A stretch of 64,000 nt of DNA from Sphingomonadales bacterium (lineage in GTDB: Bacteria > Pseudomonadota > Alphaproteobacteria > Sphingomonadales > Sphingomonadaceae), in assembly GCA_038228865.1 (NCBI GenBank), contig JBBROX010000001.1, forward strand, positions 368,657 through 432,656. The letters are read 5' to 3'. Made by a program: the position numbers and the translations under genes. Below the pieces are notes generated by a model. The model saw only the letters and a program-made list of their open reading frames with translations, ran no database searches and was not told the origin of the DNA. Of this stretch, positions 1 through 64,000 are shown piece by piece; position 1 is the first letter of the stretch; the number at the start of each line of letters is the position of its first letter.

Positions 1-69
1 AACGTCACGACGGTGTGTTGATGCGTACGAGCATGACACCCGAGCTCACCGTCGATTTCCCGCCTGCTG

Positions 70-1830
70 TTGCATGCGCTGCTGAAGAGAGTTTTGTTGG
101 ACAACCACGACACCGCCTTGTGGTCCGATGACGTCGGAAGCGTCGAGGCGGAAAGCGGTTCGATCCTTCAAACCTCTGCGACATCGCTCGAGGCGGTCTT
201 GCGCAACGGGCAGCTGCTGTCGGGCGAAGCGCTCGACCGTGCCGTGCTGGTTCAGCGTGGCAGCGGCGAACGGCTCGATGCGGTGATTACCCGACTCGGC
301 CTGATGAGCGAGCTGCGCCTGGCAGAGATTATCGCCGGCGCCAGCGGACTGGAGCTGGTGGGGCAGGGCGATTATCCCGCCGAATGCGTCGGCGGCATTG
401 CCCTGTCGCTCGGATTTTTGCGGGAAATGCGCTGTGTGCCGGTCGCTGCAAGTGAACGACGGGTCGTCATTGCAACCGTCGATCCGTTCGATCCCTTTCT
501 TGCCCAGTCCATGGCATTCATGTTCGCGCGGCCAACGCTGCTGCGCATCGGGCGCGGCAGCGATATCGATGCGGCAATTGATCGGCTCTATCGGTCGGAC
601 CTGCCCGAGACCGATGTCGATGCGCAGGTTGAAGGCGAAGACCTCGAGCGTCTGAAGGATCTGGTCAGCGACGCGCCGGTCATCCGCGCCGTCAATCGCA
701 TGATCGCAATGGCGTCCGACGCGCGGGCGTCGGACATTCATGTGGAACCGACCGACGACAGCCTGGCGATTAGGTTTCGGATCGACGGCCTGTTGCGCGA
801 CATGCCGCCGCTTCCTGCCGCCATGCGCGCGCCCGTCGTCTCGCGAATCAAGATCATGGCGGGACTCGACATCGCCGAGCGGCGGCTTCCCCAGGACGGC
901 CGGCTTCGGCTTGCCGTGCGCGGGCATGAAATCGATCTGCGTGTCGCGACCGCCCCATCGATCCATGGTGAAAGCGTCGTCATGCGCATCCTGGATCGGT
1001 CGCAGCTGGCGCTCGACTTCGGTACCCTCGGCTTCTCGGAAGAGCTGACCACGCAATTGCGAAAGGCGATTCACACGCCGCATGGCATCGTGCTCGTGAC
1101 GGGTCCTACGGGTAGCGGCAAGACCACGACACTTTATGCCGCGCTCGCCGAGCTCAATCGGCCCGAAAGGAAGCTGCTGACGGTCGAGGATCCGATCGAA
1201 TATCGCTTGCCCGGCGTGATCCAGACGCAGGTCAATCCTGCCATCGGGTTTACATTCGGGTCTGCGTTACGGTCATTTCTGCGCCAAGATCCCGATGTCA
1301 TGATGGTCGGCGAAATTCGCGATCGTGAGACCGCCGAAATCGCAGTTCAGGCCGCACTTACCGGTCATATGATTCTGTCGACCCTGCACACCAACACGGC
1401 ACCGGGTGCTGTCACGCGTCTGCTCGACATGGGGATTGAGCCACTCCTCCTGAGTTCGGTTCTGACCGGCGTGATTGCCCAACGCCTGGTGCGCCGGCTT
1501 TGCGAAGCCTGCCGTGACCCCTATCCGACCGACGAAGCCCTGCTGCCGCTTTTCGCGCGCGCTAACATCCCCGTGCCACCGCAGATTTTCAGGCCGGTCG
1601 GTTGCCCGAAGTGTAGCAATTCCGGTTATTCGGGTCGTATCGCGATTTTCGAGATGCTGAGCATCGACAGCCAGATTGCCGCGCTGATCCTGGCCCGATC
1701 CGACACGCGTGCGATTGCCGCGGCGGCCGAAGGCAAGGCGATGCGGTCTCTGCTCGCCGACGGAATGCGCCGCGTCGCCGAAGGACGAACTTCGATCGAA
1801 GAGGTTCTGCGCGTCGTGAGCGAAGAATAG
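70..1830 (+). CDS. gspE: Type II secretion system ATPase GspE/PulE with degenerate N-terminal MshEN-like domain
   Basis: Walker A GPTGSGKTTT, TVEDPIEY, Walker B LRQDPDVMMVGEIRD, His box LSTLHTN, tetracysteine LCEAC...GCPKC. Start codon uncertain (TTG at 70). Confidence 0.95.
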   Translation: MHALLKRVLLDNHDTALWSDDVGSVEAESGSILQTSATSLEAVLRNGQLLSGEALDRAVLVQRGSGERLDAVITRLGLMSELRLAEIIAGASGLELVGQGDYPAECVGGIALSLGFLREMRCVPVAASERRVVIATVDPFDPFLAQSMAFMFARPTLLRIGRGSDIDAAIDRLYRSDLPETDVDAQVEGEDLERLKDLVSDAPVIRAVNRMIAMASDARASDIHVEPTDDSLAIRFRIDGLLRDMPPLPAAMRAPVVSRIKIMAGLDIAERRLPQDGRLRLAVRGHEIDLRVATAPSIHGESVVMRILDRSQLALDFGTLGFSEELTTQLRKAIHTPHGIVLVTGPTGSGKTTTLYAALAELNRPERKLLTVEDPIEYRLPGVIQTQVNPAIGFTFGSALRSFLRQDPDVMMVGEIRDRETAEIAVQAALTGHMILSTLHTNTAPGAVTRLLDMGIEPLLLSSVLTGVIAQRLVRRLCEACRDPYPTDEALLPLFARANIPVPPQIFRPVGCPKCSNSGYSGRIAIFEMLSIDSQIAALILARSDTRAIAAAAEGKAMRSLLADGMRRVAEGRTSIEEVLRVVSEE

Positions 1831-1833
1831 CCT

Positions 1834-3045
1834 GTGCCCGCGTTTCAATATCGCTCGGTGTTGCCCAACGGCACATCCCGTCGCGGGGCTGTCGACGCCG
1901 CTGATCTGAACCAGGCGATTGCGACGCTGCGCGCCGAGGGCGGCATTCTTCTCGACGTCCAGCCGATGCGCGCGCCCTCCCGGTCGGGCGCGGCACATCC
2001 CAATGCCGCATCGAGTAATGCGCTCGCGCTGATGATCGGCGAGCTCGCTGTCCTGCTGAGGGCAGGCTTGCCGCTCGATCGTGCGCTTGCACTCGCCATC
2101 GGCAATATCGAGTCCGCGAAACTGGCCGCGCAATTCGCGCCCTTGCTGGCTGCTGTGCGCGAAGGGCAATCGCTTTCGGGTGCCTTCTCCAAGGCCCCCG
2201 AGCTCGTCAGCCCGACGGCGGTCGCCATGACCGAAGCGGGCGAGGCAAGCGGCAAGCTGTCGGAGGCGTTGACGCGGCTCGCCGAAATGCTCGAACGTGC
2301 CGCCGAACTGCGTCGACTCGTTGTCACATCACTCATTTATCCGATCGCGCTGTTCGTTATCGCCATCAGCGTGGTTCTGTTGATGCTGCTGGCAGTTGTG
2401 CCTCAGTTCGAGGCAGTGATGGGCAAGAACGCAGCGCAGCTTCCGGCAGCGTCGCAAGCGGTACTTTGGGCAAGCCGCGCGTTGCGGGCCAACGGGCTGC
2501 TTCTTGTGTTCGGCCTTTTGCTCGCCGGTATCGGCTTCCGCTTTGTCCTCGCACGCGAAACGGTGCGTGCCAACATCGACCGCCTGGTGCTGCGCCTGCC
2601 GCTTGTCGGCCCGTTGCTTCAGCGCCTCGAAACGGCGCGTTTCGCCCGGACGCTTGGCGCCTTGGTCGAGGGGCAGGTGTCGCTGCCGGTTGCGGCATCG
2701 CTGGCGCAACGAACGATTCGCAACGCCCATATGAAGGCGGCCATGTCGAAAATCGTCGTCGGGATACGGGAGGGCGATGGGCTTACCGTGCCCCTGGCCG
2801 CAGCACGCATCTTTCCCGATATTGCGGTCGGGTTCGTGCGGACGGGTGAGGAAAGCTCGCAGCTGGGGATGATGCTTACGCGTCTTGCCGACGTGCTCGA
2901 CCGCGACGTCCGGGTGCGGCTCACGCGTGTCGTTGCGATCCTGACGCCGCTGATCACCGTGATCCTTGGCGCATCGGTCGCCGGGATCATCGCATCGATC
3001 ATGTCTGCCATTCTGGGCTTCAACGACCTGGCGGTCGCGCAATGA
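1834..3045 (+). CDS. gspF: Type II secretion system inner-membrane platform protein GspF
   Basis: MPAFQYR N-terminus; LAVLLRAGLPLDRAL; GEASGKL and GEESSQL repeats; three TM segments; directly after gspE. Confidence 0.93.
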   Translation: MPAFQYRSVLPNGTSRRGAVDAADLNQAIATLRAEGGILLDVQPMRAPSRSGAAHPNAASSNALALMIGELAVLLRAGLPLDRALALAIGNIESAKLAAQFAPLLAAVREGQSLSGAFSKAPELVSPTAVAMTEAGEASGKLSEALTRLAEMLERAAELRRLVVTSLIYPIALFVIAISVVLLMLLAVVPQFEAVMGKNAAQLPAASQAVLWASRALRANGLLLVFGLLLAGIGFRFVLARETVRANIDRLVLRLPLVGPLLQRLETARFARTLGALVEGQVSLPVAASLAQRTIRNAHMKAAMSKIVVGIREGDGLTVPLAAARIFPDIAVGFVRTGEESSQLGMMLTRLADVLDRDVRVRLTRVVAILTPLITVILGASVAGIIASIMSAILGFNDLAVAQ

Positions 3046-3476
3046 GCACGCGTCGTTGCGCAGTCAAGGCGCCCAGTTCGGCGGGGTTTACGCTCCTGGA
3101 GTTGCTTGTCACCATCGGCGTCATGGGCCTCATCGCCGGTATCGGATTTGCCGCAATCGACCGTGCAATGGCGGCGCAGGCCTTTCGGACCGCAACGCTC
3201 CAGATCGATCGTTCGGTACGCACTGCGCATGCAGATGCGATCCGCGAAAATCGAACAATCGTCGTTGCGCCGTTCGTTTCCCGCGACCCACGCGCGGCCG
3301 TTGCGACGGCCTCCGGTCCGTTTGCAACCGAGATCCGGATCGAGCAATCCGCCGCCATCCGATTCTTCAGCGATGGCACATCGACAGGTGGCACAATTCG
3401 CGTCTCGTCCGGCCGACGCCGTTTCGAGATTGCCATAGATCCCACCACCGGCGTCATCGCGTCGGGCGCGGCATGA
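3042..3476 (+). CDS. gspH: Minor pseudopilin, GspH/FimT-like
   Basis: Type IV prepilin cleavage motif AG|FTLLELLV; C-terminal IRFFSDGTSTGG typical of GspH; 4-bp overlap with gspF. Confidence 0.8.
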   Translation: MSTRRCAVKAPSSAGFTLLELLVTIGVMGLIAGIGFAAIDRAMAAQAFRTATLQIDRSVRTAHADAIRENRTIVVAPFVSRDPRAAVATASGPFATEIRIEQSAAIRFFSDGTSTGGTIRVSSGRRRFEIAIDPTTGVIASGAA

Positions 3477-3847
3477 AGGCCAGGCTGATCCGGACGGAGG
3501 CGGGCTTCGCGCTCGTCGAAACGCTGATCGCAGCGGCGATCATAGCCACCATGGCGGGAGTATTCTTTCAGATCATCGCAAGTCACGCCCAATCGGTCCA
3601 GGCCATGGCTGATCGGCGCGCCGCCGCCATGGTCGCCCGTTCCGCGCTCGATGCCGCAATAGGCGATAACGAAGGCATCCTGGCAAGGCGCGGTACCGAT
3701 TCCCGCCTTCAATGGCAGGTCACCATCGATCCCTATGAGCCGCGCGCCGGAACCGCGCCGCCCCTCGATATCGTGACAGTGACCGTGACGGTGACGGGTG
3801 CCCGTCGACCTGTTCTCCGCCTCAGCTCGCTGAGGGTCGGGCGATGA
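3473..3847 (+). CDS. gspI: Minor pseudopilin, GspI-like
   Basis: ATG at 3473 (MKARLIRTEAG|FALVETLIA), in frame with track ORF 2966..3847; prepilin motif; coupled to both neighbours. Confidence 0.75.
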   Translation: MKARLIRTEAGFALVETLIAAAIIATMAGVFFQIIASHAQSVQAMADRRAAAMVARSALDAAIGDNEGILARRGTDSRLQWQVTIDPYEPRAGTAPPLDIVTVTVTVTGARRPVLRLSSLRVGR

Positions 3848-4521
3848 ACTGGGACCGGCTGCGCGCGCAACGGGGCTTCACGCTCGTCGAAATGCTTGTC
3901 AGCCTTGCAATCCTTGCGATGATGACGGCGATGCTCCTGAATGGACTACAGTCCGTTGCCATGTTCGGCGCGCGTAGCGTTCAAAAGCTCGACGACGACG
4001 ACGAGATCGCGGCGGGACAGCGCGTGTTGCGCGACAGGATCGAACAACTGCGTGCGGTCCTCAATCGCTTTAGCCAAACCCCGATCATCGATGCCGGCGG
4101 CGACGAAAGCAGTTTTTCATTTGTTGGGCCGCCGATCGCCAGCGGGGAACCCGACGGTTTGTGGCGCTATCGCATTCAAGCCACCCCGGCGGGTGATCTG
4201 GTGCTCTACACCGCGAATATTCTCGACGACCGTTACAACTTCGCCGAACGCGATTTGCGCGGATGGCGGGCGCGGAAAATCCTCGATAACGTCCAGACAC
4301 TGCGCCTCACCTATTTCGGTCCGCAGCGTGTCGGTGGCGGCACTGGCTGGCAAAGCACCTGGCAGTACCGTCCGCAACCGCCGGCACTTGTCCGAATCCG
4401 TGTCGAGCTCCGCGCTGGGGACCATCGACACTGGCCAGACTTGATCGTCAGGCCCCGCGCGACGGAAAACACGGCTTGCACAATCAATGCGCTGACCGGG
4501 CGTTGCGGTGGCGCGTCGTGA
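3844..4521 (+). CDS. gspJ: Minor pseudopilin, GspJ-like
   Basis: QRG|FTLVEMLVSLAIL prepilin motif; C-terminal W...W...PALVRIRV typical of GspJ. Confidence 0.78.
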   Translation: MNWDRLRAQRGFTLVEMLVSLAILAMMTAMLLNGLQSVAMFGARSVQKLDDDDEIAAGQRVLRDRIEQLRAVLNRFSQTPIIDAGGDESSFSFVGPPIASGEPDGLWRYRIQATPAGDLVLYTANILDDRYNFAERDLRGWRARKILDNVQTLRLTYFGPQRVGGGTGWQSTWQYRPQPPALVRIRVELRAGDHRHWPDLIVRPRATENTACTINALTGRCGGAS

Positions 4522-5549
4522 ATTTGAACGAAGTCCTCAACAGCGATCTGGGCACGATATTGCGCGGCCTGCGCCGGGGGTTCGACTGGTGGATCGACGA
4601 ACTCGCGACGTTGGTGCCGCAATCGGTACAGTCGTGGAGCACACGCACGCAGATATTGCTGCTGTTCGACGGTTCAAACGGGTTCGAAACAGTGGATGGC
4701 AGTCCCGTCAACGTCGCGGGTGGTGAACCGATAAGCAGCGACGCGACTGTTCTGCTTGGCCAGGGACAAGCTCTGACCCGCACGGTCACGACGCCGGCGA
4801 TGACGCGCAGCGAGCTCGAGCGGATGTTGACCTTGAACGCCGAACGCTATTTTCCGCTCCCGGGAAATTCCGTGCTTATCGCCAGCAAGATCCGGCCCGA
4901 TGTCGCCGAGGATGGAACCAGAACCAGTGATCTGGCCGCCATCACCTTGTCGCAGGCAGGGGCGCTTGCGCACGTGCTTCAACGGGGCGATATTCGGCCC
5001 CGCGCGGTGCGACTTGCACTAGGCAAGCATCTGCCCGACCCTCGTTTCGACTTTCTTCCCGCGATGCAAGCCGCCGGGTTGATGGCCAATCCCCGGAAGG
5101 ACTATCGCATGTGGTGGATCCTTGTCGGCGCGCTTGCGGCGCTTAACGGTGCCACATTGATCTGGCGCGATGCGGCCGCCGTCGAACGCTGGCAGACCCT
5201 TGTCGATGCGCAGCGTCCAGCCGTATCGGTGGCGCAGAGGATTGTGGCGCGAATGCGCGTCACCGGAGAGATTGCGCAGCGCGCCAGCATCCGCCGGCGT
5301 CGTCACGATCCGCTCGCTACTCTTGCCTTGACGACGGCCGCCATCCCCGACGGTGCATGGGTTCAGCGATATTCATGGGACGGAATCACATTGCGGTTGA
5401 CTGGTTATCGATCGCGGGAGACGGACGTTGGCGGGGCGCTGCGTGCGGTTCCCGGCTTTGCCAATGTCAAAAGCGCTCAAACTGATTCAATTTCTGAAAC
5501 GGCAACGGGACAACCGTTCGACCTTGTCGCCGAAATCGGTGGGCGCTGA
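4518..5549 (+). CDS. gspL: GspL/PilN-like assembly platform protein
   Basis: GTG at 4518 overlapping the gspJ stop; FDWWIDEL N-terminus; one TM followed by a PilN-like periplasmic domain (IPDGAWVQRYSW..LRLTGY). Confidence 0.7.
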   Translation: MNLNEVLNSDLGTILRGLRRGFDWWIDELATLVPQSVQSWSTRTQILLLFDGSNGFETVDGSPVNVAGGEPISSDATVLLGQGQALTRTVTTPAMTRSELERMLTLNAERYFPLPGNSVLIASKIRPDVAEDGTRTSDLAAITLSQAGALAHVLQRGDIRPRAVRLALGKHLPDPRFDFLPAMQAAGLMANPRKDYRMWWILVGALAALNGATLIWRDAAAVERWQTLVDAQRPAVSVAQRIVARMRVTGEIAQRASIRRRRHDPLATLALTTAAIPDGAWVQRYSWDGITLRLTGYRSRETDVGGALRAVPGFANVKSAQTDSISETATGQPFDLVAEIGGR

Positions 5550-5553
5550 CGAC

Positions 5554-6105
5554 ATGCTTGTTCTTTCACGACGGGAGCGCAAGCTGGTCGCCCTGCTCAT
5601 CCTGTTTGCGATCCTCGGGCTTGTCTGGCTCGTCATCGTCGGTCCCATTTTTTCCGGGTTTAGCGAGCGCGCCGCAAATCGTGCGATGCTTATTCAGCAA
5701 TATCAGGCCAACCAGCGTGTGATCGGTTCGATCCCGCGGCTGCGGCGACAGGCCGAGCGTCAGCGTGAACAACTGCGCAACTTTGGGATGACCGCGCCGA
5801 CGCAAGCGGCGGCTGTCGTGGCGCTTCAGGATCGTGTGCAGCGCGCCATCGGCGATGCGGACGGTGAAGTGCGGTCGGTCGAGGATGTGTCCGACGGCAC
5901 GTCGCAAATCCGGGTTCGAGCGTCGGCACGCATGACGCTTGCCCAGATGACGACCATAATCCAGCGGCTCGGTAACGACTCGCCTTATCTCGTTGTGGAA
6001 AGCTTGCAGGTTTCGGCTGATCAGGCGGCAATCAGTGGTCGGCTCGATGTCATGGAGGTCGGTTTTGAAGTTTCGGTTCCCTATGTCGGTACCCAATCGC
6101 GCTGA
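5554..6105 (+). CDS. gspM: GspM-like assembly platform protein
   Basis: ATG at 5554 (MLVLSRRERKLVALLIL), matching the GspM LSxRER+TM signature; coiled coil; follows gspL. Confidence 0.72.
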   Translation: MLVLSRRERKLVALLILFAILGLVWLVIVGPIFSGFSERAANRAMLIQQYQANQRVIGSIPRLRRQAERQREQLRNFGMTAPTQAAAVVALQDRVQRAIGDADGEVRSVEDVSDGTSQIRVRASARMTLAQMTTIIQRLGNDSPYLVVESLQVSADQAAISGRLDVMEVGFEVSVPYVGTQSR

Positions 6106-6577
6106 CGACACGATCTTGCCGGCCGTACTGGCGGGCTTGCTTGCCGTCTTGCTTGCCGTCCAGCTTTTGCTGTCGGGTGCCGATCCCGACTTGCCGCCAG
6201 CACTTGCCGTGAGCGCTTCACGGACCAAGACGACCATTCCGGAGATGGCGCCGGTCGTTGCCGCGCGCGTGATTTTCGACCGGCCGCTCTTTGCGCCGCG
6301 CCAGTCGCTCACCGCAGCATTGCGTACTGGCGCTGCCTCGATGATCGGTGGGGCGCTCGTTGCGGGAACAGTCTCGATTCGCGGGCGCAGCTTTGCCGTC
6401 GTACGGCGGGCAAATGGTGATGTCATGAATCTTGGCATCGGCGGTGTGATCGACGGCTGGCGGCTGGTCGCGCTGCAGGCCGGCGGTGCCGTCTTCGTGA
6501 AGGGCAAGGAAAGTCGCGTGCTCGCCTATGGTGCAGCGGCGTTTGCGCCTGCCGAAGAGGATGCACCCAGCGAGTGA
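6083..6577 (+). CDS. T2SS accessory protein (GspC/GspN-like), N-terminal TM
   Basis: ATG at 6083; N-terminal hydrophobic helix, Pro-rich linker, RPLFAP motif and a short beta-rich domain; sits inside the operon. Confidence 0.5.
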   Translation: MSVPNRADDTILPAVLAGLLAVLLAVQLLLSGADPDLPPALAVSASRTKTTIPEMAPVVAARVIFDRPLFAPRQSLTAALRTGAASMIGGALVAGTVSIRGRSFAVVRRANGDVMNLGIGGVIDGWRLVALQAGGAVFVKGKESRVLAYGAAAFAPAEEDAPSE

Positions 6578-7449
6578 ACATGATTCGACCGACGCCGCCT
6601 GAGATCAAAGCCCGGGGAGAAGCCGGCTACGCACTCGTGGCTGCCGTGGTTGCGATCCTGTTCTTTGCAACAGTCGCGCTCGGCGTGCTCAGCTTTACGC
6701 AGCGGGCACTGGTGACCGGCGGCGCCGAAATCGACGCCGCGCGCGCCGCCGCCGCCGCAGATGCCGGCATGGCGATTGCCCTTCGGGGACTCCTCGCCGA
6801 TGGGCCCGAAAGTGCGTTTCCGATCGACGGTACGCCGCGTCAGTTTCGCTTCGACGGCGCGACGCTTCTGATCGAGGTGAGCGATGAGCGCGGTAAGGTG
6901 CCCCTCAATCTTCTCGAGGAGCAGCAGCTGACATTGTTGCTGGAGAGCGCGGGACTGTCGGGCGAGCCATTGGCGGTGGCGCGCGACTCTTTTCTCGACT
7001 GGATCGACGATGACGACGAACCGCGGCCTAACGGGGCGGAACGCGACTATTACCGGGGGCAGGGGCTGGTTCCGCGCAACGCCGGCTTTCTGACGCTGGG
7101 CGAACTCGGTCGTGTCCGTGGCTTCTCGCCCGCGACCGTGCAGAAAATTGCGAGCGTCGCAACAGCGGACTTCGGAAATGGCAGTTTCGATGCCCGTACG
7201 GCTAAACCTGCTGCAATTGCTATCATGTATCCCGGTGGTGACGCGGCAATCGATGAAATCCTGCGGGCACGCGAGGCACAGCATCAGGTTACGGCGCTTG
7301 ACTTCACCAATCGTCCGAGCCGCATCGCGCGCCCCATGACGATCGCCGTCAGGGCCAGCTATCCGACAGGCGCGGTAACGACGCGACGCTGCGTCGTGGA
7401 ACTGACCGGCGCCGCGCGTCGTCCCTTTGTGGTGCGCCATTGCGCTTAG
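6574..7449 (+). CDS. gspK: Minor pseudopilin GspK
   Basis: EAG|YAL atypical prepilin motif; DERGKVPLN, LDWIDDDD, GAERDYY, PRNAGFLTLGEL motifs of T2SSK. Confidence 0.9.
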   Translation: MNMIRPTPPEIKARGEAGYALVAAVVAILFFATVALGVLSFTQRALVTGGAEIDAARAAAAADAGMAIALRGLLADGPESAFPIDGTPRQFRFDGATLLIEVSDERGKVPLNLLEEQQLTLLLESAGLSGEPLAVARDSFLDWIDDDDEPRPNGAERDYYRGQGLVPRNAGFLTLGELGRVRGFSPATVQKIASVATADFGNGSFDARTAKPAAIAIMYPGGDAAIDEILRAREAQHQVTALDFTNRPSRIARPMTIAVRASYPTGAVTTRRCVVELTGAARRPFVVRHCA

Positions 7450-8402
7450 CACCTGTTGCCGCCGCCTGCTCGGTGGTTGCCTGGTGCGCAGTCGCCGCGT
7501 TGGTCCTCGGACGCTTTGGCGGTCGATGCGACTCCTGCGATCTGGTGAACATCGGTCGTCCCTATTGGATCGCACTCGGCGTGATGGCTCTGCTGATCCT
7601 TGTCCTATTGCATCTCGCTTTGAAGCGCCGCTGGCGCGGCGTCGCGATAACCATGGTCTGCCTGGCCGCCGCGAGTATCGACGGCGCAGTCCCCGACGCG
7701 CGCGCCTGCGTGCCAGGCGATGCGATGCCGCACCTTCGCATCGTCGCATTCAACGCCTGGAAGGACAATGTTGCGCCACAAAGAGCGGCACAATGGCTGC
7801 GTCGCGCGCAGCCCGATGTGATTGTTCTTGTTGAAGCACAGGGGTCGGCGGCGTCGATAAGCGCATTGCTTTCGGCGGACTTTCCGTATCGTGTCGCATG
7901 CAACGCGGCTATGCGTTGCTCGACCCAGATCTTGTCCCGGCTGCGACCAATACAGTCGCAATCCTGGGCGCGCGGGGATGCCGAAAATCGCAAAGTGCTC
8001 TCTGCTACCGCAATGACGCTGCCGATATCGGCGCAACGTTCGGTGACCATTGTCGGAGTCCACTTGTCCCGGCTTTTGCCGCTGGGCCAGCAACGACACG
8101 AGCTTTCGACGCTGTCTCGACACCTGGCTGCGCTCGATAGCGCGCCCCTCATCGTGGCGGGTGACTTTAACGCCACGATCACGAACGCCTCGCTTCGCGA
8201 TTTTGCGGCGATCCATCGCCTCGAAAGCGCCCCCACCGGACCGACATGGCCCACGCCTGTTGTGCTTGCGGGCGTACCAAGCCTGATCGCAATCGACCAT
8301 ATTCTCGTGAACGAAAAAATTGGGGTCGCAACCAGCATGGCGGGACCTGTTATAGGGTCGGATCATCGCCCGATCTTGGCTGCCCTGTGCATCACCCCGT
8401 AA
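7440..8402 (+). CDS. Endonuclease/exonuclease/phosphatase (EEP) family protein with N-terminal TM helices
   Basis: FNAW, VIVLVEA, VAGDFNAT, IDHIL and GSDHRP motifs; 10-bp overlap with gspK. Confidence 0.85.
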   Translation: MRLAPVAAACSVVAWCAVAALVLGRFGGRCDSCDLVNIGRPYWIALGVMALLILVLLHLALKRRWRGVAITMVCLAAASIDGAVPDARACVPGDAMPHLRIVAFNAWKDNVAPQRAAQWLRRAQPDVIVLVEAQGSAASISALLSADFPYRVACNAAMRCSTQILSRLRPIQSQSWARGDAENRKVLSATAMTLPISAQRSVTIVGVHLSRLLPLGQQRHELSTLSRHLAALDSAPLIVAGDFNATITNASLRDFAAIHRLESAPTGPTWPTPVVLAGVPSLIAIDHILVNEKIGVATSMAGPVIGSDHRPILAALCITP

Positions 8403-8614
8403 ATGCGGAAATCTTGACCGCTCTCCTGCTGTTCCGGGCTGACCAGATCCCGATCCAACGAAAAACTATCTCGCTTCAGCTGCAGGATCATTGGATTTCG
8501 AAACTCTTGTGCACGCGATCATAACGAATTGGTGCCAGATCGACCTCCGAAAAGAAATGAGTTATTGCAGATCGATGACTCTGATATTACGTTCTACTAT
8601 GTTGAAGGTAGATT

Positions 8615-8839
8615 ATGTTTGATCGGCAGGAACGTTCGAGCGCCGCTAGAGCGGCAGACGACAGAGCTGCCGCAGAGAGTAGGTCGGTCGAACGCGTTGT
8701 TGTAAAGGATGTGGAAATGGTGCCCCTGCAATCGATCGGAAGTGCATCCGATCAGCAACCGGTTTCATTTATCGGGTGGTCAGGCGCAATGCTGATCGGC
8801 GCCGCCATGTGGATGGTCATCCTCGCTCAATTGACGTGA
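8615..8839 (+). CDS. Small hypothetical protein with C-terminal TM helix
   Basis: 74 aa; GAAGG 7-11 nt before the ATG; hydrophobic tail FIGWSGAMLIGAAMWMVILAQLT; fills an otherwise empty gap. Confidence 0.5.
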   Translation: MFDRQERSSAARAADDRAAAESRSVERVVVKDVEMVPLQSIGSASDQQPVSFIGWSGAMLIGAAMWMVILAQLT

Positions 8840-8880
8840 GCGGTCGCCGGCGCCTCCTGAAATCGGAGATCTGTGGAACC

Positions 8881-9657
8881 TTAATACGATCCTTTTGCCC
8901 AAAGCACCGTCGGCCCCGTCCGTAACAATATCGCCAAGTCGAGAAGCAGCGACTTGTTCCGAACATAATAGCAGTCGATGCTAACTCGACGACGATAGCT
9001 TACATCATTTCTTCCGCTCACCTGCCACAGGCCGGTGAGTCCCGGTCGCACCGAGCAATATGCCTCGAAGTAACGACCATAACGCGCGATTTCCGACGCC
9101 ACGATGGGGCGTGGTCCAACCAGACTCATGTCTCCCATGATGATATTGATCAGCTGCGGGAATTCGTCGAGGCTCAGTTTTCGGATCTGCGCACCAAGGC
9201 GGGTAATTCGCGGATCGTTCCGAAGTTTGTGATCGCGCGCCCATTCCAGACGAGCCGCGCTCGAGTTGAGAAAATGCTGCTGCAGCGCAACGTCGGCGTC
9301 CTTGCACATCGTCCGGAACTTTATGCACGGAAATTCCCGCCCGCCGCGTCCGATCCGTCGCTGGACAAAGAACAAGGGGCCGGGGCTGTCGATCACGATC
9401 AGACATGCCAACAAGCATAAAAACGGCAAGGCGATCAGCAGAATGACGGACGCGCCAAGGATATCGATCATTCGCGAGATTCGTGCCGACGACAGCGATG
9501 GTAACAATAACGTTGGGCTTCTGCGCCCATTGCTCGTCCAACGGTCGAGCGCGCGTCCGCGATCATATGCAGTTGCATGTTGCACCGGCCGCGATTCGGA
9601 ACTGTCGTCCCCGCCGACATCGGGGATGTCGCAAACGTAGTCGCTGACGAGCGTCAT
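8881..9657 (-). CDS. Priming glycosyltransferase (Bac_transf; ExoY/WcaJ-like sugar-phosphate transferase)
   Basis: [48 protein letters not shown] motifs. Confidence 0.93.
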
Positions 9658-9954
9658 GAATCCCCCAGATTCGCGGTTACAGTTCCCCCTAGAGGAGCCG
9701 TTAACAAAGCCTTTATGAGGACTCTATGTCGCCAACGTTACAAAGTCGGACCATGTGTGCGAAAAGGGAATCGACCATTGTGCCGTTTCGGGAATCGGTT
9801 AAATTTTCTCCTCGACGGCGCGGCTGCAATCGGCCTGCCTACGGGCGCAGCGTATTGAAAAACAACCATTCAGCTGTGATCTTTTCGAGCTCGCCGTCCA
9901 GCAATTCAACGACAACCGATCAGGCTTCTGGAGGGAGCGTACCGGGCGTTCGCT

Positions 9955-10500
9955 TCAGAAATATCGCTCCCCGACCCTAACCGTATCGCCTGGTCGGATC
10001 AGGAGCTTGGCGTCGAGCGGATAGGCCGCTTCGGCCGCGCTTTTTTCGCGGTGAATGAAAACAACTTTCTGGTTAGCGCGATAAGTAAAACCCCCCGCCT
10101 TGGCGACGAGCGCTAACGCGGTCAGCCCCTCGGAATAGGCAAACTCGCCTGGTCGCGCGACTTCTCCGAGCACGTACACGGACCGATAATTGATCACATC
10201 GACCGAGACCTTTGGGTTGCGCACGAACTGCGTACGCAACCGCTCTGTTATCTGGGCCTGTACCTCGGAGGTCGTTTTGGCCGCGACGACGATCGAACCC
10301 AGCAACGGGTAAGAAATCGACCCTGTCCCGTCGAGCGCAAATTCTCCACTCAGCCGGGGCTCGTCGAAAACGGTAATGCGCAAGCGATCTCCGGTACCGA
10401 GCTGGTACACAAAGGGCGCGGAAGCATCGGAAGGCGGGCTTATAACGGACGCACAGCCTGCGCTGAGCAATACCAGCATGATAGAAACGATCCGGATCAT
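9955..10500 (-). CDS. Polysaccharide export lipoprotein (Wza/ExoF-like)
   Basis: Probable start MIRIVSIMLVLLSAGC (lipobox); YQLGTGDRLRITVF Poly_export motif; SLBB-like VYVLGEVARPG; IRPGDTVRVGERYF C-terminus. Confidence 0.9.
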   Translation of the reverse strand: MIRIVSIMLVLLSAGCASVISPPSDASAPFVYQLGTGDRLRITVFDEPRLSGEFALDGTGSISYPLLGSIVVAAKTTSEVQAQITERLRTQFVRNPKVSVDVINYRSVYVLGEVARPGEFAYSEGLTALALVAKAGGFTYRANQKVVFIHREKSAAEAAYPLDAKLLIRPGDTVRVGERYF

Positions 10501-10621
10501 GTGAACCTGCTGTCGATGCGCTGTGCCGCGAGAGCCCTTAGCGTGTGATGTCAGATTAGTGCAACCAACCGCGCGCATACCAAACTGATACAACGTGCAA
10601 GCGGGGGATGGCGACGCTACG

Positions 10622-11317
10622 ATGACTCGACAGACAGCGCTTTTTGCGTCCTCGTTGCTGTCGATGTCGCCGCTGGTCGCACAGGCGCAGGTCGCACCGC
10701 CATCGCCGCCCGCCGATACGGCCGCAGTCATGCCCGACCAAGCGACTAATCGGCAGCGCGCAATTGGATGCCTGGCTACGGCGATTGCCTATGAGGCTGG
10801 GCATGAACCGATTGAAGGGCAGCAGGCTGTCGCGGAGGTCATCCTGAACCGGCTTCGGTATGCCGGATTTCCGAAATCGATTTGCGGCATCGTATTCAGC
10901 GGTTCGACTCGCCGTACCGGATGCCAGTTCAGCTTCACCTGTGATGGGTCGCTCAATCGGCGGTTGTCGACGGCGGTTACGGAACGTACGCGATCGGTTG
11001 CGACGGCCGCGCTCGACGGCCGGAATCCGGTGCGCGTACCCGGAGCGACGCATTTTCATGCTGACTATGTGTCGCCTTATTGGGCACCAAGCCTGATCCG
11101 GATTGCCAAAATCGGTGCACACATCTTCTATCGGGGTGCGGGGGCACGGGACATGGATGGCCGACCGCGGCCTTATGTTCCGTTTGGCAACTCGGAGCTA
11201 CAAGATGCCAGCAGCGCAGTTGGCATATCGGAAAGAAAAGCACTACCCGCAGGGGGACGTACACCTCCCCAGCGTCCAGGGTCTTTTGCGCCCTGGGGTT
11301 TGCCGACCCAAGAATAG
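10622..11317 (+). CDS. Cell wall hydrolase, SleB/CwlJ family (Hydrolase_2)
   Basis: CLATAIAYEAGHE, QQAVAEVILNR, GCQFSFTCDGS, ATHFHADYVSPYW, IGAHIFY. Alternative start at 10595. Confidence 0.92.
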   Translation: MTRQTALFASSLLSMSPLVAQAQVAPPSPPADTAAVMPDQATNRQRAIGCLATAIAYEAGHEPIEGQQAVAEVILNRLRYAGFPKSICGIVFSGSTRRTGCQFSFTCDGSLNRRLSTAVTERTRSVATAALDGRNPVRVPGATHFHADYVSPYWAPSLIRIAKIGAHIFYRGAGARDMDGRPRPYVPFGNSELQDASSAVGISERKALPAGGRTPPQRPGSFAPWGLPTQE

Positions 11318-11533
11318 CTGCCAGATGCGCGCTGGAGAAAAGCGTGCCGCCTGGCGCGGCGCAGGCGCGCGCGCACCCGCGCTTGAAGGCGTCAGACGCC
11401 ACGCAACTCCGCCGGTAGGGAGGGCCAGGTCGAGAACGCGTTGGTCATTTGCCGACCTGCGCAATGTCCCCAAACAACGGCCGGGAAAGTTCGCCGTTTG
11501 GCAAATATCGCTTGCAAGCACGCGGCTGCAACT

Positions 11534-11550
11534 AGTATGATTATGCAAGT
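11534..11550 (+). promoter_or_regulatory. Candidate island operator, copy 1 (AGTATGATTATGCAAGT)
   Basis: 27 bp upstream of the ATG at 11578; overlaps a plausible sigma70 -10 (TATGAT, 11536-41) with TTGCAA at 11512-17. Confidence 0.65.
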
Positions 11551-11577
11551 TTACGGCCATAATAACTTTAGGTGCTC

Positions 11578-12579
11578 ATGCCGCTACCCACCGTCCTGAC
11601 AAGAAATCTCGAACTTCCCGCAATCGCGGCACCGATGTTTTTGATTTCAGGACCGGAAATGGTCGTTGCCGCCTGTAGATCGGGCGTGATCGGCTCGTTT
11701 CCGACGCCGAATGCGCGGACGCCGGAGATTCTCGATCAGTGGATGGAGCAGATTTCCGGTTCCTTGGCTGTCGATGGCAACGCCGCCTCTTGGGCTGCCA
11801 ATCTGGTGGTGCATCCTTCGAACAGCCGCCTTCCTTCCGATCTCGAATGCGTTTTGAAACATAAGCCGCCGCTGATCATCACCGCGCTCGGCAGCCCGGC
11901 GCGCGTGATCGATGCGATCCACAGTTATGGCGGGTTGGTGTTCGCAGACGTCAATTCCGTCAGCTTCGCCCGAAAGGCGGCGGCAGCAGGTGTGGATGGG
12001 CTTGTTCTTGTTGCCGCAGGGGCGGGGGGGCATACGGGGCACACGGTCGGCTTTGCCTTTGTCGAGGAGGTGCGCGCTTTCTGGGACGGCCCGATTGTGC
12101 TGGGCGGTGCAATCTCGACCGGTCAGGCAATCCGAGCCGCCGAGGTGCTGGGAGCCGACCTCGCCTATCTGGGCACGTCGCTCATAGCATGTTCGGAAAG
12201 CATGGCCGATCCGGCCTACAAGCAAATGGTGGTGGATGCCGACGCTGAATCGATCGTTCCGTCGAAGGGCATTACCGGCGTCACCGCCAATTGGCTCAGG
12301 CCCAGCCTGATCGCGGCAGGATACGATCCCGCCAATATGCCCGAGGACAAGAAGCCCAATTTCGAAAACGCCCAGGACGATGCCAAGGCGTGGAAGAACG
12401 TCTGGTCGGCGGGTCAGGGCGTCGGCGCGGTAAGAAGCTGTGCACCGCTGGCCGATGTCATCGCTCGTCTGAAAGAAGAATATGATGCTGCAGCCGGCTT
12501 GCCGGCATTCGGCGCGAAGGAGAGAAGCAATGACCGTCGAATTGGTCGAGACCATAAAGTCCACGATCCAGTCCACTGA
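11578..12579 (+). CDS. Nitronate monooxygenase / 2-nitropropane dioxygenase family flavoenzyme
   Basis: AAPMFLIS, GAGGHTG, LGGAISTG, AYLGTSLIA, WSAGQGVG motifs; first gene of the island operon. Confidence 0.88.
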   Translation: MPLPTVLTRNLELPAIAAPMFLISGPEMVVAACRSGVIGSFPTPNARTPEILDQWMEQISGSLAVDGNAASWAANLVVHPSNSRLPSDLECVLKHKPPLIITALGSPARVIDAIHSYGGLVFADVNSVSFARKAAAAGVDGLVLVAAGAGGHTGHTVGFAFVEEVRAFWDGPIVLGGAISTGQAIRAAEVLGADLAYLGTSLIACSESMADPAYKQMVVDADAESIVPSKGITGVTANWLRPSLIAAGYDPANMPEDKKPNFENAQDDAKAWKNVWSAGQGVGAVRSCAPLADVIARLKEEYDAAAGLPAFGAKERSNDRRIGRDHKVHDPVH

Positions 12580-14026
12580 GAACCCTTATCTGAAGGGGGC
12601 TTGGCGCCCGACGCACAATGAGTGGAACGCCGCGTTCGCGAACGGCGATGTCGAGGTTATCGGCACCATCCCCGATGACATCGACGGGGTCTATGTGCGC
12701 ACCGGCGAGAACCAGATCAACGAGCCGATCGGCCGCTATCACCCGTTCGACGGCGACGGGCTGATCCATTCAATTTCATTCAAGAACGGCCGCGCGAGCT
12801 ATCGCAGCCGGTTCGTCCGTACCAAGGGATTCCAGGCCGAACAGGAAGCCGGACGTTCGCTATGGGCCGGGCTGATGGAGCCGCCGCACAAATCGATCCG
12901 TCCCGGCTGGGGCGCGCAGGAATGGCTGAAGGATTCGTCCTCCACCGACGTCGTCGTGCACGCTGGCAAGATCCTTTCGACATTCTACCAGTGCGGTGAG
13001 GGCTACCGGCTCGATCCGTTCACGATGGAACAGTACGGCACAGAGGGCTGGGTGCCGCTCGATGGCATTTCGGCGCATTGCAAGACAGACGAGGCGACCG
13101 GGGAGTTGCTGTTCTTCAACTACTCGAAGCATGCACCGTACATGCATTATGGCGTGGTCGGGTCGGACAACCGGCTGAAGCATTATGTCCCGATTCCGTT
13201 GCCGGGGCCGCGCCTGCCGCATGACATGGCGTTCACCCCGAACTATTCGATCCTGAACGACATGCCACTCTATTGGGCGCCGGAGCTTTTGGAAAAAGGG
13301 CTGCACGCAGTCCAGTTCTATCCCGACCAGAAGACGCGCTTTGCGGTCATTCCCCGTTTCGGCCAGCCGGAGGATATTCGCTGGTTCGAGGCCGAACCGA
13401 CCTACACGCTCCACTGGCTGAATGCCTGGGAGGAAGGCGACGAGATCGTGCTCGACGGCTATTTCCAGGAAGAGCCGATGCCCAAATCCTATCCGAACGC
13501 GCCCAAGGGGCTCGAGCGGATGATGGCCTATCTCGACCAGCAACTGCTCAAGCCCAAGCTGCACCGCTGGCGGTTCAATCTGAAAACGGGTGGGACGGTC
13601 GAGGAGCGGCTCGACGATCGAATCCTGGAATTCGGGACGATCAACCAGAAATTTGCGGGTCAAAAATACCGATATGCTTACAGCGCAATTCCGGAGCCGG
13701 GCTGGTTCCTGTTTCGCGGCCTGGTCAAGCACGACCTCGAGACCGGCACGAGCCAGTCGATCGAATTCGGCGAAGGCCGGTTCGGCAGCGAAGCGCCGTT
13801 CGCGCCGCGCATCGGTGCGGTCGACGAGGACGACGGCTACATCGTTTCGTTCGTCGCCGACGTGAACACCGACAAATCCGAATGCGTGCTGATCGACGCC
13901 AAGAACTTCGGAGCGGGGCCGGTATGCCGGATCGTTTTGCCCGAACGGATTTGCGCGGGAACCCATTCCACCTGGGCAAGCGGCAATGACATCGGGATGC
14001 CCGAAAATATCGTGCTGGCGGCCTAA
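12530..14026 (+). CDS. Carotenoid oxygenase (RPE65/CCO/LSD) family dioxygenase, paralog 1
   Basis: AAGGAG RBS before ATG 12530; HPFDGDG; four iron-ligand His motifs: SAHCKTD, LPHDMAFT, TLHWLNAW, GTHSTW; FGSEAPF, EDDGY. Confidence 0.93.
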   Translation: MTVELVETIKSTIQSTENPYLKGAWRPTHNEWNAAFANGDVEVIGTIPDDIDGVYVRTGENQINEPIGRYHPFDGDGLIHSISFKNGRASYRSRFVRTKGFQAEQEAGRSLWAGLMEPPHKSIRPGWGAQEWLKDSSSTDVVVHAGKILSTFYQCGEGYRLDPFTMEQYGTEGWVPLDGISAHCKTDEATGELLFFNYSKHAPYMHYGVVGSDNRLKHYVPIPLPGPRLPHDMAFTPNYSILNDMPLYWAPELLEKGLHAVQFYPDQKTRFAVIPRFGQPEDIRWFEAEPTYTLHWLNAWEEGDEIVLDGYFQEEPMPKSYPNAPKGLERMMAYLDQQLLKPKLHRWRFNLKTGGTVEERLDDRILEFGTINQKFAGQKYRYAYSAIPEPGWFLFRGLVKHDLETGTSQSIEFGEGRFGSEAPFAPRIGAVDEDDGYIVSFVADVNTDKSECVLIDAKNFGAGPVCRIVLPERICAGTHSTWASGNDIGMPENIVLAA

Positions 14027-14027
14027 G

Positions 14028-15722
14028 GTGATTGCAGCGGGGGAGGAGAGGCGTGCGCAATGTCGGGCAAGCGGGTGGTGGGGTGACACGACGCTGGGCG
14101 ACATGTTCGTGGCGAATGCGAGAGCGTTTCCAGATCGCCCGGCGCTGATTGATGCGCCCAACCGGGGCGACATCGCGTTCGGTGATCCGCGGCGGTTCTC
14201 CTATGCCGAAATGCTTGCCGAGGTGGAGCGACTAGCGGGTGCGTTGCTGGCGGGCGGGGTCGCCAAGGACGACGTCGTCATGGTGCAGCTGCCCAACATC
14301 AGCGAACTGGTGAACCTCTATATGGCGGCGGCGCTGATCGGCGCTGTCATCAGTCCGGTCGCGGTGCAGTATCGGTCGCACGAGCTGTCGGGCATGATCG
14401 GTCTCGTCAAACCCAGGGCCTTTGTCTGCGCAACCCGGATGAAGGGCTGCGACCATGTTGGCACAGTGCGGCCGTTGCTCGGCAATGCCGTCCGGCTGAT
14501 GACCGTCGGGCCGGATGCGCCGGTCGACGCAGTCGATCTGTCCACAGCGGCCGCGCAAGATGACATGTTTGCGGCGCATCAGGCCGCGCATCCGGTCGAT
14601 GCCGACGACCTCTTTACGATCTGCTGGACCTCGGGGACGACCGGCGTGCCCAAGGGCGTGCCGCGCAGCCACAACCACTGGGTCGCCATTTCGCCTGGTA
14701 CCTATGAATCGGCACGGCTGCGCGACGGCGATATCATGCTGAACCCGTTCCCGCTGATCAACATGGCCAGTATCGGTGGCGTGACGATGAGCTGGCTCAA
14801 GCGGGCGGGCACGATGGTGCTGCACCACCCGTTCGACCCCAAGGTCTTTCTGGCGCAGATTGCAACTGAGCGTCCGCACTTTACCATCGCGCCGCCTGCC
14901 GTGCTCAACATGCTGCTGCAGGATGAAGCGCTGCTCGCCGAGATCGATCTGTCGAGCCTGCGGACGATCGGTTCGGGTTCGGCACCGCTGGCACCGGCAA
15001 TGGTCAAGGGGTTTCAGGACCGGTTCGGCATCATGGTCATCAACCTGTTCGGATCGAACGAGGGCATGGCGCTGGTCACCGGGCCCGATGATGTTCCCGA
15101 TCCGGAGGAACGCGCCCGCTATTTCCCGCGCGCGCCGCTGTTCTCGCCGCCTTACGGATCGGGCCGGGCCACAAACATCGAAACCCGACTGGTCCCGCCG
15201 AAAGGGGGCAGCGCAATTACCGAAAACGGTGTTTCGGGCGAACTGCAGATCAAGGGGCCGACCCTGTTCGAAGGATATTACGGCGCGCCGGAACAGACGG
15301 CCGCTGCCTTCACCGAGGACGGTTTTTTTAAGACAGGCGATTTGTTCGAAATTGCAGGAAACGGACGATTTTACGAGTTCGTCGGACGCTGCAAGGATCT
15401 CATCATCCGTGGCGGCGTCAACATCGCGCCGGAAGAACTCGACCAGCTGCTGGGCGGCCATCCCAAGCTTCAAGAGGCCTGCGCGTTTTCGCTGCCCGAT
15501 CCCGTCATGGGTGAGCGGGTCGGGGTGGCGGCGGTGCCGCGCGCCGGCGAAACCATCGCGCTCGAAGACGTGACCTCCTGGCTGAAGGCGCGGGATCTGG
15601 CGGTGTTCAAGCTGCCCGAGCGGCTTTTCGTTTTCGACGAATTGCCGCGAAACGTGACGAATAAGGTGATGCGGGGCGACGTGCGCGACCGCGCGCTGGC
15701 CATGCTGAAAATGGACGATTGA
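14028..15722 (+). CDS. Class I adenylate-forming enzyme (acyl/aryl-CoA ligase)
   Basis: WTSGTTGVPKGV, FGSNEG, FFKTGD, GRCKDLIIRGGVNI motifs. GTG start at 14028 inferred. Confidence 0.9.
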   Translation: MIAAGEERRAQCRASGWWGDTTLGDMFVANARAFPDRPALIDAPNRGDIAFGDPRRFSYAEMLAEVERLAGALLAGGVAKDDVVMVQLPNISELVNLYMAAALIGAVISPVAVQYRSHELSGMIGLVKPRAFVCATRMKGCDHVGTVRPLLGNAVRLMTVGPDAPVDAVDLSTAAAQDDMFAAHQAAHPVDADDLFTICWTSGTTGVPKGVPRSHNHWVAISPGTYESARLRDGDIMLNPFPLINMASIGGVTMSWLKRAGTMVLHHPFDPKVFLAQIATERPHFTIAPPAVLNMLLQDEALLAEIDLSSLRTIGSGSAPLAPAMVKGFQDRFGIMVINLFGSNEGMALVTGPDDVPDPEERARYFPRAPLFSPPYGSGRATNIETRLVPPKGGSAITENGVSGELQIKGPTLFEGYYGAPEQTAAAFTEDGFFKTGDLFEIAGNGRFYEFVGRCKDLIIRGGVNIAPEELDQLLGGHPKLQEACAFSLPDPVMGERVGVAAVPRAGETIALEDVTSWLKARDLAVFKLPERLFVFDELPRNVTNKVMRGDVRDRALAMLKMDD

Positions 15723-15726
15723 ACCC

Positions 15727-16887
15727 TTGAAAAACACCTATCTACACGATGCCGTCCGCACGCCGCGCGGCAAGGCTAAGCCCGATGGCGGCCTGGCGGG
15801 TTTCTCGCCGCAAGAACTGGTCCGGCAACAGGTCGATGCGCTGCGGCTGCGTGTCGGGGAGAGCGCCTCCAGCCCCGACATTCTGCTGCTGGGCTGCGTC
15901 GGGCAAGTGGGAACGCAGGGCGGCCATATCGCGCTTGTCTCCAAGTTGCATGCCGGCCTGCCCGATGCGACAGCAGCCCACTCGATTAACAACTATTGTG
16001 CCTCGGGCCTGTCGGCGATCGGTCAAGCGGCGGCGCTGGTCGAAATCGGACAGGCCGGGTCCGCTTTGGCGGGCGGCGTCGAGATGATGAGCCAGGTTCC
16101 CTTCATGGGCGACCGCGCGAGCTTTTATGAGGACGCGAGCTTCCCGCACCGTGCACGCTATATCCCGGTCGTGCTGGCGGCCGACCGCTTGGCCAATGCC
16201 GAAGGGATCGGTCGCGCCGAACTGGACATCGTTGCACTCGCGTCGCAGCGAAAGGCCGGTGCGGCTGAAGGCGACCGAGTCCTGCAACGCTCGCGGATCG
16301 CCACCGCAACGCTTTCCGGCGAAGAATGCATCCGCCCGGCGACCACTGCGGAGGGGCTGGCGGCGATGTCGCCATCCTTCGGCGGCTTGCAGGCTCAATA
16401 TGCCGATGCTCTGAACGGCGCGACATTCGAGCCGTTGCACTCGGTGTCGCACGCGCCACCGGTTTGCGACGGTGCCGGTCTGGCGCTGGTCGGTGGCAAG
16501 GATCTGACACCGAAGCCACGCGCCCGCATCCTTGCCTTTGCCGAGAGCGGCGGCGATCCGGAAGCCTCGCTGACGGCGGGCATCGCTGCGATGGAAAAGG
16601 TACTGGCGCGTGCTGGCCTGTCACTGGCCGATATGGACCGGATTGAGTTCATGGAAGCGTTCGCGGTGACCATCGCCAAGTTTCTGCGCGAATATCCGGT
16701 CGATCCGGAGCGGGTAAACGTGGGCGGTGGGCACATCGCCAAGGGACATCCGATGGGAGCGAGCGGCGCGATTCTGACATCGACTCTGCTCGACTGCCTC
16801 GATGCCTGTGATGGCAGCCTAGGCCTTGTCGTGTTGAGCGGCGCGTCGGGCGTCGGCGCTGCAATGATTGTCGAACGGCTGAACTGA
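15727..16887 (+). CDS. Thiolase-family protein lacking the C-terminal catalytic Cys
   Basis: NNYCASGL (first Cys), MEAFA and GHPMGASG present; the usual LCxGGG motif reads LSGASG. Confidence 0.85.
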   Translation: MKNTYLHDAVRTPRGKAKPDGGLAGFSPQELVRQQVDALRLRVGESASSPDILLLGCVGQVGTQGGHIALVSKLHAGLPDATAAHSINNYCASGLSAIGQAAALVEIGQAGSALAGGVEMMSQVPFMGDRASFYEDASFPHRARYIPVVLAADRLANAEGIGRAELDIVALASQRKAGAAEGDRVLQRSRIATATLSGEECIRPATTAEGLAAMSPSFGGLQAQYADALNGATFEPLHSVSHAPPVCDGAGLALVGGKDLTPKPRARILAFAESGGDPEASLTAGIAAMEKVLARAGLSLADMDRIEFMEAFAVTIAKFLREYPVDPERVNVGGGHIAKGHPMGASGAILTSTLLDCLDACDGSLGLVVLSGASGVGAAMIVERLN

Positions 16888-18606
16888 ATGACGACCGCGC
16901 TGAACGACCTGATCGCCAAACACGCGGGAACGCTGGCGGCGGCGATCGATGCAGTGGAGACCCGCAAGAACTGGAGCCCGTTCAGGGATTCGCCCAGCGG
17001 GAAATTCCATGCGCCCGGCGCATCGGAGGCGGGCAAGGCAGCGTTCGACGCGCAGCTGGGCCGACCTTTCGATCTCGACCAGCCCGGCATTGTCGCCCGC
17101 ACCGGTGCCGAGGTGTCGCCCTTTACCCGCCAACCGCTTGGAATCGATTATCCGGTCAGCGATCCCGCCATGCTCATCGCCGCAGCCAGCGCGGCGATGG
17201 CCGGTTGGCGCAAGGTCGCGCCCGAGGCGCGCATCGCCCTATGCCTCGAAATGGCCACGCAACTCTACGCGCGCAATTTCGAGATGGCGCACAGCGTGAT
17301 GCACGTCGCCGGTCAAAGCTATACGCAAGCCTTCAGCGGCAGCGGTCCCAACGCGCTCGATCGCGGGATCGAAGCGCTGGCCTATGCGGCGAAAGCCATG
17401 CGCGATGTCGTGCCCAGCGCGCGGTGGAACCGCACGTTCGGCAAAGAGGACGTGTCGCTCGACAAGCATTATACCCTGGTCCCGCGCGGGATCGGCCTGG
17501 TCATTTGCTGTGCGTCATTCCCCACTTGGAATGCCTATCCGGCGATGTTTGCAAATCTGGCGACCGGCAATCCGGTGATCGTCAAACCGCATCCAATCGC
17601 CGTCTTGCCGATGGCGATCGTGGTGCAGCAATGCCGCAGGGCTCTTGCCGCATTCGGCTGTGATCCGAACCTCGTAACACTGGCGGTCGACACACTCGAC
17701 GCGCCGGTCGCGCAGCATTTCATCGACCACCCCGCGGTGCAGATCATCGATTTCACCGGAAGCCCGCGTTACGGCGGCCATCTTGAGCGGACGATTACCG
17801 GCAAATTGTTGTTCACCGAAACCGCCGGGCTCAATTCGGTCGTGCTGGACTCCTGTGACGATCTGGCGGCGACCGCCACCGCGATTGCGCGCGCAACGAG
17901 CCTGTTTTCGGCGCAAATGTGCACCAGTCCGCAGAACGTCTATGTGCCGGCAAAGGGAATCGAGACCGGCAGCGGGCATGCCTCTTTCGACGAGGTGGCG
18001 ACGGCACTGGTGGATGCGATCGACGCGATTGCCGACAATCCAGTAATGGCGGCAGGTATCATGGGGGCAGTACAAGCCGAACAGAGTTGCGAGATCGTGC
18101 GCGGGCTCGCCGTTCGCGCTGCGCAAACGCCCGGAGCACGCATCCTGCGCCAACCGACGCCTTATCTGCATCCCGATTTTCCCGATGCGCGAACGATGAC
18201 GCCGCTTGTGGTGGCGCTGCCTGCCGACAATGCGGCGCTCTACGCTGAGGAACACTTCGGCCCGGTCCTGTTTGTCATCGCCGCTGCCGATGGCGATGAT
18301 GCGGTGAGCGAAGCTACCGCTCTGGCGCATACGCACGGTGCGATCTCGTCCTATCTCTATTCCACGGACGACGCGTTCATCGACCGATCGCTCGACGCCT
18401 ATGCGGAATCGGGCATGAACCTATCGATCAACCTACACGGGGCAATGTGGGCCAATTTTGCCGCTGCCTATAGCGATTATCACGTCACTGGCCTGAACCC
18501 GGCGGGTAATGCGTGCCTCGCCGACCTGGCCTTCGTCACGAACCGTTTCCGTATCGTCCAGCACCGTCGTCCTGCGGTGGGGGAAGGGGAGAGCCATGCC
18601 GCATAG
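16888..18606 (+). CDS. PaaN-type aldehyde dehydrogenase family protein
   Basis: CCASFPTWNAYP, LATGNPVIVKPHP, FTGS, ETAGLNSVV, SLFSAQMCTSPQN, EEHFGP, AAYSDYHVTGLNPAGNA, as I recall the PaaN clade. Confidence 0.85.
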   Translation: MTTALNDLIAKHAGTLAAAIDAVETRKNWSPFRDSPSGKFHAPGASEAGKAAFDAQLGRPFDLDQPGIVARTGAEVSPFTRQPLGIDYPVSDPAMLIAAASAAMAGWRKVAPEARIALCLEMATQLYARNFEMAHSVMHVAGQSYTQAFSGSGPNALDRGIEALAYAAKAMRDVVPSARWNRTFGKEDVSLDKHYTLVPRGIGLVICCASFPTWNAYPAMFANLATGNPVIVKPHPIAVLPMAIVVQQCRRALAAFGCDPNLVTLAVDTLDAPVAQHFIDHPAVQIIDFTGSPRYGGHLERTITGKLLFTETAGLNSVVLDSCDDLAATATAIARATSLFSAQMCTSPQNVYVPAKGIETGSGHASFDEVATALVDAIDAIADNPVMAAGIMGAVQAEQSCEIVRGLAVRAAQTPGARILRQPTPYLHPDFPDARTMTPLVVALPADNAALYAEEHFGPVLFVIAAADGDDAVSEATALAHTHGAISSYLYSTDDAFIDRSLDAYAESGMNLSINLHGAMWANFAAAYSDYHVTGLNPAGNACLADLAFVTNRFRIVQHRRPAVGEGESHAA

Positions 18607-19033
18607 TGTCGATGACTTTGTCGGTGCCTGGTCGCTCGTCGACTGGCGGATCGAATACAGCGACGGCGGCGTCACACGACCCTTCGGCACAGCGGCGCAT
18701 GGCTACATCGTCTATGCTGCCAACGGGATCATGGTCGCCAACATCGCCAAGGGCGAGCGCGACACCTTTGGTTTGCCCAATGCCCGCAATGCCGATGCGG
18801 GACAGAAGGGCGCGGCGTTCGACAGCTATTTTGCCTATGCCGGTCCCTGGCGGATAGAGGGCGAAGAGGTCGTTCACGCCGTTACCATGTCGTTGTTTCC
18901 CGACATGACCGGCACCGAGCAGCACCGCCTTGCCGAGTTCGACGGCAAGGGCGGGCTGACGCTTTCGGCGCATGAGCCGCTGAAGGACGGGGCCAGTCGC
19001 CATCACATATTGCAATGGCAACGATCCCGATAA
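18596..19033 (+). CDS. Lipocalin-like domain protein
   Basis: ATG at 18596; FVGAWSLVDW (GxW) motif, PFG..GYIVY..NG.M and YFAYAGPW, typical of Lipocalin_5. Confidence 0.75.
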   Translation: MPHSVDDFVGAWSLVDWRIEYSDGGVTRPFGTAAHGYIVYAANGIMVANIAKGERDTFGLPNARNADAGQKGAAFDSYFAYAGPWRIEGEEVVHAVTMSLFPDMTGTEQHRLAEFDGKGGLTLSAHEPLKDGASRHHILQWQRSR

Positions 19034-19081
19034 GCAATGCCGGACGGGCAGAATTAGGCAAAAACAGAATAGGAGGGTGAT

Positions 19082-20455
19082 TTGGTACAGGGTTCGAGTG
19101 AACGCCAGCGGGGCCGGTCTCAAACCAAAATCGCTCTGGTCGGTCTGTTAGGATGGGCCGCTCTGCTTGCGACAGGTGCATCGGCCCAGATCCAGCAGCC
19201 GACGGCAGCAGTTCCAGGCCCTCGAGAGTCGGACCCGGTGGCGATAGGCTGGATGCGCGGCAGTCCGCCGCCGCGCGACAAGGTCATCCGGTTCGAGGAC
19301 GGCTCCTACGGCCGGTTTCCGCAAACCCGTTGGTCGTTCGCGCATTATCGGGAGCTTTTTCCCACCGCCAGAGTCTCGCGCGGAAAGGACCCTGTTTCTG
19401 CCTTGCCCGTAAGGCTGCGCACCGACCTGGATGGCGTCATCTTCACGCCGCTGGGCAAGCAAGATCCTATGACCTGGGCGCAGGCGCTTGAGGCGGTTTA
19501 TGCCGATGGCGTTATCGTTCTGCACCGCGGCCGGATCGTCTATGAGCGGTATATGGGGGTCATGGACGGCGACCGGCCGCACATCGCCTTTTCGGTGTCG
19601 AAGTCGTTTTCCGGAACGCTGGCCGAAATGCTCATTGCCGAAGGAAAGCTCGATCAGAACGCGTTGATTGCCCGCTACATTCCGGAACTATCGGCAAGCG
19701 GTTTTGGCGACGCCACTGTCAGGCAGATGCTCGACATGACGACCGGCCTCGACTATTCGGAAAACTATTCCGACCCGAAGGCCCAGGTCGTAAACTACGC
19801 CTGGGCAGCGGGCGCGGCCCCGAGGCCGGCGGGGTATGCCGGGCCGAGAGACATCTTCGATTTCCTGAAAACCGTTCCCAAATCGGGCAGTCACGGCGAC
19901 CAGTTTACCTATCGCACAATCAACACCGAAGTGTTGGGGATCCTGCTTTCCCGCGTGACTGACAAGACGTTACCAAGTCTTCTGAGTGAACGGATCTGGT
20001 CAAAGCTGGGCGCGGAACACGATGCCGATTTTGTCGTGGATTCGAGCGGGACCGCCATTGCAGGCGGCGGGTTGAACATGACCCTGCGCGATGCCGCACG
20101 GTTCGGGGAAATGCTGCGTCTGGGCGGAAGGTTCAACGCGCAGCAGATCGTGCCTGCAGCAGCCGTCGCGTCGATCCGGCGGGGCGCAAGTCAGGCCGAC
20201 TTTGCCAAGGCCGGATACGCCACGTTGCCGAACTGGTCCTACCACAGCCAATGGTGGGTGAGCCACAACCGGAACGGTGCCTTCTCTGCACGCGGCATCT
20301 ATGGTCAGGCGATCTACGTCGACCCGAGGGCCGAAATGGTGATCGTGCGCTTCGCGTCCAATCCAAAAGCGGCGAACGCGAACTTCGATCCCATTTCGCT
20401 CCCGGCGTATCAGGCTATTGCCGATCGGCTGATGCAGCCGACACGAACCAAATAG
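19082..20455 (+). CDS. Serine hydrolase, beta-lactamase class C/NylB-like, probably exported
   Basis: SVSK (SxxK), FTYRTINT, GGGLNMTLRDAARFG, ARGIYGQ; N-terminal hydrophobic signal-like segment. Confidence 0.88.
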   Translation: MVQGSSERQRGRSQTKIALVGLLGWAALLATGASAQIQQPTAAVPGPRESDPVAIGWMRGSPPPRDKVIRFEDGSYGRFPQTRWSFAHYRELFPTARVSRGKDPVSALPVRLRTDLDGVIFTPLGKQDPMTWAQALEAVYADGVIVLHRGRIVYERYMGVMDGDRPHIAFSVSKSFSGTLAEMLIAEGKLDQNALIARYIPELSASGFGDATVRQMLDMTTGLDYSENYSDPKAQVVNYAWAAGAAPRPAGYAGPRDIFDFLKTVPKSGSHGDQFTYRTINTEVLGILLSRVTDKTLPSLLSERIWSKLGAEHDADFVVDSSGTAIAGGGLNMTLRDAARFGEMLRLGGRFNAQQIVPAAAVASIRRGASQADFAKAGYATLPNWSYHSQWWVSHNRNGAFSARGIYGQAIYVDPRAEMVIVRFASNPKAANANFDPISLPAYQAIADRLMQPTRTK

Positions 20456-20495
20456 AGCACTCCAGACATCAGAGCTTTGCCCTCGACGCCAATCG

Positions 20496-20882
20496 CTATC
20501 GACCGAACCCGCGCAACGCCTTGCCCTGGGCCGAGTCCAGATATTCGTCGAGGCGCACGATGACGCCGTTCTCGATCCGCACAATGACGCATGCGAACAT
20601 TTTCCACTTGGTCCCGTCGGGCAGCGTCGCCTCCAGGATATGCTGCTGCACGAAACCGTCCTTCAGCGCGGCGCGGTAAAGCACGCGGTAGTAGCGGTCG
20701 GGCAGCGTTTTGATGAACCAATCCAGCACGGCCATGTTCTGGTCGACGGTCTGTTCGATATCGTCGGTGTTGTGCCACAGCTTCGCATCGGGGGCGTAGC
20801 AGGCGCGGACGGCATCCACATCACCGGCCTGAATTGCGCCGACAAAACGCTCTGCGAACTCGAGAATCTGGGTTTCGTCCAA
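20496..20882 (-). CDS. NTF2/SnoaL-like protein
   Basis: 128 aa; AGDVDAVRACYAPDA.LWHN and RLDEYLD, NTF2-fold pattern. Confidence 0.75.
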   Translation of the reverse strand: MDETQILEFAERFVGAIQAGDVDAVRACYAPDAKLWHNTDDIEQTVDQNMAVLDWFIKTLPDRYYRVLYRAALKDGFVQQHILEATLPDGTKWKMFACVIVRIENGVIVRLDEYLDSAQGKALRGFGR

Positions 20883-20917
20883 CGCTAGGCTCCTTGGGTT
20901 GATTCAGTCGTGCTCGG

Positions 20918-21661
20918 CTATTCGCGGTTCAGCGCCCTCGCCATGGATTTTGCCAGACCGCTAGGATCGCGCGCGAGAAAGGCGCGGACCGAAATGGCGT
21001 GGGCATCGGTGTCGTGCTCGTCGATCTGGTGCCGTGCCGCCAGCAGGCCGGCACGAGCGATGTCGCGTGGTGTCGACTTGACCTGGTTTTTCACATGATC
21101 GGCCATCCGCGTATCGACCGACCCGACGATGAGCGCCGCGACGTGAGTGCCCTGTGGTGCGAGTTCTGCCCGCAGACAGGTCGACGCGGCACGCGCGGCG
21201 AATTTCGACGGGCTGTAGCCCCCCATGCCGGGTACCGCCACAATCCCGCCCGCCGACAGGACGTTCACGACGCCTCCGCCGCCGTTGCGTTTCAGGATCG
21301 GCGCAAAGGCCCGGATCATCGACACAACCCCGATGTAGTTCGTCTCGATCTCCTGCCGCATTGCGGTCATGTCGGGCGCGGTCAGCAGGGTGGTCATGCC
21401 GAAGGATCCGGCATTGTTGACGACGAGGTCGACGTCGCCGCAGGCCTCGGCCGCTGCCGCTACCTGCCGCTCGTCGGTCACATCCAGTTGAATGCCGACA
21501 AGCCGGGCGGGATCGCGTGCTGCGGCTTGCTGGGCATCGGCAAGCGATCGCGCGCCGATGTAGACGCGCCGAGCGCCCTGTTCGAGCAGTTCCTCAACGA
21601 ACCCCTCGCCGATCCCGCGGTTTCCGCCGGTCACGATGGCCGTGCAATTCTCGATGTTCAT
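20918..21661 (-). CDS. Short-chain dehydrogenase/reductase
   Basis: TGGNRGIG, VNNAG, YSPSK. Confidence 0.9.
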   Translation of the reverse strand: MNIENCTAIVTGGNRGIGEGFVEELLEQGARRVYIGARSLADAQQAAARDPARLVGIQLDVTDERQVAAAAEACGDVDLVVNNAGSFGMTTLLTAPDMTAMRQEIETNYIGVVSMIRAFAPILKRNGGGGVVNVLSAGGIVAVPGMGGYSPSKFAARAASTCLRAELAPQGTHVAALIVGSVDTRMADHVKNQVKSTPRDIARAGLLAARHQIDEHDTDAHAISVRAFLARDPSGLAKSMARALNRE

Positions 21662-21707
21662 TTGCGTACCTGCCCTAGGCTTTGTGGGAGCATGTTGAAA
21701 GCGCGGG

Positions 21708-22160
21708 CTATTTGACGCCCATTTCCGACAGAAGCTGGGCGCGGTCGTAATATTCGCGCCATTCTTTCACCTTGCCGCCTTCAATGAAGAGGACGCCGAC
21801 GACCGGCACCTTGCCCGGATGGCCCTTGTAGACAAATTCATCGACGCGCTCGACGAAAACGGCGTCGCCGATGCGACCGATGTGGCTGACGTGCAGCGTA
21901 ATCGACTGGATCCCGGCACCTAGGGCCGTGAGCCGTTCGGACACGGCCTTGCGGCCGACCACCGGCTCGCTCATCATCGAGTGGAGGACACCGTCTTCGG
22001 TGAACAACGCACCGACCAATGGCCAGTCGCGCTTGTTCCAGGCGTCGATCATTTTCTCGACCACGGCGATCTTGGCGTCGGGCTGCTTTGGTGCCTCTTT
22101 CGCATAGGCACCGGTCGCGCCCATGAGAGCCAGAAGTGCCACCAATATCCAGTTACGCAT
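21708..22160 (-). CDS. Exported limonene-1,2-epoxide hydrolase-like (NTF2 fold) protein
   Basis: Sec signal MRNWILVALLALMGATGAYA; FVERVD, PVVGV, WREYYD resemble LEH motifs. Confidence 0.72.
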   Translation of the reverse strand: MRNWILVALLALMGATGAYAKEAPKQPDAKIAVVEKMIDAWNKRDWPLVGALFTEDGVLHSMMSEPVVGRKAVSERLTALGAGIQSITLHVSHIGRIGDAVFVERVDEFVYKGHPGKVPVVGVLFIEGGKVKEWREYYDRAQLLSEMGVK

Positions 22161-22209
22161 GTTCTTCAGCCTCTCGGAGAATTTACTCTCTACAAGTCGG
22201 ATAGTGCGA

Positions 22210-22719
22210 TTACCGCGCCGGCCGCGACGTCAGTTCGATGACCTGCGCCGAAGCGGCCTCGCCGCGCTTCTGAGCATCAATGATGCCGCGATCGACATAA
22301 TCGCGCCAGCCGCTGATCAGGTCGCCGCGGAATTCGATGATGCCCGCATAGGGTGCCTTGATCGTGTGGCCGTCGAGCGAGTCATATTCGTCGACACCTT
22401 CGGCGAACAGACGATCCGCTGTTTCGGCATGTTCGAATATCCGCCACCGGACCGCGCCGATATTCGCGCCGAACTTATCGATGAAGGCGCGACATTCGGC
22501 TTTTCCGCGTGCTGGCGGCGCGATGGCAGCGGCGTAATGCCACACGATGTTATCCGTCATGCTGTTGATGATGAAGTCGACGTCCTTGCGCTTCCAGGCG
22601 TCGATGACGGCGCTGAATTGCTTGAATCGCTTGTCCATGGCGGTGACTTTCGAATGAGCAGAGATGGGTAGGGCGGAAGCGGCAATCGCAGTTGCAACGA
22701 ATAGCCGGCGGTCAATCAT
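22210..22719 (-). CDS. Tat-exported LEH-like/NTF2-fold protein
   Basis: Twin-arginine signal MIDRRLFVATAIAA; FAEGVDEY and ISGWRDYVD. Confidence 0.7.
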   Translation of the reverse strand: MIDRRLFVATAIAASALPISAHSKVTAMDKRFKQFSAVIDAWKRKDVDFIINSMTDNIVWHYAAAIAPPARGKAECRAFIDKFGANIGAVRWRIFEHAETADRLFAEGVDEYDSLDGHTIKAPYAGIIEFRGDLISGWRDYVDRGIIDAQKRGEAASAQVIELTSRPAR

Positions 22720-22763
22720 GGACTATCTCCAATCGCCACCGGCGACCCGTGTTCAGCTTCACA

Positions 22764-22792
22764 GCCGTGCCGGGCTTTTCCCCCGGCACGGC
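22764..22792 (-). other. Perfect 11-bp GC stem-loop downstream of the TonB receptor gene (possible mRNA-stabilising or attenuating hairpin)
   Basis: GCCGTGCCGGG-cttttcc-CCCGGCACGGC; no U-tract follows on the minus strand. Confidence 0.6.
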
Positions 22793-22802
22793 ATGCGGTG
22801 TT

Positions 22803-25115
22803 TTAGAATTTCGCCGAGACCTCAAGGCCGAAGGTACGCGGCGGCGCGTAGGACGACATCTCGTCGCGGAAGAACACGATGATGTTGGTCCGGTAGAGCT
22901 TGTCTGTCAGGTTCTTGGCAAAAACCGACACGCTCCAATTCTTCTCTGGCAGCTTGAAGGTCAAGCGACCGTCGAGCGTCCCATAGCCTTCTTCCCATGT
23001 CGTGTTCTCGGGCGCCCAGGGCATACGGCCCTGATAGCGATAGGCGAGTCTTGCCGTCAGGGCGTCTTCCCAGTCGCCACTGCCGATCGAGGCTTCCGCG
23101 CCGACGGCGAACTGGAATTGCGGCGTACGCTGCAGCTTGTTGCCCGAGTTGTTCACGCCTGCGAAGACGAAATCGTCATATTTTGCATCGAGATATGTGC
23201 CGCTGACCCATGCGCGAATGCTCCGGGTCGGGGCAAACTGGAGGTCGGACTCGATACCCTTGATCGTGGCACTCGCAGCGTTGCTGATGACGTTGCACAG
23301 GCACGAGGCAAGCGTCTGCTGAACCTGAAGATTTTTGTACTTCATCAGGAACAAGGCCGAGTTCCAGCGGAGCTTGCGATCGAACAATTCAGCCTTGTAG
23401 CCCACTTCGTAATTGGTCACTGTCTCTGGATTGTACGCGATCGTGGCGGCAACCCCGGACGATGCGTTGTTCAGGAAACCGCCGCCTTTAAACCCCTGGG
23501 AATAGGTGGCGTAGGCCAACATGGTATTGCTGGGCGTCCAGCTGATCGTCACCTGCGGCGTCGTGTCGCTCCATGACTTGCCATAGGGCACGTTGAAGTT
23601 TTGCGTCAGCGGCGTCAGCGGGGTTGGGTCTGCGGGATTGTACCGGTCGCCGGTGGCTACGATAATGCCCTGCTGATTACCGGATTTGCGATCGCGCGTG
23701 TAACGGATGCCGGCGTCGATCTTCAGCGTATCGGTCAGCTTGTAACCCAGTTGGGCGAACACGGCGTAGTCTTCGTTCTGGCCGCTATCGATCCATTGCG
23801 ATTCACCGCTGAGCGTCGGCAGAACGAGCGATTCGCCCCAGAAACGGTTACGTTGAGTGACGTTGCTCTTCAGGTAAAATGCCCCGACGATCCAGCTCAG
23901 CTTCTGGTCGTCGTCCTTCGACTGCAACCGGAGTTCCTGGGTGAAGTAATTGCCCGTTTCCCGGAAGTTGACCGGTTCCGCAAACAGCAGGCTAGACCCC
24001 ACGCTGGCCAGTTCCGCTGCTGTGAAATTGAACCCGTTGTTGGGGCCAAGTCCGGTCTGGTCATAGAGCGTGTAGGACTTGTTGTTCCGGTACCCGGTAA
24101 TGCTGGACAGGGTAATCTTGTCCCCCAAGTCCTGAGACAGTTTCAGGATGAGGCTGTAGTTGTCGCGTGTCGCACTCTGCGGAGACGGTGCCGCGTCGCC
24201 GGCGAACTGCGGCCAGACGGCATAGCTTTCGCGCGGGCCCAGCGTTCGGCCCAGACGCGCGCTGATCAGTTTGCGCGTGCCCGACCAGATGGTCGCACCC
24301 GTGGCCAGCGTCGGGCTCTGAACTCCGACGCGGTTCACGCCGTTATCGCTGGTCTGCGAAAAATCAGCGATGAAAAGTCCCTTGAAACCGCTGCCTTCGG
24401 GCTCGTAACCCAGTTGCAAGCGTCCCTGCGTCGAATCCAAATTCTCGAGATCGACGTTGTGAAGAAGATCGCGCGCATAGCCCGAATGTTTGATCGCCTG
24501 AAACGAGATGCGACCCGACAGCCCATCGGCGATCCGGCCGTTGATGTAGCCGGTGAACTGCCGAAGGTCGTAATTACCGATCGTGAGCGTGGCCGAGCCC
24601 GAATTGGTTTGCGTCGGCGGGTTGCTGATCACGTTCACGGCGCCACCGGCGACGTTCTTGCCCAAAAGCACGCCCTGCGGGCCGCGAACGACCTCGATAC
24701 GCGCGACGTCGTAGAAGGCGGTGTTGAGCACGCCCGAACGACCTGCATAGACGTCATCGACAAACGTCGAAACGGACTGGTCAGCGGTCGGCCCGGTCAG
24801 ACGCGTATTCACCACACCGCGAATGTTGATTTCATTGGCTTGCGGCGAATTCGACGTGAACGAGATGCCCGTCATCGTCTGAGCAAGATCGTTGATCGAA
24901 ACCACGCGGTCCTTTTCGAGTGTTGCGCCTGAAACGGCAGAAATTGCCAGCGGCGCATCTTGCACGTTCTCAGCACGCTTTTGTGCCGTGACGATGATGG
25001 TTTCGAGGTTGGAAGTTTCGGCAGTTTCCGGCGGCGTCTGGGCCATTGCCGGAAACGCGATACCGAGGGCTGCGAGCGTCACGACGGACGACGCGCGTAA
25101 AGGCACTTTTCTCAT
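22803..25115 (-). CDS. TonB-dependent receptor
   Basis: Signal peptide; TonB box LETIIVTAQKR; plug motif RIEVVRGPQG.L.GKN..GGAVN; NLTDKLY and C-terminal Phe. Confidence 0.96.
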   Translation of the reverse strand: MRKVPLRASSVVTLAALGIAFPAMAQTPPETAETSNLETIIVTAQKRAENVQDAPLAISAVSGATLEKDRVVSINDLAQTMTGISFTSNSPQANEINIRGVVNTRLTGPTADQSVSTFVDDVYAGRSGVLNTAFYDVARIEVVRGPQGVLLGKNVAGGAVNVISNPPTQTNSGSATLTIGNYDLRQFTGYINGRIADGLSGRISFQAIKHSGYARDLLHNVDLENLDSTQGRLQLGYEPEGSGFKGLFIADFSQTSDNGVNRVGVQSPTLATGATIWSGTRKLISARLGRTLGPRESYAVWPQFAGDAAPSPQSATRDNYSLILKLSQDLGDKITLSSITGYRNNKSYTLYDQTGLGPNNGFNFTAAELASVGSSLLFAEPVNFRETGNYFTQELRLQSKDDDQKLSWIVGAFYLKSNVTQRNRFWGESLVLPTLSGESQWIDSGQNEDYAVFAQLGYKLTDTLKIDAGIRYTRDRKSGNQQGIIVATGDRYNPADPTPLTPLTQNFNVPYGKSWSDTTPQVTISWTPSNTMLAYATYSQGFKGGGFLNNASSGVAATIAYNPETVTNYEVGYKAELFDRKLRWNSALFLMKYKNLQVQQTLASCLCNVISNAASATIKGIESDLQFAPTRSIRAWVSGTYLDAKYDDFVFAGVNNSGNKLQRTPQFQFAVGAEASIGSGDWEDALTARLAYRYQGRMPWAPENTTWEEGYGTLDGRLTFKLPEKNWSVSVFAKNLTDKLYRTNIIVFFRDEMSSYAPPRTFGLEVSAKF

Positions 25116-25160
25116 ATATCCCTCCCCATATAGCGTGACTCGGTCGCTATCCGCCGAATC

Positions 25161-25177
25161 ACTTTTATAATCGTACT
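25161..25177 (-). promoter_or_regulatory. Candidate island operator, copy 2 (minus strand AGTACGATTATAAAAGT)
   Basis: 14/17 match to consensus; 45 bp upstream of the TonB receptor ATG. Confidence 0.6.
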
Positions 25178-25200
25178 TGCACCCCTAACTAAGGCGCACG

Positions 25201-25217
25201 AGTCCGGTTGTGCAAGT
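25201..25217 (+). promoter_or_regulatory. Candidate island operator, copy 3 (AGTCCGGTTGTGCAAGT)
   Basis: 13/17 match; in the divergent TBDR/SDR intergenic region. Confidence 0.45.
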
Positions 25218-25311
25218 GATTTTTGTGCGCAAAAAAACCGCAATGCTCAACCCGAAATGTGAGTGAGACAGAAAACTGCGAGACGGCTGCCGAGATTGCA
25301 TCCAGCTAGAC

Positions 25312-25328
25312 AATATGATTATGCAACT
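25312..25328 (+). promoter_or_regulatory. Candidate island operator, copy 4 (AATATGATTATGCAACT)
   Basis: 15/17 match; 81 bp upstream of the SDR ATG at 25410. Confidence 0.62.
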
Positions 25329-25409
25329 CAGGCGCATTGTCGTTTTTGCGCTGCGGCGTTCAGCAAATCGGCCGCAATTTCAAACGTTTGCTCAGATGTA
25401 GGCGCGGAT

Positions 25410-26375
25410 ATGGCAATTCCAAAAATGCTGCAGGGCCTTTCAAAGACACTCAATTTCTACGGTCGGTTTGCGCCATCGTTCACGCGGATCGGCTATGTAG
25501 CCCGCTTGCTTCCGCTCCGCCCGGTATCTGCCGATTTCACCGGTCAAAGCTGGCTGGTGACGGGTGCGACCGGCGGTATCGGCAAGGCGACGACGCTTCT
25601 CGCTGCATCCAAGGGCGCACGGGTATTGGCGGTGGGTCGCAACCGCGATGCGCTGGCGGCATTGGTCGCCGAAAGCGCGGGTCTCAAAGGCTCGGTCATC
25701 CCGATCGAATGCGATCTATCCTCGATTGCGGCGATCGACGAGATGGCACGCGGCGGTGAGATTTCGACGCCCATCGATGTGCTGGTCAATAACGTCGGCA
25801 TCCTGAACCGCCTGTATTCCGAGACGTCCGAAGGCTTCGAAACGACCTATGCGACAAGCCTTCTGGGGCATTTCCATTTGACCGAGACGCTGGCCGAGAT
25901 CGGGCGTCTCGCCGACCGATCGGTTCTCATCAATGTGGCGTCGGGCGGCATGTTCAATGTGCCGCTCAAACTGCCGATGCTCAATCAGAAGGAGAAGGGG
26001 TTCAACGGTTTCGCATCCTATGCGTCGCACAAACGCGCTCAGGTGGCCCTGGCCGATTACTGGCGGGCCAAGTTCGGCGCGCTCAACCTGCGTGCCTATG
26101 CCATTCATCCGGGCTGGGCCGATACGGCCGGTGTGCAATCGTCTTTGCCGACATTCCGCAAAATCCTGCGGCCCGTCTTGCGCAACGCCGAGCAGGGGGC
26201 CGACACCATCATCTGGCTGGCCGCCGAACGGCCCGATGCAGTCGATGATCGCGTCTGGTTCGACCGCAAGGAGCGGACCACCCATCCGTTTCCACATACC
26301 AGACAAGCAATGACGACGGTACCCGATCTGGTCGCGAAGCTTGATGCCGACAGCAAGCGGGCGTTGGCTGGTTAA
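25410..26375 (+). CDS. SDR family oxidoreductase (DHRS12-like)
   Basis: ATG at 25410; TGATGGIG, VNNVG, YASHK, HPGWADT.G, GADTIIWLA. Confidence 0.88.
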   Translation: MAIPKMLQGLSKTLNFYGRFAPSFTRIGYVARLLPLRPVSADFTGQSWLVTGATGGIGKATTLLAASKGARVLAVGRNRDALAALVAESAGLKGSVIPIECDLSSIAAIDEMARGGEISTPIDVLVNNVGILNRLYSETSEGFETTYATSLLGHFHLTETLAEIGRLADRSVLINVASGGMFNVPLKLPMLNQKEKGFNGFASYASHKRAQVALADYWRAKFGALNLRAYAIHPGWADTAGVQSSLPTFRKILRPVLRNAEQGADTIIWLAAERPDAVDDRVWFDRKERTTHPFPHTRQAMTTVPDLVAKLDADSKRALAG

Positions 26376-26441
26376 GTAGCCCGGCGATCGCCTTACGCGC
26401 TGCCTGTTGTTGCGACGGAACATTCTTGCCAAGCTATTGTA

Positions 26442-26458
26442 GCTTGTATAATCAAACC
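26442..26458 (-). promoter_or_regulatory. Candidate island operator, copy 5 (minus strand GGTTTGATTATACAAGC)
   Basis: 13/17 match; 43 bp upstream of the thiolase ATG; contains TATAAT on the plus strand. Confidence 0.5.
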
Positions 26459-26501
26459 AACAGGGCGGCGCGTCTCAACAGCGCAGCCTCGGGAGAGCGA
26501 T

Positions 26502-27731
26502 ATGGTCTATGTTCTGGGCGGGTGGCAGAGCGACTACGCAAAGAATTGGGATCGCCACGGTATGGAACTGGCCGATGCGTTCTCGGAGGTGGTCCAGAAC
26601 GGTCTGGAGTCCGTCCATCTCGAGCCATCCGACGTCGAAGTCGGGCATGTTGGCAATTTCGTTGGTGACCTGTTTGCGGGGCAGGGCATGCTTGGCGGCT
26701 TTTTCGGGCTGGTCGATCCGGCTTTCAACGGATTGCCAACATCGAGGCACGAAGCCGCCTGCGCTTCGGGGAGTGTGGCGATTCTGGCGGCAACGGCCGA
26801 CATCGAGTCGGGCCGGTACGATCTGGCCTGTGTTGTCGGACTCGAGCTAATGCGCAACGTTTCGGGAGTCATTGCTGCGCAGCATTTGGGTGCTGCCGCT
26901 TGGGCCGGTCATGAATATCAGGATGCCACCTACGCGTGGCCGCGCGCTTTTTCCGATCTCGCGGAGGAATATGACCGGCGTTATGGGTTGTCCTATGAGC
27001 ATCTGATGGCGATTTCGCGAAACAACTTCGCCAATGGCAAGCTCAATCCCAATGCCCAGACGCGCAGCTACCAGTTTACGCCTGAAGCCTTCACGGCATC
27101 CGACGAGCACAATCCAGTTATTGAGGGGCGGACGCGCAAGATGGATTGCGGCCAGGTCAGCGATGGTTCGGCCGTGGTGTTTCTGGCGTCTGCAGAGCGC
27201 GCCGCAGACTATGCCCGCAAGCGTGGCATTCCGCTTGATTCCATACCGCGCATCACAGGCTGGGGACATCGTTCGGCCCCTATTTCCTACAGCGCGAAAA
27301 TCCGCGCGAGCGAAAACGAACCCTACGTGTTCCCGCAGGTCCACCGGGCAGCGATCGAAGCACGGACGCGCGCCGGACTGGCCGATGTGGCGCAGATCGA
27401 CGCGTTCGAAGTACACGACTGCTTTGCGATGACCGAGTATATGGCGATTGACCACCTCGGCATTACAACGCCCGGCGAGGCGTGGAAAGCGGTGGAAAGC
27501 GGTTCGATCGAAATCGGTGGCGCCAATCCGATCAACGCCTCGGGCGGCCTGATCGGTATGGGCCATCCGGTCGGCGCGACGGGCGTCCGCATGGTTCTCG
27601 ACGGCTACAAGCAGGTTACGGACACGGCCGGCGATTACCAGGTCGAAGGGGCACAGCGGCTGCAGACGCTCAACATCGGCGGGTCGACGACCACAACTGT
27701 GAGCTTCATCGTAGAAAAAATGGCGGCGTGA
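26502..27731 (+). CDS. SCP2-type thiolase (acetyl-CoA acetyltransferase family)
   Basis: RHEAACASGS, EVHDCF, GHPVGATG, TLNIGGS (SCP2-thiolase pattern). Confidence 0.9.
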   Translation: MVYVLGGWQSDYAKNWDRHGMELADAFSEVVQNGLESVHLEPSDVEVGHVGNFVGDLFAGQGMLGGFFGLVDPAFNGLPTSRHEAACASGSVAILAATADIESGRYDLACVVGLELMRNVSGVIAAQHLGAAAWAGHEYQDATYAWPRAFSDLAEEYDRRYGLSYEHLMAISRNNFANGKLNPNAQTRSYQFTPEAFTASDEHNPVIEGRTRKMDCGQVSDGSAVVFLASAERAADYARKRGIPLDSIPRITGWGHRSAPISYSAKIRASENEPYVFPQVHRAAIEARTRAGLADVAQIDAFEVHDCFAMTEYMAIDHLGITTPGEAWKAVESGSIEIGGANPINASGGLIGMGHPVGATGVRMVLDGYKQVTDTAGDYQVEGAQRLQTLNIGGSTTTTVSFIVEKMAA

Positions 27732-27795
27732 GCGACAGCGTTTTCGATTGCGCGGCGCAGTTCCTGCTTGCCGCCGATATCCGGATCGTCCTGCG

Positions 27796-29586
27796 ATGAC
27801 GGCGGCTTCCGCGCCGTTCAGAGACGTGAACTTCATGCCCGTCGATCTCGACGTTGCGGAGCATGAAGACGGCACCATCTCGTTGCGGACGAACCTGCCG
27901 CTTGAAGAATATGACGCCAATTTGCCTCGGGTCCTTGCCGCGCGTGCCGCGCTGGAAGGCGATAAGAAGGCGCTGGCGATCCGGAATGCTGCAGGGGTTT
28001 GGGAGCACACGAGCTACACGCACTTCAAACGCGACCTCGACGCGGTCACGCAGTGGTTGCTGGATAACATCCCGCGCGGAACGGCGATCCTGCTGATCGG
28101 TCCCAACACGCCCGCCTATGCGACCCTGACCTTCGCGGCCTATGCGGCCGGCGTCATCGTTTGTCCCGTAGGCATGGCCAGCCTCCAATCGGCGGCGGGC
28201 GAAGCGCGCTTGCAGCACGTCATTGCCAAGGCCAAGCCCAGCGCAATCTTTGCCGATGGGACGCTCGTCATCCAGCGGCTGATCGCCCATGTTGCCGATC
28301 CCTCGGTACTGATCATCGCACCCGACCCCGAGAGCTATTCCGGCGCCGTCGTCGCATGGACCGAGCTGGTCGGCACGACCGCCACGCCCGACGTCGCGGC
28401 GGCTATCGACAATTTGGATACGACCGTGCCGGCGTCGTACATGATGACGTCCGGATCGACAGGGTTGCCCAAGTTGGTCGCGACCTCACTGGACAATATT
28501 GCCGCTGTCACGATCCAGAGCACGATCATCTTCGGCCCCGAAGTCTATCAGGGAAACATAGTCGACTGGCTGCCGTGGCATCACGCTGCGGGGGCGGGGG
28601 TGCTGCGCACTACGCTGTTCAATGGCGGTAGCCTCTACATCGACGGCGGAAAGCCGATGCCGACATTGTTCGATGAGACGATCAGGAACCTCCGCGAAAT
28701 CCCGGTCCCGTACTTTGCCAACGTGCCGCAGGGCTTTGCCATGCTGGTCGATGCGATGGAAAAAGATGCCCAGCTGCGGCAGAGCTTTTTCCGGGATATG
28801 CGGCTGATGCTCTACGGCGGCGCGGGCCTGCCCCAGCCGGTCTACGACCGTCTGCAGGCGCTGGCCGTCGCGGAGACCGGCCACCGCATCCATATGTCGA
28901 GCGGCTATGGCATGACCGAGACGGTCACCGGCTGCATTGCCATCCATTTTCCGACGGACCGCGTCGGTATAGGCCTGCCGCCACCGGGGATCGAGGTAAA
29001 GCTGGTGCCCAACGGGAGCCGGTACGAAGTGCGCCTGCGTGGGCCGAACGTCATGATGGGCTATGTCGACGAACCCGAGCAGACGGCCAAGGCGTTCGAC
29101 GACGAAGGCTTTTACCGGACAGGCGACCTCGCCAATTTTCATGACCGCAACAATCCGGGCGAAGGTTTGTATTTCGCCGGCAGACTGGCCGAGGAGTTCA
29201 AACTGTTAACCGGCAGCTGGGTTTACGGTGGGCAGGTGCGCGACGCGGTCCTCGAACAGCTCGACGGCGATGTGTCGGAAATCGTGCTGTGCGGAGAGAA
29301 CCGGGAGTATCTGACGGTGATGGCGTGGCCGAAGTCCTCCGACGACGGCACGCTGCTCGCGCGCATCACCGAAAAACTGAAACTGTATAACGCGCGCGGC
29401 ACGGGAGCGTCGGTTGGTATCCGGCGCGTCGTACTTCTGGAATTGCCGCCCAATCCTGTTGGGGGCGAAGTTTCGGACAAGGGCACGATCAATCGCCGTG
29501 CCGTGCTAACCAACCGCGCCGACATCCTCGAACAACTCTATGCCGCTGATCCGGGCACGCACATCGGTATCGTCCAGGGAAACTAG
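27796..29586 (+). CDS. Feruloyl-CoA synthetase-like acyl-CoA ligase
   Basis: MTSGSTGLPK, DWLPWHH, SGYGMTET, RGPNVMMGY, FYRTGD, GRLAEEFKL.TGSWV, GEVSDKGTIN. Confidence 0.85.
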   Translation: MTAASAPFRDVNFMPVDLDVAEHEDGTISLRTNLPLEEYDANLPRVLAARAALEGDKKALAIRNAAGVWEHTSYTHFKRDLDAVTQWLLDNIPRGTAILLIGPNTPAYATLTFAAYAAGVIVCPVGMASLQSAAGEARLQHVIAKAKPSAIFADGTLVIQRLIAHVADPSVLIIAPDPESYSGAVVAWTELVGTTATPDVAAAIDNLDTTVPASYMMTSGSTGLPKLVATSLDNIAAVTIQSTIIFGPEVYQGNIVDWLPWHHAAGAGVLRTTLFNGGSLYIDGGKPMPTLFDETIRNLREIPVPYFANVPQGFAMLVDAMEKDAQLRQSFFRDMRLMLYGGAGLPQPVYDRLQALAVAETGHRIHMSSGYGMTETVTGCIAIHFPTDRVGIGLPPPGIEVKLVPNGSRYEVRLRGPNVMMGYVDEPEQTAKAFDDEGFYRTGDLANFHDRNNPGEGLYFAGRLAEEFKLLTGSWVYGGQVRDAVLEQLDGDVSEIVLCGENREYLTVMAWPKSSDDGTLLARITEKLKLYNARGTGASVGIRRVVLLELPPNPVGGEVSDKGTINRRAVLTNRADILEQLYAADPGTHIGIVQGN

Positions 29587-29592
29587 ACCTAC

Positions 29593-30387
29593 ATGGAAAT
29601 CGCGCATCTCTTTCTCGCCAATGCGGCCATTCTTGTCGCCGCGTTCGCCACGCTCTGGTTGATCTGTCTTGGTTTGAAGGATGTGACGCCGGTCGACAGT
29701 TCCTGGGCACTCGGGATGGTCGTCATGGCAGTCAGCACATTCTTGCAGACCGACGGCAATCCCGACCGCAAGCTCCTCCTGCTGACGTTATGCGCCGCAT
29801 GGGGCATCCGCCTTGGCTGGTACATGTTGTGGCGCTGGCGTCATCATGGGCCGGACCGCCGCTATGTGAAGCTGCTCGACAAGGCGAAGCAAAATCGCGG
29901 CTGGGGTTTCGGCAAGGCTTCGCTCCTGCTCGTCTTTGCCACCCAGGCACCGTTGCTTTTTATCGTCTGCCTGCCGGTTCAGCTCGGCCAGATCGACGCT
30001 GGCCCGGTCCTGGGCCCCATCGGCTATATCGGCGCGGCGCTGGCCATATTCGGGATCATCTTCGAATCGCTGGCGGATTACCAGCTCGTGCTCTTCAAGG
30101 CGGATGCGGCCAACACCGGTAAGGTGATGGATAGCGGCCTATGGCGTTACACACGGCATCCCAATCATTTCGGCGATGCCTGTGCGTGGTGGGGAATCTA
30201 CCTTGTTGCTGCCGAAACAGCGACGGGTGTCTGGTCGATTGTCGGGCCGATCCTGTTGACCTGGACGCTGATGAAATGGTCCGGTGCACCCACGGTCGAA
30301 GGCAGCATGCGCCGAAAGAAGCCCGACTATGAGGACTATATCCGGCGGACAGCAGCCTTCTTCCCCTGGCCGCCCCGGCAGGCATGA
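29593..30387 (+). CDS. DUF1295 / steroid 5-alpha-reductase-like membrane protein
   Basis: Multiple TMs; WGIRLG, DRRY, ESLADYQL, GLWRYTRHPNHFGD. Confidence 0.88.
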   Translation: MEIAHLFLANAAILVAAFATLWLICLGLKDVTPVDSSWALGMVVMAVSTFLQTDGNPDRKLLLLTLCAAWGIRLGWYMLWRWRHHGPDRRYVKLLDKAKQNRGWGFGKASLLLVFATQAPLLFIVCLPVQLGQIDAGPVLGPIGYIGAALAIFGIIFESLADYQLVLFKADAANTGKVMDSGLWRYTRHPNHFGDACAWWGIYLVAAETATGVWSIVGPILLTWTLMKWSGAPTVEGSMRRKKPDYEDYIRRTAAFFPWPPRQA

Positions 30388-30400
30388 TCGACGGTCGCGC

Positions 30401-31462
30401 GTGACGTACCAAGTCATCCAGTGGGCAACCGGCGCGATGGGCAGGACATGCCTGCAGGCCGTGATCGATCATCCTGCGATGGAGCTCGTCGGCCTGTACG
30501 TCTATAGCGAGGCAAAGGCAGGCAAGGACGCCGGCGCTATCGCGCGGCGCGACTCGGTGGGTGTCGTGGCTACTTCCGATATCGACGAAATCCTTGCGCT
30601 CGATGCCGATGTCGTCATCCACTGTGCGCGGATATTGCCGCCGTTTGGATCGCATGATGCGGAGATCATCCGGCTGCTGGAGAGCGGCAAGAACGTCATT
30701 AGCATCAATGGCTACAGCGATCCGGGGCGGTGGGACAGTGCGCGGCGTGCGGTGCTTGCGGCAGCGTGCGCAAAGGGTAACTCGACGCTCATGGGCGCGG
30801 GTCTCAATCCCGGGTTTGCGGCCGAGCAACTGGCCGTCGTCGCGACCGGGGCCTGTTCGCGTGTCGACCGGGTGGACATCACCGAATATGTCGATTGCCG
30901 CGCAGTCAAACATCCCGAATATGTCTTCGGCAGCCTCGGCTTTGCGTCCGATCCCGCAACGATCGATCCCAATGACGCCGACTGGGGACCCGCTGCCCTC
31001 ATGAACGGCATGTATCGCGAAGTGCTGTCGGCCATGGCAGAGCGGCTTAGCGTTCAGTTGGAAAGGGTTCAGACAGAACACCGTGTCTTCGCCGCAGCCA
31101 GCGATCTGGAAATCGCGGCCGGTGTGATTCCCCAAGGCCGCGTCAGCCACGTCAACTGGCGATGGGCGGGCTACGTCGGCGACCAGCGTCGGCTAACGCT
31201 ATCGATCCATTGGTTTATGGAAACGACACACCTTGCCAACGCGGCACCGCCGCTGTGGGAGATCGACATCGTTGGCCAACCTTGCGTACATTTGAAGATC
31301 GAGGTCGAGAAGCACCCGGAGGACCAGAGCCGGGTTACGGCCGAACAGCTCGGGCTGGCCGGTGCCGTGATCAATGCCATTCCGGTCGTCTGCGACGCGC
31401 CCAGCGGATTGTGTCTACGTCCGGTGGCTACACCCTATCGGGCAGACCTCGGCGGCTGGTAA
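30401..31462 (+). CDS. DapB-like Rossmann oxidoreductase (NAD(P)H-dependent amine dehydrogenase-like family)
   Basis: GTG at 30401; VIQWATGAMG, LLESGKNVIS, GAGLNPGF, VINAIPVVCDA.SG. Confidence 0.75.
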   Translation: MTYQVIQWATGAMGRTCLQAVIDHPAMELVGLYVYSEAKAGKDAGAIARRDSVGVVATSDIDEILALDADVVIHCARILPPFGSHDAEIIRLLESGKNVISINGYSDPGRWDSARRAVLAAACAKGNSTLMGAGLNPGFAAEQLAVVATGACSRVDRVDITEYVDCRAVKHPEYVFGSLGFASDPATIDPNDADWGPAALMNGMYREVLSAMAERLSVQLERVQTEHRVFAAASDLEIAAGVIPQGRVSHVNWRWAGYVGDQRRLTLSIHWFMETTHLANAAPPLWEIDIVGQPCVHLKIEVEKHPEDQSRVTAEQLGLAGAVINAIPVVCDAPSGLCLRPVATPYRADLGGW

Positions 31463-31470
31463 GCCTGGGT

Positions 31471-32379
31471 CTACGCCACCTCGGCATAGAATGCGGCAAA
31501 GGCTGCCTCGGCACCGGTGTGGGCACGAAGGCGATCCGCAGCGCCGATGTCGATGGCCCGTTCGGCCAGCCAAGCCGGGTCGTTCCCGTGGGGACCAACT
31601 AGCGCGCTTTCGACCGGGACGACGCGCTTGATATACTGACCTGCCGCCACCCACATGCTGCCAGTTTCCGTGCATTCCGGACCCGATAGCCATACCGCCG
31701 CCGCTGCCACTTCGTCCGGGCTCAATTTGGCATCCGGCGCGGCGTTGGTCCGGGTGGTCATGGTTGTCGCGGCATAGGGCATCAGGATGTTCACGAGGAT
31801 GCCATTGCGGCGCTGTTCGTGCGCGAGCGACAGAGCAAAAGCGTTCAGCGCGCCCTTCGACGCCGCATAGGCGGCCCTGCCTCGGACACCATAGACTCCG
31901 GCCGTGGACGAAACGAACAGGATGCGCGGGTTATCGGACTTCATCAGATACGGCAGCGCCGCCCGCACGATCGCGGTATTCGCAAAGAAGTTGATGGCCA
32001 TAACCTGTTCGAGGCCGCCATCGCTCAGCGTGCCCACCTTCTCGGCAGGCCCCTCGATCGCGGCGTTGAGAATCAGCGCATCCAGTCTCCCGAATTTATC
32101 GACTGCGGCATCGACCATCGCCACTGCGGCACCGGGCGCCTGAACGTCGTGATGATCCGCCGCCGCGCTCAATCCTTCCGCTGCCAGGTCCGCGACGATC
32201 TGATCGACGGGGGAGGGACCAGCGCCCGAAAACCTGTTGTTGATCAGGATTGCCGCGCCGTTGCGCGCGCAGGCTGTGGCGAAGGACTTACCCAGCCCTT
32301 TCGAGGCACCCGTTACCAGGATTGATCGGGCGCCGGGAAATGCGGTGTTTTGGTTGGTTGGCATGCCGTGAGTCTGCAT
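31471..32379 (-). CDS. SDR family oxidoreductase (MFE-2 / hydroxyacyl-CoA dehydrogenase-like)
   Basis: TGASKGLG, ILNAA, YAASKG, VNILMPYA.T.MT. Alternative start at 32364. Confidence 0.88.
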   Translation of the reverse strand: MQTHGMPTNQNTAFPGARSILVTGASKGLGKSFATACARNGAAILINNRFSGAGPSPVDQIVADLAAEGLSAAADHHDVQAPGAAVAMVDAAVDKFGRLDALILNAAIEGPAEKVGTLSDGGLEQVMAINFFANTAIVRAALPYLMKSDNPRILFVSSTAGVYGVRGRAAYAASKGALNAFALSLAHEQRRNGILVNILMPYAATTMTTRTNAAPDAKLSPDEVAAAAVWLSGPECTETGSMWVAAGQYIKRVVPVESALVGPHGNDPAWLAERAIDIGAADRLRAHTGAEAAFAAFYAEVA

Positions 32380-32384
32380 CCGGC

Positions 32385-32401
32385 AGTATGATCATGCAAG
32401 C
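32385..32401 (+). promoter_or_regulatory. Candidate island operator, copy 6 (AGTATGATCATGCAAGC)
   Basis: 15/17 match; spans the stop codon of the HxlR gene and lies directly upstream of the SDR. Confidence 0.6.
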
Positions 32402-33369
32402 GACAAGGCATCGTTTGTTGGTACCAATTTCGCGTCGAATCTGGCGCCGTCGATCTGGAGCGTAAACGCGACATCCTTCGCCTGAATCGGTACGCTGCAC
32501 TCGGAACAAACCACCTCCGGTTTCAGTGAATTCCCACACGCAGTGTGCGTCAGAAGGATCGGCGGACCTTCGGGCGAACCATAGTATTTGTCTCCCCATT
32601 CCATCAGCAGCAGCAAGGCCGGGAAATAGGCGGCGCCTTTACGTGTGGTCCGATATTCGAAGCGCGGCGGCGCGGACGCGTATTGGACCTGCTTGACGAC
32701 GCCGAATTCCTCCAGCCAAGCTAGTCGTTCAGCGAGGATATTGGTTGCGATCGCCGTGTCCTGGCGAATCTCCTCAAACCGGTGGATGCCAGTGAAAATC
32801 GACCGCATGATGAGACTGGCCCACCGATCCCCGAGCAGCTGGGCGGCCTGTTCAAAGATCCTGGAGCCATCTTCGGTGCTGGCCCGCTGTTGGCGACGGC
32901 GGCTGTAAATCGGTGCCATCCACCCGACTCCCGGCCCTTCTTTCCAGTCGATCTCGCCTATGTTGAACGACGTTTTGCAGTTGTGACACGACGGAACAGG
33001 CAGGAAGTTGTTCCCGCAAACCTCGTGTTTGAGCTCGACCGAAATATTGCTCGATTGCTCACCCCATTCTATTTCCCACCTAAGGAGAATGAGGGAAACA
33101 GGGTATAAGTCCCGACCCTTCTTGGTCAGAATATATTCGTATCGCGGGGGGCGAGTATTATAGAGTGATTTTTCCACCAGGCCGTTGGCAACGAGTTTTT
33201 TGAGGCGGTCGCTCAGCAACGCTCTCAGCAGCCCTGTGGCACTGAGAAAATCGTCGAACTTGCGGGCACCGAGCAAACTTGCTTCCAAAATGAGCAAGGT
33301 CGACGTGTCGCCGACCACTTCCAGCGCCCGCCAGATCGAACAGGTTTTGATGAGAGTTTTGCCGTGCAT
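32392..33369 (-). CDS. Tandem (double) HxlR/DUF24 winged-helix transcriptional regulator
   Basis: Two HxlR units: CSIWRALEVVGD..LLSDRLKKLV..PPRYEYILTKKG and QLLGDRWASLI..RFEEI..ILAERL..PPRFEYRTTRKG; each followed by HxxCG...CxxC. Confidence 0.9.
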   Translation of the reverse strand: MHGKTLIKTCSIWRALEVVGDTSTLLILEASLLGARKFDDFLSATGLLRALLSDRLKKLVANGLVEKSLYNTRPPRYEYILTKKGRDLYPVSLILLRWEIEWGEQSSNISVELKHEVCGNNFLPVPSCHNCKTSFNIGEIDWKEGPGVGWMAPIYSRRRQQRASTEDGSRIFEQAAQLLGDRWASLIMRSIFTGIHRFEEIRQDTAIATNILAERLAWLEEFGVVKQVQYASAPPRFEYRTTRKGAAYFPALLLLMEWGDKYYGSPEGPPILLTHTACGNSLKPEVVCSECSVPIQAKDVAFTLQIDGARFDAKLVPTNDALSLA

Positions 33370-33453
33370 TGGGGCGGTCTAACGCGGGTAGGGCCGGGGG
33401 TCTACGTGACGCCCTTGCAAGCGGGAAAGACAGGTCCATCCGGCCACGTCGTT

Positions 33454-33470
33454 ACTTGCATAGTCGAACT
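33454..33470 (-). promoter_or_regulatory. Candidate island operator, copy 7 (minus strand AGTTCGACTATGCAAGT)
   Basis: 14/17 match; between the divergent regulator and oxygenase paralog 2. Confidence 0.6.
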
Positions 33471-33516
33471 CGAGCGCGTAGGCGTGCGCGAAATTTGCTG
33501 CACATGGAGAGCGTGC

Positions 33517-34998
33517 GTGGATGTGCAATTTCTCGAGCCGGTAGGATCGTCGCTCAAGCCGACAAATCATCCTTATCTGACCGGACCTTGGACCCCCACT
33601 TTTACCGAAGCGACGGCAATCGATCTCGACGTCATCGAGGGTCGCATTCCCGACGACATCGACGGCATATATGTTCGAAACACCGAGAATCAGGTTCACC
33701 AGCCGCTGGGGAGTTACCACCCGTTCGATGGCGACGGGATGGTGCATGTCATCAGCTTCAAAAATGGGAAGGCCGACTACCGCAATCGGTTCGTGCGGAC
33801 GCGCGGTTTCGCCGCCGAGCAGGAGGCGGGCCAGTCGCTATGGGGCGGACTGATGGATCCTCCGGGCACGTCGCTGCGCCCGGGCTTCGGTGCGCACGGC
33901 GCACTGAAGGATTCCTCGAGTACTGATGTCGTCGTCCATGCTGGCAAGATCGTTTCCACTTTTTACCAGTGCGGCGAAGCCTATCTGCTCGATCCGGAGA
34001 CGGTCGAGCAGGAGGGTATTGCCGGTTGGGGTCCGCTCGACGGGATCTCGGCGCATCCCAAGGTCGACGAATCCACCGGAGAAATGCTGTTCTTCAACTA
34101 CGGCGTCTACGCGCCTTACATGCATTACGGTGTGGTCGACCGGACCGGCAAATGCGTCCATTACGTGCCGATCCCGCTCCCGGGACCGCGCCTGCCGCAC
34201 GACATGGCATTCACGAAAAACTACTCGATCCTGAACGATTTTCCGCTGTTCTGGGATGAGCAACTGCTGAAGCGAAATATTCACGCATCGCGCTTTCACC
34301 GGGACATGAAGTCCCGTTTTGCAATCATTCCCCGCTATGGTCGGACAGAGGACATCCGCTGGTTCGAAGCCGATCCGACCTATGTGCTGCACTGGCAGAA
34401 TGCCTATGAAGAGGGCGACGAAATCGTCCTCGACGGCTATTTCCAGGAAAATCCGACGCCCCGCCCGCTTGAGGACGCGCCCGACGGGATGGGGCATATG
34501 ATGGCCTTTCTCGACGAGCACAGCTTCCGACCGAAGCTTCACCGCTGGCGTTTCAACCTGAAGACGGGCGAGACGACCGAGCATGATCTCGACGACCGCA
34601 TCCTCGAATTCGGCATGTTCAACCAGCGCTATGCCGGCATTCCCTACCGCTATGCCTACAGCACCACGACTAAGCCCGGCTGGTTCCTGTTCAACGGGTT
34701 CGTCAAGCACGACCTGGAGACCGGCGAGTCGTGGGGCGTGAAGCTCCCCGACGGTGTTTTCGCCAGCGAGGCACCGTTCGTGCCCCGGATAAATGCGGCC
34801 GACGAGGATGACGGCTATCTCGTGAGTTTCCTCATCGACGAAAACAGCCAGACCTCAGAATGCATCCTGATCGATTGCAAGGACTTCGCTGCCGGCCCGG
34901 TGGTCCGCATCGCGTTGCCCCACAAGATTTGCAGCGGGACGCATGCCACATGGGCTGATCGGCGATTCATCGCGAACGGTTATCTATCACGTACGTAG
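33517..34998 (+). CDS. Carotenoid oxygenase family dioxygenase, paralog 2
   Basis: GGAGAG RBS before GTG 33517; HPFDGDG; four His motifs: SAHPKVD, LPHDMAFT, VLHWQNAY, GTHATW. Confidence 0.93.
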   Translation: MDVQFLEPVGSSLKPTNHPYLTGPWTPTFTEATAIDLDVIEGRIPDDIDGIYVRNTENQVHQPLGSYHPFDGDGMVHVISFKNGKADYRNRFVRTRGFAAEQEAGQSLWGGLMDPPGTSLRPGFGAHGALKDSSSTDVVVHAGKIVSTFYQCGEAYLLDPETVEQEGIAGWGPLDGISAHPKVDESTGEMLFFNYGVYAPYMHYGVVDRTGKCVHYVPIPLPGPRLPHDMAFTKNYSILNDFPLFWDEQLLKRNIHASRFHRDMKSRFAIIPRYGRTEDIRWFEADPTYVLHWQNAYEEGDEIVLDGYFQENPTPRPLEDAPDGMGHMMAFLDEHSFRPKLHRWRFNLKTGETTEHDLDDRILEFGMFNQRYAGIPYRYAYSTTTKPGWFLFNGFVKHDLETGESWGVKLPDGVFASEAPFVPRINAADEDDGYLVSFLIDENSQTSECILIDCKDFAAGPVVRIALPHKICSGTHATWADRRFIANGYLSRT

Positions 34999-35156
34999 AG
35001 GACGTGCCCCTGTGGGCAATTGCTCTCTGCCATCGGGTCGGTGCTGTTCCGCTCGGGCCCTTCGGCTGCTTGAGCCAGCGAGAAAAACTCTTGGCTTGTC
35101 ACGCCACAATAATGGACGAGAGTGCCATCGTCGGGACCTACCGGAGAGCAGATGGC

Positions 35157-35612
35157 ATGGCGGGATTGTGGTTTGAAGAACTCGCGGTGGGGCAGGTGTT
35201 CAACCATTCGATCCGCCGAACGGTCACCGAAACAGACAATGTCATGTTCTCGACGATGACGCACAACCCGGCGCAGCTTCACCTCGACGAAGATTATATG
35301 AAAGGGACCGAATACGGGCAGCGGATCGTCAATTCGGTCTTTACGCTTGGTCTGATGGTCGGAGTGTCCGTCGGCGATACGACGCTGGGCACGGCGGTGG
35401 CCAATCTAGGTTGGGACGAGGTGCGTTTTCCCAAGCCCGTGTTTCACGGCGACACGCTGCATATCGTCACCGAAGTGATCGAGCTGCGCGAGTCGAAGTC
35501 TCGTCCCGATGCCGGGATCGTGACGTTCCTGCACAAGGCGTTCAATCAAAGAGACGAGCTGGTCGCATCCTGCAAGCGGTCGGGCTTGCAGCGCAGGAAA
35601 CCCGCCGCATAA
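35157..35612 (+). CDS. MaoC family (hot-dog) dehydratase
   Basis: GLWFEEL.VG, RTVTETDN, HNP..LHLD, PVFHGDTL; GGAGAG RBS. Confidence 0.88.
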   Translation: MAGLWFEELAVGQVFNHSIRRTVTETDNVMFSTMTHNPAQLHLDEDYMKGTEYGQRIVNSVFTLGLMVGVSVGDTTLGTAVANLGWDEVRFPKPVFHGDTLHIVTEVIELRESKSRPDAGIVTFLHKAFNQRDELVASCKRSGLQRRKPAA

Positions 35613-35783
35613 ATCCACTGCGACAGCAAGATTATTGACCGCCGGCATCTGAAGGCCGCCGAACGGGCGATGTTGCAAGCTCAAGTTTCCCGATCCTAAG
35701 GTGTTTTGCCTTGAACCCGCAACAATTGACGCCGATGGCCCCGCAGTCGGCGCTAGGGCGCCTATGGGAACAGGCAAGCACGA

Positions 35784-36707
35784 ATGTCGTCAGAAGCGTT
35801 GCGCTCTCCATCTAGCCTGACACATCTCGCGCGCCTTGAGTCAGAGAGCATCCATATCCTGCGCGAAGTGGTGGCTGAGGCCGAAAATCCGGTGATGCTC
35901 TACAGCGTTGGCAAGGATTCCGCCGTGATGCTGCATCTGGCCAAGAAAGCCTTTTACCCCGCCCCGCCGCCGTTCCCATTGCTCCATGTCGACACGACCT
36001 GGAAGTTTCGCGCGATGTACGACATGCGCGAAAGTTCGGCGGCCGCGGCAGGCATGGACCTGCTCGTCTGGCAGAATCCCGAGGCGGTTGCGCAGGGCAT
36101 TAACCCGTTCGATCACGGCGGCCTCCATACCGATATGTGGAAGACCCAAGGGCTGAAACAGGCGCTCGACCACTACGGGTTCGACGCGGCTTTCGGCGGC
36201 GCGCGGCGCGACGAGGAAAAGAGCCGGGCGAAGGAACGCGTGTTCAGCTTTCGCAGCGCCAGCCACCGCTGGGACCCGAAGAACCAGCGGCCCGAACTGT
36301 GGAACCTTTACAATGCCCGTAAAGCGAAGGGCGAAAGTATCCGGATCTTCCCGATCTCGAACTGGACCGAGCTCGACATCTGGCAATACATCCACCTCGA
36401 AAACATCCCGATCGTCCCGCTGTATTTCAGCGCGCCGCGTCCGACGGTGACGCGCGACGGGATGTTGCTGATGGTCGATGACGACCGCTTTCCGCTACGT
36501 GCGGGCGAAGTGCCGATCGAACGCTCGATCCGATTCCGGACGCTCGGCTGCTATCCGCTGACGGGAGCGGTAGAGAGCGAAGCGGCGACGCTGCCCGATA
36601 TCATCCGCGAAATGCTTCTGACTACGACGTCGGAGCGGCAGGGACGCGCCATCGATCACGATCAGGCCGCAAGCATGGAAAAGAAGAAGGCGGAGGGGTA
36701 TTTCTAA
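35784..36707 (+). CDS. cysD: Sulfate adenylyltransferase subunit 2
   Basis: [40 protein letters not shown]. Confidence 0.97.
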
Positions 36708-38602
36708 TGTCCGCCTATCAGACCGACCAGCTCATCACAGAGGACATCCACGCCTATCTCGACGCGCACCAGCACAAGTCACTGTTACGCTTTATCACCT
36801 GTGGATCGGTCGACGACGGCAAGTCCACACTTATCGGGCGGCTGCTGTACGATTCGAAGATGATCTTTGAGGATCAGCTCGCTTCGCTTGAAGCCGACAG
36901 CAAGCGCGTCGGCACGCAGGGGCAGGAAATTGACTTCGCCCTCCTCGTGGACGGACTTGCCGCCGAGCGCGAGCAGGGCATTACCATCGATGTCGCTTAC
37001 CGGTTCTTTGCAACCGAAAAGCGCAAATTCATCGTCGCCGATTGTCCGGGGCACGAACAATATACGCGAAACATGGTGACGGGTGCGTCGACCGCCGACC
37101 TCGCCGTCATTTTGATCGACGCCCGCAAGGGTGTGCTGACCCAGACGCGGCGGCACAGCTATCTCGCGCAGTTGCTCGGCATCCGTCACGTCGTGCTGGC
37201 GGTGAACAAGATGGACCTGGTCGATTACGACCGGGCGGTGTTCGACCGGATTGCCCTGTCGTACCGGTCGTTTGCCAATGAGATCGGGATCACGCGGTTC
37301 ACGCCGATCCCCATTTCGGGGTTCAAGGGCGACAACATCACATCGCTATCCCCGAATACGCCCTGGTACACCGGACCGACGCTGATCGCGCATCTGGAGT
37401 CGGTCGAGATTGGTGACGATGCCGAGACGGCAAAGCCGTTCCGGATGCCCGTGCAGTGGGTCAACCGTCCCAACCTCGATTTCCGTGGGTTCGCCGGGTT
37501 GATTGCGGGCGGGACGGTTAAGCCGGGCGATCCGGTGCGCATCCTGCCTTCGGGCCGGACGACGACGGTGGCCCGCATCGTCACGCAGGATGACGATCTG
37601 ACCGAGGCGCGAGCAGGGCAGTCGGTGACGCTCACCTTGGCGGACGAGGTCGATTGTTCCCGTGGTGACGTCATCGCCGCCGCGGATGCACCGCCCGAAG
37701 TCGCCGATCAGTTCGAAGCGACGATCGTGTGGATGGCCGATGAACCGATGCTGGCGGGGCGGTCCTATTGGCTGAAGCTCGCGACGCAGACCGTGTCGGC
37801 CACGATCGCCGCCCCGAAGTATGAGATCAACGTCAACACGCTCGAACAGCTCGCTGCCAAGACGTTCGAGCTGAACGCGGTCGGTGTTGCGACACTCGCG
37901 ACCGACAAGCCGCTGGTGTTCGAAGCCTATGCCGACAGCAAGACACTCGGCGGGTTCATCCTGATCGACAAGATGACCAACGCGACGGTGGCGGCAGGGA
38001 TGCTCAATTTCGCCCTGCGCCGCGCGTCGAACATCCATCGTCAGGCGATGGACGTGACGCGCGAGCGGCGGGCCGATCTGAAGAACCAAAAGCCCGCCGT
38101 CCTCTGGTTCACCGGTCTGTCGGGGGCGGGGAAATCGACGATTGCCAATCTGGTCGATGCGAAGCTCGCGCGGATGAACCGGCACAGTTTCCTGCTTGAC
38201 GGCGACAATGTCCGCCACGGCCTCAACCGCGATCTGGGCTTCACCGATGCCGACCGTGTCGAGAACATCCGCCGCGTGGGCGAAGTCGCGCGCCTGATGA
38301 CCGATGCGGGGTTGATTGTCATTACCGCGTTCATCAGCCCGTTTCGCGCCGAACGCGAGATGGTGCGCGCAATGCTGCCCGACAGCGAGTTCATCGAAAT
38401 CCACATCGACACGACGCTGGACGAGGCGGAACGACGCGACGTGAAGGGGCTCTACAAAAAGGCGCGGGCCGGACAGTTGAAGAACTTCACGGGCATCGAC
38501 AGCCCTTACGAAGCACCGGAGAACCCCGAAATCCATATCGACACGACGGCGATGACGGCCGAAGCCGCAGCCGATCTGATCGTTGAGCGGCTGATCGGAT
38601 GA
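36707..38602 (+). CDS. cysNC: Bifunctional sulfate adenylyltransferase subunit 1 / APS kinase (CysN-CysC)
   Basis: GSVDDGKST, REQGITID, NKMD GTPase motifs; C-terminal WFTGLSGAGKST, LDGDNVR, TGIDSPYE. Confidence 0.97.
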   Translation: MSAYQTDQLITEDIHAYLDAHQHKSLLRFITCGSVDDGKSTLIGRLLYDSKMIFEDQLASLEADSKRVGTQGQEIDFALLVDGLAAEREQGITIDVAYRFFATEKRKFIVADCPGHEQYTRNMVTGASTADLAVILIDARKGVLTQTRRHSYLAQLLGIRHVVLAVNKMDLVDYDRAVFDRIALSYRSFANEIGITRFTPIPISGFKGDNITSLSPNTPWYTGPTLIAHLESVEIGDDAETAKPFRMPVQWVNRPNLDFRGFAGLIAGGTVKPGDPVRILPSGRTTTVARIVTQDDDLTEARAGQSVTLTLADEVDCSRGDVIAAADAPPEVADQFEATIVWMADEPMLAGRSYWLKLATQTVSATIAAPKYEINVNTLEQLAAKTFELNAVGVATLATDKPLVFEAYADSKTLGGFILIDKMTNATVAAGMLNFALRRASNIHRQAMDVTRERRADLKNQKPAVLWFTGLSGAGKSTIANLVDAKLARMNRHSFLLDGDNVRHGLNRDLGFTDADRVENIRRVGEVARLMTDAGLIVITAFISPFRAEREMVRAMLPDSEFIEIHIDTTLDEAERRDVKGLYKKARAGQLKNFTGIDSPYEAPENPEIHIDTTAMTAEAAADLIVERLIG

Positions 38603-39324
38603 CCGACGCCAAGCTCGCCCGCGACATTGCCGACAGGGCAGGGGCGCTGTTGCTCGGCCTCCGTTCCACGGCGACCGGCAAGGTGCTGGGCGACGATGGC
38701 GACCGCGAAGCCAACCGTTTGATCCTCGCCATGCTCGCCGAAGCGCGTCCGAACGATGCCGTGCTGTCCGAGGAGCGCCTGTGCGACGGCAGTCGCCTGG
38801 AAGCGAGACGTGTCTGGATCGTCGACCCGCTCGACGGCACCCGCGAATATGGCGAGGGACGCGACGACTGGGCGGTGCATATCGCGCTCGCCATCGACGG
38901 ACAGGCAATTGAGGGCGCGGTGGCGCTGCCGGCGCTCGGTGTGACACTCGGAACCGATAGCCCGCCGCCATTAGCGCCCTCCAACGCGCCGCTGCGGATG
39001 CTGGTCAGCCGCTCGCGACCGGCCGCCGAAGCGATCGCGGTTGCCGAAGCGCTCGGGGCCGAGCTGCTGCCGATGGGGTCGGCGGGTGCGAAGGCGATGG
39101 CCGTGGTGCGCGGCGAGGCCGACATCTACCTCCATTCGGGCGGCCAATATGAATGGGACAATTGCGCGCCGGTCGCCGTCGCGCAGGCGGCGGGGCTTCA
39201 TTGCTCGCGGATCAACGGGTCGGCGCTGACGTATAATCACGAGAATCCGTATCTGCCGGATTTGCTGATCTGTCGGGCGGAACTGGCGCAGGAAATCCTG
39301 CGTCTCGTCGCCGACATGGGTTAG
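38599..39324 (+). CDS. cysQ: 3'(2'),5'-bisphosphate nucleotidase
   Basis: LSEE, WIVDPLDGTREY, EWDNCAP; follows cysNC. Confidence 0.92.
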   Translation: MTDAKLARDIADRAGALLLGLRSTATGKVLGDDGDREANRLILAMLAEARPNDAVLSEERLCDGSRLEARRVWIVDPLDGTREYGEGRDDWAVHIALAIDGQAIEGAVALPALGVTLGTDSPPPLAPSNAPLRMLVSRSRPAAEAIAVAEALGAELLPMGSAGAKAMAVVRGEADIYLHSGGQYEWDNCAPVAVAQAAGLHCSRINGSALTYNHENPYLPDLLICRAELAQEILRLVADMG

Positions 39325-40526
39325 GGGTAGAGTAGATACTTCGCCCGCGCCTCGACCCATGCCGCTTCGTCGGGCAGGGTCAGCCCATCGAGATCGTCCG
39401 GCACTGCCGCAACATCATCCACCCATTCGCATAAAGCCGGACCGCCATTGATCACGTCGATCGCGAGCTTCCCGAACTCATACTCGTACGGAAAATCGCG
39501 CCACAGCGGATAGTCGGGATAGAGCCGCCGGATCGCCTTGAAGGCGAGCGCCTGCACCCGCCACGGCTTGAACGCGCTATGGTCGTATCCCGGCCCCTCG
39601 GCATGGATGTGGACGCCCGCACACAATTGGCCGACGTGCTTGTGGAAGGTCGGTTCGAACGAGCATTCGCGCAGGATGCACCCGGCCAGCCAGTGCGGCG
39701 CAAGCGACTGCATCTCGGCAATCACCGCGCGCGCATCGATGTCCGGCGCGCCGAACAGTTCGAGCGGGCGTGTCGTGCCGCGCCCTTCGGACAACGTGGT
39801 CCCCTCCAGCATCACCGTCCCGGCATAGGCGCGCGCCATGTTGAGGTTGGGCGCATTGGGGCTGGGGTTGATCCACACCCGCTCGGCCAGCGGCCAACCG
39901 AAACCCGGCCCCGCGTCCGGGTCATATCCGCCCATGCCGATCACGCGGTAATCGACGTCGAGGCCCAGCGTGTCGATGAACCAATGCCCGAGTTCGCCGA
40001 GCGTCATCCCGTGACGCATCGGCATCGGGCCTGCGCCGACGAAGCTCTCCCAGCCTGCACGCAGGGTCAGCCCCTCGACCGGGCGGCCTGCCGGATTGGG
40101 CCGGTCGAGCACCCACACCGATTTGCCGTGGGTCGCGGCGGCCTCCAGCACGTACCGCAAGGTCGTGATGAAGGTGTAGATGCGACAGCCGAGATCCTGC
40201 ATGTCGATCAGGATGGTGTCGAACGTCGCCATCGATTCGTCGGTGGGGCGGCGGACTTCGCCATATAGACTGAACACCGGAATGCCGTGGACGGGGTCGG
40301 TGAAGTCGGGCGACTCCATCATATTGTCCTGCTTGTCGCCGCGCAGGCCGTGCTGCGGGCCGAAAGCGGCGGTCAGCCGGATGTCGCCTGTCTGCGCCAG
40401 CGCATCGAGCGAATGCGTCAGATCGGCTGTGACCGACGCCGGGTGCGCGAGCAGGGCGACACGCTGTCCCTTCAGCGGCGCACGCAGTTCAGGGTCGGCG
40501 ATCAGCCGGTCGATACCGAAGTTCAT
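39321..40526 (-). CDS. DUF1343 family exo-beta-N-acetylmuramidase (NamZ-like)
   Basis: FGPQHGLRG, DMQDLGCRIYTF, VLDRPNP, HGMTLGEL, WINPSPN motifs. Confidence 0.88.
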   Translation of the reverse strand: MNFGIDRLIADPELRAPLKGQRVALLAHPASVTADLTHSLDALAQTGDIRLTAAFGPQHGLRGDKQDNMMESPDFTDPVHGIPVFSLYGEVRRPTDESMATFDTILIDMQDLGCRIYTFITTLRYVLEAAATHGKSVWVLDRPNPAGRPVEGLTLRAGWESFVGAGPMPMRHGMTLGELGHWFIDTLGLDVDYRVIGMGGYDPDAGPGFGWPLAERVWINPSPNAPNLNMARAYAGTVMLEGTTLSEGRGTTRPLELFGAPDIDARAVIAEMQSLAPHWLAGCILRECSFEPTFHKHVGQLCAGVHIHAEGPGYDHSAFKPWRVQALAFKAIRRLYPDYPLWRDFPYEYEFGKLAIDVINGGPALCEWVDDVAAVPDDLDGLTLPDEAAWVEARAKYLLYP

Positions 40527-41095
40527 GAGTGGTCCGTTGCTGCGAGTTCCAGCGCGAAGCAATCGCGATGGTGAAAATCAGGATTACCAGGCGGATGTGC
40601 CAGTGCCCAATAGGACAGCGTGCCGTCATCCGCCTCGATCACGGCCGAAAGTCCGAAGCGCAGGGTAAACATTGGCGGCACCCATGACGGGTCGAGCCGT
40701 ACGTCCATCGTGAACCGGTCGCCGTCGCGCGTGGTGACAATGCGGGGCGGAGCACCGACGTTGGCCAGGACCATGTCGGTGCGGTAGGCACCAAAACCAT
40801 AGGCGGCCCATTCGCCCGACGGCGAAAAATTGGCCTCGTAATAGCCGGGGGTGTCGTCGGCGAGCATGAACGACTCGAAACAGGTCGTTCGCCACAAGCT
40901 GTCGCGGCGCAGCGGTGGCGCGGGCTTCGCGAGGCGAATTCGGTCCAACGCACCCGTCACGCTATACCGAATATGCAGGGCGTCATCGGGGGTGCGGGCA
41001 CCCTCGACCATGATCCGCTCGATGGCCGATTGCCGGAAACGCGGGTGCGCGCGCAGCGCGACCGGCGCGACCGTCAGCTGCTGCCCGGCTATCAT
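40523..41095 (-). CDS. DOMON-like domain protein
   Basis: LWRTTCFE.F, Y.EANFSPSG.WAAY.F, LSAVIE, YWALAHP..NPDFH, typical of the DOMON-like family. Confidence 0.75.
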   Translation of the reverse strand: MIAGQQLTVAPVALRAHPRFRQSAIERIMVEGARTPDDALHIRYSVTGALDRIRLAKPAPPLRRDSLWRTTCFESFMLADDTPGYYEANFSPSGEWAAYGFGAYRTDMVLANVGAPPRIVTTRDGDRFTMDVRLDPSWVPPMFTLRFGLSAVIEADDGTLSYWALAHPPGNPDFHHRDCFALELAATDHS

Positions 41096-43029
41096 ACCAT
41101 TGGCTCGAGCCGGACAAGCACTGTCCCTTCGCTGACCTGTCCGCCGGTTTCGGCATTGAGTTCGGCCACGGTCCCGTCGAACGGCGCGGTCAGCGAATGC
41201 TCCATCTTCATGGCCTCCAGCGTGACAAGCTTCTGCCCTTTGGTCACGGTGTCGCCTGCGGCCACATCGACCGCGTTGATACGGCCGGGCATGGGGGAGA
41301 GGATGGTGCCGGAGGAGGCCGAAGAGGTACCGGCACCATATGACCGATTGGTCAACATCAGCTGGTGAGCGCGCCCGTCGGAAAAGATCAGCGCGCTGTC
41401 GCCAAGGTTCTCAATCCCCTGCACCTGAAACTCGAATTCGGGCCGAAGCTGGTTTTGCCCGATCTCGTAGAATTGCTGAGTGCCATCGAGCACAGTGCGC
41501 TGACCGTCGATCCAGACGACGCGACTGGAGATGGGCCGGGCATTCACCCTGAAGCCTTGCGGTCCTTCGTGCGAAGGCGAAGCGAAATCCAGCCACAATC
41601 CCGCCTTGTATTCGAGATCGGCGCTAACCGGCGTTTGCGCGATCAGCCTGTAGGCATGTTCGCCGATGTAACCGGTGCTGACGCCGCCCTCCATGAACTC
41701 ATCGTCACGGCAAAGGACGGCCAGAAAGCTGGCGTTGGTCTTCACGGGCCAGATACGAACTTCGCCACAAGCCACACTCAGCAGGCCGAGCGCATCGTCA
41801 CGGGTTTTGTCCACGGCAATGATCTTTGCGATCATTGGATCGTAAAATGGCGAGATCGCATCGCCTTCTTCTACACCAGTGTCGATTCGTGCTTTGCGCC
41901 CTCCACCGAACCGGGTTTCCTGATCGCCGGTGTAAATCTGCATTCTTTCCAGCTTGCCGGTCGATGGCAGGAAGCCACTTGCCGGGTCTTCGGCATAGAG
42001 CCGCGCTTCGACCGCATGCCCCTTTATGCGCAGCTGCGATTGCTTCTTTGGCAGTTTCTCGCCGCTTGCCACCCGCAACTGCCATTCGACCAGATCGACA
42101 CCGGTGATTTCCTCCGTCACCGGATGCTCGACCTGCAGCCGGGTGTTCATTTCCATGAACCAGATGCGGTCGGCGCGCAGGCCCTCCGACGCGTCGGCGA
42201 TGAACTCGATCGTGCCCGCGCCGACGTAGTTGACCGCCTTCGCCGCCTTCACCGCCGCCGCGCAGAGCTGTTCGCGGGTCGTCGCATCCATGCCGGGGGC
42301 GGGGGCTTCCTCGATCACTTTCTGGTGGCGGCGTTGCAGGCTGCAATCGCGTTCGAACAGGTGGACGATGTTGCCGTGGGTGTCGCCGAACACCTGCACC
42401 TCGATATGGCGCGGGCGCTGGATGTATTTCTCGATCAGGACGTGGGCGTTGCCGAATGAGGCTGTTGCCTCGCGCTGGCAGGAGGCGAGGGCATCGGCAA
42501 AGTCCGCCGCCGCCTCGACCTTTCGCATCCCCTTGCCGCCGCCGCCCGCGACCGCCTTGATGAGGACGGGGTAGCCGATCTGCGCGGCTTGGTCGGCAAG
42601 GAAAGCGGGGTCCTGGTTCTTGCCCATATAACCCGGCGTCACCGGCACGCCCGCCGCCGCCATCAGCGTCTTGGCCGCATCTTTAAGGCCCATCGCGGTG
42701 ATGCTGGCGGGCCGCGGCCCGACCCAGATCAACCCCGCGTCGATGACGGCCTGTGCGAACTCGGCGTTCTCGGACAGGAAGCCATAGCCGGGATGGATGG
42801 CCTCCGCACCGGTGGCCTTGGCAGCGGCAATGATCTTCTCGCCCACCAGATAGCTCTCGCGCGCTGGCGACGGCCCGATATGCACCGCTTCATCCGCCTG
42901 CCGCACATGCAGCGCCCTGGCATCGGCGTCCGAATAAACGGCGACCGTGCGGATACCCATCTGGCGCGCAGTGCGGATGATCCGGCAAGCGATCTCGCCC
43001 CGGTTGGCGATGAGCAGCGATTCGATCAT
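41092..43029 (-). CDS. liuD: 3-methylcrotonyl-CoA carboxylase alpha subunit (biotin carboxylase + biotin carrier)
   Basis: ANRGEIA, HPGYGFLSEN, ERDCSLQRRHQK, EMNTRLQVEH, EAMKME; in the ivd-mccB operon. Confidence 0.88.
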   Translation of the reverse strand: MIESLLIANRGEIACRIIRTARQMGIRTVAVYSDADARALHVRQADEAVHIGPSPARESYLVGEKIIAAAKATGAEAIHPGYGFLSENAEFAQAVIDAGLIWVGPRPASITAMGLKDAAKTLMAAAGVPVTPGYMGKNQDPAFLADQAAQIGYPVLIKAVAGGGGKGMRKVEAAADFADALASCQREATASFGNAHVLIEKYIQRPRHIEVQVFGDTHGNIVHLFERDCSLQRRHQKVIEEAPAPGMDATTREQLCAAAVKAAKAVNYVGAGTIEFIADASEGLRADRIWFMEMNTRLQVEHPVTEEITGVDLVEWQLRVASGEKLPKKQSQLRIKGHAVEARLYAEDPASGFLPSTGKLERMQIYTGDQETRFGGGRKARIDTGVEEGDAISPFYDPMIAKIIAVDKTRDDALGLLSVACGEVRIWPVKTNASFLAVLCRDDEFMEGGVSTGYIGEHAYRLIAQTPVSADLEYKAGLWLDFASPSHEGPQGFRVNARPISSRVVWIDGQRTVLDGTQQFYEIGQNQLRPEFEFQVQGIENLGDSALIFSDGRAHQLMLTNRSYGAGTSSASSGTILSPMPGRINAVDVAAGDTVTKGQKLVTLEAMKMEHSLTAPFDGTVAELNAETGGQVSEGTVLVRLEPMV

Positions 43030-43214
43030 CGGACGGGCTCGGGGCTGAAGCGCAAAAACGGGCGGAAGTTCACACTACGTCCCCCCTTAGTCTGTGAACT
43101 TTCGCGGCGGAGCGGGACGGATCGAGTGGCGAACGTGGCGAGCCTGGCGCGAGTCATAGCTGGCACGATGCACATCCGGCGACTTGTAGGACAGCAGGAA
43201 TATTCAGAGTCATG

Positions 43215-43700
43215 TCAGTTGCCGCAGTCCGTAATGCGCGAAGAAAAGCTGAGGTTCATGACCTTCCAGACACCATTTTCGCGGATCAGGTCGAAGTGGT
43301 CGAAACCGCAGTTGTTGACCTTGCCCTGCCTCCGGACAACGAACCGTACCCACACCATCGCGACATCGCCGTCGATCTCGATGGCGGGGTCGGTAATGCG
43401 CTCCTCGAACGATCCCTCCGGCGTGATACGCTTGGCGAACTCGGCCCAGCTTTGGGACCGGATGCTGCCGACGCCGGGAGCGCGGATGCCCGTCGCCGTG
43501 ACGCGTCCGTCGGGATAAACATGCATGAGCATCGCCGCCGCATCGCCGACCGCAATGGCCGCAAAAATCGCGTTGATCGGGGCCATGACCGCCGTCGTGT
43601 CGGCTTCCTCGAAAGGAACCGGGTTGGCGGGCGGCAGCTTTTGGGCGGTGGCTCCCGCAGAAGCGAGCAGCGCTAGCGCAAGAAGCGAGGATTTCCTCAC
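43215..43700 (-). CDS. Exported NTF2-like protein
   Basis: GTG at 43700 overlapping the mccB stop; signal peptide; [17 protein letters not shown]....G.WKV. Confidence 0.7.
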
Positions 43701-45298
43701 ATCCGGAACACCCCGAACCGGGGCGCCTCCTCGACCGGCGCGTTCAAACACGCAGCGAATGCCAGCCCCAGCACGTCCCGCGTCTGCGCCGGGTCAATGA
43801 TCCCGTCGTCCCAAAGCCGCGCGGTCGCGTGATAGGGGTTGCCTTCGTCTTCGTATTTCTGGCGGATCGGGGCTTTGAAGGCTTCGGCTTCTTCTGGCGT
43901 CCAGTTGTCCGCGTCGCGGTGGACGGTCGCCAGCACGCTTGCCGCCTGTTCGCCGCCCATCACGCTGATCCGCGCATTGGGCCAGGTGAACAGGAAGCGC
44001 GGCGAATACGCCCGTCCGCACATGCCGTAATTGCCCGCGCCGAAGCTGCCGCCGATCAATACAGTGATCTTGGGCACACTGGCGGTGGCGACCGCCGTCA
44101 CCAGTTTCGCGCCGTGCTTGGCAATGCCCTCCGCCTCATACTTCCCGCCGACCATGAACCCCGAGATATTCTGGAGGAACAACAGGGGTATCCGCCGCTG
44201 GCAAGCGAGTTCGATGAAGTGTGCGCCCTTTTGTGCGCTCTCGCTGAACAGCACGCCGTTGTTGGCGAGGATCGCGACCGGCGTGCCCCAGATATGCGCG
44301 AAGCCGCAGACGAGCGTGGTTCCGTAGAGCGATTTGAATTCGTGAAATTCGCTGCCGTCGACGATGCGCGCGATGACTTCATGCACGTCGTACGGCGCGC
44401 GGACGTCGTCGGGGATGATGCCGTAGAGCTCTTCGGTGTCGAATTTGGGCGGGCGCGGCTCGGCCATGTTGATGTCGGGCTTGCGTGGCGGGGCAAGCGT
44501 CGAGACGATGTCGCGGACGATGGTCAGCGCGTGTTCGTCGTTCTCGGCAACATGATCGACCACGCCCGATTTGCGGCCGTGCGTGTCCGCGCCGCCCAGT
44601 TCCTCCGCCGTGATGACTTCGCCCGTCGCGGCCTTCACCAGCGGCGGGCCGGCGAGGAAGATCGTCCCCTGTCCGCGCACGATGACGGTCTCGTCGGACA
44701 TGGCGGGGACATACGCGCCGCCCGCGGTGCAGCTTCCCATGACACAGGCGATCTGCGGGATGCCCTTGGCGCTCATATTTGCCTGATTGAAGAAGATGCG
44801 CCCGAAATGGTCGCGGTCGGGGAACACCTCGGCCTGATGCGGCAGGTTCGCGCCGCCGCTGTCGACCAGATAGATGCACGGCAGGTGGTTCTCGGTCGCG
44901 ATCTCCTGCGCGCGCAGGTGTTTCTTGACCGTCATGGGGTAATAGGTGCCGCCCTTTACCGTCGCATCATTGGCGACGATCATGCACTGGCGACCGGAAA
45001 CGCGTCCGATGCCCGCGATGACGCCCGCGCCGGGGACTTCGCCGTCGTACAGGTCGTTCGCGGCAAGCTGGCCGATCTCCAGAAACGGGCTACCCGGATC
45101 GAGCAGCCGTTCGACGCGCTCGCGCGGCAAAAGCTTTCCGCGCGACGTATGCCGCTCACGCGATTTTTCGTTGCCGCCAAGTGCCGCATGCGACACCTTC
45201 GCCCAGAGTTCGTCGCGCAGGGCCCGGTTGTGGGCCGCGTTGGTACGGAATGCGTCGCTGTCTGGGTTCAGCGCAGTCGTCAGAACAGGGGCACTCAT
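43697..45298 (-). CDS. liuB: 3-methylcrotonyl-CoA carboxylase beta subunit (carboxyltransferase)
   Basis: [49 protein letters not shown]. Confidence 0.93.
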
Positions 45299-45759
45299 CA
45301 ACCGACCTCGAACAAATGATAGACAGGACCGCCACGCGTCTGTTCGCCGATCCCCACGACAATCGCATCCTCCAGCCAACGATACCGATCGTCGCCGCAT
45401 TCGAAGGTCGCCAACGTGCGCAGCCGATATTCGCCGGGGGAGAGGACGTCGCCACGACGAAAGCGTTTCAGCATCTCGGCCGAACCCAGGAAACTCCCCG
45501 TATAGGCAAGATAGATCGTCGCACCATCATCCGTGGTCAGCGTCAGCCGGACATCAAGCGCCATGGTGCCGTCTGCCCGCGTGACCACCCAATCGTGGCC
45601 GCCGACAACCGTGCCGTTCAGGCGTTCGCCCTCGAACCTGCCGCCGGTTACCGAGGCGATGCCACGATGTCCCGCCCGCGTTGCGCCGATCGGCACCACA
45701 CCCCCGAAATCGACGGCAAGGCTCAGGGTAGTCAGGTGACGATACGGCAACCTCTCCAT
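45298..45759 (-). CDS. DUF3237 family protein
   Basis: [41 protein letters not shown]. Confidence 0.82.
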
Positions 45760-45799
45760 GGTGTAAGCGCTAGCATGACGACCGGTTCAGGCAAACGCG

Positions 45800-46057
45800 T
45801 TAAGCCGCTTTCTTGCGGATCAGGTAGCGGTAAACGCCGATCAGGTTGATCAACAGCAGGATAACATTCTGCCAACCGATCCCTTCGCTGTCCTCTTGCA
45901 GGAACCCCCACGCGATCAGCGCGGCCGACGAGGCGACGAAGAGGACGAATGCCCATCCGGTCGGTTTGCGCCCCAGATCGAGCGAGACGACGAGGGCGGC
46001 GATCACGCCTGCCGCGGCTCCATAATATTGCACCGCGGTCAGGAGGGTCTCGTTCAT
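45800..46057 (-). CDS. Small membrane protein of unknown function
   Basis: 85 aa with three hydrophobic helices; 4-bp overlap with ivd. Confidence 0.7.
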
Positions 46058-47202
46058 CCGCCGATTAACTCGCGACCGATCAAAAATCTCCGTATCTCAT
46101 TAGTGCCCGCACCAATATCGTACAATTTGGCATCCCGCAGGAAGCGTTCGACCGGCCATTCCTTGGTATAGCCCGCGCCGCCGAGCGCCTGAATGGCCTC
46201 TAGTGCGCACTTCACGGCGTTCTCGCTTGCCAGCAGGATCGCGCCCGCCGCGTCGAAGCGCGTCGTGTGGCCGGCGTCGCAATTGCGCGCGACGGCGTAG
46301 ACATAGGCGCGAGCGGAGTTGAGCGCGACATACATATCAGCGACCTTGGCCTGGATCAGCTGGAACTGGCCGATGGACTTGCCGAACTGTTTGCGCTCGC
46401 GGACATAGGGAATGACCACGTCGAGGCAGGCCTGCATGATGCCGAGCGGTCCCGCCGCAAGCACGGCGCGCTCGTAATCGAGGCCCGACATCAGCACGCC
46501 GACGCCGCCGTTCATCGGCCCCATCACGTTTTCGGCCGGAACTTCGCAATCCTCGAACACCAGTTCGGCCGTATCGCTGCCGCGCATGCCCATCTTGTCG
46601 AGTTTCTTCGACACGCTGAACCCGGCCATGCCTTTCTCGATCAGGAAAGCGGTGATGCCGCCCGAACCCTCGCCGGTCTTTGCATAAACGACGAGCGTGT
46701 CGGCGCTGGGGGCGTTGGTGATCCAGAATTTCGTGCCGTTGAGGCGGTAGCGGTCGTTACCGACGGCTTCGGCTTTCAGTTTCATCGATACGACGTCTGA
46801 CCCTGAACCTGCCTCCGACATCGCCAGGCTGCCGACATGTTCACCGCTGATCAGCTTGGCCAGGTACTTTGCCTTTTGCTCTGGCGAGCCCCAGCGCCGG
46901 ATCTGGTTCACGCACAGGTTTGAATGCGCGCCGTAGCTCAGGCCGATGCTGGCCGACGCGCGCGATACTTCCTCCATCGCGACGACATGATCGAGGTAGC
47001 CGAGACCCAGACCGCCCCATTCCTCTTCCACCGTAATCCCATGCAGCCCCAGCGCGCCCATTTCGGGCCACAGCTCGCGCGGAAATTTATTCTCTTCGTC
47101 GGTCGCTGCCGCAATTGGCGCGATGCGGTCGGTCGCGAAGCGGCGGGTCGTCTCGCGGATCATGTCGGCGGTCTCGCCCAGCGCAAAGTCGAAGTCGGCC
47201 AT
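46054..47202 (-). CDS. ivd: Isovaleryl-CoA dehydrogenase
   Basis: [53 protein letters not shown]. Confidence 0.95.
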
Positions 47203-47275
47203 ATGCCCTCTCAAAAGCATCAGCGGTTTCTTGCCGCCGATTGAACGTGGATGCGACAGGCAATACAGCCGCCCC

Positions 47276-48421
47276 ATGACAACGCAATTCGACCTGACCG
47301 AAGACCAGTTTGCGATCCAGGACATGGCGCGCAAATTCACCGCTGACGCCATCACCCCGCACGCGGCGGAATGGGACGAGAAGCACATATTCCCGCGCGG
47401 CACGATCAAATCGGCAGCCGAACTCGGCTTTGCCTCGATCTATGTCAGCGAGGAATCGGGCGGCATCGGGCTCGGGCGGCTTGAGGCGGCGCTGATCATG
47501 GAGGCGATGGCTTATGGCTGCCCCTCGACCAGTGCCTTCATTTCGATCCACAATATGGCGGCGTGGATGATCGACCGGTTCGGGTCGGCGACGGTGAAGG
47601 ACAAATATCTGCCGAGCCTGGTCACGATGGACCGGATTGCCAGCTATTGCTTGACCGAACCCGGCAGCGGGTCGGACGCAGCGGCGATGAAAACGCGTGC
47701 GGTCCGGGACGGCGATCATTATGTCGTCACCGGCAGCAAGCAGTTCATCAGCGGCGGCGGCGCGAACGAAATCTATGTGACGATGGTCCGAACCGGGGAA
47801 GATGGACCCAAGGGCGTATCCTGCCTCGTTATCGAAAAGGACATGCCCGGCGTCAGCTTCGGCGCGAACGAAAAGAAACTCGGCTGGCACTCGCAACCAA
47901 CCGCGCAGGTGATCCTCGAGGATGTGCGTGTTCCCGTGGAAAACCTTGTGGGCGGCGAGGGCGAGGGGTTTCGCATCGCGATGATGGGACTCGACGGCGG
48001 GCGGTTGAATATCGGGGCCTGTTCGCTCGGCGGCGCGCAGCGGTGCCTGGACGAAGCAATTGCCTATACCAAGGACCGCAAACAGTTCGGCAAGGCGATT
48101 GCCGATTTCCAGAACACGCAGTTCATGCTGGCCGATATGGCGACCGACCTGGAGGCGGCGCGCGCGCTGCTCTATCTGGCGGCCGCGAAAGTGACCGCAA
48201 ACGCCCCCGACAAGACCAAATTCGCGGCGATGGCGAAGCGGCTTGCGACCGATACGGGATCGAAGGTTGCCAATGACGCGCTGCAATTGTTCGGCGGCTA
48301 TGGCTATCTGCAGGACTATCCGATCGAACGCTTCTGGCGTGATCTCCGCGTGCATTCGATTCTGGAGGGCACCAACCAGATCATGCGGATGATCGTCGGG
48401 CGGGAGTTGACGCGCCAGTGA
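47276..48421 (+). CDS. Acyl-CoA dehydrogenase (isobutyryl-CoA dehydrogenase-like)
   Basis: [40 protein letters not shown]; heads the valine catabolic operon. Confidence 0.9.
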
Positions 48422-48819
48422 CGATGCTCACTCTGGCAATGGCGACACTGGTGGTGCCCGATTATGACGAGGCAATCGCCTATTTCACCGGCCGTCTGGG
48501 CTTTAGTCTGGTCGAGGATACGCCGCTTGGCGATGGCAAGCGTTGGGTCGTTGTCGCGCCGGGTGCAGGCGCTCGGATACTTCTTGCCCGCGCAAGCGAC
48601 GCCGTACAGGCGAACGCGATCGGAAATCAGGCCGGCGGCAGAGTCGGCTTTTTTCTGCATACCGACGATTTCGACACAACCGTTGCGGATTTTAGCGCGG
48701 CAGGTGTGCAATTTGCAGGTGCACCGCGAACCGAAGCCTATGGCCGTATCGTCGTCATCGTCGATCTATACGGTAACAAGTGGGACTTGATTGAACCCGC
48801 AAGCAGGACGGACGCATGA
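48418..48819 (+). CDS. VOC/glyoxalase family protein
   Basis: LVVPDYDEAIAYF, KRWVVV, DLYGNKWDLIE. Confidence 0.88.
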   Translation: MTMLTLAMATLVVPDYDEAIAYFTGRLGFSLVEDTPLGDGKRWVVVAPGAGARILLARASDAVQANAIGNQAGGRVGFFLHTDDFDTTVADFSAAGVQFAGAPRTEAYGRIVVIVDLYGNKWDLIEPASRTDA

Positions 48820-49841
48820 GCGAGATTATCGTCAGCATTGAAGGCCGCCTCGGTCGTATCCGGCTCAACAGGCCAAAGGCGATCCATGCGCTGACGACCG
48901 ATATGTGCCTGGGCATCATCGACGCGCTCGCCGAATTCGACGGTGACGACGATATTGCCGCCGTCCTGTTCGACCATGCCGACGGTAGAGGGTTTTGCGC
49001 CGGTGGCGACATCCGGATGCTCGCAACAAGCGGGCAGGGTGATGGCAGCGAGGCGCGCGCGTTCTTCCACGCCGAATACCGGATGAATCACCGGCTGTTC
49101 ACCTACACCAAGCCCACCGTCGCGCTCATGGACGGCATTGTCATGGGCGGCGGGGTCGGGATTGCGTTGCCCTGCACGTATCGCGTGGCCACGGAGAGCA
49201 CGCGCTTTGCCATGCCGGAGACCGGGATCGGCCTGTTCCCCGATGTGGGTGGCGGCTGGTATCTGTCGCGCTTGCCGGGGCAGGTCGGCAAGTTCCTCGC
49301 GCTCACTGGGGCGCGACTCGATGGTGCGGAATGCCTCGCGCTGGGATTGGCAACGCATTACTTGTCGTCAGAATCCATTCCAGCCGCAATCGATGCCTTG
49401 CACGACAGCCCCGATCTTTCGGCAACACTCAAGTCGCACGGCATTGGCGCGCCGCTCGCGCGCATTGTCGAGAACCGGACGCATATCGACCGGCTGTTTG
49501 CGGGCGACAGCGTGGCGGCAATCATGGCCGCGCTCGAAGCCGACGGCAGCGAATGGGCGGTGAAGGAATTGGCAACACTGCGCACCAAATCGCCGCTGTC
49601 GATGGCGGTCTCCCTGCGCCTACTGCGCGAAGGGGCGGCAATGCCCGACTTCGCCGCCGAAATGCGGCAGGAATATGCGATCGGTGCGCGCGTGGTGCAC
49701 ACCCGGGACTTTATCGAGGGCGTGCGTGCGCTGATCGTCGATAAGGACAACACGCCCCAATGGGTGCCCGACGTCTCTGATGCGGAGGTCGATTCGATCT
49801 TTGCGCCGATGCCACCGGGAGAGGAATGGACCCCGCTATGA
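48816..49841 (+). CDS. 3-hydroxyisobutyryl-CoA hydrolase-like enoyl-CoA hydratase/isomerase
   Basis: [51 protein letters not shown]. Confidence 0.9.
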
Positions 49842-50623
49842 CCCCCCCGAATACATACGAAACGATTCTCGTCGAAACGCGCGATGCGGTGACGCTTGTC
49901 ACGCTGAACCGCCCGCAGGCACTCAATGCGCTCAATTCGCAGGTTCTGGCCGATCTCACGGCAGCTTTCCGCGCCTATGATGCCGATCCAGGTCAACGCT
50001 GCCTTGTCCTGACCGGCAGCGAAAAGGCGTTCGCCGCAGGGGCCGATATCAAGGAAATGGCGGGACAGTCGTTCGCCGACATGTATGCCAGCAACTTCTT
50101 CGCCGGCTGGGAAAATGTGACGGCGACGCGCAAACCGTGGATCGCCGCGGTCAACGGCTTTGCGCTCGGCGGCGGCTGCGAGGTCGCGATGATGGCCGAT
50201 TTCATTATCGCGGGCGACAATGCCAAGTTCGGCCAGCCCGAGATCAAGCTGGGCGTGACGCCGGGCATGGGCGGATCTCAGCGCATGACCCGCGCTGTCG
50301 GCAAGGCCAAGTCGATGGAAATGTGCCTGACCGGCCGCATGATGGGCGCAGAGGAAGCCGAACGCAGCGGCCTCGTTGCCCGCGTCGTTCCTGCTGCCGA
50401 CCTGATCGACGAAGCGATGAAGACCGCCGCTGCCATCGCTGCGATGCCGCCGCTGGCCGCCATCGCAACGAAGGAAATGGTCGATGCCGCATTCGAAACC
50501 AATCTGGCCCAGGGAATCGTGTTCGAACGCCGCCTGTTCCACGGCCTGTTCGGCACCGAGGACCAGAAGGAAGGCATGGCCGCCTTTGTCGAAAAACGTC
50601 CGGGAAAGTGGAGCGGCAAATGA
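49838..50623 (+). CDS. Enoyl-CoA hydratase
   Basis: [43 protein letters not shown]. Confidence 0.93.
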
Positions 50624-51492
50624 CCACAATCGCTTTCATTGGCCTGGGCCATATGGGCGGCGGAATGGCCGCCAATCTGGCTAAGGCTGGCCATGATGTC
50701 CGTGCGTTCGACCTTTCAGCGGCAGCGCTGGAAACGGCCAAGGCCAACGGATGTCTGCCCGTCGCGAGTGCCGCCGAGGCTGTCGCCGAGGCACAAGTCG
50801 TCGTCACGATGCTCCCCGCGGGGAAACACGTCGCGCAGGTCTATGAAGAGACGATCCTCAAGGTCGCCAAGCCCGGCACACTGCTGATCGACTCATCGAC
50901 CATCGACGTGGCGACGGCGCGTCAGGTCGCGGAGGCGGCGCAGGCCAAGGGGTTGATTGCGGTCGATGCGCCGGTTTCGGGCGGCATCGCGGCCGCTGCC
51001 GGGGGTACGCTGACTTTCATGGTTGGGGGCTCTGCCGAAGGGTTCGAGCGCGCGCGACCGATCCTGGAGGCGATGGGCAAGGCCGTCATTCATGCGGGTG
51101 CGATCGGGTCGGGGCAGGCCGCGAAGGTCTGCAACAACATGATCCTCGGTGCGACGATGGCGGTAACGACCGAGGCGTTCAATCTGGCGGCTGCGCTGGG
51201 CCTCGATGCCAAGGCGTTTTACGACATCGCCTCGGTCTCGTCGGGGCAGAGTTGGTCGATGACAAGCTATTGCCCGGTACCCGGTGTCGGCCCCGAAACG
51301 CCAGCGGATCGCGGTTACGAGGGCGGGTTTGCCGCTGCGTTGATGCTGAAGGATATGCGCCTCGCGCTCGACGCCGCGCAGACGAGCGGTGCGCACGTTC
51401 CGGTCGCGGCGTGCGCCGCCGAACGCTATCAGGCGCTGGCCGATGCGGGGCAGGGCGGCAAAGACTTCTCCGCCGTTATCGGGCTGGATTAA
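50620..51492 (+). CDS. mmsB: 3-hydroxyisobutyrate dehydrogenase
   Basis: [42 protein letters not shown]. Confidence 0.93.
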
Positions 51493-52037
51493 GGGCGCTG
51501 GGCTCTGCTGGCCCGCCACTGGGCGGCGGTTTGGCCCCAGGCATCGACACGCGCGTCCTGAAACGGATCGGGCAATCGCGTCGGCCCGCTATTGGTCGAT
51601 CCCAGACGCTGCGCCAGCGCAATCGACCGGGTGTTCTCGGGGTCGATGGTGTGGATCACTTCGCTCCAACCCAGTATGTCGAACGCATAATCCATCGTGG
51701 CGACGACCGCTTCATAGGCATAGCCCTTGCCAGCAAACTGCGGCGCAACGCCCCAGCCGATTTCCTTCGCCGGCCAGCCCTCGGGTTCCCACGGACCGAG
51801 CCTCCCGACCCATGCACCGGTGGAGCGCTCGATCACCGAGAACATTGCAAAGCCCTTGATGTCCCAGGCTCCGCGCATCGAACATAGCATGCGCCACGTT
51901 TCCGGACGTGACTGTACGCCGCCGATAAAGCGCATCGTCTCCGCATCTGCACTCATCACCGACCAGCCGTCCAAATCCGACGCTTCGGGCAGGCGCAGGA
52001 TCAAGCGCTCGGTGAACAGGATCGGCGCGCCAGTCAC
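51489..52037 (-). CDS. GNAT family N-acetyltransferase (RimJ/RimL-like)
   Basis: [15 protein letters not shown]...[21 protein letters not shown]. Confidence 0.85.
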
Positions 52038-52453
52038 CCGAAGCGTCCCTTCAGCTCCAGCAATGCAAGTGCGGCCTTCGCGGCTTCGCCGCCCTTGTCC
52101 TTCTGGGCCGGGTCCGCCCGAACGAGCGCCTGTGCTTCGTTCTCCACGGTCAAGATGCCGTTGCCGATGGCGATGCCGTCCATCGTCAGCGCCATGATGC
52201 CGCGCGCGCTTTCGCCCGCGACGATTTCGAAATGATAGGTCTCGCCGCGAATGACGACGCCGATCCCGACATAGCCGTCATAGCGCCCGCTTTCCGCCGC
52301 TAGCGAAATTGCGCCGGGAATCTCAAGCGCGCCGGGTACGGTGATCACCTCGACGTGATGCCCCGCGTCCTCCAGCGCCGCACGCGCGCCCGCGATCAGC
52401 ATGTCGTTCAGATGGTCGTAGAACCGTGCTTCGACGATCAGGAATTTGGCCAT
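52034..52453 (-). CDS. ribH: 6,7-dimethyl-8-ribityllumazine synthase
   Basis: [30 protein letters not shown]. Confidence 0.96.
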
Positions 52454-53754
52454 TATTCGCCCTTCGTACCGGGGATGGGACGCTCGCCGACGATCGACAG
52501 GCCATAGCCCTCGAGTCCGACCAGCGTGTGGTGCGTGTTGCTCAAAAGGATCATGTCGTGGACGCCGAGTTCGGTCAGGATCTGCGCCCCTACGCCATAG
52601 TCGCGCAATTCCTCAACCTCGGGCGCGCCCGCACTTTTGCCTTCGGCGCGCAACTGGATGAAACGGCTGATCATGTCCTGCCGCCGCCGGTTGATGACGA
52701 CAATGACGCCCGACCCTTGCTCGGCAATGGCCTCCATCGATCCCGACAAAAGCCCCGATCGCTCATTCAGCTCGCCAAATGTATCGACGAACATCGACAT
52801 CGTGTGCATGCGCACCAGCGTGGGCCTACCGGGGTCGATCCGTCCCTTTTGCAACGCGAGTGTCTCGTCGCCCGTTGCCTTGTTGAAGAAGGTGATCGCC
52901 TTCCACTCGCCGCCCCAGCGTGACTGGAACACCATCTCGGCGCGCTTTTCGACAAGGTGGTCGTGTTTGCGGCGATAGGCGATCAGGTCACGGATCGTTC
53001 CCATCTTCAGCCCGTGCAGCCGCGCGAACGACACCAGATCGTCCATGCGCGCCATCGTGCCGTCGTCCTTCATGATCTCGCAGATCACGCTCGACGGATT
53101 GAGGCCAGCTAACCGGGAGATATCGACGCCCGCTTCGGTATGCCCTGCGCGGACCAGGACGCCGCCATCGCGCGCGATCAGGGGAAAGACATGTCCGGGG
53201 GTAACGATGTCGTCGCGGCCCTTGCTGGCATCGATCGCCACCGACACGGTGCGCGCACGATCACCCGCCGAAATCCCGGTGGTTACGCCTTCGCGTGCCT
53301 CGATCGACGTCGTGAAAGCGGTTTCGTGGCGCGTCCCGTTGGCGCGGCTCATCAGGTCCAGACCGAGTTGTTCGACGCGTGCCTTGGTCAGCGTCAGGCA
53401 GATTAGGCCGCGTCCGTGCGTCGCCATGAAATTGATCGCGTCGGGCGTCGCCATCTGTGCCGGGATAATCAGGTCGCCCTCGTTCTCGCGATCCTCGTCG
53501 TCCACAAGGATGAACATGCGACCGTTGCGAGCTTCTTCGATGATCTCCTCGATCGGGACCAGCGTCGGGGCATCGTCGTTGCTGAATAGGAATGTTTCCA
53601 GTTTTCGCAATGTATCGGCGGTCGGGTTCCAGCTTCCGTCCTCCAGATCGCGCAAGGTGTTGGCGTGGAGGCCGGCGGCGCGCGCAAGGCCCGATCGCGA
53701 CATGCCACCCTCTGTCACGAGGCGGCGGACTTTTTGGATAAGGTCAGTGCTCAT
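52453..53754 (-). CDS. ribB: Xre-type HTH fused to DHBP synthase (RibB) and a degenerate GTP cyclohydrolase II-like domain
   Basis: N-terminal [33 protein letters not shown]; RibB motifs [39 protein letters not shown]; RibA-like tail LVRMH...[11 protein letters not shown] without Zn-binding Cys. Confidence 0.92.
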
Positions 53755-53764
53755 AATCACTCAT

Positions 53765-53784
53765 AATCACATTGAAATGTGATT
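53765..53784. promoter_or_regulatory. Perfect palindrome AATCACATT-GA-AATGTGATT, candidate operator for the HTH-RibB operon
   Basis: 9-bp inverted repeat with a 2-bp spacer, 10 bp upstream of the ribB ATG; overlaps a TCATAATCAC tandem duplication (53751-53770). Confidence 0.65.
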
Positions 53785-53883
53785 GTCCATATCGAAGGTA
53801 CAGTAGAATGTAGGTCGCAAAGGCGCACTTTGTTTCGGCCATGCACTTGGCGTCCGTCCGCACCCGCGATAGAAGCGAATAAT

Positions 53884-53907
53884 ACTGTATTGCAAGACTA
53901 ATACAGT
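53884..53907. promoter_or_regulatory. Inverted repeat ACTGTATT-N8-AATACAGT in the ribB/pcm divergent region
   Basis: Perfect 8-bp arms; 18 bp upstream of the pcm GTG. Confidence 0.4.
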
Positions 53908-53925
53908 TGTGCGAAACACGCGAGA

Positions 53926-54594
53926 GTGAGCAAGCCGACGATGCCATCCACCGCCGAAGCGACTGCCGACTCCGCCGCGATGCGTCGGGCGATGGTCATC
54001 AGCCAGTTGCGACCGAACAACGTCACCGATGTGCGGCTGCTTTCGGCGATGGAGCGAATCGCCCGCGAGCCGTTCCTGCCCGCCGAACGCCGGGCGGTCG
54101 CCTATACCGATCGTGCGGTGCCGCTGGGCAACGGCCGGGCGCTCAACCCGCCGCTTACCACGGGGCTGCTGCTCGATGCCGCCGAGATTGGGCCGAGCGA
54201 TCGTGTGCTGATTGTCGGCGCGGCGACGGGTTATGCGGCGGCCATCGCCCAGACGCTTGCCGGTCAAGTCGTTGCCGTCGAATCCGACCCGGCGCTGGCC
54301 GATGAAGCGCGTCGCAATGTGCCTGACCTCGATCTGGTGGTAGGCCCCTTGAATCTAGGGGCAACCGGCATGTTCGACGCCATCGTCATCGACGGGGCGA
54401 TTGAATCGGTTCCCGATGCACTCGTTGCCCAGCTGAGCCTGACCGGTCGGCTGACCTGTGCGATCAATGCTGGCGGCGTTGCGCGGCTTGCCGTCGGTCG
54501 GCGGGGCGGCACGGGTTTCGCGCTGTCGGAGTTCGTCGACTCTGAGGCCGTAACGCTGCCCGGCTTTGCGCCCGCCAAGGAATTCGTCTTTTGA
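53926..54594 (+). CDS. pcm: Protein-L-isoaspartate O-methyltransferase-like protein
   Basis: MVISQLRPNNV, AREPFLP, VLIVGAATGY, FDAIVIDGA; precedes tolC. Confidence 0.82.
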   Translation: MSKPTMPSTAEATADSAAMRRAMVISQLRPNNVTDVRLLSAMERIAREPFLPAERRAVAYTDRAVPLGNGRALNPPLTTGLLLDAAEIGPSDRVLIVGAATGYAAAIAQTLAGQVVAVESDPALADEARRNVPDLDLVVGPLNLGATGMFDAIVIDGAIESVPDALVAQLSLTGRLTCAINAGGVARLAVGRRGGTGFALSEFVDSEAVTLPGFAPAKEFVF

Positions 54595-56096
54595 AAGCGA
54601 TCAACGCGTTTCGCGAAGGTAGAATGGATATGAGTCAGCGTCGCCGCCTGATTGCTGCGGTTTTGCTTGCGACTAGTGCCTCGACGGCATCCGCCCCCTT
54701 GTCTGCGGAAACCCTGCGCGAGGCACTGGTCAAGGCGTACCAGACAAATCCGACGATCACTGGTGCCCGCGCCGGGCAGCGCGCAACCGACGAAAATGTG
54801 CCGATTGCCCGCGCGCGCGGCTTGCCGGGCGTGAGCGTCTCCTCTTCGTACAACGAATATGTGGAGGTCGCAGCCAACAGCTTTCTGGCGCCGGCACGTC
54901 AGCTGTCGGCGACGGCGAATGTCTCAATCCCGATCTATCAGGGCGGCGCTGTGCACAATGCCACGCGCGCCGCAGAGACGCGCGTCGTTGCCGGTCAAGA
55001 AGGGGTGCGCGACACCGAGGCGAGCGTCTTTTCGCAGGTAGTCGCCGCCTACATGAACGTCATCCGCGATTCGGCGATCGTGTCACTGAACCAGAAGCAG
55101 GTCGGCGTCTTGCGCGTGAACCTTGAGGCGTCGCGCGACAGGTTTCAGATCGGCGATCTGACCCGCACGGATGTTGCCCAGTCCGAGTCGCGTCTTGCCC
55201 TTGCGCAGGGACAGCTGGAACAGGCCCAGTCGAACCTGATCGCCAGCAAGGAGAATTATATCCAGCTGGTCGGCGAAGCGCCGGTTGCGTTGGAGCCGCC
55301 GCCGCCGTTGCCAAATCTGCCGGGATCCGCCGACATGGCGACCGCCGTCGCGATCGACGCGAACCCGGGCCTTGCAGCGGCGAAAAGTCGGCGTCTGGCC
55401 AGTACCTATGACGTGAAGAGCGCGCGTGCGAGCCGGTTGCCGAAGCTCTCGGCGGTCGGGCAGGAGAGCTACAGCGACTATCTGGGCTCGCTCGGATCGC
55501 TCGGAACGGGCGCAAGCGCGTCCGCCCAGACTGCGCGCAGCACCACCGTCGGCCTGCAGGCGACGATCCCCATCTTCCAGGGCGGCGGCCCCGGCGCGCA
55601 GGTCCGTCAGGCGCAGGCACTCGAATCGCAGTCGATCGAAAGCGTGACCGCAACCGAGCGCAGTATCATCGCGCAGACACGCTCCGCCTATGCGGCTTGG
55701 CAGGCCTCGAACGAGCTGATTGTCAGTTCCGAAGCCGCCGTGGCCGCCAGTTCGCTGTCGCTGGAGGGCGTCCGCGCCGAAAACAGCGTCGGGACTCGGT
55801 CGATCCTCGACATCCTCAATGCCGAGCAGGAACTGCTCAACGCGCAGGTCAATCTGGTGACGGCGCGACGTAACGCCTATGTCGCCGGCTTCTCGCTGCT
55901 GGCGGCGATGGGGAAGGCCGGGGTCAAGGATCTGGGGCTCGAGGGCGGGCCGTTCTACGATCCGCAAGTCAACTATCGCCGCGTTCGCCGTAGCATCAAC
56001 GACTGGGCGAACGACCCCAAGCCTGCGCCGGTCGCTACCCGCACCGTTGACACCAAGGCGCAAACACCGGCATTGATTGGCCCTACGGTTAACTAG
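54591..56096 (+). CDS. tolC: TolC family outer membrane protein
   Basis: ETLREALVKAYQTNP, IPIYQGG, GDLTRTDV.Q, GTRSILDILNAEQEL. True start may be 54624 or 54630. Confidence 0.93.
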   Translation: MKAINAFREGRMDMSQRRRLIAAVLLATSASTASAPLSAETLREALVKAYQTNPTITGARAGQRATDENVPIARARGLPGVSVSSSYNEYVEVAANSFLAPARQLSATANVSIPIYQGGAVHNATRAAETRVVAGQEGVRDTEASVFSQVVAAYMNVIRDSAIVSLNQKQVGVLRVNLEASRDRFQIGDLTRTDVAQSESRLALAQGQLEQAQSNLIASKENYIQLVGEAPVALEPPPPLPNLPGSADMATAVAIDANPGLAAAKSRRLASTYDVKSARASRLPKLSAVGQESYSDYLGSLGSLGTGASASAQTARSTTVGLQATIPIFQGGGPGAQVRQAQALESQSIESVTATERSIIAQTRSAYAAWQASNELIVSSEAAVAASSLSLEGVRAENSVGTRSILDILNAEQELLNAQVNLVTARRNAYVAGFSLLAAMGKAGVKDLGLEGGPFYDPQVNYRRVRRSINDWANDPKPAPVATRTVDTKAQTPALIGPTVN

Positions 56097-56105
56097 ACCG
56101 TAGGG
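56081..56105 (+). other. Stem-loop at the tolC-popZ junction
   Basis: CCCTACGGT-taactag-ACCGTAGGG, perfect 9-bp stem containing the tolC stop codon in its loop. Confidence 0.5.
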
Positions 56106-56116
56106 GGACAAGGGAT

Positions 56117-56653
56117 ATGCGCGTGGCAGATGGGAATGCCGAACCGTCGATGGAGGATATTCTTTCGTCGATCAAACGCATCATCGCCGAGGATAGCGAT
56201 GCCGCGCTGGCCGGGCCGCGCGCCAAACGCTCGGTCGGCCTGACGCCGCTGTCGCGTCCCGAACCCGCAGAAAGCGTCGATGATAACGACGAGATTCTGG
56301 AACTGACCGAGGCGGTTGCGCCTGAACCGGACTTAGTGCCCGAACCTGTCGCCGAAACGCCGAAGCCAGTTGCTGTCCCGATTGCGAAGGCTAAGGCAAA
56401 GGAGCCCGACCCGGTGCCCGCCGAACCGAAACCCACATTGGTGTCATCGACGACCGCCGAAGCGAGCCGTTCTTCGCTTGCCGCGCTCTCGGCGATGATC
56501 GTCAAGCCCAACATTGCCGGTGCTGACACACTTGAGGGGCTGGTGCGCGATATGCTCAAGCCGTTGCTCGCCGACTGGCTCGATGCGAATCTGCCCGAAA
56601 TCGTCGAGCGGCAAGTCGCGCAGGAAATCGCCCGAATCAGCGCGCGAGGCTAG
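56117..56653 (+). CDS. popZ: Polar organizing protein PopZ (DUF2497)
   Basis: EPSMEDILSSIKRIIAED N-helix, Pro/Glu-rich disordered middle, TLE.LVRDMLKPLL..WLD.NLP.IVE..V..EI.RI C-terminus; tolC-popZ-valS synteny. Confidence 0.93.
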   Translation: MRVADGNAEPSMEDILSSIKRIIAEDSDAALAGPRAKRSVGLTPLSRPEPAESVDDNDEILELTEAVAPEPDLVPEPVAETPKPVAVPIAKAKAKEPDPVPAEPKPTLVSSTTAEASRSSLAALSAMIVKPNIAGADTLEGLVRDMLKPLLADWLDANLPEIVERQVAQEIARISARG

Positions 56654-56689
56654 CCCTGTTGCAACGGGGCGGTTAAGCGCGGCCCCGAT

Positions 56690-59452
56690 ATGACCGAACT
56701 CCCCAAAACCTTCGACCCCGCCGCCATCGAGGCGCGGTGGTATGCGCAGTGGGAAAGCAGCAATGCTTTCCGCCCCGAACGCCCCGATGCCGCGCCGTTC
56801 ACGATCGTCATGCCGCCGCCCAACGTCACGGGCAGCCTCCACATCGGCCACGCGCTCGACGTGACGTTGCAGGATATTCTCGTCCGCCATGCGCGCCTGC
56901 AGGGCAAGGACGCGCTGTGGGTCGCTGGGACCGACCATGCCGGCATCGCGACGCAGATGGTCGTCGAACGCCAGATGATGGAGCGGCAGGACAAGCGCAC
57001 CAACTATTCGCGCGAAGATTTCGTTCAGAAAGTCTGGGACTGGAAGGCCGAAAGCGGCGGCACGATCACCCGCCAGCTGCGGCGCCTGGGCGCGAGCTGC
57101 GACTGGCAGAACGAACGCTTCACGATGGACGCGGGCTTTTCAAAGGCCGTGCTGAAGGTGTTTGTCGATCTCTATAACGAGGGGCTGCTCTACCGAGACA
57201 AGCGCCTCGTGAACTGGGACCCGGAGTTCAGGACGGCGATCAGCGATCTCGAGGTCGAGACGCGTGAGGTGAATGGCCATATGTGGCACTTCAAATATCC
57301 GCTCGCCGGCGGAGAAACCTACACATACATCGAGCGCGACGCCGACGGGAACGTCACGTTTGAGGAGCAGCGCGACTACATCTCGATCGCGACGACGCGG
57401 CCCGAAACCATGCTGGGCGACGGCGCGGTTGCGGTCCACCCCGACGACGAACGCTACCGACCGATCGTCGGCAAGCTCTGCGAAATCCCCGTGGGTCCCA
57501 AGGCGCACCGGCGGCTCATCCCGATCATCACCGACACCTATCCCGACCCCGAGTTCGGATCGGGCGCGGTCAAGATCACCGGCGCGCACGATCAAAACGA
57601 CTATGGCGTCGCACAGCGCAACAACATCCCGATGTACCGGCTGATGGACGAGGCTGCGGCGATGCGCACCGACGGTGCGCCCTATGCCGAGGCTGCCGAA
57701 CGGGCGAGGGCGATTTCGGCGGGCGAACCGGCGACGTCGGCCGACATCGACGCACTTAATCTCGTGCCCGACGTTTATCGCGGTCTCGACCGGTTCGCAG
57801 CGCGCAAGCAGGTGGTGGCCGACATTGATGCCGAGGGGCTGATGCTCGGCGTCGAGGACAAGACGATCATGCAGCCCTTCGGCGACCGCTCCGGTGTGGT
57901 CATCGAGCCGATGCTGACCGACCAATGGTACGTCGATGCGAAAACGCTCGCCCAGCCCGCGATCGAGGCGGTGCGCTCGGGCGCGATCAAGGTCGTGCCG
58001 CAGACATGGGAAAAGACGTGGTTCCAGTGGCTGGAGAATATCCAGCCATGGTGCGTGTCGCGGCAGCTCTGGTGGGGACACCGGATTCCGGCGTGGTTCG
58101 ACGCCGACGGCAATCATTATGTGGCGATGGACCAAGCCGGCGCGCAGGCACTGGCGGGCGAGGGTGTTGCGCTCACCCAGGATAACGACGTTCTCGACAC
58201 GTGGTTCTCCTCCGCGCTGTGGCCGTTCGGTACGCTCGGTTGGCCCGATGCCGATCCCAAGCTGGCCAAACATTACCCCAATGATGTGCTGATTTCCGGC
58301 TTCGACATCCTGTTCTTCTGGGATGCACGAATGGCGATGCAGGGTTTGCACTTCATGAAAGAAGTGCCGTGGAAGACCCTGTATCTCCACGGTCTTGTTC
58401 GTGCGCCCGATGGTTCGAAAATGTCGAAGTCAAAGGGGAATACGGTCGATCCGCTCGGCCTGATCGGCCAGTACGGCGCCGATGCACTGCGCTTCACGCT
58501 CGCCGCGATGGAAAGCCAGGGGCGCGACATCAAGCTCGATGAGCAACGCGTCGTCGGCTACCGCAACTTTGCCACCAAGCTGTGGAACGCCGCGCGCTTT
58601 CTTCAGGGCAATGGCGTTGGTGCGAGCGCGTCGGTCGCCGCGCCCGAGGCAGCGCTCGCGGTCAACCGCTGGATCATCGGTGAGGTGGTCGACACGCTGG
58701 CGAAGCTCGATCAGGCCATCGCCGACCTGCGCTACGACGCAATGGCCGACGCAATCTATCACTTTGCATGGGGCACGTTCTGCGACTGGTACATCGAACT
58801 GGTGAAGGGCACGTTCGACGACGAAACGCGCGCGGTCGCGAGCTGGGCGTTCGACCAGATCCTCGTGATGTTGCACCCATTTATGCCGTTCATCACCGAG
58901 GAACTGTGGCACGCGATGGGGGAGCGACGTTATGACGTCATCCATGCCGCATGGCCGAAGCCGGAGGCTGCGATTGATGTCGAGGCGAAAGCCGATCTGG
59001 ATTGGTTGGTAAAGATTATTGGCGACATTCGTTCAGCCCGTCAGGAAGCTAACGTACCTCCCGGCCAGAAGATGTTGATGTTGGTTCGAGATGCCAATGA
59101 AGTCATTCACCGTCGGATCAAGAGCCAATACGAAAGCCTGAAGCGGCTTGCGCGTTTGGAGATGGTATCACCAGATCCCGCACCTGCCGAAGGTTCGATC
59201 GTCATTTCGCACAAAGATGCGACCTACCTTCTGCCACTGGAAGGGATTATTGATCTTGATGCTGAACGTGCTCGACTGACGAAGGGGATTGAAGCTGCCG
59301 AGAATGAGGCTGCCTCGCTCGCGGGCCGCCTCAACAATCCCTCGTTCGTCGAGCGGGCGAAGCCAGAGGCTGTCGATAAGGCGCGAGCCGACCATGCCGA
59401 GAAATCGGCGGAGGCCGAGAGGTTGAGGGCGGCGCTGGCGCGACTGGGGTGA
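56690..59452 (+). CDS. valS: Valine--tRNA ligase
   Basis: [39 protein letters not shown]-terminal coiled coil. Confidence 0.98.
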
Positions 59453-59457
59453 ACTAA

Positions 59458-59484
59458 AGCCCCTCCTTCTTTAGGGGAGGGGCT
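59458..59484. terminator. Hairpin between convergent valS and lipid kinase genes (probable terminator or REP-like element)
   Basis: AGCCCCTCC-ttctttagg-GGAGGGGCT, perfect 9-bp stem. Confidence 0.55.
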
Positions 59485-60358
59485 ACAAGCGTGGCAACGC
59501 CATCTCGATCACCCGCACCGCCACGCGCGCGGTTATCGGCGTGTGGGCCAGTATCTCGCCGTCGATCGAGATCGGCAGCGGCGGAATCGTTTCGATGCGC
59601 AATTCTCGACCTTTGAAATCTTGTGTGGTCGTGCGTCGCCACGGCAGGCGGAGCGCGCTCGCCGTCCAGGATTTGAGCAGCGAGAACCGCGTCCTGCCGA
59701 TTACCACCTGCACGACCAATTCGCCCGACTCCGGGTCTGCGTCGTCGACCAGCTCGGTCCCGCCCTGAAACCGCCCATTGGCGATGCGGACTTCGGTGGC
59801 AAAGACATGCTTGCCGTCGACGATCAGTTCGAACGGCCGAAACCGCACCAGCGATACCGCCGCCCATGACATATAGCCGACCCGGCCCAGCCAGCGCTTC
59901 AGGCCGTGCGGCACGGTCTCCGCAATCAGAGGGGCAAGGCCGATGGCGGCGCAGTTGCAGAAATAATCCCCGTCGATCATGCCGAGGTCGATCTTGGCCC
60001 GCCGCCCGTTCGCGATCACGTCGACCGCGCCGGCCAGGTCGAGCGGGATACCGGTCGATCGGGCAAAGCTGTTGGCCGTTCCGAGAGGGAGCAAGGCAAA
60101 CACACAATCGTGTCCGACCAGAAAGTCGACCGACGACGACAGCGACCCGTCGCCGCCGCCGACGATGATCATCTTCGCACCGCCCGCAACGGCCGCCTTG
60201 ACCGTGGGTTGCAGCTTTTTGGGGTTGTCGAGCGCATGCGCGGCGTCGAGCGTGATTCCCTGTGCCTCGATCAGCGCTTTTGCCTGTTCGAAATCATCGC
60301 GACCGCGCCGCGACTGGGCGTTGACGATGAGCGTGGCGGATTTGGGAAGGGCAGTCAT
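59483..60358 (-). CDS. Diacylglycerol kinase family lipid kinase (YegS/BmrU-like)
   Basis: IVNAQSRRG, GGGDGSL, PLGTANSFAR, ANGRFQGG, ISIDGE. Confidence 0.9.
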   Translation of the reverse strand: MTALPKSATLIVNAQSRRGRDDFEQAKALIEAQGITLDAAHALDNPKKLQPTVKAAVAGGAKMIIVGGGDGSLSSSVDFLVGHDCVFALLPLGTANSFARSTGIPLDLAGAVDVIANGRRAKIDLGMIDGDYFCNCAAIGLAPLIAETVPHGLKRWLGRVGYMSWAAVSLVRFRPFELIVDGKHVFATEVRIANGRFQGGTELVDDADPESGELVVQVVIGRTRFSLLKSWTASALRLPWRRTTTQDFKGRELRIETIPPLPISIDGEILAHTPITARVAVRVIEMALPRL

Positions 60359-60428
60359 GATGGTCGCTTAACAGCCGAAACGGTTTTCCGATGCGCTTTT
60401 GTTTCGATGGCGCGTTAGGAAGCCGGAT

Positions 60429-61877
60429 ATGGCCGATTCGGAAAATCCAATACCCCCACTGCGAGCCTCCCGAGACCGCAATCTGACCAGCGGCCCGATC
60501 GCCGCGACCCTGATTGCGTTCACGCTGCCGACGCTCGGCGCAAACTTGCTGCAGTCACTCAATGGTTCGGTTAATGCGGTCTGGATCGGGCGCATCCTCG
60601 GCGTCAACGCGCTGGCGGCGACGTCGAACGCCAACCTCATCATGTTCCTGATGATCGCGGCGGTCATCGGCTTTGGCGTGGCGGCCACGATTCTCATCGG
60701 GCAGAGTTTCGGCCGCCGCGACATCGACGCTGCCCGACGCGTCGTTGGCTCGTCGGCGGGGTTGTTCCTCGCCCTGTCGATTGTCATTGCCATTCTTGGC
60801 TACATCGAAACACCGAGTCTGCTGCGCCTGTTGGCCACACCGGGCGAGGCAATGCCGCTCGCGCTTGCCTATCTGCGCGTCATTTTCCTGTCGATGCCGC
60901 CCATTTTCATGGTGACGCTGATGGGCATGAGCCTGCGCGGGACCGGCGATTCGGTCACGCCGCTGATCTGGATGGCGGTCAGTGTCGTTATCGACGTGGG
61001 CCTCAATCCTGTGCTGATGCTGGGACTCGGACCGTTTCCCACGATGGGGATCGCGGGTTCCGCAACGGCGACGGCTATTGCCAACTACACTGTGATGATC
61101 GGCCTGCTGGTCCACATCTATGCGCGGGATATGCCGATCCGCCTGAAGGGCGCCGAACTCGGCTACCTCATCCCCGATCCCGCCCTGCTGCGCATCATTG
61201 TGGCAAAGGGTGTGCCGATGATGGTGCAGATGTTCGTGATGTCGCTGTCCGCGCTCGTCATGATCGGCCTCATCAACCGCGAGGGCGTGGTGACGACGGC
61301 GGCCTATGGTGTCACTTCGACCCTGTGGACCTATATTTCGATGCCCGCGATGGCGGTTGGCACGGCGGTCAGCGCGATGGTCGCGCAGAACATCGGGGCG
61401 AACCGCTGGGACAGGGTGTCGCAGATCGCGAGATCGGGCATTATCTTCAGCCTGAGCGTGACCACGTCGATGGTCGTGCTGCTTGCGCTGGTGGATACCT
61501 ACGCACTCGGCCTGTTCCTTGCGCCGGATTCGCCCTCCCTGCCGGTTGCCCGCCATATCCAGCTGCTGGCCACTTGGAGCTTCATCATGTTCGGGGTCAC
61601 CTTCACCCTGTTTGGGGCCGTGCGTGCAAACGGGGTGGTGTGGCCTGCGGTGATCATTCTGGTGACGACGCTGATCCCCTTCCGATTGGGCATAGCGCTT
61701 CTGCTGCATCCGATGCTGGGAGCGGATGCGTTGTGGCTCAGCTTTCCGGCGAGTTCCTTCATCACGATGATGCTGGCGATTGCTTATTATCGATATGGCA
61801 ACTGGCGGACGGCGCGATTGACGGTACCTGCGCATCAGCCATCGTCGGGGTCCGAAGGGTTGCAGCCGACGCCCTGA
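60429..61877 (+). CDS. MATE family efflux transporter
   Basis: About 12 TMs; NLTSGPI, LRGTGDS.TP, LNPVL..G, MGIAG.A.AT. Confidence 0.9.
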   Translation: MADSENPIPPLRASRDRNLTSGPIAATLIAFTLPTLGANLLQSLNGSVNAVWIGRILGVNALAATSNANLIMFLMIAAVIGFGVAATILIGQSFGRRDIDAARRVVGSSAGLFLALSIVIAILGYIETPSLLRLLATPGEAMPLALAYLRVIFLSMPPIFMVTLMGMSLRGTGDSVTPLIWMAVSVVIDVGLNPVLMLGLGPFPTMGIAGSATATAIANYTVMIGLLVHIYARDMPIRLKGAELGYLIPDPALLRIIVAKGVPMMVQMFVMSLSALVMIGLINREGVVTTAAYGVTSTLWTYISMPAMAVGTAVSAMVAQNIGANRWDRVSQIARSGIIFSLSVTTSMVVLLALVDTYALGLFLAPDSPSLPVARHIQLLATWSFIMFGVTFTLFGAVRANGVVWPAVIILVTTLIPFRLGIALLLHPMLGADALWLSFPASSFITMMLAIAYYRYGNWRTARLTVPAHQPSSGSEGLQPTP

Positions 61878-61895
61878 GAGGGTTTAAGGCGCTTC

Positions 61896-62888
61896 ATGTC
61901 CATGTACCCCGCGCTCCGCCTTCGCCGTACCCGCTCGACCGCATGGAGCCGTGCGCTCGTCAGCGAAACGCACCTTGCCCCCGCGCATCTGATCTGGCCG
62001 CTGTTCGTGACGAGCGGGCAGGGCGTTGAGGAACCGATCTCCAGTTTACCCGGCGTGTCGCGCTGGTCTGTCGACGGTATCGTGGCGCGCGCGAAGGAGG
62101 CAAAGGCGCTGAGCATCGGTGTCGTGGCCCTGTTCCCAAACACGCCGCGTGAACTGCGGACCGAGGGCGGCGAGGAAGCCCTGAACCCCGACAATCTGAT
62201 GTGCCGGGCGATCCGGGCGATCAAGGATGCGGTTCCGGACATAGGCATCCTTACCGACGTCGCACTCGACCCCTATACGGCGCATGGCCATGACGGGCTG
62301 GTCGATGGCGGCGGCTATGTGCTGAACGACGCGACCAGCGACGTCCTGGTCGCCCAGGCCCTGAATCAGGCGAATGCCGGGGCCGACATCATCGCGCCCA
62401 GCGACATGATGGACGGCCGCGTGGGCGCGATCCGCGATGCGCTGGAGGAAGGCGGTCACGTTAATGTCCAGATCATGGCCTATGCCGCGAAATATGCGAG
62501 CGCCTTCTACGGACCGTTCCGCGATGCGGTCGGGTCGGGCGGCTTGCTGAAGGGCGACAAGAAAACCTATCAGATGGATCCCGCCAACGCGGAAGAGGCG
62601 CTGCGCGAAGTCGAACTCGACATTGCCGAAGGGGCCGACAGCGTGATGGTCAAGCCCGGTTTGCCCTATCTCGACATCGTTCGCCGTGTGAAGGAACGCT
62701 TCGAAGTTCCTGTATTCGCGTATCAGGTGTCAGGCGAATATGCGATGATTGAGGCCGCTGCCGCTGCCGGGGCAGGGGACCGCGATGCGCTCGTCCTCGA
62801 AACATTGCTGGCGTTTCGCCGGGCAGGGTGTTCCGGCGTGCTGACCTATCATGCCGCACACGCGGCGCAGCTGTTGCAAGGACGTTAG
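61896..62888 (+). CDS. hemB: Porphobilinogen synthase (delta-aminolevulinate dehydratase)
   Basis: DVALDPYTAHGHDG, APSDMMDGR, AKYASAFYGPFRDA, MVKPG, YQVSGEY. Confidence 0.97.
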   Translation: MSMYPALRLRRTRSTAWSRALVSETHLAPAHLIWPLFVTSGQGVEEPISSLPGVSRWSVDGIVARAKEAKALSIGVVALFPNTPRELRTEGGEEALNPDNLMCRAIRAIKDAVPDIGILTDVALDPYTAHGHDGLVDGGGYVLNDATSDVLVAQALNQANAGADIIAPSDMMDGRVGAIRDALEEGGHVNVQIMAYAAKYASAFYGPFRDAVGSGGLLKGDKKTYQMDPANAEEALREVELDIAEGADSVMVKPGLPYLDIVRRVKERFEVPVFAYQVSGEYAMIEAAAAAGAGDRDALVLETLLAFRRAGCSGVLTYHAAHAAQLLQGR

Positions 62889-62952
62889 CCCGCGTTAACC
62901 ATCCGCAAACGCCTTCGACCTAGGGATTTCGCGACGCAAGGAAAGCATCCCG

Positions 62953-64000
62953 ATGGCGAGTGCCCCCATTTCCCTTCCTGAAACGCCTGTTTCCAACGCG
63001 AATGTGCGGCTGCGCTTCACGCTGGCCATTCTTGCCGGGTCGTTCCTGCTGTTCCTCGTCCAGCCGATGATCGCGCGGATGGCGTTGCCGCGCCTCGGCG
63101 GCGCGCCGGCGGTGTGGAATTCGGCGATGGTCGTCTATCAGGCGTTGCTGCTCGGCGGTTATGCCTATGCTCATTTCATGGGGCGTTTTTCCCCAAGGAT
63201 TCAGGCGGGCGTCCACCTGGTGCTGCTCACAGGTGCCGCCTTGATGCTGCCCATCGGGCTGGTCGCGAGCGAACCGTCGGTGAACGCCAACCCGTTTTTG
63301 TGGACACCCTGGCTGCTGGTCGTGTCGATCGGCCCGCTGTTTTTCGCCATTGCCGCGCAGGCGCCGCTGCTGCAACGCTGGTTCGCGATCAGCGGCGGCG
63401 GCGATCCGTACCCGCTCTATGCCGCGTCGAACCTCGGCAGCTTTGCCGGTCTGCTTGCTTATCCATTGCTCGTCGAGCCATTGTTGCCGATCGCCGGGCA
63501 AAGCTGGCTGTGGAGCGGCGGCTATGTCCTTGTCGCCGTCCTCGTGGCTGGTTGCGCGCTTTTGCTCCCGCGCGGGGCAGTTGCGGCGGCTCCGGTCGAA
63601 CGAGCAACACCAGTCCCCCTTCGTCGTCTGGCGATCTGGGTCTTGCTGGCGGCCGTGCCGTCGGGCCTGATGCTGTCGACCACGACCTATTTGACCACCG
63701 ACATCGTCGCGATGCCGCTGCTGTGGGTGGTGCCGCTCGGGCTGTACCTGCTCAGCTTCTCGATCGCTTTTGCCGACCGGCGTGGTCCTGCCAATTTTAT
63801 CCTCCGGATCGCGCCGCTGATCGTGCTGCTGGGCGGCGGCGTTGCGTTTGCGCAGAACCCGCACTTCCCGTGGCTGTTCGCACCGCTAGGACTGCTCCTG
63901 CTGTTCGTCATCGCGACCGCGCTTCACAGCGAATTGTTCGCGCGGCGGCCTGATCCGGCGCAGCTGACAACCTTCTATCTCGCGATGTCAGTTGGTGGCG
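62953..64000 (+). CDS. Fused MFS/spermidine synthase-like membrane protein (partial, runs off the window)
   Basis: Translated by hand: MASAPISLP...GSFLLFLVQPMIARMALPRLGGAPAVWNSAMVVYQALLLGGYAYAH...DPYPLYAASNLGS; no stop before the window end, so it is absent from the ORF track. Confidence 0.85.
   Translation, partial: MASAPISLPETPVSNANVRLRFTLAILAGSFLLFLVQPMIARMALPRLGGAPAVWNSAMVVYQALLLGGYAYAHFMGRFSPRIQAGVHLVLLTGAALMLPIGLVASEPSVNANPFLWTPWLLVVSIGPLFFAIAAQAPLLQRWFAISGGGDPYPLYAASNLGSFAGLLAYPLLVEPLLPIAGQSWLWSGGYVLVAVLVAGCALLLPRGAVAAAPVERATPVPLRRLAIWVLLAAVPSGLMLSTTTYLTTDIVAMPLLWVVPLGLYLLSFSIAFADRRGPANFILRIAPLIVLLGGGVAFAQNPHFPWLFAPLGLLLLFVIATALHSELFARRPDPAQLTTFYLAMSVGG

Follow-up and report, generated by a model that had tools for sequence, protein, structure and literature searches.

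A directional promoter motif as the predicted operator of a tandem HxlR regulator in an alphaproteobacterial carotenoid-cleavage-oxygenase island

The promoters of a catabolic island in this Sphingomonadales genome share a short motif that is the predicted binding site of a single-chain tandem HxlR regulator encoded in the same island. This assignment, first made in a sequence-only reading of the window (the whole 64,000-nucleotide stretch of DNA analyzed), was supported in genome comparisons by the conservation of the motif, by its co-occurrence with the regulator and not with the island oxygenases, and by the absence of any other conserved regulator. We assign a probability of roughly 75% to the reading that the 32392-33369 product binds the motif and represses the whole island together with an unlinked LEH-like/MFS gene pair. 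The comparisons further suggest that the regulator-operator pair is conserved over several alphaproteobacterial orders. The motif appears to be new: literature searches on HxlR regulators, two-domain winged-helix proteins and sphingomonad carotenoid cleavage turned up nothing on such a protein or motif.

The seven 17-mers of the initial reading were all present at their coordinates and on their strands when the window was checked (Table 1). Five matches with at most three mismatches to the first copy were found in the window versus 0.03 expected from shuffles. A position weight matrix (PWM) was built from the seven sites and run on all 72 contigs of the genome (3.26 Mb). The island sites scored 20.2-28.9 bits, and only one additional site was recovered, C13:1458(-) (AGTATGACTATGAAAGT, 24.7 bits), upstream of a paralogous LEH-like/MFS gene pair on a different contig. 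The best match below these eight scored 17.4 bits, leaving a clean score gap. As expected of an operator, the motif was over-represented and restricted to few promoters of the genome (eight sites of at least 20.2 bits): seven of the eight fell inside 22 kb, and every transcription unit of the island had at least one. The initial observations that the copies lie within about 90 bp of transcription-unit starts and are missing from the housekeeping flanks both held, with start-codon distances of 5-85 nt and the C13 site as the sole addition from the genome-wide scan.

An IS6 transposase adjoins the eighth site. It is scarcely credible that the copies arose by chance, reflect a self-derived consensus or are left over from a mobile repeat. 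The consensus had been drawn by eye from the same sites, and the transposase would suit a mobile origin, but no repeat structure was seen flanking the copies. This explanation was refuted by the shuffle expectation, the score gap in the genome, the sites in other family genomes, the oxygenase controls and family-wide count given below, and the hundreds of independent sites that a matrix trained on this genome found at orthologous promoters in other orders.

Table 1. Predicted operator copies, regulator and predicted regulated units, in window coordinates. Abbreviations: NMO, nitronate-monooxygenase-like; CCO, carotenoid cleavage oxygenase; TBDR, TonB-dependent receptor.
Feature	Position	Strand	Context or content
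Operator copy	11534..11550	+	Upstream of NMO-CCO1-ligase1-thiolase1-ALDH-lipocalin-serine hydrolase operon; 27 nt to NMO ATG 11578
Operator copy	25161..25177	-	45 nt upstream of TBDR start; conserved block in G208
Operator copy, weaker	25201..25217	+	85 nt to TBDR start
Operator copy	25312..25328	+	Upstream of SDR2; 81 nt to ATG 25410
Operator copy	26442..26458	-	Upstream of thiolase2-ligase2-DUF1295-DapB-like operon; 43 nt to thiolase 2 start
Operator copy	32385..32401	+	Overlaps HxlR stop codon, directly upstream of SDR3; 5 or 20 nt to SDR3 start
Operator copy	33454..33470	-	Divergent HxlR/CCO2 region; 34/84 nt to CCO2/HxlR starts
Single-chain tandem HxlR regulator, 325 aa	32392..33369	-	Pfam HxlR, alignment, PDB matches, AF2
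Predicted regulated operon	11578..20455	+	NMO, CCO1, CoA ligase 1, thiolase 1, PaaN-type aldehyde dehydrogenase, lipocalin-like, beta-lactamase-fold hydrolase
Predicted regulated operon	20918..25115	-	TBDR, two SnoaL/LEH-like proteins, SDR1
Predicted regulated units	25410..31462	+	SDR2; then SCP2-type thiolase 2, CoA ligase 2, DUF1295, DapB-like oxidoreductase
SDR3	31471..32379	-	
Predicted regulated unit	33505..35612	+	CCO2, MaoC-type hydratase

The consensus was t-n-RGTAYGRTTATGMAAGT-n-A, about 21 bp in length. The motif had been described as not palindromic. This stands for its fixed asymmetric positions, with G2 and G16 identical and not complementary in 59 of 63 sites, but does not stand for the motif as a whole, which has a partial dyad centred on position 9 (T9) and reaching T(-1) and A(+19), two flank positions that had not been selected for. 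Because these flank positions agree with the dyad, a perfect direct repeat (TATGAT-TATGCA, 6-bp period) was dropped as a description. A pure -35 element was also rejected, since conserved positions occupy the spacer as well and some sites stand in the opposite orientation to their gene.

Comparative scans, with the PWM trained on this genome only, found sites of at least 16 bits at orthologous promoters in 21 of the 23 other family genomes with the regulator (42-85% identity); the other two carried degenerate variants of the motif. Across 80 loci from Sphingomonadales, Caulobacterales and Niveispirillum (0.92 Mb), 231 sites of at least 15 bits were found. Every one of the 80 loci had at least one site, between conserved genes, and nearly all had one right behind the regulator gene. 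Across orthologous islands, the corresponding promoters of other genera and orders carried the motif as well. The position of the 32385 site, between the regulator and SDR3, was the most widely kept in other taxa, and the 26442 site was kept upstream of thiolase-2 orthologs in three genomes (G208, G007 and G028). In an intergenic alignment with G208, a genome of the same genus, the motif copies were conserved blocks amid diverged DNA. Conservation at orthologous promoters of distant genomes with diverged flanks is the behavior expected of an operator.

The motif followed the regulator and not the oxygenases. No site of at least 16 bits was found at 25 control loci with oxygenase orthologs (about 0.47 Mb; 59-74% identity, one split hit higher), 24 of them in regulator-less genomes; the genome of the remaining locus (L081) has just a distant homologue. 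An unlinked oxygenase/thiolase locus in the regulator-positive genome G028 had two strong sites. When the pattern was counted over the whole family, clustered matches numbered 2-6 in each of the 12 genomes with a close regulator ortholog (at least 59% identity; this genome and 11 others), as against 0-2 matches, never clustered, in each of the 277 family genomes without the regulator. By the oxygenase controls and the family-wide count alike, the motif was confined to genomes that encode its predicted cognate regulator. The tandem HxlR was the sole regulator gene of the island and of its orthologous clusters; a second regulator was sought in the unassigned gaps of those clusters and none was found, the gaps encoding nothing beyond an MFS transporter, NTF2-like proteins, a metallophosphoesterase-like ORF and an esterase-like ORF.

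These data also weigh against the proposal that the motif serves another regulator whose gene lies outside the island, or that it is a specialised promoter element, such as one for an alternative sigma factor, carried along with these genes. TTKCAT followed by TA 17 bp on does resemble a promoter by itself, and because the regulator gene belongs to the island, its co-occurrence with the motif is island co-occurrence as well and cannot fully separate the two. This proposal is nevertheless very improbable. About 100 clusters from three orders have no conserved sigma factor or second regulator. The motif is missing from the oxygenase-ortholog loci of regulator-negative genomes but present at a remote locus in a regulator-positive one. 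Its conservation spans the spacer, it has a dyad axis, a feature that promoters lack, and its orientation relative to the downstream gene varies among promoters.

A typical HxlR protein is a single-domain subunit of about 100-150 aa that forms a homodimer. The 325-aa island regulator belongs to this family, matching the Pfam HxlR profile (PF01638) over two separate stretches with a score of 125 bits (gathering cut-off, 20.8), but departs from the usual small subunit in having two complete domains. This architecture was kept in at least 616 homologs, and the family was found at no fewer than 280 genomic loci in Sphingomonadales, Caulobacterales and relatives. Each winged-helix domain is followed by an H-x2-C...C-x2-C segment. 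The two halves are 27% identical, and their recognition helices differ from one another, each being individually invariant. Cys10 is invariant in 31 aligned sequences and is confined to domain 1, with no equivalent in domain 2; in a PDB profile search it stood at the head of the segment that aligned with HypR residues 14-106. The PDB profile matches were all HxlR/DUF24 proteins. Profile and fold matches included PA1607, PA1374, YodB and HypR, and the AF2 model of the regulator had a pLDDT of 82 and a pTM of 0.81. A partial dyad with fixed asymmetric positions would fit two unlike HxlR domains, which sharpens the original idea of a pseudo-dimer on an asymmetric operator.

The -35 and -10 elements and transcription starts discussed here were deduced from hexamers alone. 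TA was located exactly 17 bp past TTKCAT in 17 of 63 sites, and in a wider set (n = 167) the matching flank positions were T(-9) in 107 sites and A(-8) in 77. TTG was located 17-18 bp ahead of TATGMA in 11 of 63 sites. From this geometry we infer that the motif supplies either a -35 element, TTKCAT, placed 17 bp before a -10 that starts with TA, or a -10 element, TATGMA. The overlap noticed at first was with -10-like hexamers; it was confirmed for such hexamers and extended to -35-like ones, in a geometry that was consistent and conserved.

The island sites illustrate both arrangements. At the 11534 site, a conserved TTGCAA (11512-11517) stands 18 bp ahead of the motif TATGAT, and the site and its -35 block are kept in G208. 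The 25312 site has TTGCAT 17-18 bp ahead of the motif TATGCA, and the 26442 site carries TATAAT on the gene strand. Read in the CCO2 direction, the 33454 site has TTGCAT 17 bp ahead of a conserved TAGGCG. Read in the receptor-gene direction, the 25201 site has TTGCAC 18 bp ahead of TTAGTT, the putative -35/-10 pair of the receptor operon; this site is kept at the same place in G208 with two changes, and its flanks have diverged. The 25161 site probably lies just downstream of the transcription start of the same operon. Part of the motif conservation could come from promoter elements (TTGCAT as -35) and not from protein contacts.

Since the motif overlaps predicted core promoter elements, its placement favors repression over activation. 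B. subtilis HxlR activates hxlAB, so the sign of regulation is not fixed by family membership, and the structures of this family include an activator (PDB 7bzd/7bzg, 'HTH-type transcriptional activator HxlR'). The tandem HxlR might therefore bind the motif but activate, by recruiting or remodelling RNA polymerase where the -35 region lies in the site. At most promoters the position and orientation of the site are fixed relative to the predicted -10, as for activator sites, and -10 elements as poor as those predicted here (TAGnCn) would be in keeping with a need for an activator. The site centre near -29, between the -35 and -10, is however a repressor position and not that of a class I or II activator, and the spacer is a normal 17 bp, not MerR-like. 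In addition, the NMO, SDR2 and 25161 sites are inverted over the -10 or downstream of the predicted start, leaving no single activation geometry, and the closest redox-type relatives, the YodB, HypR and QsrR group, include repressors. Activation is considered unlikely on this balance.

Under the repression model, one polypeptide with two diverged HxlR winged-helix domains would act as a built-in pseudo-dimer, recognizing a partial dyad in which the two halves are unlike at fixed positions. This operator would be embedded in the core promoters of every island transcription unit; at most of them TTKCAT would be the -35 hexamer, with the site centre near -29, and at the others TATGMA or TATGAT/TATAAT would be the -10. 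Bound protein would keep RNA polymerase off and so repress the island, with its two carotenoid-cleavage-type oxygenases, CoA ligases, thiolases, dehydrogenases and TonB-dependent receptor, as well as the unlinked LEH-like/MFS pair and probably the regulator gene itself. Induction would be by a pathway substrate or product, possibly via the invariant Cys10 of domain 1.

A tentative extension, which we judge possible but doubtful, is that the protein is a product-sensing asymmetric repressor: electrophilic unsaturated aldehydes from the island oxygenases would alkylate Cys10 and cause release from DNA, and one directional 21-bp element would serve as -35 or -10 by orientation. The operator would be directional because the two reading heads differ, and a single type of site would let one protein control divergent and tandem promoters. 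If true, the arrangement would amount to a design principle that applies generally to single-chain pseudo-dimeric winged-helix regulators and has been conserved across Alphaproteobacteria.

The nearest known systems are the HxlR (DUF24) redox and electrophile sensors YodB, HypR and QsrR, about 110-aa homodimers that bind true palindromes (YodB box, TACT-N7-AGTA; QsrR operator, GTATA-N5-TATAC) and control detoxification genes. The tandem HxlR shares their Pfam family and fold, its conserved N-terminal Cys10 falls in the stretch aligned from HypR residue 14, and its predicted operator, like theirs, is a short, AT-rich element over core promoters. It differs in its 325-aa chain with two unlike domains, its asymmetric predicted site, the large catabolic island that it would control and the presence of the putative sensor Cys in one domain only. 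Each tandem half aligns end to end, C-terminal extension included, with one monomer of the P. aeruginosa HxlR proteins PA1607 (2f2e) and PA1374 (4gcv) (profile E values 8e-21 and 1e-20; TM to target 0.77). These are single-domain proteins of uncharacterised function and operator, and their extensions are without the H-x2-C...C-x2-C segment.

The Staphylococcus SarA homologs SarS, SarU and SarY, which are virulence regulators, likewise mimic a dimer with two winged-helix domains per chain. They share the pseudo-dimer principle but belong to another wHTH subfamily with no detectable sequence relation; SarS (1p4x) was a weak fold match only, at rank 50, and we know of no comparably defined asymmetric operator or conserved regulon for them. 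The MarR, IclR and TetR repressors of sphingomonad aromatic clusters follow the regulatory logic predicted here for the tandem HxlR, being cluster-encoded with operators over the -35/-10 of operons and of their own gene. Unlike the tandem HxlR, they are of other protein families and bind palindromes as homodimers.

The data provide a predicted regulator-operator pair that can be tested directly, from a regulator family yet to be characterised. They also define the predicted full regulon of a carotenoid-cleavage-oxygenase catabolic island that is both widespread and substrate-orphan, NCBIfam giving no equivalog for either oxygenase. The TonB receptor, MFS transporter and LEH-like proteins become assignable to one pathway, and the inducer could lead to its substrate. 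The pair would also be a natural case of a fused winged-helix pseudo-dimer reading an intrinsically asymmetric site, and possibly an orthogonal inducible switch for Alphaproteobacteria. Within the predicted regulon, comparison with G208 indicated that ATG 32364 is more likely than 32379 to be the start of SDR3.

Pfam and NCBIfam searches of 11.5-35.6 kb gave the gene map below, in which each transcription unit of the island carried at least one copy of the 17-bp motif and the tandem HxlR protein was the only regulator.

Gene map of the catabolic island (window coordinates)
Feature	Position	Strand
Operon: nitronate-monooxygenase-like (NMO), carotenoid cleavage oxygenase (RPE65 family) 1, CoA ligase 1, thiolase 1; then PaaN-type aldehyde dehydrogenase, lipocalin-like protein, beta-lactamase-fold hydrolase	11578-20455	+
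Operon: TonB-dependent receptor, two LEH-like proteins, SDR1	25115-20918	-
SDR2	25410-26375	+
Operon: SCP2-type thiolase, CoA ligase 2, DUF1295, DapB-like oxidoreductase	26502-31462	+
SDR3		-
Tandem HxlR	32392-33369	-
Oxygenase 2, MaoC hydratase	33505-35612	+

The seven 17-mers proposed in the sequence-only reading were all located exactly where it had placed them. Five were within three mismatches of the first copy, a threshold at which dinucleotide-preserving shuffles of the window gave 0.03 matches. A position weight matrix (PWM) derived from the seven sites was run over the full assembly of 3.26 Mb in 72 contigs (window at C1:368657-432656). The window sites scored 20.2-28.9 bits and only one site was added, AGTATGACTATGAAAGT at C13:1458(-) with 24.7 bits, before scores dropped to 17.4 bits. 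This eighth site adjoined an IS6-type transposase and lay upstream of an MFS transporter and a SnoaL/LEH-like gene paralogous to island gene 21708-22160. The scan scores and the genes at the eighth site establish that the motif is real, rare and limited to one functional gene set. The LEH-like/MFS pair, with its motif copy beside the transposase, occupies 643-3343 of locus L001 at the start of contig C13 of this genome (G000). In G208, of the same genus, the orthologous pair is immediately upstream of the NMO operon (L043 6534-8700), and the island thus appears to have been split in the present genome by an IS or by assembly.

In a sample of 300 further genomes of the family, a full-length tandem HxlR homolog was encoded by 23 (42-85% identity), and 20-kb stretches around these genes were scanned with the PWM trained on this genome only. 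The comparison of orthologous islands suggested in the sequence-only reading found the motif kept at orthologous promoters in 21 of the 23, with sites of 16-27 bits upstream of SDR3, oxygenase 2/LEH, ligase 1/DapB-like, receptor, thiolase 2 and NMO-oxygenase 1 units; the other two carried the degenerate variants GGTTAAGTTACGCAAGT and GGTTCAGGAATGCAAGC at the expected place. Intergenic alignments with G208 showed the motif copies as conserved blocks amid diverged DNA. At some NMO promoters (L048, L049, L052 and L053) two operator copies lay head to tail with an 18-bp period, an arrangement that suggests cooperative binding of two molecules; the genomes concerned encode a more distant regulator (42-47% identity).

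Control stretches were taken around 25 oxygenase orthologs (59-74% identity; one split match scores higher), 24 from regulator-negative genomes and one (L081) from G263, which has a distant homologue only. The PWM scan found no site of at least 16 bits in these 25 stretches. In the regulator-positive genome G028, a second oxygenase/thiolase locus, on a different contig from the regulator, had two sites (22.0 and 25.4 bits) immediately upstream of the oxygenase/thiolase genes. The strict pattern RGTWYDDYWRTRMAAGY, counted over the same 301 genomes, gave 2-6 matches per genome, clustered within ~20 kb, in the 12 genomes (the present one plus 11) whose ortholog is close, at 59% identity or more, and 0-2 matches, never clustered, in regulator-negative genomes. 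No second regulator was found in the unassigned gaps of the clusters, whose genes code for an MFS transporter and NTF2-like proteins.

Scanning one genome per species gave 280 loci in which a relative is encoded, of which the best 80 were used, from Sphingomonadales, Caulobacterales (Phenylobacterium, Caulobacter, Maricaulis, Hyphococcus, Algimonas, Oceanicaulis, Marinicauda) and Niveispirillum. The PWM from this genome, in which the background is a few sites per megabase, detected 231 sites scoring 15 bits or more across the 0.92 Mb of these best 80 loci. All 80 had at least one site, between conserved genes, and nearly all had one directly after the regulator gene. Orthologous promoters, co-occurrence with the regulator and these 80 loci give strong comparative-genomic support to the candidate assignment of the motif as the operator of tandem HxlR. 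In some Caulobacterales clusters (Phenylobacterium L125, L129 and L142) a second HxlR2-like gene lies downstream of the first, at a distance of a few kb. Sphingomonad-type clusters were also present on contigs named Hydrogenophaga intermedia (MAG, L092) and Acidovorax delafieldii CCH4-A2 (L104), the latter with the gene order and site scores of the Blastomonas/Sphingomonas ursincola loci L105 and L106; both contigs were probably given the wrong NCBI organism name because of contamination or misbinning.

Site anatomy was derived from 63 non-redundant sites, each taken with its flanks, and from another, independent set of 167. Flanking positions outside the selection were informative (T at -1 in 111/167, A at +19 in 103/167), and a dyad-axis scan gave one best axis, at position 9. 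Pairs 3/15 (63/63), 8/10 (49/63), 7/11, 1/17 and -1/19 are complementary, and pairs 2/16 (G/G, 59/63), 4/14 and 6/12 are identical and non-complementary; the site is therefore a partial dyad of ~21 bp with fixed asymmetric positions. Its earlier description as not palindromic held for these positions but not as an absence of symmetry.

Each half of tandem HxlR matched a whole PA1607/PA1374-type HxlR monomer, C-terminal extension included. As anticipated from sequence, the two HTH domains are unlike: the halves are 27% identical, ungapped, and their recognition helices, each nearly invariant across 31 homologs, differ (LL[RK]ALLSDRL versus IATNILAERL). A single chain with two unlike reading heads would fit the asymmetric partial dyad. 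Also invariant in the 31 homologs were Cys10, in domain 1 only, and an H-x2-C...C-x2-C segment closing each half (residues 115-131 and 275-291), possibly a zinc knuckle, which the single-domain relatives PA1607 and PA1374 lack. The AlphaFold model (pLDDT 82, pTM 0.81) suggests a defined arrangement of the halves. By profile match the protein is a member of the HxlR family. It departs from the small homodimeric architecture that defines the family and from palindromic operators; in principle, its nearest analogues are the two-domain SarA homologs, unrelated in sequence. In source annotations homologs carried only generic names, and a literature search yielded no account of such a protein, of the motif or of the regulon.

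Promoter geometry was read throughout from hexamers. In reverse orientation the motif starts ACTTKCAT, and TA lay exactly 17 bp past TTKCAT at 17 of 63 sites, most other offsets being 0-5 (two were 9 and 7); the matching positions in the wider set were T(-9) in 107/167 and A(-8) in 77/167. Oxygenase 2 in the window has TTGCAT-17-TAGGCG, kept in G208. At such promoters the site would span the -35 hexamer and spacer and be centred near -29. In forward orientation, TTG preceded the motif's TATGMA by 17-18 bp at 11 of 63 sites (SDR2 in the window, ligase 1 elsewhere), and the NMO promoter has a conserved TTGCAA 18 bp ahead of TATGAT. For the receptor operon, site 25201 would provide the -35 and site 25161 would lie at or just after the start. 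The overlap with -10-like hexamers already proposed would extend to -35 hexamers and spacer. The sites overlap putative core promoter elements in either orientation, which points to regulation by occlusion, i.e. repression, and no single geometry of activation can account for all of them. The joint claim, that the motif is the operator of tandem HxlR and that this protein is a repressor, is held with a probability of about 0.75, lower than for the operator assignment alone. In the predicted system, a pseudo-dimeric HxlR repressor formed by a single chain would act through an asymmetric operator on a conserved catabolic regulon.

The listed SDR3 start, ATG 32379, is probably spurious, since G208 has a TAG-like sequence at that place (window 32362-32384). 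The SDR3 transcript may be leaderless, as ATG 32364 lacks a Shine-Dalgarno sequence and is ~7 nt past the putative -10 (CAGACT).

Neither oxygenase reached an NCBIfam equivalog cut-off; carotenoid 9,10-dioxygenase and lignostilbene dioxygenases are their nearest relatives of solved structure. No member of the oxygenase, SCP2-type thiolase, NMO-like and CoA ligase module (in the window, 11572-12579, 26502-27731 and 33505-34998) reached a substrate-indicating equivalog cut-off; those cut-offs that were passed, by the thiolase (PRK06289, acetyl-CoA acetyltransferase) and by the PaaN-type dehydrogenase alone, carry generic names. The module, whose gene order is kept across Sphingomonadales and Caulobacterales, represents a widespread orphan pathway.

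Follow-up and report, generated by a model that had tools for sequence, protein, structure and literature searches.

What substrate is served by a dense cluster of catabolic genes assembled around two predicted double-bond-cleaving oxygenases is the question raised by this locus of a Sphingomonadales genome. The cluster, hereafter termed the island, spans 24 kb with about 20 genes at positions 11572-34998 of the window, i.e. the whole stretch of 64,000 nucleotides that was analysed, and Pfam and NCBIfam profiles place two C=C-cleaving iron oxygenases at its core. With a probability of about 0.7, the island belongs to a co-regulated regulon for the import and catabolism of an unsaturated compound of poor water solubility; the most plausible candidate is a methyl-branched polyene derived from carotenoids (apocarotenoid-type), which probably carries or acquires a carboxyl group. 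A carotenoid-derived unsaturated acid is our best guess for the substrate, a reading drawn from family resemblance only. The initial annotation, which had described a TonB-anchored, complete route for (apo)carotenoids, terpenoids or stilbenoids, is partly supported.

Gene content and boundaries

Gene families were assigned with Pfam and NCBIfam profiles, and signal peptides by visual inspection of the N-termini, without a predictor. All of the approximately 20 co-located genes named in the initial annotation were found in place (Table 1). The RPE65/CCO family is represented by just two genes in the entire genome, CCO1 and CCO2, both of which lie inside the island. To the left, the island is flanked by unrelated cell-wall hydrolase and polysaccharide-export genes; to the right, a MaoC-like hydratase gene starts 5 bp past CCO2 and is followed by cysD, cysNC and cysQ. 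Since this hydratase gene was found neither in the island of the congener G018 nor in any of 80 related loci, its membership of the island is doubtful.

Table 1. Predicted genes and operator-like sites of the island and its right border (window coordinates).
Feature	Position	Strand	Evidence or remark
Operator-like box 1, AGTATGATTATGCAAGT	11534-11550	+	ends 22 bp before NMO start codon; kept at same place in G018 (L016:13633)
NMO-family FMN oxidoreductase (FabK/IpdC-like)	11572-12579	+	PF03060, 76.5 bits
CCO1, carotenoid-cleavage-oxygenase family dioxygenase	12530-14026	+	PF03055, 418 bits
lig1, acyl-CoA ligase	13986-15722	+	Pfam/NCBIfam
thl1, FadA-like thiolase	15727-16887	+	Pfam/NCBIfam
PaaN-type aldehyde dehydrogenase	16888-18606	+	TIGR02288, 594 bits (cut-off 578.75)
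Lipocalin_5 protein, cytoplasmic	18596-19033	+	PF13924, 108 bits
Exported beta-lactamase-fold serine hydrolase	19082-20455	+	PF00144, 130.6 bits; N-terminal signal
SnoaL_a, cytoplasmic NTF2-fold protein	20496-20882	-	PF12680
SDR_a, short-chain dehydrogenase	20918-21661	-	PF00106; NF006118, 279 bits, exactly its cut-off
SnoaL_b, LEH-like, Sec signal, exported	21708-22160	-	PF07858, 36.6 bits
SnoaL_c, NTF2-fold, twin-arginine leader (MIDRRLF...)	22210-22719	-	PF12680
TonB-dependent outer-membrane receptor	22803-25115	-	plug and barrel domains
Weaker box (tentative), AGTCCGGTTGTGCAAGT	25201-25217	+	86 bp upstream of receptor start
Operator-like box 2, AATATGATTATGCAACT	25312-25328	+	receptor/SDR_b divergent gap, 82 bp upstream of SDR_b; kept in G018 (L015:19902)
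SDR_b	25410-26375	+	profile search; 321 aa per public assemblies
thl2, SCP2-type thiolase	26502-27731	+	NF004936, 639.5 bits (cut-off 375)
lig2, acyl-CoA ligase, PRK12582-like	27796-29586	+	Pfam/NCBIfam
DUF1295 membrane protein (steroid-5-alpha-reductase/PEMT-like)	29593-30387	+	PF06966, 238 bits
DapB_N/Ord-like NAD(P) oxidoreductase	~30410-31462	+	Pfam/NCBIfam
SDR_c	31471-32379	-	Pfam
Box-like site, AGTATGATCATGCAAGC	32385-32401	+	between HxlR stop and SDR_c start
Tandem HxlR regulator, two HxlR (DUF24) winged-helix domains in one chain	32392-33369	-	PF01638, two stretches
Operator-like box 3, AGTTCGACTATGCAAGT	33454-33470	-	divergent HxlR/CCO2 gap, 47 bp before CCO2 start; kept in G018 (L015:11812)
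CCO2, main-clade dioxygenase	33517-34998	+	PF03055, 404 bits
MaoC-like (R)-hydratase	35004-35612	+	PF01575

Closer inspection of the partner proteins yields a mixed picture of active-site conservation. Aligned to 3svk, thl1 keeps the nucleophilic Cys and the His, while its second catalytic (acid/base) Cys is changed to Ser and NEAF to MEAF; in thl2, aligned to 4bi9, both the nucleophilic Cys and HDCF are in place. SnoaL_b retains the Arg-x-Asp of limonene-epoxide hydrolase (LEH), carries Glu, Leu and Ser for Asp132, Tyr53 and Asn55, respectively, and is devoid of the water-positioning Tyr and Asn of that enzyme. The LEH profile score of SnoaL_c (23.4 bits) falls slightly under the cut-off, and no PDB relative of SnoaL_a was found by sequence. 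The top matches of lig1 are medium-chain, cyclohexanecarboxylate and FadD3-type ligases, all under cut-off, and the TonB receptor received no specific NCBIfam assignment. The NMO-family protein is a candidate enoyl reductase, and DUF1295 is a candidate ene-reductase by analogy to the similar protein UsgR, which has this activity (PMC8597850). The DapB-like oxidoreductase bears a distant likeness to native amine dehydrogenases, its start codon being uncertain (the ORF opens at 30284). Genes for PaaA and PaaC, searched for with regard to the PaaN-type dehydrogenase, are absent from the genome.

The gene families of the island comprise neither an inner-membrane transporter nor an acyl-CoA dehydrogenase. 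Because any enoyl-CoA hydratase conserved at other loci is missing as well as the acyl-CoA dehydrogenase, the beta-oxidation-like scheme is incomplete. Hence, of the complete route claimed initially, the uptake-plus-catabolism make-up stands but the completeness does not, with further box-marked genes being located elsewhere.

A common box and recurrence of the gene set

The shared motif that had been noticed initially is confirmed: the window contains AYTATGCAAST at 11540, 25318 and 33454 and, even at one mismatch, nowhere else. Its 9-mer TATGCAA[CG]T is present at only four sites of the 3.26-Mb genome, three of which lie in promoter gaps of the island, whereas the fourth precedes the gene of a second TonB receptor on another contig by about 166 bp. 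The putative 17-nt box, with the extended form AGT-N7-TGCAAGT, is conserved and found in every promoter gap of the island, where it is presumably bound by the tandem HxlR protein. A loose version of the pattern is not enriched genome-wide (7 sites versus 2-7 in shuffles), so the weaker box in front of the receptor gene is tentative. In addition, a variant, AGTATGACTATGAAAGT, precedes a displaced SnoaL-MFS gene pair on contig C13, which is orthologous (78-82%) to a pair beside the oxygenase gene of Sphingomonas colocasiae. Other contigs carry box-marked genes for the MFS transporter, for a fourth SnoaL protein and for the second TonB receptor.

Co-occurrence was counted across 56 related loci of more than 15 kb from Caulobacterales, Sphingomonadales, Burkholderiales and Niveispirillum (Rhodospirillales), within a wider set of 80 loci; many related loci derive from metagenome bins. 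Each of 12 partner genes recurs, in shuffled order, in 15-34 of the 56 loci: DUF1295, the commonest partner of the oxygenase, in 34, the core partner thl2 in 31, NMO in 23, HxlR in 21, thl1, SDR_a and SnoaL_c in 20 each, lig2 and the TonB receptor in 19 each, lig1 and SnoaL_b in 18 each, and DapB-like in 15. SDR_c (10) and SnoaL_a (8) are less common. Also recurrent are genes for an MFS transporter, in 10 loci, and for a SnoaL_4 protein, in 14. PaaN (3/56) and Lipocalin_5 (2/56) are accessory, as are SDR_b and the serine hydrolase, which are absent from all 80 loci; the hydrolase is known only from the island and, as an 85% identical copy, from G018. The block is colinear over its full length in this congener (79-95% amino-acid identity), but its neighbors there are different genes. 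Other congeners retain just thl2-DUF1295-CCO, and the distribution within the genus is patchy. Of the 29 9-mer sites in related loci, 19 sit in intergenic gaps adjoining cluster genes, and the extended box reappears in matching gaps in other orders. In view of this synteny and co-occurrence across several orders, and of an operator-like box common to the transcription units, the gene set is judged to be one functional unit and not a chance neighbourhood. The idea that unrelated genes of lipid metabolism are loosely grouped here, or that the set makes retinal or a signalling apocarotenoid, could draw on the individually unspecific, common families and on a host rhodopsin that requires retinal, but is scarcely credible given the recurrence in shuffled order, the near-uniqueness of the box within the genome, the separate blh gene for retinal synthesis directly adjoining the rhodopsin gene, and transporters, ligases and thiolases, which are not biosynthetic features.

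The TonB anchoring proposed at first is not a general feature, given the 19 of 56 related loci with a receptor. In a Cupriavidus plasmid variant, a porin is combined with a TTT binding protein and with an MFS transporter, a set that points to a carboxylate of modest size. PGAP annotation of the plasmid-borne relative gives generic names only. In agreement with the initial annotation, no described pathway matching the cluster, and no paper describing it, was found in the literature.

Proposed route and competing explanations

Under the preferred reading, TonB receptors would move the compound across the outer membrane. In the periplasm, the exported NTF2/LEH-like proteins might then act on an epoxide by ring opening or serve as lipid carriers, and an ester may be removed by the exported serine hydrolase, a step confined to this genome. 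The box-marked MFS transporter of contig C13 would then deliver the compound into the cytoplasm, where lig1 and lig2 could form CoA thioesters. Cleavage of a conjugated C=C by CCO would yield aldehyde or ketone fragments, to be oxidized by the SDRs and, in module A, by the PaaN-type dehydrogenase. DUF1295 and the NMO-type flavoenzyme may reduce conjugated double bonds, and chain shortening would fall to the FadA-like thiolase and the SCP2-type thiolase, the latter being typical for 2-methyl-branched 3-oxoacyl-CoA. Tandem HxlR would bind AGT-N7-TGCAAGT and be released upon encountering the substrate or an electrophilic aldehyde product.

Since the host makes its own carotenoids, an internal substrate is possible, and the regulon could serve as a stress response or in the turnover of these pigments and their photo-oxidation products, with an electrophile-sensing HxlR protein inducing enzymes for the cleavage, reduction and oxidation of reactive apocarotenals formed in the membrane. 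HxlR/DUF24 regulators are known electrophile sensors, the genome encodes phytoene synthase, rhodopsin and blh, and many genomes harbor the CCO-DUF1295-thl2 triad without any transporter; moreover, a DUF1295 gene of Chlamydomonas is induced by singlet oxygen (PMC4067076). This explanation is nevertheless unlikely, because genes for an MFS importer, for exported NTF2 proteins and for one or two TonB receptors carry the same box, because carbon assimilation is suggested by the presence of two CoA ligases along with two thiolases, and because the patchiness within the genus and a gene tree in conflict with taxonomy fit an accessory catabolic trait.

Degradation of lignin- or plant-derived aromatic dimers (stilbenes, lignans) would resemble the beta-1, beta-5 and beta-beta pathways of sphingomonads, which share the design of NTF2-fold enzymes (LdpA/PcfL), SDRs (LdpB/LdpC), CCO-family dioxygenases (LsdA-H), a TonB receptor (DdvT) and an MFS transporter (DdvK) (PMC12997858); moreover, sphingomonads make up many of the carriers of the cluster. 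All four Fe-binding His residues are intact in CCO1 and CCO2. The closest solved structure is a carotenoid 9,10-dioxygenase (217 bits), LsdA forming the second-best group at 177 bits, and both oxygenases stay far under every NCBIfam equivalog cut-off (238 vs 675; 227 vs 800), LSD and NOV2 included. In the alignment, Tyr101 and Lys134, the phenol-activating residues by which LsdA holds the 4-hydroxyl group, are replaced in CCO2 by Leu and Tyr; the equivalents of this hallmark of 4-hydroxystilbene cleavers are also missing from the consensus that includes CCO1. 4-Hydroxystilbenoids such as resveratrol and lignostilbene, which had been listed among the initial candidates, and isoeugenol of the 4-hydroxystyrene type are hence unlikely substrates. 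As the NTF2 proteins of the island are furthermore exported and its CoA ligases, thiolases and ene-reductase-type proteins are unused in the aromatic-dimer pathways, such a function is quite improbable.

Similarly poor prospects, if anything slightly worse, are accorded to abscisic acid (ABA) or a comparable small acid of the apocarotenoid or sesquiterpenoid type, the methyl-branched dienoic side chain of which would be CoA-activated and shortened and the enone cut or reduced. In bacteria, ABA catabolism opens with a shortening of the side chain in steps, first to dehydrovomifoliol and then to rhodococcal acid, a route for which no genes have been described; growth on ABA is documented for a strain of Novosphingobium (PMC9599779, PMC13619911, PMC6938937). 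The porin/TTT/MFS variant would suit so small a carboxylate, and the ene-reductase-type and SDR genes could fit vomifoliol-type chemistry. On the other hand, none of the intermediates reported calls for a C=C dioxygenase, uptake of a 264-Da acid through a TonB receptor would be unusual, and oligotrophs of marine and lake waters commonly carry the cluster.

Composite make-up of the island

Two modules, rather than a single ancestral block, make up the island: module A comprises genes 1-7 with CCO1 and the other module genes 8-20 with CCO2, the same box presiding over both. In the gene tree, CCO1 clusters with a Qipengyuania sequence (support 100/100) and with two betaproteobacterial oxygenases, L107 and L109 (99/99), its subclade being the one that travels with PaaN and Lipocalin_5, and CCO2 is placed among sequences of Phenylobacterium and other Caulobacteraceae (97/95). 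What is new here is the apparent joining, in one island, of two modules with oxygenases from different subclades.

Gene content, edges and conservation of the island

The gene families that the initial annotation had named in the island were all recovered by Pfam and NCBIfam scans where it had placed them, and five transcription units were read from the gene layout (see the table). Start codons were refined by means of N-terminal sequences and the gene calls of public contigs, several of them being uncertain, while signal peptides (Sec for SnoaL_b, twin-arginine for SnoaL_c, and that of the serine hydrolase) were called by eye. Scanning for sigma-70 promoters and terminators gave hits no more numerous than in shuffled sequence. 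CCO1 and CCO2 are the only RPE65-family genes of the host genome (3.26 Mb, 99.85% complete), and this gene pair, 20,978 bp apart, constitutes the only long repeat in the window.

Transcription units of the island, in window coordinates
Unit	Coordinates	Strand	Genes
Unit 1	11572-20455	+	NMO, CCO1, lig1, thl1, PaaN-type aldehyde dehydrogenase, Lipocalin_5, exported beta-lactamase-fold serine hydrolase
Unit 2	25115-20496	-	TonB-dependent receptor, SnoaL_c and SnoaL_b (both exported, NTF2-fold), SDR_a, cytoplasmic SnoaL_a
Unit 3	25410-31462	+	SDR_b, SCP2-type thl2, lig2, DUF1295 membrane protein, DapB_N/Ord-like oxidoreductase
Unit 4	33369-31471	-	single-chain regulator carrying two HxlR domains, SDR_c
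Unit 5	from 33517	+	CCO2

On the left, the island borders on cell-wall hydrolase and polysaccharide-export genes, and on the right a MaoC-like hydratase gene lies 5 bp past the end of CCO2, followed by cysD, cysNC and cysQ. This sulfate-activation operon (35784-39324), directly after the island in the window, is unlinked to it in the congener G018. Sugar-transferase and polysaccharide-export genes occupy positions 8001-10000, where the GC content drops to 0.56 (about 0.62 elsewhere), and may represent a separately acquired surface-polysaccharide segment. As to integration scars, neither a tRNA gene in the window nor flanking direct repeats were found.

Distribution of the CCO2 clade in the genus is patchy: of the 24 congeners examined, roughly half have it. 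G018 carries the entire block from NMO to CCO2 with its order kept and protein identities of 79-95%, while all of the window's flanking genes are absent nearby and a SnoaL gene, not MaoC, follows CCO2. Hence, the block behaves as one unit whose genomic surroundings differ. Other congeners hold just a triad of thl2, DUF1295 and CCO. When the clade alignment was scanned against a one-genome-per-species collection, more than 586 stretches matched; the window proteins were compared with the best 80 of these loci, and partners were counted in the 56 longer than 15 kb. DUF1295 recurs in 34/56 and thl2 in 31/56, followed by NMO (23/56), the tandem HxlR regulator (21/56), thl1, SDR_a and SnoaL_c (20/56 each), lig2 and the TonB receptor (19/56 each), lig1 and SnoaL_b (18/56 each) and the DapB-like gene (15/56). 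Among the accessory genes, PaaN was found in three loci, Lipocalin_5 in two, and the serine hydrolase, SDR_b and MaoC in none; MaoC, being thus devoid of support outside the host genome, was rejected as a pathway member. By de novo ORF clustering of the related loci, two further recurrent partners were identified, namely an MFS transporter (10 loci) and a SnoaL_4 protein (14 loci). Gene order and orientation vary among Phenylobacterium, Parasphingorhabdus, Sphingomonas, Blastomonas, Sphingopyxis, Glacieibacterium, Hyphococcus, Niveispirillum and Hydrogenophaga, which is a signature of selection for co-occurrence and not of inherited order. The island is more than a chance neighbourhood: the colinear block of G018 together with the other congeners, the 56-locus counts and the shared box are three independent lines, which agree with the earlier proposal of one island with a shared motif.

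The shared box and the tandem HxlR regulator

The motif AYTATGCAAST, noticed at the outset as common to the island promoters, occurs in the window at 11540, 25318 and 33454 only, one mismatch being allowed. Since this pattern had been derived from the island sites themselves, its 9-mer core TATGCAA[CG]T was tested genome-wide and yielded four sites in 3.26 Mb. The first lies 22 bp upstream of the NMO start, and the next two lie in the divergent gaps between the TonB receptor and SDR_b and between the HxlR gene and CCO2. The fourth genome-wide copy of TATGCAAGT, at G000:C5:50215 on another contig of the host, is located about 166 bp upstream of a TonB-dependent receptor of 930 aa just past infC (also L113:6382-9174), and this second receptor is likely an extra member of the regulon. 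All three island sites are kept in G018. In the 80 related loci, 19/29 9-mer sites fall in intergenic gaps beside cluster genes (SnoaL_b/TonB receptor, SnoaL_b/CCO, lig1/DapB-like, and upstream of DUF1295), these sites being spread over Caulobacterales, Sphingomonadales, Burkholderiales and Niveispirillum. The extended box reads AGT-N7-TGCAAGT, of which the 9-mer core only is diagnostic. The loose form AGT-N7-TGCAAST, comprising 10 positions, shows no genome-wide enrichment (7 sites versus 2-7 in shuffles), and the weaker sites at 25201 and 32385 are therefore tentative.

A box variant, AGTATGACTATGAAAGT, immediately precedes a gene pair on contig C13, a SnoaL_b paralogue with an MFS transporter gene, beside a transposase gene. 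The two encoded proteins are 78-82% identical to a pair that divergently adjoins CCO in Sphingomonas colocasiae, and since the pair adjoins CCO in other genomes, it looks displaced by an insertion-sequence event. The C13 transporter is the inner-membrane component missing from the island. The whole stretch, G000:C13:643-5456, opens with the transposase at the contig start and continues with the box-marked pair, after which come two acyl-CoA dehydrogenase genes in convergent orientation.

The regulator itself matches the winged-helix family PF01638 with 125 bits over two separate stretches of one 325-aa chain. It shares this family with the HxlR/DUF24 proteins HxlR, YodB and HypR of B. subtilis and QsrR of S. 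aureus, as well as the divergent placement relative to its targets, with operator-like boxes in the gaps. Unlike these proteins, it fuses two HxlR domains in a single chain, and its box is asymmetric. Placement and co-occurrence point to the box as the putative binding site of the tandem HxlR protein.

Oxygenases, partner enzymes and candidate substrates

Both oxygenases match PF03055 over their full length (CCO1 418 bits, CCO2 404 bits; cut-off 27), and the four iron-binding histidines (H231, H279, H343 and H527 in CCO2) are invariant in an alignment of 10 sequences including CCO1; those of CCO2 align with the ligand motifs AHPK, HD, H..NA and H..W of LsdA. The top NCBIfam match of both is the 8'-apo-carotenoid 13,14-cleaving dioxygenase NF052295 (222 and 238 bits versus 675), while the scores for the stilbene-type equivalogs LSD (NF053778, 210 and 227 bits versus 800) and NOV2 (NF053780, 168 and 191 versus 650) likewise stay far below the cut-off. 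The best solved relative is the carotenoid 9,10-dioxygenase 9m6z (217 bits), LsdA being next (177 bits).

CCO1 and CCO2 share 66% identity and did not arise by local duplication. The maximum-likelihood tree, built from 58 clade members, has CCO2 nested among Phenylobacterium and other Caulobacteraceae (97/95), while CCO1 pairs with a Qipengyuania gene (100/100) and is sister to the genes of the betaproteobacterial loci L107 and L109 (99/99), both of which contain PaaN and the former Lipocalin_5. At the Qipengyuania locus, unit 1 recurs in self-sufficient form, accompanied by a separate regulator, a receptor and an SCP2-type thiolase. Together with the tree, this indicates that two modules are combined in the island, sharing one box. 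Gene tree and taxonomy are in conflict at several points, with Hydrogenophaga beside Niveispirillum and Bordetella beside Brevundimonas, which suggests horizontal transfer, with the reservation that many of the loci are metagenome bins. For the host itself, gene trees tentatively point to an Erythrobacteraceae-like sphingomonad, while exact-protein matches were confined to metagenome contigs. In a Sphingorhabdus-type subclade of eight loci (L038, L042 and similar; support 100/100), no partner genes lie within 10 kb of the CCO gene, and in 7/8 of them an acyl-CoA dehydrogenase and an aldehyde dehydrogenase lie upstream of it.

Among the partner enzymes, thl2 displays the SCP2-type motifs EAACASGS, with the nucleophilic cysteine, EVHDCF and MGHPVGATG when aligned to 4bi9, and scores 639.5 bits against NF004936 (cut-off 375). 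SCP2-type thiolases act on 2-methyl-branched 3-oxoacyl-CoAs. The product of thl1 (15727-16887) resembles mycobacterial FadA and retains the first cysteine and the histidine; the second catalytic cysteine is replaced by serine (LSGASG versus LCIGGG) and NEAF by MEAF, and the classical degradative thiolase set is thus incomplete. In comparison with the limonene-1,2-epoxide hydrolase (LEH) family PF07858 (cut-off 24), SnoaL_b reaches 36.6 bits and SnoaL_c, with 23.4, stays just under. Of the residues that are catalytic in LEH (Arg99, Asp101, Asp132) or position the water (Tyr53, Asn55), as read on the alignment, SnoaL_b keeps the Arg-x-Asp pair (ERVD), while Asp132 is replaced by Glu (WREY), Tyr53 by Leu and Asn55 by Ser. 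Hence, SnoaL_b could be an altered epoxide hydrolase, another acid-base catalyst or a periplasmic lipid carrier. Searches of the PDB by sequence gave no match for SnoaL_a and no close solved relative for lig2. For DUF1295, the fungal DUF1295-like protein UsgR is an ene-reductase (PMC8597850).

Uptake genes bear on the size of the substrate. Megaplasmids of Cupriavidus carry CCO homologues of 50-54% identity, and on C. basilensis pRK1-2 (L114) the oxygenase is accompanied by a winged-helix regulator, NMO, an adenylate-forming enzyme, a thiolase, an SDR and an ALDH, all with generic product names, while a porin, a TTT substrate-binding protein and an MFS transporter take the place of the TonB receptor. 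The box was not found in this plasmid locus. TTT binding proteins usually take carboxylates, and in combination with the MFS transporter and the two CoA ligases this suggests that a modest-sized carboxylic acid, not an intact C40 carotenoid, reaches the cytoplasm. In positions 140307-165716 of pRK1-2 there are two CCO-family genes, each with a porin gene after it, and alpha/beta hydrolases, TTT and MFS genes and ALDHs nearby.

The island oxygenases share fold, family and the four iron-binding histidines with the carotenoid and apocarotenoid oxygenases, which also provide the top-scoring solved and curated relatives; the comparison covered the 9,10-dioxygenase (9m6z, 9m3e, 9luz), VP14, Synechocystis ACO, Rv0654, NACOX1 and SaCCO. 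Those enzymes, however, have been studied as single apocarotenoid-making genes, and the island CCOs lie far under the equivalog cut-offs. A 2016 review describes no carotenoid oxygenase inside a regulon of transporter, CoA-ligase and thiolase genes, and lists Rv0913c of M. tuberculosis as an uncharacterised putative CCO (PMC5133782). That the substrate of the island is derived from carotenoids is a tentative proposal. In the M. tuberculosis genome, Rv0913c presumably stands beside Rv0914c, a putative lipid-carrier protein or thiolase, as a possible counterpart of the core pair of CCO and SCP2-type thiolase; we know of no TonB receptor, NTF2 protein or HxlR regulator there.

The host makes carotenoids of its own, as it possesses a phytoene synthase gene, and the system could serve the turnover or detoxification of their oxidation products. 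Both the HxlR family and the triads without transporters would be in line with such a function, to which the box-marked receptors and the MFS transporter are a poor fit. An acid of the abscisic-acid type has in its favour that the bacterial genes for its breakdown are still unknown (PMC13619911, PMC9599779), yet the known intermediates of this breakdown do not call for a dioxygenase.

The closest known design is that of lignin-dimer catabolism. In the beta-1, beta-5 and beta-beta pathways of Sphingobium sp. SYK-6 and Novosphingobium aromaticivorans, uptake likewise proceeds by TonB receptor and MFS transporter, NTF2-fold enzymes and SDRs prepare the substrate, and a CCO-family dioxygenase cuts the key C=C bond, the parts (LdpA/PcfL, LdpB/C, LsdA-H, DdvT, DdvK) occurring in related Alphaproteobacteria (PMC12997858). 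In contrast to these pathways, two NTF2 proteins of the island are exported, and its two CoA ligases, SCP2- and FadA-type thiolases, DUF1295, NMO, DapB-like protein and tandem HxlR regulator are without counterpart. The substrate 4-hydroxyl in LsdA is held and activated by Tyr101 and Lys134 (positions counted on the alignment). At these positions CCO2 has Leu (GGLMD versus GAYRN) and Tyr (STFYQC versus YAMKED), replacements also present in the clade consensus, so that the phenol-binding pair is missing. The stilbenoids initially considered, resveratrol and lignostilbene, are accordingly unlikely substrates, as are compounds of the isoeugenol type.

Steroid side-chain and ring C/D degradation (FadD3, IpdC, FadA5/6, Ltp-type thiolases) and the peroxisomal beta-oxidation of branched chains (SCPx, MFE-2) likewise bring together a CoA ligase, an NMO-type reductase, SDRs and thiolases of the SCP2 or FadA type, which there process acyl-CoAs that are methyl-branched or alicyclic. 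Weak NCBIfam hits add to this resemblance, but the island is devoid of the steroid-ring oxygenases KshAB and HsaA-D and of acyl-CoA dehydrogenases, and to our knowledge a CCO is not part of either pathway.

Phenylacetate degradation is ruled out for the PaaN-type ALDH (594 bits against TIGR02288, barely above the cut-off of 578.75), since PF05138, and with it PaaA/PaaC of the PaaABCDE oxygenase, is absent from the 99.85% complete host genome; retinal synthesis is ruled out because blh (beta-carotene 15,15'-dioxygenase, PF15461) adjoins the rhodopsin gene outside the window (G000:C4:90814-92426), and CCO1 and CCO2 are not needed for it in this retinal-using host.

A proposed route and its implications

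Direct evidence covers the gene families and their recurrent association, the conservation of the box, and the catalytic motifs. Beyond this, we consider it probable (roughly 70%) that the island is a catabolic regulon, controlled as one, whose substrate is an unsaturated lipid-like compound that is imported and then cleaved by a CCO. In the corresponding route, the compound would be taken up across the outer membrane and handled by the NTF2-fold proteins in the periplasm, and subsequently imported into the cytoplasm by the MFS transporter and activated with CoA. Cleavage of a C=C bond by the CCO would yield carbonyl products to be oxidised by the SDRs and the ALDH, DUF1295 and NMO would reduce conjugated double bonds, and methyl-branched chains would be shortened thiolytically, the whole being under the control of the tandem HxlR protein, which substrate or an electrophilic product may relieve. 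That acyl-CoA dehydrogenases are absent from the island fits an already unsaturated substrate, while the missing conserved hydratase is a gap in this scheme.

Full-text literature searches found no description of the cluster, in keeping with the initial view that it belongs to no described pathway, and likewise none of a bacterial pathway of carotenoid assimilation. Features new for the island are its composition of two modules whose oxygenases belong to different subclades, the scattering of parts that carry the box over other contigs (the second receptor, and the SnoaL-MFS pair beside a transposase), the different flanks in G018 and the porin/TTT variant on the Cupriavidus plasmid.

Phototrophs make carotenoids and their fragments in very large amounts. 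It is conceivable, though less than an even bet, that the regulon represents the missing bacterial route of carotenoid assimilation, combining import, cleavage and a CoA pathway with a new double-HxlR sensor and spread horizontally. As part of the same speculative reading, aquatic and soil Proteobacteria might thereby use xanthophyll and epoxy-carotenoid fragments, apocarotenoic acids, retinoids or abscisic-acid-like molecules from phototrophs. Around an orphan CCO clade there is now a concrete set of genes with regulator and operator, two oxygenases and transporters, from which roles would follow for further orphan families, namely bacterial DUF1295, exported LEH-like NTF2 proteins, tandem HxlR regulators and a thiolase without the second cysteine. 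Even if the substrate should turn out to be mundane, the island would still exemplify a catabolic module of wide occurrence for which current annotation offers generic labels only.

Follow-up and report, generated by a model that had tools for sequence, protein, structure and literature searches.

The 64-kb Sphingomonadales window (the whole stretch of 64,000 nucleotides that was analyzed) carries two genes for carotenoid-oxygenase-family (CCO) dioxygenases, CCO1 and CCO2, which lie 19.5 kb apart in separate operons at the two ends of a gene island. By their placement in the tree the two proteins belong to two old sublineages, A1 and A2, of one clade, designated here clade A. With moderate confidence, we favor the interpretation that they are separately inherited, Fe(II)-dependent alkene-cleaving dioxygenases which share one regulon within a chimeric, carotenoid-type island and act on separate substrates or bonds.

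Family, clade and iron site of the two oxygenases

CCO1 (498 aa; 12530..14026, + strand) starts at the ATG at 12530, preceded by GAAGGAGAG, and CCO2 (493 aa; 33517..34998, + strand) starts at the GTG at 33517, preceded by GGAGAG; both start calls are backed by homologues of 498 and 493 aa that give 100% coverage. BLASTP comparison of the two proteins resulted in 66% identity (318/484 residues, E = 0), and the alignment contained every one of the long blocks that the first-pass annotation had described as shared by the two ORFs (YHPFDGDG, KDSSSTDVVVHAGKI, FYQCGE and PIPLPGPRLPHDMAFT). PF03055 spans CCO1 and CCO2 at full length (profile positions 3-468 of 469), with E-values of 6e-125 and 9e-121 and scores of 418 and 405 bits, respectively, against a gathering cut-off of 27, and no other full-length RPE65/carotenoid-oxygenase gene is present in the genome. 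The AlphaFold2 model of CCO1 (pLDDT 89.5, pTM 0.92) is a predicted seven-bladed beta-propeller, with TM scores of 0.78-0.84 to all solved CCOs.

In a tree of 91 rows, clade A, A1 and A2 received starred supports of 100, 97 and 100, respectively; clade B was sister to clade A, plant CCD1 came next, and the lignostilbene dioxygenase (LSD) and NACOX1 equivalogs lay outside. Both proteins carry the clade-A signature KD(S/T)xSTD, FYQCG(E/D), PRLPHDM and SGTH. Scores against the NCBIfam equivalog profiles were far below the cut-offs, being 211-228 bits for the LSD profile NF053778 (cut-off 800), 168-191 bits for the NOV2 profile NF053780 (cut-off 650), and 222 and 239 bits for NF052295, the 8'-apo-carotenoid 13,14-cleaving dioxygenase of the NACOX1 type (cut-off 675). 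Taken together with the diagnostic residues described below, these results rule out that CCO1 and CCO2 are LSD or NACOX1-type enzymes. The proposal that they represent a substrate-orphan clade thus holds as far as our tools reach, given the low equivalog scores, the starred clade separate from the LSD and NACOX1-type equivalogs, and a literature search (on Rv0913c/Rv0914c, on SaCCO, on clusters with carotenoid oxygenases, on the breakdown of carotenoids by bacteria and on marine groups) in which neither the clade nor the cluster was found. A measured activity for any clade A member was likewise not found in the literature searched. A cluster look-up of ten clade representatives returned names from Bacteroidota, Porticoccaceae and Myxococcota only, none of them actinobacterial. 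A recent, tandem-type duplication was also ruled out as the origin of the pair, as CCO1 and CCO2 fall in different starred sublineages, each with many taxa.

The four Fe-His ligands that had been reported for both ORFs are present (H183/H231/H295/H479 in CCO1 and H180/H228/H292/H476 in CCO2) and are invariant throughout the alignments of clade A. Of the three second-shell glutamates of ACO (Glu150, Glu370 and Glu426; PMC13734108), two are kept, as E367 and E421, whereas the column of ACO Glu150 and LSD Glu135 holds Gln154, which is invariant in clade A in both MAFFT and HMMER alignments. Since glutamine stands where the first second-shell glutamate would be expected, the iron site of clade A may differ in behavior from that of the CCOs studied so far; judging from its position in the sequence, E157, an acidic residue three positions past Gln154, might stand in for the missing glutamate. 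In LSDs, Tyr-101 and Lys-134 bind the phenol (PMC8191317). In CCO1 and CCO2 these positions hold Leu and Tyr (L115 and Y153), respectively, with LSD Phe-59 retained as F73 (numbering checked on an LSD equivalog), and the absence of both the tyrosine and the lysine argues that CCO1 and CCO2 are not phenol-specific. The YRN...TANT segment, noted earlier as lacking, is indeed absent: where LSD equivalogs of the same GTDB family have FGAYRNP and TANTN, CCO1 and CCO2 have LWAGLMEPP or LWGGLMDPP and SSSTD.

Gene content and regulation of the island

The suggestion that the two oxygenases bracket the island was borne out, with CCO1 as gene 2 of the first operon and CCO2 as gene 1 of the last. The first operon opens with an NMO/FabK-like FMN enzyme, a putative enoyl reductase (11572..12579, + strand; PF03060, 3e-21), and beyond CCO1 the + strand encodes acyl-CoA ligase 1 (13986..15722; AMP-binding, PF00501, 8e-67), thiolase 1 of the degradative type (15727..16887; Thiolase_N/C, TIGR01930 above cut-off), a PaaN-type aldehyde dehydrogenase (16888..18606; TIGR02288, 594 bits, cut-off 579), a Lipocalin_5 protein (18509..19033; PF13924, 3.5e-31), the real start of which is probably downstream of 18509, and a serine hydrolase of the beta-lactamase fold with an N-terminal signal-like segment, a putative periplasmic esterase (19082..20455; PF00144, 1e-37). 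Domain matches on the - strand identified three NTF2-fold proteins and a short-chain dehydrogenase (SnoaL_a, SDR_a, SnoaL_b and SnoaL_c; 20496..22719), a block conserved with CCO2-type genes in which two of the SnoaL/NTF2-fold proteins have export signals, followed by a TonB-dependent outer-membrane receptor with plug and barrel domains (22803..25115). The + strand then carries the short-chain dehydrogenase SDR_b (25263..26375; domain match), an SCP2-type thiolase (26502..27731; NF004936, 639 bits, cut-off 375) that retains its catalytic residues (Cys87, HDCF305 and GHP354), and acyl-CoA ligase 2, a DUF1295 membrane protein and a DapB_N-like oxidoreductase (27748..31462; domain matches), all conserved in type-2 clusters. 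A third short-chain dehydrogenase, SDR_c (31471..32379; domain match), and a fused double-HxlR regulator (32392..33369; PF01638 in two stretches), the latter divergent from CCO2, lie on the - strand, and CCO2 is followed by a MaoC-type (R)-specific enoyl-CoA hydratase (35004..35612, + strand; PF01575).

Exact matching and a PWM scan of the window for a 17-bp box derived on another genome (RCTTKCAT-N6-ACT) resulted in 5 exact matches, compared to 1.78 expected anywhere in the 64 kb, and all 5 lie in promoter gaps of the island, including those ahead of both oxygenase operons. These operator-like boxes are ACTTGCATAATCATACT, which lies 22 nt ahead of the operon with NMO and CCO1 (11534..11550, - strand; PWM 27.2), two copies in the divergent gap between the receptor and SDR_b (25161-25177, + strand, and 25201-25217, - strand, also found by PWM), GCTTGCATGATCATACT immediately upstream of SDR_c (32385..32401, - strand) and ACTTGCATAGTCGAACT between the divergent HxlR and CCO2 genes (33454..33470, + strand); the next PWM site after these five strong ones is a weaker box upstream of the SCP2-thiolase operon (26438..26462, + strand; PWM 16.4). 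A search for palindromic operators in three promoter gaps yielded just weak, unrelated inverted repeats; the 17-bp box itself is asymmetric. The location of all five boxes suggests that the whole island is probably one regulon, in which the fused double-HxlR regulator would control both CCO1 and CCO2 via the common box.

Comparison with clusters in other genomes suggests a composite origin. For the NMO, ligase 1 and thiolase 1, identity to the counterparts in a type 1 cluster (genome G054, where the NMO, at 78%, neighbors the CCO1 orthologue and ligase 1 has 68% identity) is 68-78%, vs. 45-62% to type-2 clusters. The SCP2-type thiolase, HxlR regulator and receptor have the opposite pattern, being closer to type-2 clusters than to G054. 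The island of ~24 kb therefore looks chimeric, as if two cluster types, each with a single clade-A oxygenase in other genomes, had been combined, a reading which is based on identity patterns rather than on a dated transfer. A compact type 1 module (NMO, CCO1, CoA ligase and thiolase), here followed by the aldehyde dehydrogenase and the lipocalin, would have displaced the matching genes in a type 2 cluster, which would have contributed the TonB receptor, periplasmic NTF2-fold proteins, SDRs, SCP2 thiolase, second ligase, DUF1295 protein, regulator and CCO2. Such a merger would leave the accessory functions single and the oxygenase double.

In 80 related loci from different phyla, the partner counted most often was an SCP2-type thiolase (40 loci, no more than 10 kb away from the oxygenase), followed by DUF1295 (34), HxlR (28), thiolase (27), ligase (21) and NMO (19); clade A is thus associated with an SCP2-type thiolase, and the thiolase of the window lies in the putative regulon. 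Ten of the 80 loci pair a PaaN-type dehydrogenase with an A1 or clade-B oxygenase, and the MaoC-type hydratase, present in none of them, is specific to the window. In a class-wide tally, clade A was found in 1 of 300 other genomes. A genome of the same genus (G019) has no clade-A gene; its DNA has diverged too far for an empty site to be recognized (74% in cysDN), with no conservation of the left flank. Two clade-A copies within one island are an unusual feature, and two sublineages probably coexist here in one regulon.

Proposed pathway and division of labor

The pathway that we infer would begin with import of the substrate via the TonB receptor and its trimming in the periplasm, a role for the esterase and NTF2-fold proteins. 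Cytoplasmic CCO1 and CCO2 would then each use O2 to cleave a non-phenolic, lipophilic polyene at a C=C bond, giving two carbonyl products, after which the aldehyde would be converted to an acid and then a CoA ester, double bonds would be reduced or hydrated, and thiolysis would follow. SCPx-type thiolases process 2-methyl-branched acyl-CoAs, and intermediates with a 2-methyl branch would fall to the SCP2-type thiolase. As the substrate we consider a carotenoid, a xanthophyll or an apocarotenoid the most plausible. Carotenoids are also made by the host itself (crtI and crtB, contig 28), so that the island may serve the turnover of internal pigments. The two oxygenases would act separately, on different substrates or bond positions, and would form no obligate heterodimer.

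The number of oxygenases in the island invites other explanations. LsdA and LsdB of Sphingomonas paucimobilis TMY1009 form a mixed dimer, and the first-pass annotation had offered either sequential cleavages or a heterodimer for CCO1 and CCO2. The suggestion of sequential cleavages remains plausible, in view of the shared operator box and of two-oxygenase clusters that recur elsewhere as clade A plus clade B (39-45% identical), whereas we consider it very improbable that a mixed CCO1/CCO2 dimer is the active enzyme. The two proteins would share one regulon, and some CCO-family enzymes do form edge-to-edge dimers through the first strand (PMC8191317), but LSD heterodimers need near-identical N-termini (PMC8191317) and, in the N-terminal strand that builds the dimer interface of LSDs, the BLASTP alignment sets TVELVET of CCO1 against DVQFLEP of CCO2. 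Moreover, the two genes belong to distant operons, a single clade-A copy was found in 10 of the 12 clade-A genomes of the own-family sample, two copies occurred in 0 of 10 further clade-A genomes, and none of the 80 loci had two clade-A genes within 10 kb. The same prevalence of single copies would be compatible with redundant isozymes, in which one oxygenase is a dispensable leftover of the merger and the two share their substrate and cleavage site, as would a genome with two A2-type copies on different contigs (G028). Across 77 sequences just two alignment positions consistently discriminate A1 from A2, so that CCO1 and CCO2 may act alike, and their active-site motifs are nearly identical. 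We nevertheless find redundancy unlikely, though credible, since both oxygenases have stayed intact while the accessory genes are single after the merger, each has a good ribosome-binding site and an operator box of its own, and clusters elsewhere often retain two different oxygenases.

A further explanation concerns the substrate, which could be a non-carotenoid lipid (another isoprenoid, or an unsaturated acid as a CoA ester) with a double bond that blocks beta-oxidation and is cut by the oxygenases. PaaN normally works on a CoA-bound semialdehyde, and the presence of a dehydrogenase that scores as a PaaN equivalog may hint at such a substrate, as may the two conserved candidates for C=C reduction (NMO and DUF1295) and the actinobacterial minimal unit of thiolase and oxygenase alone; a direct carotenoid link was not found in this analysis. 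We know of no CCO enzyme that cleaves isolated double bonds, however, and the receptor, exported esterase and epoxide-hydrolase-like NTF2 proteins would fit esterified or epoxidized xanthophylls. Since the closest enzymes of known activity, namely plant CCD1 and the carotenoid oxygenases of bacteria, also all cleave conjugated polyenes (PMC5133782), we consider a non-carotenoid lipid improbable and prefer a carotenoid-type polyene.

Of 100 Mycobacteriales genomes sampled, 19 contained clade-A members with 54-58% identity, and in 8 of 8 loci the gene lies directly downstream of an SCP2-type thiolase with 51-55% identity to that of the window. The numbering of the annotated M. tuberculosis genes Rv0914c and Rv0913c (PMC8669151, PMC5133782) implies the same order of thiolase then oxygenase, whereas in the window the thiolase is adjacent to neither oxygenase, at distances of 12.5 kb (CCO1) and 5.8 kb (CCO2). 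The first-pass suggestion that CCO1 and CCO2 resemble Rv0913c is thereby indirectly supported, judged by gene order. To the best of our knowledge, Rv0913c and Rv0914c have no known substrate. Tentatively, clade A and its SCP2-type thiolase may form the entry to a new, widespread pathway for the mineralization of carotenoid-type polyenes which includes Rv0913c/Rv0914c and employs the Gln-modified iron site. Such a pathway would extend from aquatic Proteobacteria to Mycobacteriales, and in the genome studied here A1 and A2 would share the work within one regulon by cutting different bonds or pigments.

Algae and plants produce carotenoids in very large amounts, and no description of a bacterial pathway using carotenoids as food was found in the literature searched. 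A conserved regulon in which uptake and C=C cleavage are followed by aldehyde oxidation, activation with CoA and thiolysis of branched chains would make this question testable, and harmless cultured relatives are available in Brevundimonas, Caulobacter, Algimonas arctica and Hirschia maritima. The oxygenase-thiolase pair of Mycobacteriales would be the first functional lead for Rv0913c and Rv0914c, the natural Glu-to-Gln change beside the iron is a ready probe of second-shell function in the CCO family, and A1 and A2 in one putative regulon offer a natural pair for comparing specificity.

Relation to characterized oxygenases

The LSDs (LsdA, LSD4, NOV1 and NOV2) share with CCO1 and CCO2 the superfamily, the fold (TM 0.82-0.84) and the conserved Phe-59, and they come from the same bacterial family, where their role is catabolic; they are, however, only 25-29% identical and form a separate clade in the tree. 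The bacterial enzymes NACOX1 (Novosphingobium), MtCCO/Rv0654, SaCCO (Sphingopyxis alaskensis) and PpCCO are soluble, as clade A is predicted to be, and cut apocarotenals or xanthophylls at the 9'-10', 11'-12' or 13-14 bonds (PMC5133782). Unlike CCO1 and CCO2, none of these four has been described from a catabolic cluster, and NACOX1-type equivalogs of the same family are 30-32% identical to CCO1 and CCO2 and lie outside clade A. SaCCO itself may fall in clade A, because a protein from a Sphingopyxis MAG is 79% identical to CCO1.

By sequence, the best solved relative is plant CCD1 (Osmanthus fragrans; PDB 7vud, 9m3e and 9m6z), with 30-31% identity and a match of 1e-67, compared to ~1e-44 for LSD and ACO, and it is the nearest characterized lineage to clades A and B in the tree (support 92, long branch). 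CCD1 shares the fold of the model (TM 0.81) and, like clade A, is a soluble seven-bladed propeller with a four-His iron site and no phenol-binding Tyr/Lys pair; it differs in having TANT and the Glu150-equivalent glutamate where clade A has SSST and Gln. CCD1 yields aroma and signal compounds in plants, whereas the genes of CCO1 and CCO2 appear to lie within a bacterial CoA-dependent catabolic regulon.

The two oxygenases and their active site

The carotenoid-oxygenase-family (CCO) genes at the two ends of the catabolic island are intact plus-strand reading frames, CCO1 (12530-14026) encoding 498 aa from an ATG start behind GAAGGAGAG and CCO2 (33517-34998) encoding 493 aa from a GTG start behind GGAGAG, and both are fully covered (100%) by database homologues of exactly 498 and 493 aa. 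They match the PF03055 (RPE65) profile over their whole length, are the only PF03055 genes in the 3.26-Mb host genome, and share 66% identity across 484 residues (BLASTP). All four sequence blocks quoted in the first-pass annotation are common to the two proteins, and the four Fe-binding histidines that it described as kept are present in both and invariant in our alignments.

Among solved structures, plant CCD1 was the closest relative by sequence (9m6z, 1e-67), with VP14, ACO and the lignostilbene dioxygenases (LSDs) at ~1e-44 to 1e-49. None of the three equivalog identities on offer in NCBIfam was accepted, the two proteins scoring 222 and 239 bits against a cut-off of 675 for the 13,14-apocarotenoid dioxygenase, 211 and 228 against 800 for LSD, and 168 and 191 against 650 for NOV2. 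Genuine equivalogs of the apocarotenoid and LSD models were collected from within the host's GTDB family, and these were just 27-32% identical to CCO2. Residues named as catalytic for stilbenes in LSD (PMC8191317) were mapped onto CCO1 through one LSD equivalog with LsdA numbering: Phe-59 is kept as F73, whereas Tyr-101 (FGAYRNP) falls at L115, Lys-134 at Y153 and the TANT motif at SSST. The earlier statement that the YRN...TANT segment is lacking was therefore right, and indicates that neither protein is a phenol-activating enzyme. Beside Lys-134, in the column of LSD Glu135 and ACO Glu150, one of three second-shell glutamates in ACO (PMC13734108), the clade holding both oxygenases (clade A) carries an invariant Gln154, on which MAFFT and HMMER concur. 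The second-shell glutamates E367 and E421 are retained, and the ACO E150Q mutant chain (5kjd) scored slightly above wild type.

Phylogeny, distribution and conserved partners

A search of 1.84 billion representatives gave 7727 relatives with a smooth fall-off, among which a narrower group is marked by the signature KD(S/T)xSTD, an inserted FYQCG(E/D), PRLPHDM and SGTH. Scanning named genomes yielded 80 related loci at 54-80% identity from Caulobacterales, Sphingomonadales, Burkholderiales, Cellvibrionales, SAR86, Woeseia, Acidobacteriota and Actinomycetota. In a maximum-likelihood tree of 111 sequences, clade A comprised 91 rows (SH-aLRT 100) with clade B as its sister (10 rows, 39-45% identical); plant CCD1 was next outside on a long branch (support 92), and the NACOX1-type and LSD equivalogs lay beyond. 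CCO1 belongs to sublineage A1 (36 rows, support 97) and CCO2 to A2 (41 rows, support 100), which rules out a recent duplication and makes them old paralogues or separately acquired genes. Only two alignment positions consistently separate A1 from A2 (F413/L410 and R473/K470), so the two probably share their chemistry and would differ at most subtly in specificity.

Clade-A genes are accessory and patchy, being present in 11 of 60 genera in the sample of the host's own GTDB family, absent there from the same-genus genome, and found in one further genome among 300 spread over the class. Two clade-A copies per genome are rare: within the family sample only the host (A1 + A2) and G028, with two A2 copies on different contigs, have them, and none of 10 further clade-A genomes does, while five of these 10 pair clade A with a clade-B copy, usually <12 kb away. 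Clade B, with WYxxG for FYQCGE, regularly has a PaaN-type aldehyde dehydrogenase and a lipocalin_5 protein as neighbours, and shares clusters with clade A at L051, L052, L054, L056, L059 and L076 (Burkholderiales MAGs and Pararhodobacter aggregans); Pararhodobacter has three oxygenases within 12 kb. In Algimonas arctica (L041, G469:C2:268542-269996) the type-2 cluster is otherwise complete, and the one internal TAA in its clade-A oxygenase may reflect either a pseudogene or faulty assembly.

A tblastn search reaching up to 10 kb from each of the 80 related oxygenases, many of them on short contigs, recovered the SCP2 thiolase at 40 loci, DUF1295 at 34, the double-HxlR regulator at 28, the thiolase at 27, ligase 1 at 21, the FMN enzyme NMO at 19, the receptor at 14 and the PaaN dehydrogenase at 10. 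A clade-A gene at 54-58% identity occurred in 19 of 100 sampled Mycobacteriales genomes, and at all eight loci fetched there the gene directly upstream on the same strand encodes an SCP2 thiolase with 51-55% identity to that of the window. The numbering Rv0914c-Rv0913c implies the same thiolase-oxygenase order, which lends indirect backing to the likeness to Rv0913c suggested in the first-pass annotation.

Island architecture and a shared promoter box

Pfam and NCBIfam scans resolve four gene runs, the first three of them operons and the fourth a gene pair. Run 1 (+) holds NMO, CCO1, acyl-CoA ligase 1, thiolase 1, a PaaN-type aldehyde dehydrogenase, a lipocalin-like protein and an exported beta-lactamase-fold hydrolase; run 2 (-) a TonB-dependent receptor, two exported NTF2-fold proteins, a short-chain dehydrogenase (SDR) and a third NTF2 protein; run 3 (+) an SDR, the SCP2-type thiolase, ligase 2, DUF1295 and a DapB_N-like protein; and run 4 (-) the double-HxlR regulator with an SDR, divergent from CCO2 and the MaoC hydratase. 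Thiolase 1 (15727-16887) has LSGASGVG at the second catalytic Cys site of classical thiolases. To the left, G+C falls to 0.56 at 8000-10000 over polysaccharide genes (sugar transferase, 8881-9657; Poly_export, 9955-10731), a flank without conservation in the same-genus genome. CCO2-MaoC is directly followed by cysD, cysNC and cysQ, which activate sulfate to PAPS (35784-39324). A similar arrangement occurs in Hirschia maritima (L096, ~11.5-16 kb), where cysD (82%) and cysNC (72%) come after a clade-A oxygenase and DUF1295; the adjacency may be coincidental or may point to sulfated lipids or carotenoid sulfates.

When cluster types were defined by tblastn of the island proteins on relatives, type 2 clusters (G026, G001, G028, G007) had one A2 oxygenase with nearly all other island genes, and the type 1 cluster (G054) had HxlR, receptor, NMO, an A1 oxygenase, ligase, SCP2 thiolase and thiolase. 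Against type 1, identity is 68-78% for the window's NMO, ligase 1 and thiolase 1, compared with 45-62% against type 2; the pattern is reversed for its SCP2 thiolase, regulator and receptor. From these opposed patterns, the island is best read as a chimera that has every accessory function once and retained both oxygenases.

The box MAGT-N6-ATG(C/A)AAGY came from another genome rather than the window, and searching for it here is therefore an independent test. With its reverse complement, RCTTKCAT-N6-ACT, and one mismatch allowed, five occurrences were found in 64 kb against 1.78 expected by chance, and all five fall in island promoter gaps: one before the NMO-CCO1 operon, two between the receptor and SDR_b, one before SDR_c and one between the regulator and CCO2. 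One weaker site, ahead of the SCP2-thiolase operon, was added by a position-weight scan, which gave no comparable match in the rest of the window. We infer that the island forms one regulon, with the HxlR protein binding the box.

Proposed substrate and division of labour

SCPx-type thiolases accept 2-methyl-branched 3-ketoacyl-CoAs, and Cys87, HDCF and GHP are all conserved in the SCP2 enzyme of the window, which is therefore a true thiolase. The island would break down a polyene with methyl branches that is taken up from outside; the most plausible candidate is a carotenoid or apocarotenoid, possibly esterified or epoxidised. Such a role fits a CCO that is non-phenolic and has carotenoid-cleaving enzymes as its nearest relatives, two CoA ligases alongside the aldehyde dehydrogenase, NMO and DUF1295 as candidate C=C reductases together with a hydratase, and the outer-membrane receptor with exported esterase-like and epoxide-hydrolase-like proteins. 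The island may instead turn over the host's own pigments, since the host carries crtI and crtB elsewhere in its genome. These genes lie on contig 28 (G000:C28:15165-18039), where one in-frame TGA lies in the crtI match and could mark a boundary between genes, an error in sequencing or a disrupted gene.

As to why two oxygenases are kept, the first-pass annotation had proposed sequential cleavages or a heterodimer. LSD dimers assemble via an N-terminal strand, and heterodimers are expected only with nearly identical N-termini (PMC8191317); the strands here are unlike (TVELVET in CCO1, DVQFLEP in CCO2) and single-copy clusters are the rule, so an obligate CCO1-CCO2 heterodimer is unlikely. The sequential idea fares better: two cleavage steps or two substrates are favoured by the recurrent A + B two-oxygenase clusters and by the survival of both genes through the merger, with simple redundancy a real alternative.

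Our literature search found no paper describing a cluster of this type, and the A1 + A2 pair in one predicted regulon, the chimeric make-up and the second-shell Glu-to-Gln change are new here. The confident AlphaFold2 model of CCO1 (pLDDT 89.5, pTM 0.92) matched all solved CCOs at TM 0.78-0.84, with Osmanthus CCD1, at 30-31% identity, first by E-value.

Follow-up and report, generated by a model that had tools for sequence, protein, structure and literature searches.

Known SCP2-thiolases and the Rv0914c-Rv0913c pair

Branched-chain beta-oxidation in mammalian peroxisomes uses a MaoC-type hydratase together with an SDR dehydrogenase. The mammalian SCP2-thiolase, the type-1 enzyme also known as SCPx, takes 2-methyl substrates (PMC3406046). 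Trypanosomatids encode type-2 SCP2-thiolases (T. brucei, structure 4bi9; L. mexicana, structure 3zbg; EC 2.3.1.9), and the T. brucei enzyme supplies acetoacetyl-CoA for sterol synthesis (PMC5993337). The closest bacterial counterpart considered here is the Rv0914c-Rv0913c gene pair of M. tuberculosis. Both genes are up-regulated in starved bacilli, Rv0914c rising together with beta-oxidation genes under nutrient starvation (PMC3916317); Rv0913c is a host-dependent fitness locus (PMC10468300), and both genes are listed among GWAS hits (PMC9363015). In the literature we found no tested function for either gene, both of which appear in lists only, and no paper describing an oxygenase-thiolase pathway. 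We compared these systems with a locus in a 64,000-nucleotide stretch of a Sphingomonadales genome, referred to below as the window.

An intact type-2 SCP2-thiolase

The gene at the center of the analysis is the following.

26502..27731, plus strand: type-2 SCP2-thiolase (P0001), predicted counterpart of Rv0914c, assigned from Pfam, NCBIfam, structure alignment and the M. tuberculosis match

Its open reading frame is uninterrupted, starts with ATG, encodes 409 amino acids and is preceded by a GGGAGAG ribosome-binding site at 26491-26497. All six strings that an earlier note on this DNA had quoted from the protein (VLGGWQSDYAKN, RHEAACASGS, EYDRRYGL, NPNAQTR, HDCF, and TLNIGGSTTTTVSF) were found in the translation. 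Three Pfam domains each exceeded their own cut-off (Thiolase_C_1, 91.5 bits; Thiolase_C, 43.2 bits; Thiolase_N, 38.1 bits), and the NCBIfam model NF004936 (PRK06289) was matched from position 4 to 403 of 405 at 639.5 bits, against a curated cut-off of 375. P0001 is the only member of this family in the source genome, the runner-up reaching 24 bits.

The best solved relatives of P0001 are the trypanosomatid enzymes 4bi9 and 3zbg (E 1e-44, about 380 residues aligned), with which its nucleophile cysteine, HDCF loop, and GHP histidine all align, and which also have no SCP2 domain. The nucleophile of the CxS motif, Cys87 within RHEAACASGS, aligns with the cysteine of EGACASG in both structures. The acid/base cysteine lies in His305-Asp-Cys307-Phe, which aligns with HDCF in 4bi9 (entry 4bia, a variant, has alanine in place of this cysteine and reads HDAF); in P0001, as in the trypanosomatid enzymes, it replaces that of the C-terminal CxG motif, which here reads NIGGS and contains no cysteine. 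His355 (GHPVGATG) and Asn182 (NPNA) form the predicted oxyanion hole. Cys87, Asn182, His305, Asp306, Cys307, Phe308, and His355 are unvarying across 61 family sequences. No SCP2 lipid-transfer domain was matched by Pfam in P0001, whose thiolase domains extend to residue 405 of 409; because no SCP2 domain is fused to it, the protein is assigned to type 2 rather than type 1. By its sequence, P0001 is an intact type-2 SCP2-thiolase with a complete set of catalytic residues.

The kinship with the eukaryotic enzymes is nonetheless distant. The trypanosomatid match scores 156 bits, compared with 417-928 bits within the bacterial family, and the trypanosome enzymes differ from P0001 in having a longer N-terminus and no oxygenase context. 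Mammalian SCPx belongs to the same subfamily (6hsj, 'SCP2-thiolase type-1', E 2e-25) but is a much more distant relative, and P0001 lacks its C-terminal SCP2 domain. The NCBI name for NF004936 is 'acetyl-CoA acetyltransferase'; our literature search found no experimental test backing this functional name. Our results suggest that it is probably too generic.

The probable counterpart of M. tuberculosis Rv0914c

The earlier note had suggested that P0001 resembles Rv0914c and that Rv0914c neighbors the Rv0913c oxygenase, and both points were borne out. A close Mycobacterium thiolase, used as the query of a homologue search, led to a 412-amino-acid M. tuberculosis protein, named 'keto acyl-CoA thiolase' by NCBI, to which P0001 is 51% identical over 409 amino acids (E 2e-138). 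In the M. tuberculosis assembly GCA_000679375.1, its gene lies at about 1.02 Mb, after BCCT(betP)-PE-PPE and 1 base upstream of a gene for a 502-amino-acid RPE65 protein; this order, BCCT(betP)-PE-PPE-thiolase-RPE65, is the Rv0917-Rv0913c layout. Searching the source genome with the M. tuberculosis thiolase returned P0001 at 417 bits and a next match at 20, and searching it with the M. tuberculosis oxygenase returned, as best matches, the two oxygenases of the window.

12482..14026, plus strand: CCO1, the other Rv0913c-clade oxygenase of the window, with 66% identity to CCO2 and 53% to the M. tuberculosis oxygenase
33364..34998, plus strand: CCO2, Rv0913c-clade member of the RPE65 family, predicted to cleave alkenes, assigned from Pfam, alignment and structure relatives

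As a proxy for the mycobacterial side, we used M. vanbaalenii and M. peregrinum, in which NF004936 matches score 612-715 bits and all other thiolases at most 182; the thiolase-oxygenase pair was found in both species, and M. vanbaalenii carries two copies of the thiolase, one of them adjoining the oxygenase. In the thiolase tree, the M. tuberculosis protein is nested inside the clade of P0001. Judged from these searches and the tree, P0001 is probably the true counterpart of Rv0914c. The two thiolases are alike over their full length, share the same motifs, both belong to NF004936, and are each paired with the same oxygenase clade.

The surroundings differ. The M. tuberculosis pair, its genes 1 base apart, is isolated between PE/PPE and unrelated genes. 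In the source genome, by contrast, the thiolase has an operon to itself and adjoins neither oxygenase: CCO2, the nearest, is 5.6 kb away and CCO1 12.5 kb. The thiolase lies in a 24-kb island that also contains genes for uptake, CoA ligases, reductases, and regulators.

The two oxygenases of the window share 53-54% identity with that of M. tuberculosis. Other RPE65-family oxygenases found alongside this clade in the genomes reach no more than 36% identity. The true start of CCO2 is probably a GTG at 33517, behind GGAGAG. Its closest solved relative is the plant carotenoid 9,10(9',10')-dioxygenase CCD1 (9m6z, 9m3e, 9luz; E 4e-63), likewise of the RPE65 family; the four iron-binding histidine motifs (HPFDGDG, AHPK, PHDMAF, and GTH) are visible in both CCO2 and the M. 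tuberculosis oxygenase. Unlike plant CCD1, the bacterial clade is tied to CoA-dependent enzymes and forms a distinct group.

Thiolase and oxygenase are kept together in two phyla

According to the earlier note, the same oxygenase-thiolase pair should be kept together in Actinobacteria and Alphaproteobacteria. Because a class-wide sample of Alphaproteobacteria was too sparse for this comparison (NF004936 thiolases in 6 of 301 genomes), we used evenly drawn samples of two families, along with genomes from further classes. Among 201 Sphingomonadaceae genomes, 21 encode the thiolase; all 21 also encode the oxygenase clade, and in 18 the two genes are no more than about 12 kb apart. Among 151 genomes of the GTDB Mycobacteriaceae, 33 encode the thiolase and all 33 the oxygenase, within 5 kb in 32, the median gap being 58 bp. 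Co-occurrence in the two family samples (54 of 54 thiolase-positive genomes) far exceeds chance, and the pairing was also found in further Actinomycetota (4 of 4 thiolase genomes) and in other classes of Pseudomonadota (2 of 2). Caulobacter vibrioides, a control genome, likewise encodes both families. Across all samples, the two genes lie within about 12 kb of each other in 57 of 66 thiolase-positive genomes, compared with a chance expectation of 1-2% (two oxygenase genes in 3 Mb). For the very GC-rich loci L046, L080, L083, and L085, adjacency was taken from genome-search coordinates, GC3-based gene calls being unreliable there.

In five genera with presence/absence variation, thiolase and oxygenase were either both there or both missing, and the two sampled genomes from the genus of the source are without the thiolase. 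The trees of the two families have matching subclades, those of the thiolase tracking those of the oxygenase, and the CCO2 subclade tracks that of P0001. Counting against the model, the oxygenase clade occurs without the thiolase in 14 Sphingomonadaceae genomes. A search for a third phylum showed the thiolase family to be absent from 181 Bacteroidota and 181 Bacillota genomes, and the only phyla in which the pair was observed are Pseudomonadota and Actinomycetota. This analysis shows the thiolase-oxygenase pair to be an old unit that both phyla have kept tightly linked.

These counts bear directly on the view that P0001 is a general housekeeping acetoacetyl-CoA thiolase whose proximity to the oxygenase is meaningless for function. 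Its generic database name and the 5.6 kb between the genes in the window would suit such a role. A family this rare (6/301, 0/181, and 0/181 genomes in the three groups above), missing from both same-genus genomes, accompanied by the oxygenase clade in every thiolase-positive genome of the family samples and close to it far more often than by chance, does not; the present data already contradict this view, to which we give almost no weight.

The sphingomonad island and its conserved companions

Besides the thiolase and the oxygenases, the island comprises the following genes.

11572..12579, plus strand: NMO-family flavoenzyme, in 21 of 62 loci, both phyla
13986..15722, plus strand: acyl-CoA ligase 'ACS-a', in 33 of 62 loci, both phyla
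15727..16887, plus strand: classical-type thiolase 'thlB', in 25 of 62 loci
16888..18606, plus strand: PaaN_2-type aldehyde dehydrogenase (TIGR02288, 594 bits, cut-off 579)
22803..25115, minus strand: TonB-dependent receptor, divergent from the SDR-thiolase operon (Pfam, NCBIfam)
25263..26375, plus strand: SDR oxidoreductase upstream of the thiolase (Pfam, NCBIfam)
27748..29586, plus strand: acyl-CoA synthetase, PRK12582-like (below cut-off), 16 bases past the thiolase stop
29593..30387, plus strand: DUF1295 membrane protein with a steroid-reductase/ICMT-like fold (Pfam), a frequent companion in Alphaproteobacteria
30284..31462, plus strand: DapB_N / 2,4-diaminopentanoate-dehydrogenase-like oxidoreductase (Pfam, NCBIfam), an occasional companion
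31471..32379, minus strand: SDR oxidoreductase (Pfam)
32392..33369, minus strand: tandem (double) HxlR-type regulator, divergent from CCO2 (Pfam, locus comparison)
35004..35612, plus strand: MaoC-type (R)-specific enoyl-CoA hydratase, the final gene of the island, unconserved in other loci

Companions that recur in both phyla are the tandem HxlR regulator, the ligase, the second thiolase, and the NMO enzyme. The tandem HxlR is the third conserved partner of the thiolase-oxygenase pair in both phyla. CCO1 comes first in a compact NMO-CCO-ligase-thiolase operon, and thlB is often the immediate neighbor of the SCP2-thiolase in other genomes. A counterpart of the acyl-CoA synthetase at 27748..29586 adjoins the thiolase in Caulobacter segnis and, among the other Sphingomonadaceae, in 7 of 21 loci. 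The NMO-family flavoenzyme is a candidate enoyl-CoA reductase, and the SDR upstream of the thiolase, which shows no conservation near the thiolase in other loci, is a candidate 3-hydroxyacyl-CoA dehydrogenase.

Because the hydratase and dehydrogenases of the window are unconserved in other loci, the compact modules have no obvious route to a 3-oxoacyl-CoA, a point against the route proposed below. The lack in these modules of a dehydrogenase to form the 3-oxo group would be expected if P0001 were a C-C lyase, for instance a retro-aldolase, as are the SCP2-thiolase-like steroid aldolases Ltp2 and Sal; in such enzymes the fold has been repurposed for retro-aldol cleavage of CoA esters (PMC12329534). 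Yet Cys87, Cys307 of the HDCF loop, and both histidines do not vary among the 61 sequences, and the lipid-transfer-protein (Ltp-type) NCBIfam models score 61-136 bits on P0001, far under their cut-offs of 424-469. Moreover, when the 20 main ORFs of the island were scanned with Pfam, neither a DUF35 nor a hydratase partner turned up. We therefore regard a lyase as very improbable.

A proposed route of oxygenase-fed lipid breakdown

Since the thiolase stays beside the oxygenase in two phyla, our results point to an undescribed lipid-breakdown route. We propose that the Rv0914c-counterpart thiolase works in oxygenase-fed lipid breakdown under HxlR control, and we assign this proposal as a whole a probability of about 60%. 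The starting compound would be a lipophilic polyene or isoprenoid-like molecule, taken up in the source sphingomonad through the TonB-dependent receptor, and the oxygenase would cleave one of its C=C bonds. The PaaN-like dehydrogenase and the two ligases would oxidize the aldehyde product and join it to CoA, and the resulting ester would be hydrated and oxidized to a 3-oxoacyl-CoA, by MaoC and the SDRs here and by housekeeping enzymes elsewhere. The most likely role of the thiolase is thiolysis of this 3-oxoacyl-CoA derived from the oxygenase cleavage product. The 3-oxoacyl-CoA is probably 2-methyl-branched: the SCP2-thiolase would carry out thiolytic cleavage in the 2-methyl-branched rounds, with release of propionyl-CoA, and thlB would take the unbranched ones. 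The tandem HxlR would turn the genes on through ACTTGCAY-type sites. A MaoC-type hydratase, an SDR, and an SCP2-type thiolase are the same three enzyme types as in the mammalian pathway.

The closest tested relative, the T. brucei SCP2-thiolase (E 1e-44), is an acetoacetyl-CoA thiolase that runs mainly in the synthetic direction, being 7-fold more active in synthesis and feeding HMG-CoA formation (PMC5993337). This counts against the model. Were P0001 likewise to run in the condensing (Claisen) direction, it would make acetoacetyl-CoA or a longer 3-oxoacyl-CoA for an oxygenase-linked biosynthetic product, a role that the NCBI family name would also fit. The neighbors, however, are uptake and breakdown genes (TonB receptor, CoA ligases, aldehyde dehydrogenase, hydratase), HMG-CoA synthase and PHA genes are absent nearby, and the rise of Rv0914c with beta-oxidation genes in nutrient-starved M. 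tuberculosis (PMC3916317) argues for breakdown, making a condensing role improbable.

As for the substrate, the same module and thiolytic role could serve an aromatic alkene of lignin or plant-phenolic origin (a stilbenoid or phenylpropanoid), its side chain being shortened by CoA-dependent beta-oxidation with the thiolase as the last enzyme. Degradation of aromatic compounds is well known from sphingomonads and Mycobacteriales. Among solved structures, lignostilbene dioxygenases rank second as relatives of CCO2 (E 3e-51), and they are also its second NCBIfam match; the PaaN_2-type aldehyde dehydrogenase stems from an aromatic pathway. But CCO2 stays far short of the cut-offs of the lignostilbene dioxygenase models (227 bits against 800), and plant CCD1 is closer; ring-cleavage or aromatic funneling genes were not found in the island, and a greasy substrate is suggested by the presence of lipocalin, NTF2, and DUF1295 proteins as companions. 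We consider an aromatic alkene unlikely.

The relation of the oxygenase to CCD1 favors the proposal: the product of CCD1 is a C14 dialdehyde, which would give alternating unbranched and 2-methyl-branched rounds. Counting against the proposal, M. tuberculosis is without carotenoid synthesis (PMC5133782). More tentatively, the thiolase-oxygenase-HxlR trio may form the conserved core of an undescribed bacterial catabolism of carotenoid- or retinoid-derived polyenes as CoA esters, with the M. tuberculosis pair acting on host-derived retinoids or carotenoids; this remains doubtful in our estimate. If true, the fuller sphingomonad island would list the missing steps.

Free-living bacteria keep the pair in larger islands under regulator control, where it is joined by an importer, CoA ligases, a flavin reductase, and a second thiolase. 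These islands provide a concrete, testable pathway hypothesis for Rv0913c and Rv0914c, with Caulobacter, sphingomonads, and fast-growing Mycolicibacterium as harmless model organisms in the search for the substrate.

A candidate operator in the island promoters

The putative HxlR sites center on the following feature.

25175..25217, no strand assigned: two inverted copies of ACTTGCAC, candidate operator between the receptor gene and the SDR-thiolase operon

The 8-mer ACTTGCAY also occurs at 11543-11550 and 33454-33461, in the promoter regions of both oxygenases, and four of its six matches in the window fall in the three island promoter regions. Counting against the model, no ACTTGCA operator motif was seen in the mycobacterial loci. 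A promoter and terminator scan of the window returned nothing exceeding shuffled sequences, and a TTGCCA-N15-TATAAT element upstream of the thiolase was set aside as a promoter, its spacer being short. Other sphingomonads share the ACTTGCA motif only in part.

Thiolase family and catalytic residues

The open frame at 26502-27731 (+) starts with ATG, has GGGAGAG a few bases 5' of the start, and encodes 409 residues (P0001); all the strings quoted in the earlier note are present in the translation. P0001 contains the N- and C-terminal thiolase domains (Pfam) and scores 639.5 bits against NCBIfam NF004936/PRK06289 (cut-off 375). It is the sole member of this family in its genome, the runner-up scoring 24 bits, and has close homologues in Sphingomonas sp. 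SUN039 (87% identity) and Caulobacter (~76%).

The best solved relatives were the trypanosomatid type-2 SCP2-thiolases 4bi9 and 3zbg (E 1e-44 to 3e-41 across ~380 residues), in agreement with the SCP2 type first proposed. Cys87 aligns with the nucleophile of these enzymes, His305-Asp-Cys307-Phe with their HDCF loop (HDAF in the variant entry 4bia), and His355 with their GHP motif. P0001 lacks both the classical C-terminal CxG cysteine (NIGGS at this position) and an SCP2 lipid-transfer domain. Cys87, Asn182, His305, Asp306, Cys307, Phe308 and His355 were invariant in an alignment of 61/61 family members from both phyla; from these features, P0001 is predicted to be a catalytically complete type-2 SCP2-thiolase.

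Counterparts in mycobacteria

The following window features enter the comparisons:
11572-12579 (+), NMO, flavoenzyme
12482-14026 (+), CCO1, RPE65-family oxygenase
13986-15722 (+), ACS-a, acyl-CoA ligase
15727-16887 (+), thlB, classical-type thiolase
16888-18606, PaaN_2-type aldehyde dehydrogenase (TIGR02288, 594 bits, cut-off 579)
27748-29586 (+), ACS-b, second acyl-CoA synthetase type
32392-33369 (-), tandem HxlR regulator
33364-34998 (+), CCO2, RPE65-family oxygenase

Starting from a close Mycobacterium thiolase (G627), a homologue search returned 412-residue M. tuberculosis proteins, one named 'keto acyl-CoA thiolase'. The likeness to Rv0914c proposed in the earlier note was borne out: P0001 and this M. 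tuberculosis thiolase share 51% identity over 409 residues (E 2e-138), and RHEAACASGS, EYDRRYGL, NPNAQTR and HDCF are identical in the two. The M. tuberculosis annotation 'Lipid carrier protein' corresponds to no feature of the P0001 sequence. The oxygenase said to lie next door is indeed there, as the thiolase gene of GCA_000679375.1 (~1.02 Mb, after BCCT, PE and PPE genes) stops one base before a 502-residue RPE65 gene; the gene order is that of betP-PE7-PPE14-Rv0914c-Rv0913c. M. tuberculosis retains just this pair, without other companions.

CCO2 and the M. tuberculosis oxygenase share 53% identity over 468 residues and four iron-binding His motifs. Searched against the window genome, the M. 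tuberculosis thiolase found P0001 at 417 bits (next, 20), and the oxygenase matched both window oxygenases (580 and 570 bits). Mycolicibacterium vanbaalenii (702 bits) and M. peregrinum (715 bits) likewise encode an NF004936 thiolase, in each case with a co-oriented RPE65 oxygenase gene less than 100 bp downstream.

Co-occurrence of thiolase and oxygenase

The window genome has two RPE65 genes, both inside the window: one lies 5.6 kb downstream of the thiolase, the other 12.5 kb upstream. Over all samples, the thiolase and the oxygenase clade were linked in 57/66 thiolase-positive genomes, against a chance expectation of 1-2% (two oxygenase genes, 3-Mb genome). The earlier suggestion that the pair is kept together in Actinobacteria and Alphaproteobacteria held in both the Mycobacteriaceae and the Sphingomonadaceae samples; across all samples the pair was observed in two phyla.

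Among 201 evenly drawn Sphingomonadaceae genomes, the thiolase was present in 21 and the oxygenase clade (at least 56% identity to CCO2; remaining family oxygenases, at most 44%) in 35. All 21 thiolase genomes carried the clade (Fisher p 1.5e-19, related genomes not being independent), and in 18 both genes lay on one contig, ~12 kb or less apart (median gap 1.7 kb). Thiolase presence varied within five genera (g1, g279, g281, g315, g341), where thiolase-positive genomes were clade-positive and thiolase-negative genomes clade-negative.

The GTDB Mycobacteriaceae sample (151 genomes) contained the thiolase in 33 and the oxygenase clade in 34. The oxygenase was present in 33/33 thiolase genomes, at most 5 kb away in 32, with a median gap of 58 bp; 27 pairs were within 200 bp, and 24 of these were co-oriented with the thiolase gene first. 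The genes were also adjacent in 4/4 further Actinomycetota and 2/2 Pseudomonadota of another class. Six other Alphaproteobacteria included one adjacent pair, the rest being separate contigs, fragments or genomes where the oxygenase was absent. Elsewhere the thiolase family is rare: it occurred in 6/301 Alphaproteobacteria and was not found in the 181 Bacteroidota or 181 Bacillota genomes sampled.

Recurrent companions and gene order

We clustered the ORFs of 62 neighbourhoods, in which the thiolase occurred in 60 and the oxygenase in 51. Recurrent companions were the tandem HxlR regulator (40/62 loci; 12/22 sphingomonad, window included, and 25/34 mycobacterial), ACS-a (33), thlB (25) and the NMO family (21), each found in both phyla. 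The typical sphingomonad order is HxlR< TBDR< NMO> CCO> ACS-a> SCP2thl> thlB>, and the typical Mycobacteriales order HxlR< thlB< SCP2thl> CCO> NMO> ACS-a>. A looser second alphaproteobacterial layout, SCP2thl> ACS-b> DUF1295> ... CCO, surrounds P0001; Caulobacter segnis has its thiolase, ACS-b and DUF1295, but the oxygenase is absent from the 10 kb fetched.

The window's NMO-CCO1-ACS-a-thlB operon is compact, with 4 bases between ACS-a (end 15722) and thlB (start 15727). Six related sphingomonads (L050, L053, L056, L059, L060, L064) carry an SCP2-thiolase between these two genes, whereas the CCO1 operon does not. Neither of the two other genomes sampled from this genus (G324, G428) has the thiolase or an Rv0913c-clade oxygenase, so the island (11500-35700) is an accessory block in the genus, either acquired here or lost in those two.

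Matching subclades

In the thiolase tree, one branch (support 92) parts Mycobacteriales from Alphaproteobacteria, and M. tuberculosis groups with G627 and G612. Within the main clade of the oxygenase tree (support 100), the mycobacterial sequences form one group (99) and the sphingomonad sequences two subclades. The subclades agree across trees: compact-operon thiolases cluster together, as do compact-operon oxygenases. CCO1 falls among the latter, and P0001 clusters with thiolases neighbouring CCO2-type oxygenases. By this grouping P0001 belongs with CCO2, and the genome's single SCP2-thiolase is assigned to the CCO2 module type, not the compact CCO1 type.

In the available part of the literature naming either gene, Rv0914c and Rv0913c appear as table entries or annotations only, and we found no published description of an oxygenase-thiolase pathway. 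The present analysis contributes co-occurrence counts from evenly sampled families, a third partner shared across phyla (the tandem HxlR), the corresponding subclades and the assignment of P0001 to CCO2.

Regulation and the start of CCO2

The 64-kb window contains six copies of the 8-mer ACTTGCAY, four of them in island promoter regions:
11543, single
25175 and 25210, inverted pair
33454, single

About 0.02 would be expected in these three regions, against 4 observed. Some other sphingomonads also have the motif 5' of oxygenase or receptor genes; it was not seen in the mycobacterial loci examined. As a pattern match, it fits a candidate operator of the tandem HxlR.

CCO2 as listed begins at GTG 33364, six bases within the divergent HxlR gene, and alignments with its homologues begin only near residue 50. 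GTG 33517, with GGAGAG in front, is the likelier start; it leaves a 147-bp promoter region shared by HxlR and CCO2 and containing ACTTGCAT at 33454.

Proposed pathway

The island encodes a TonB-dependent receptor, two oxygenases (nearest solved relative, plant CCD1), two CoA ligases, an NMO-type flavoenzyme, a MaoC hydratase, SDRs and two thiolases. Its most likely role, read from these gene contents, would be polyene breakdown via CoA esters. Cleavage, oxidation and activation would yield a substrate that is already a 2-enoyl-CoA, which fits the finding that Pfam detected no acyl-CoA dehydrogenase among 20 island ORFs scanned. A polyene chain with isoprenoid methyls would give unbranched and 2-methyl-branched 3-oxoacyl-CoA in alternation; among thiolases, it is the SCP2 type that is known to accept 2-methyl substrates (PMC3406046), and such alternating rounds would account for the joint occurrence of an SCP2-type and a classical thiolase. 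Three observations count against this pathway: 14 sphingomonad genomes have the oxygenase clade without the thiolase, the window's hydratase and SDRs are not conserved elsewhere in the 62-locus clustering, and the nearest tested relative is an acetoacetyl-CoA thiolase working synthetically (PMC5993337).

In phenylacetate breakdown, the substrate of the TIGR02288 'PaaN_2' family is an unsaturated acyl-CoA semialdehyde; the island has a member of this family but no other paa genes.

Atypical loci

A sister oxygenase clade (43-44% identity to CCO2) also adjoins NF004936 thiolases (L086, L095, L096, L101, L105), and in sphingomonad G312 (L101) both oxygenase clades flank one thiolase. One 9.9-kb contig of the Actinomycetota sample (L113, G889:C135) encodes a thiolase and oxygenase with 61-63% identity to those of the window (50-57% in other Actinomycetota), reflecting either inter-phylum transfer or a mis-binned contig. 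Four related 4.5-Mb genomes (L088, L092, L093, L094; G610, G578, G652, G595) have a TGA within the open frame around the thiolase match, probably merely an upstream frame extension. Finally, very short contigs (0.5-1.8 kb; L005, L008-L010, L016, L020, L021, L023, L026-L028, L033-L035) from assemblies labelled Bacillus subtilis, Streptomyces, Metamycoplasma, Puia, Arthrobacter and others carry an exact IS6110 primer sequence, and look like M. tuberculosis-complex contamination of public assemblies.
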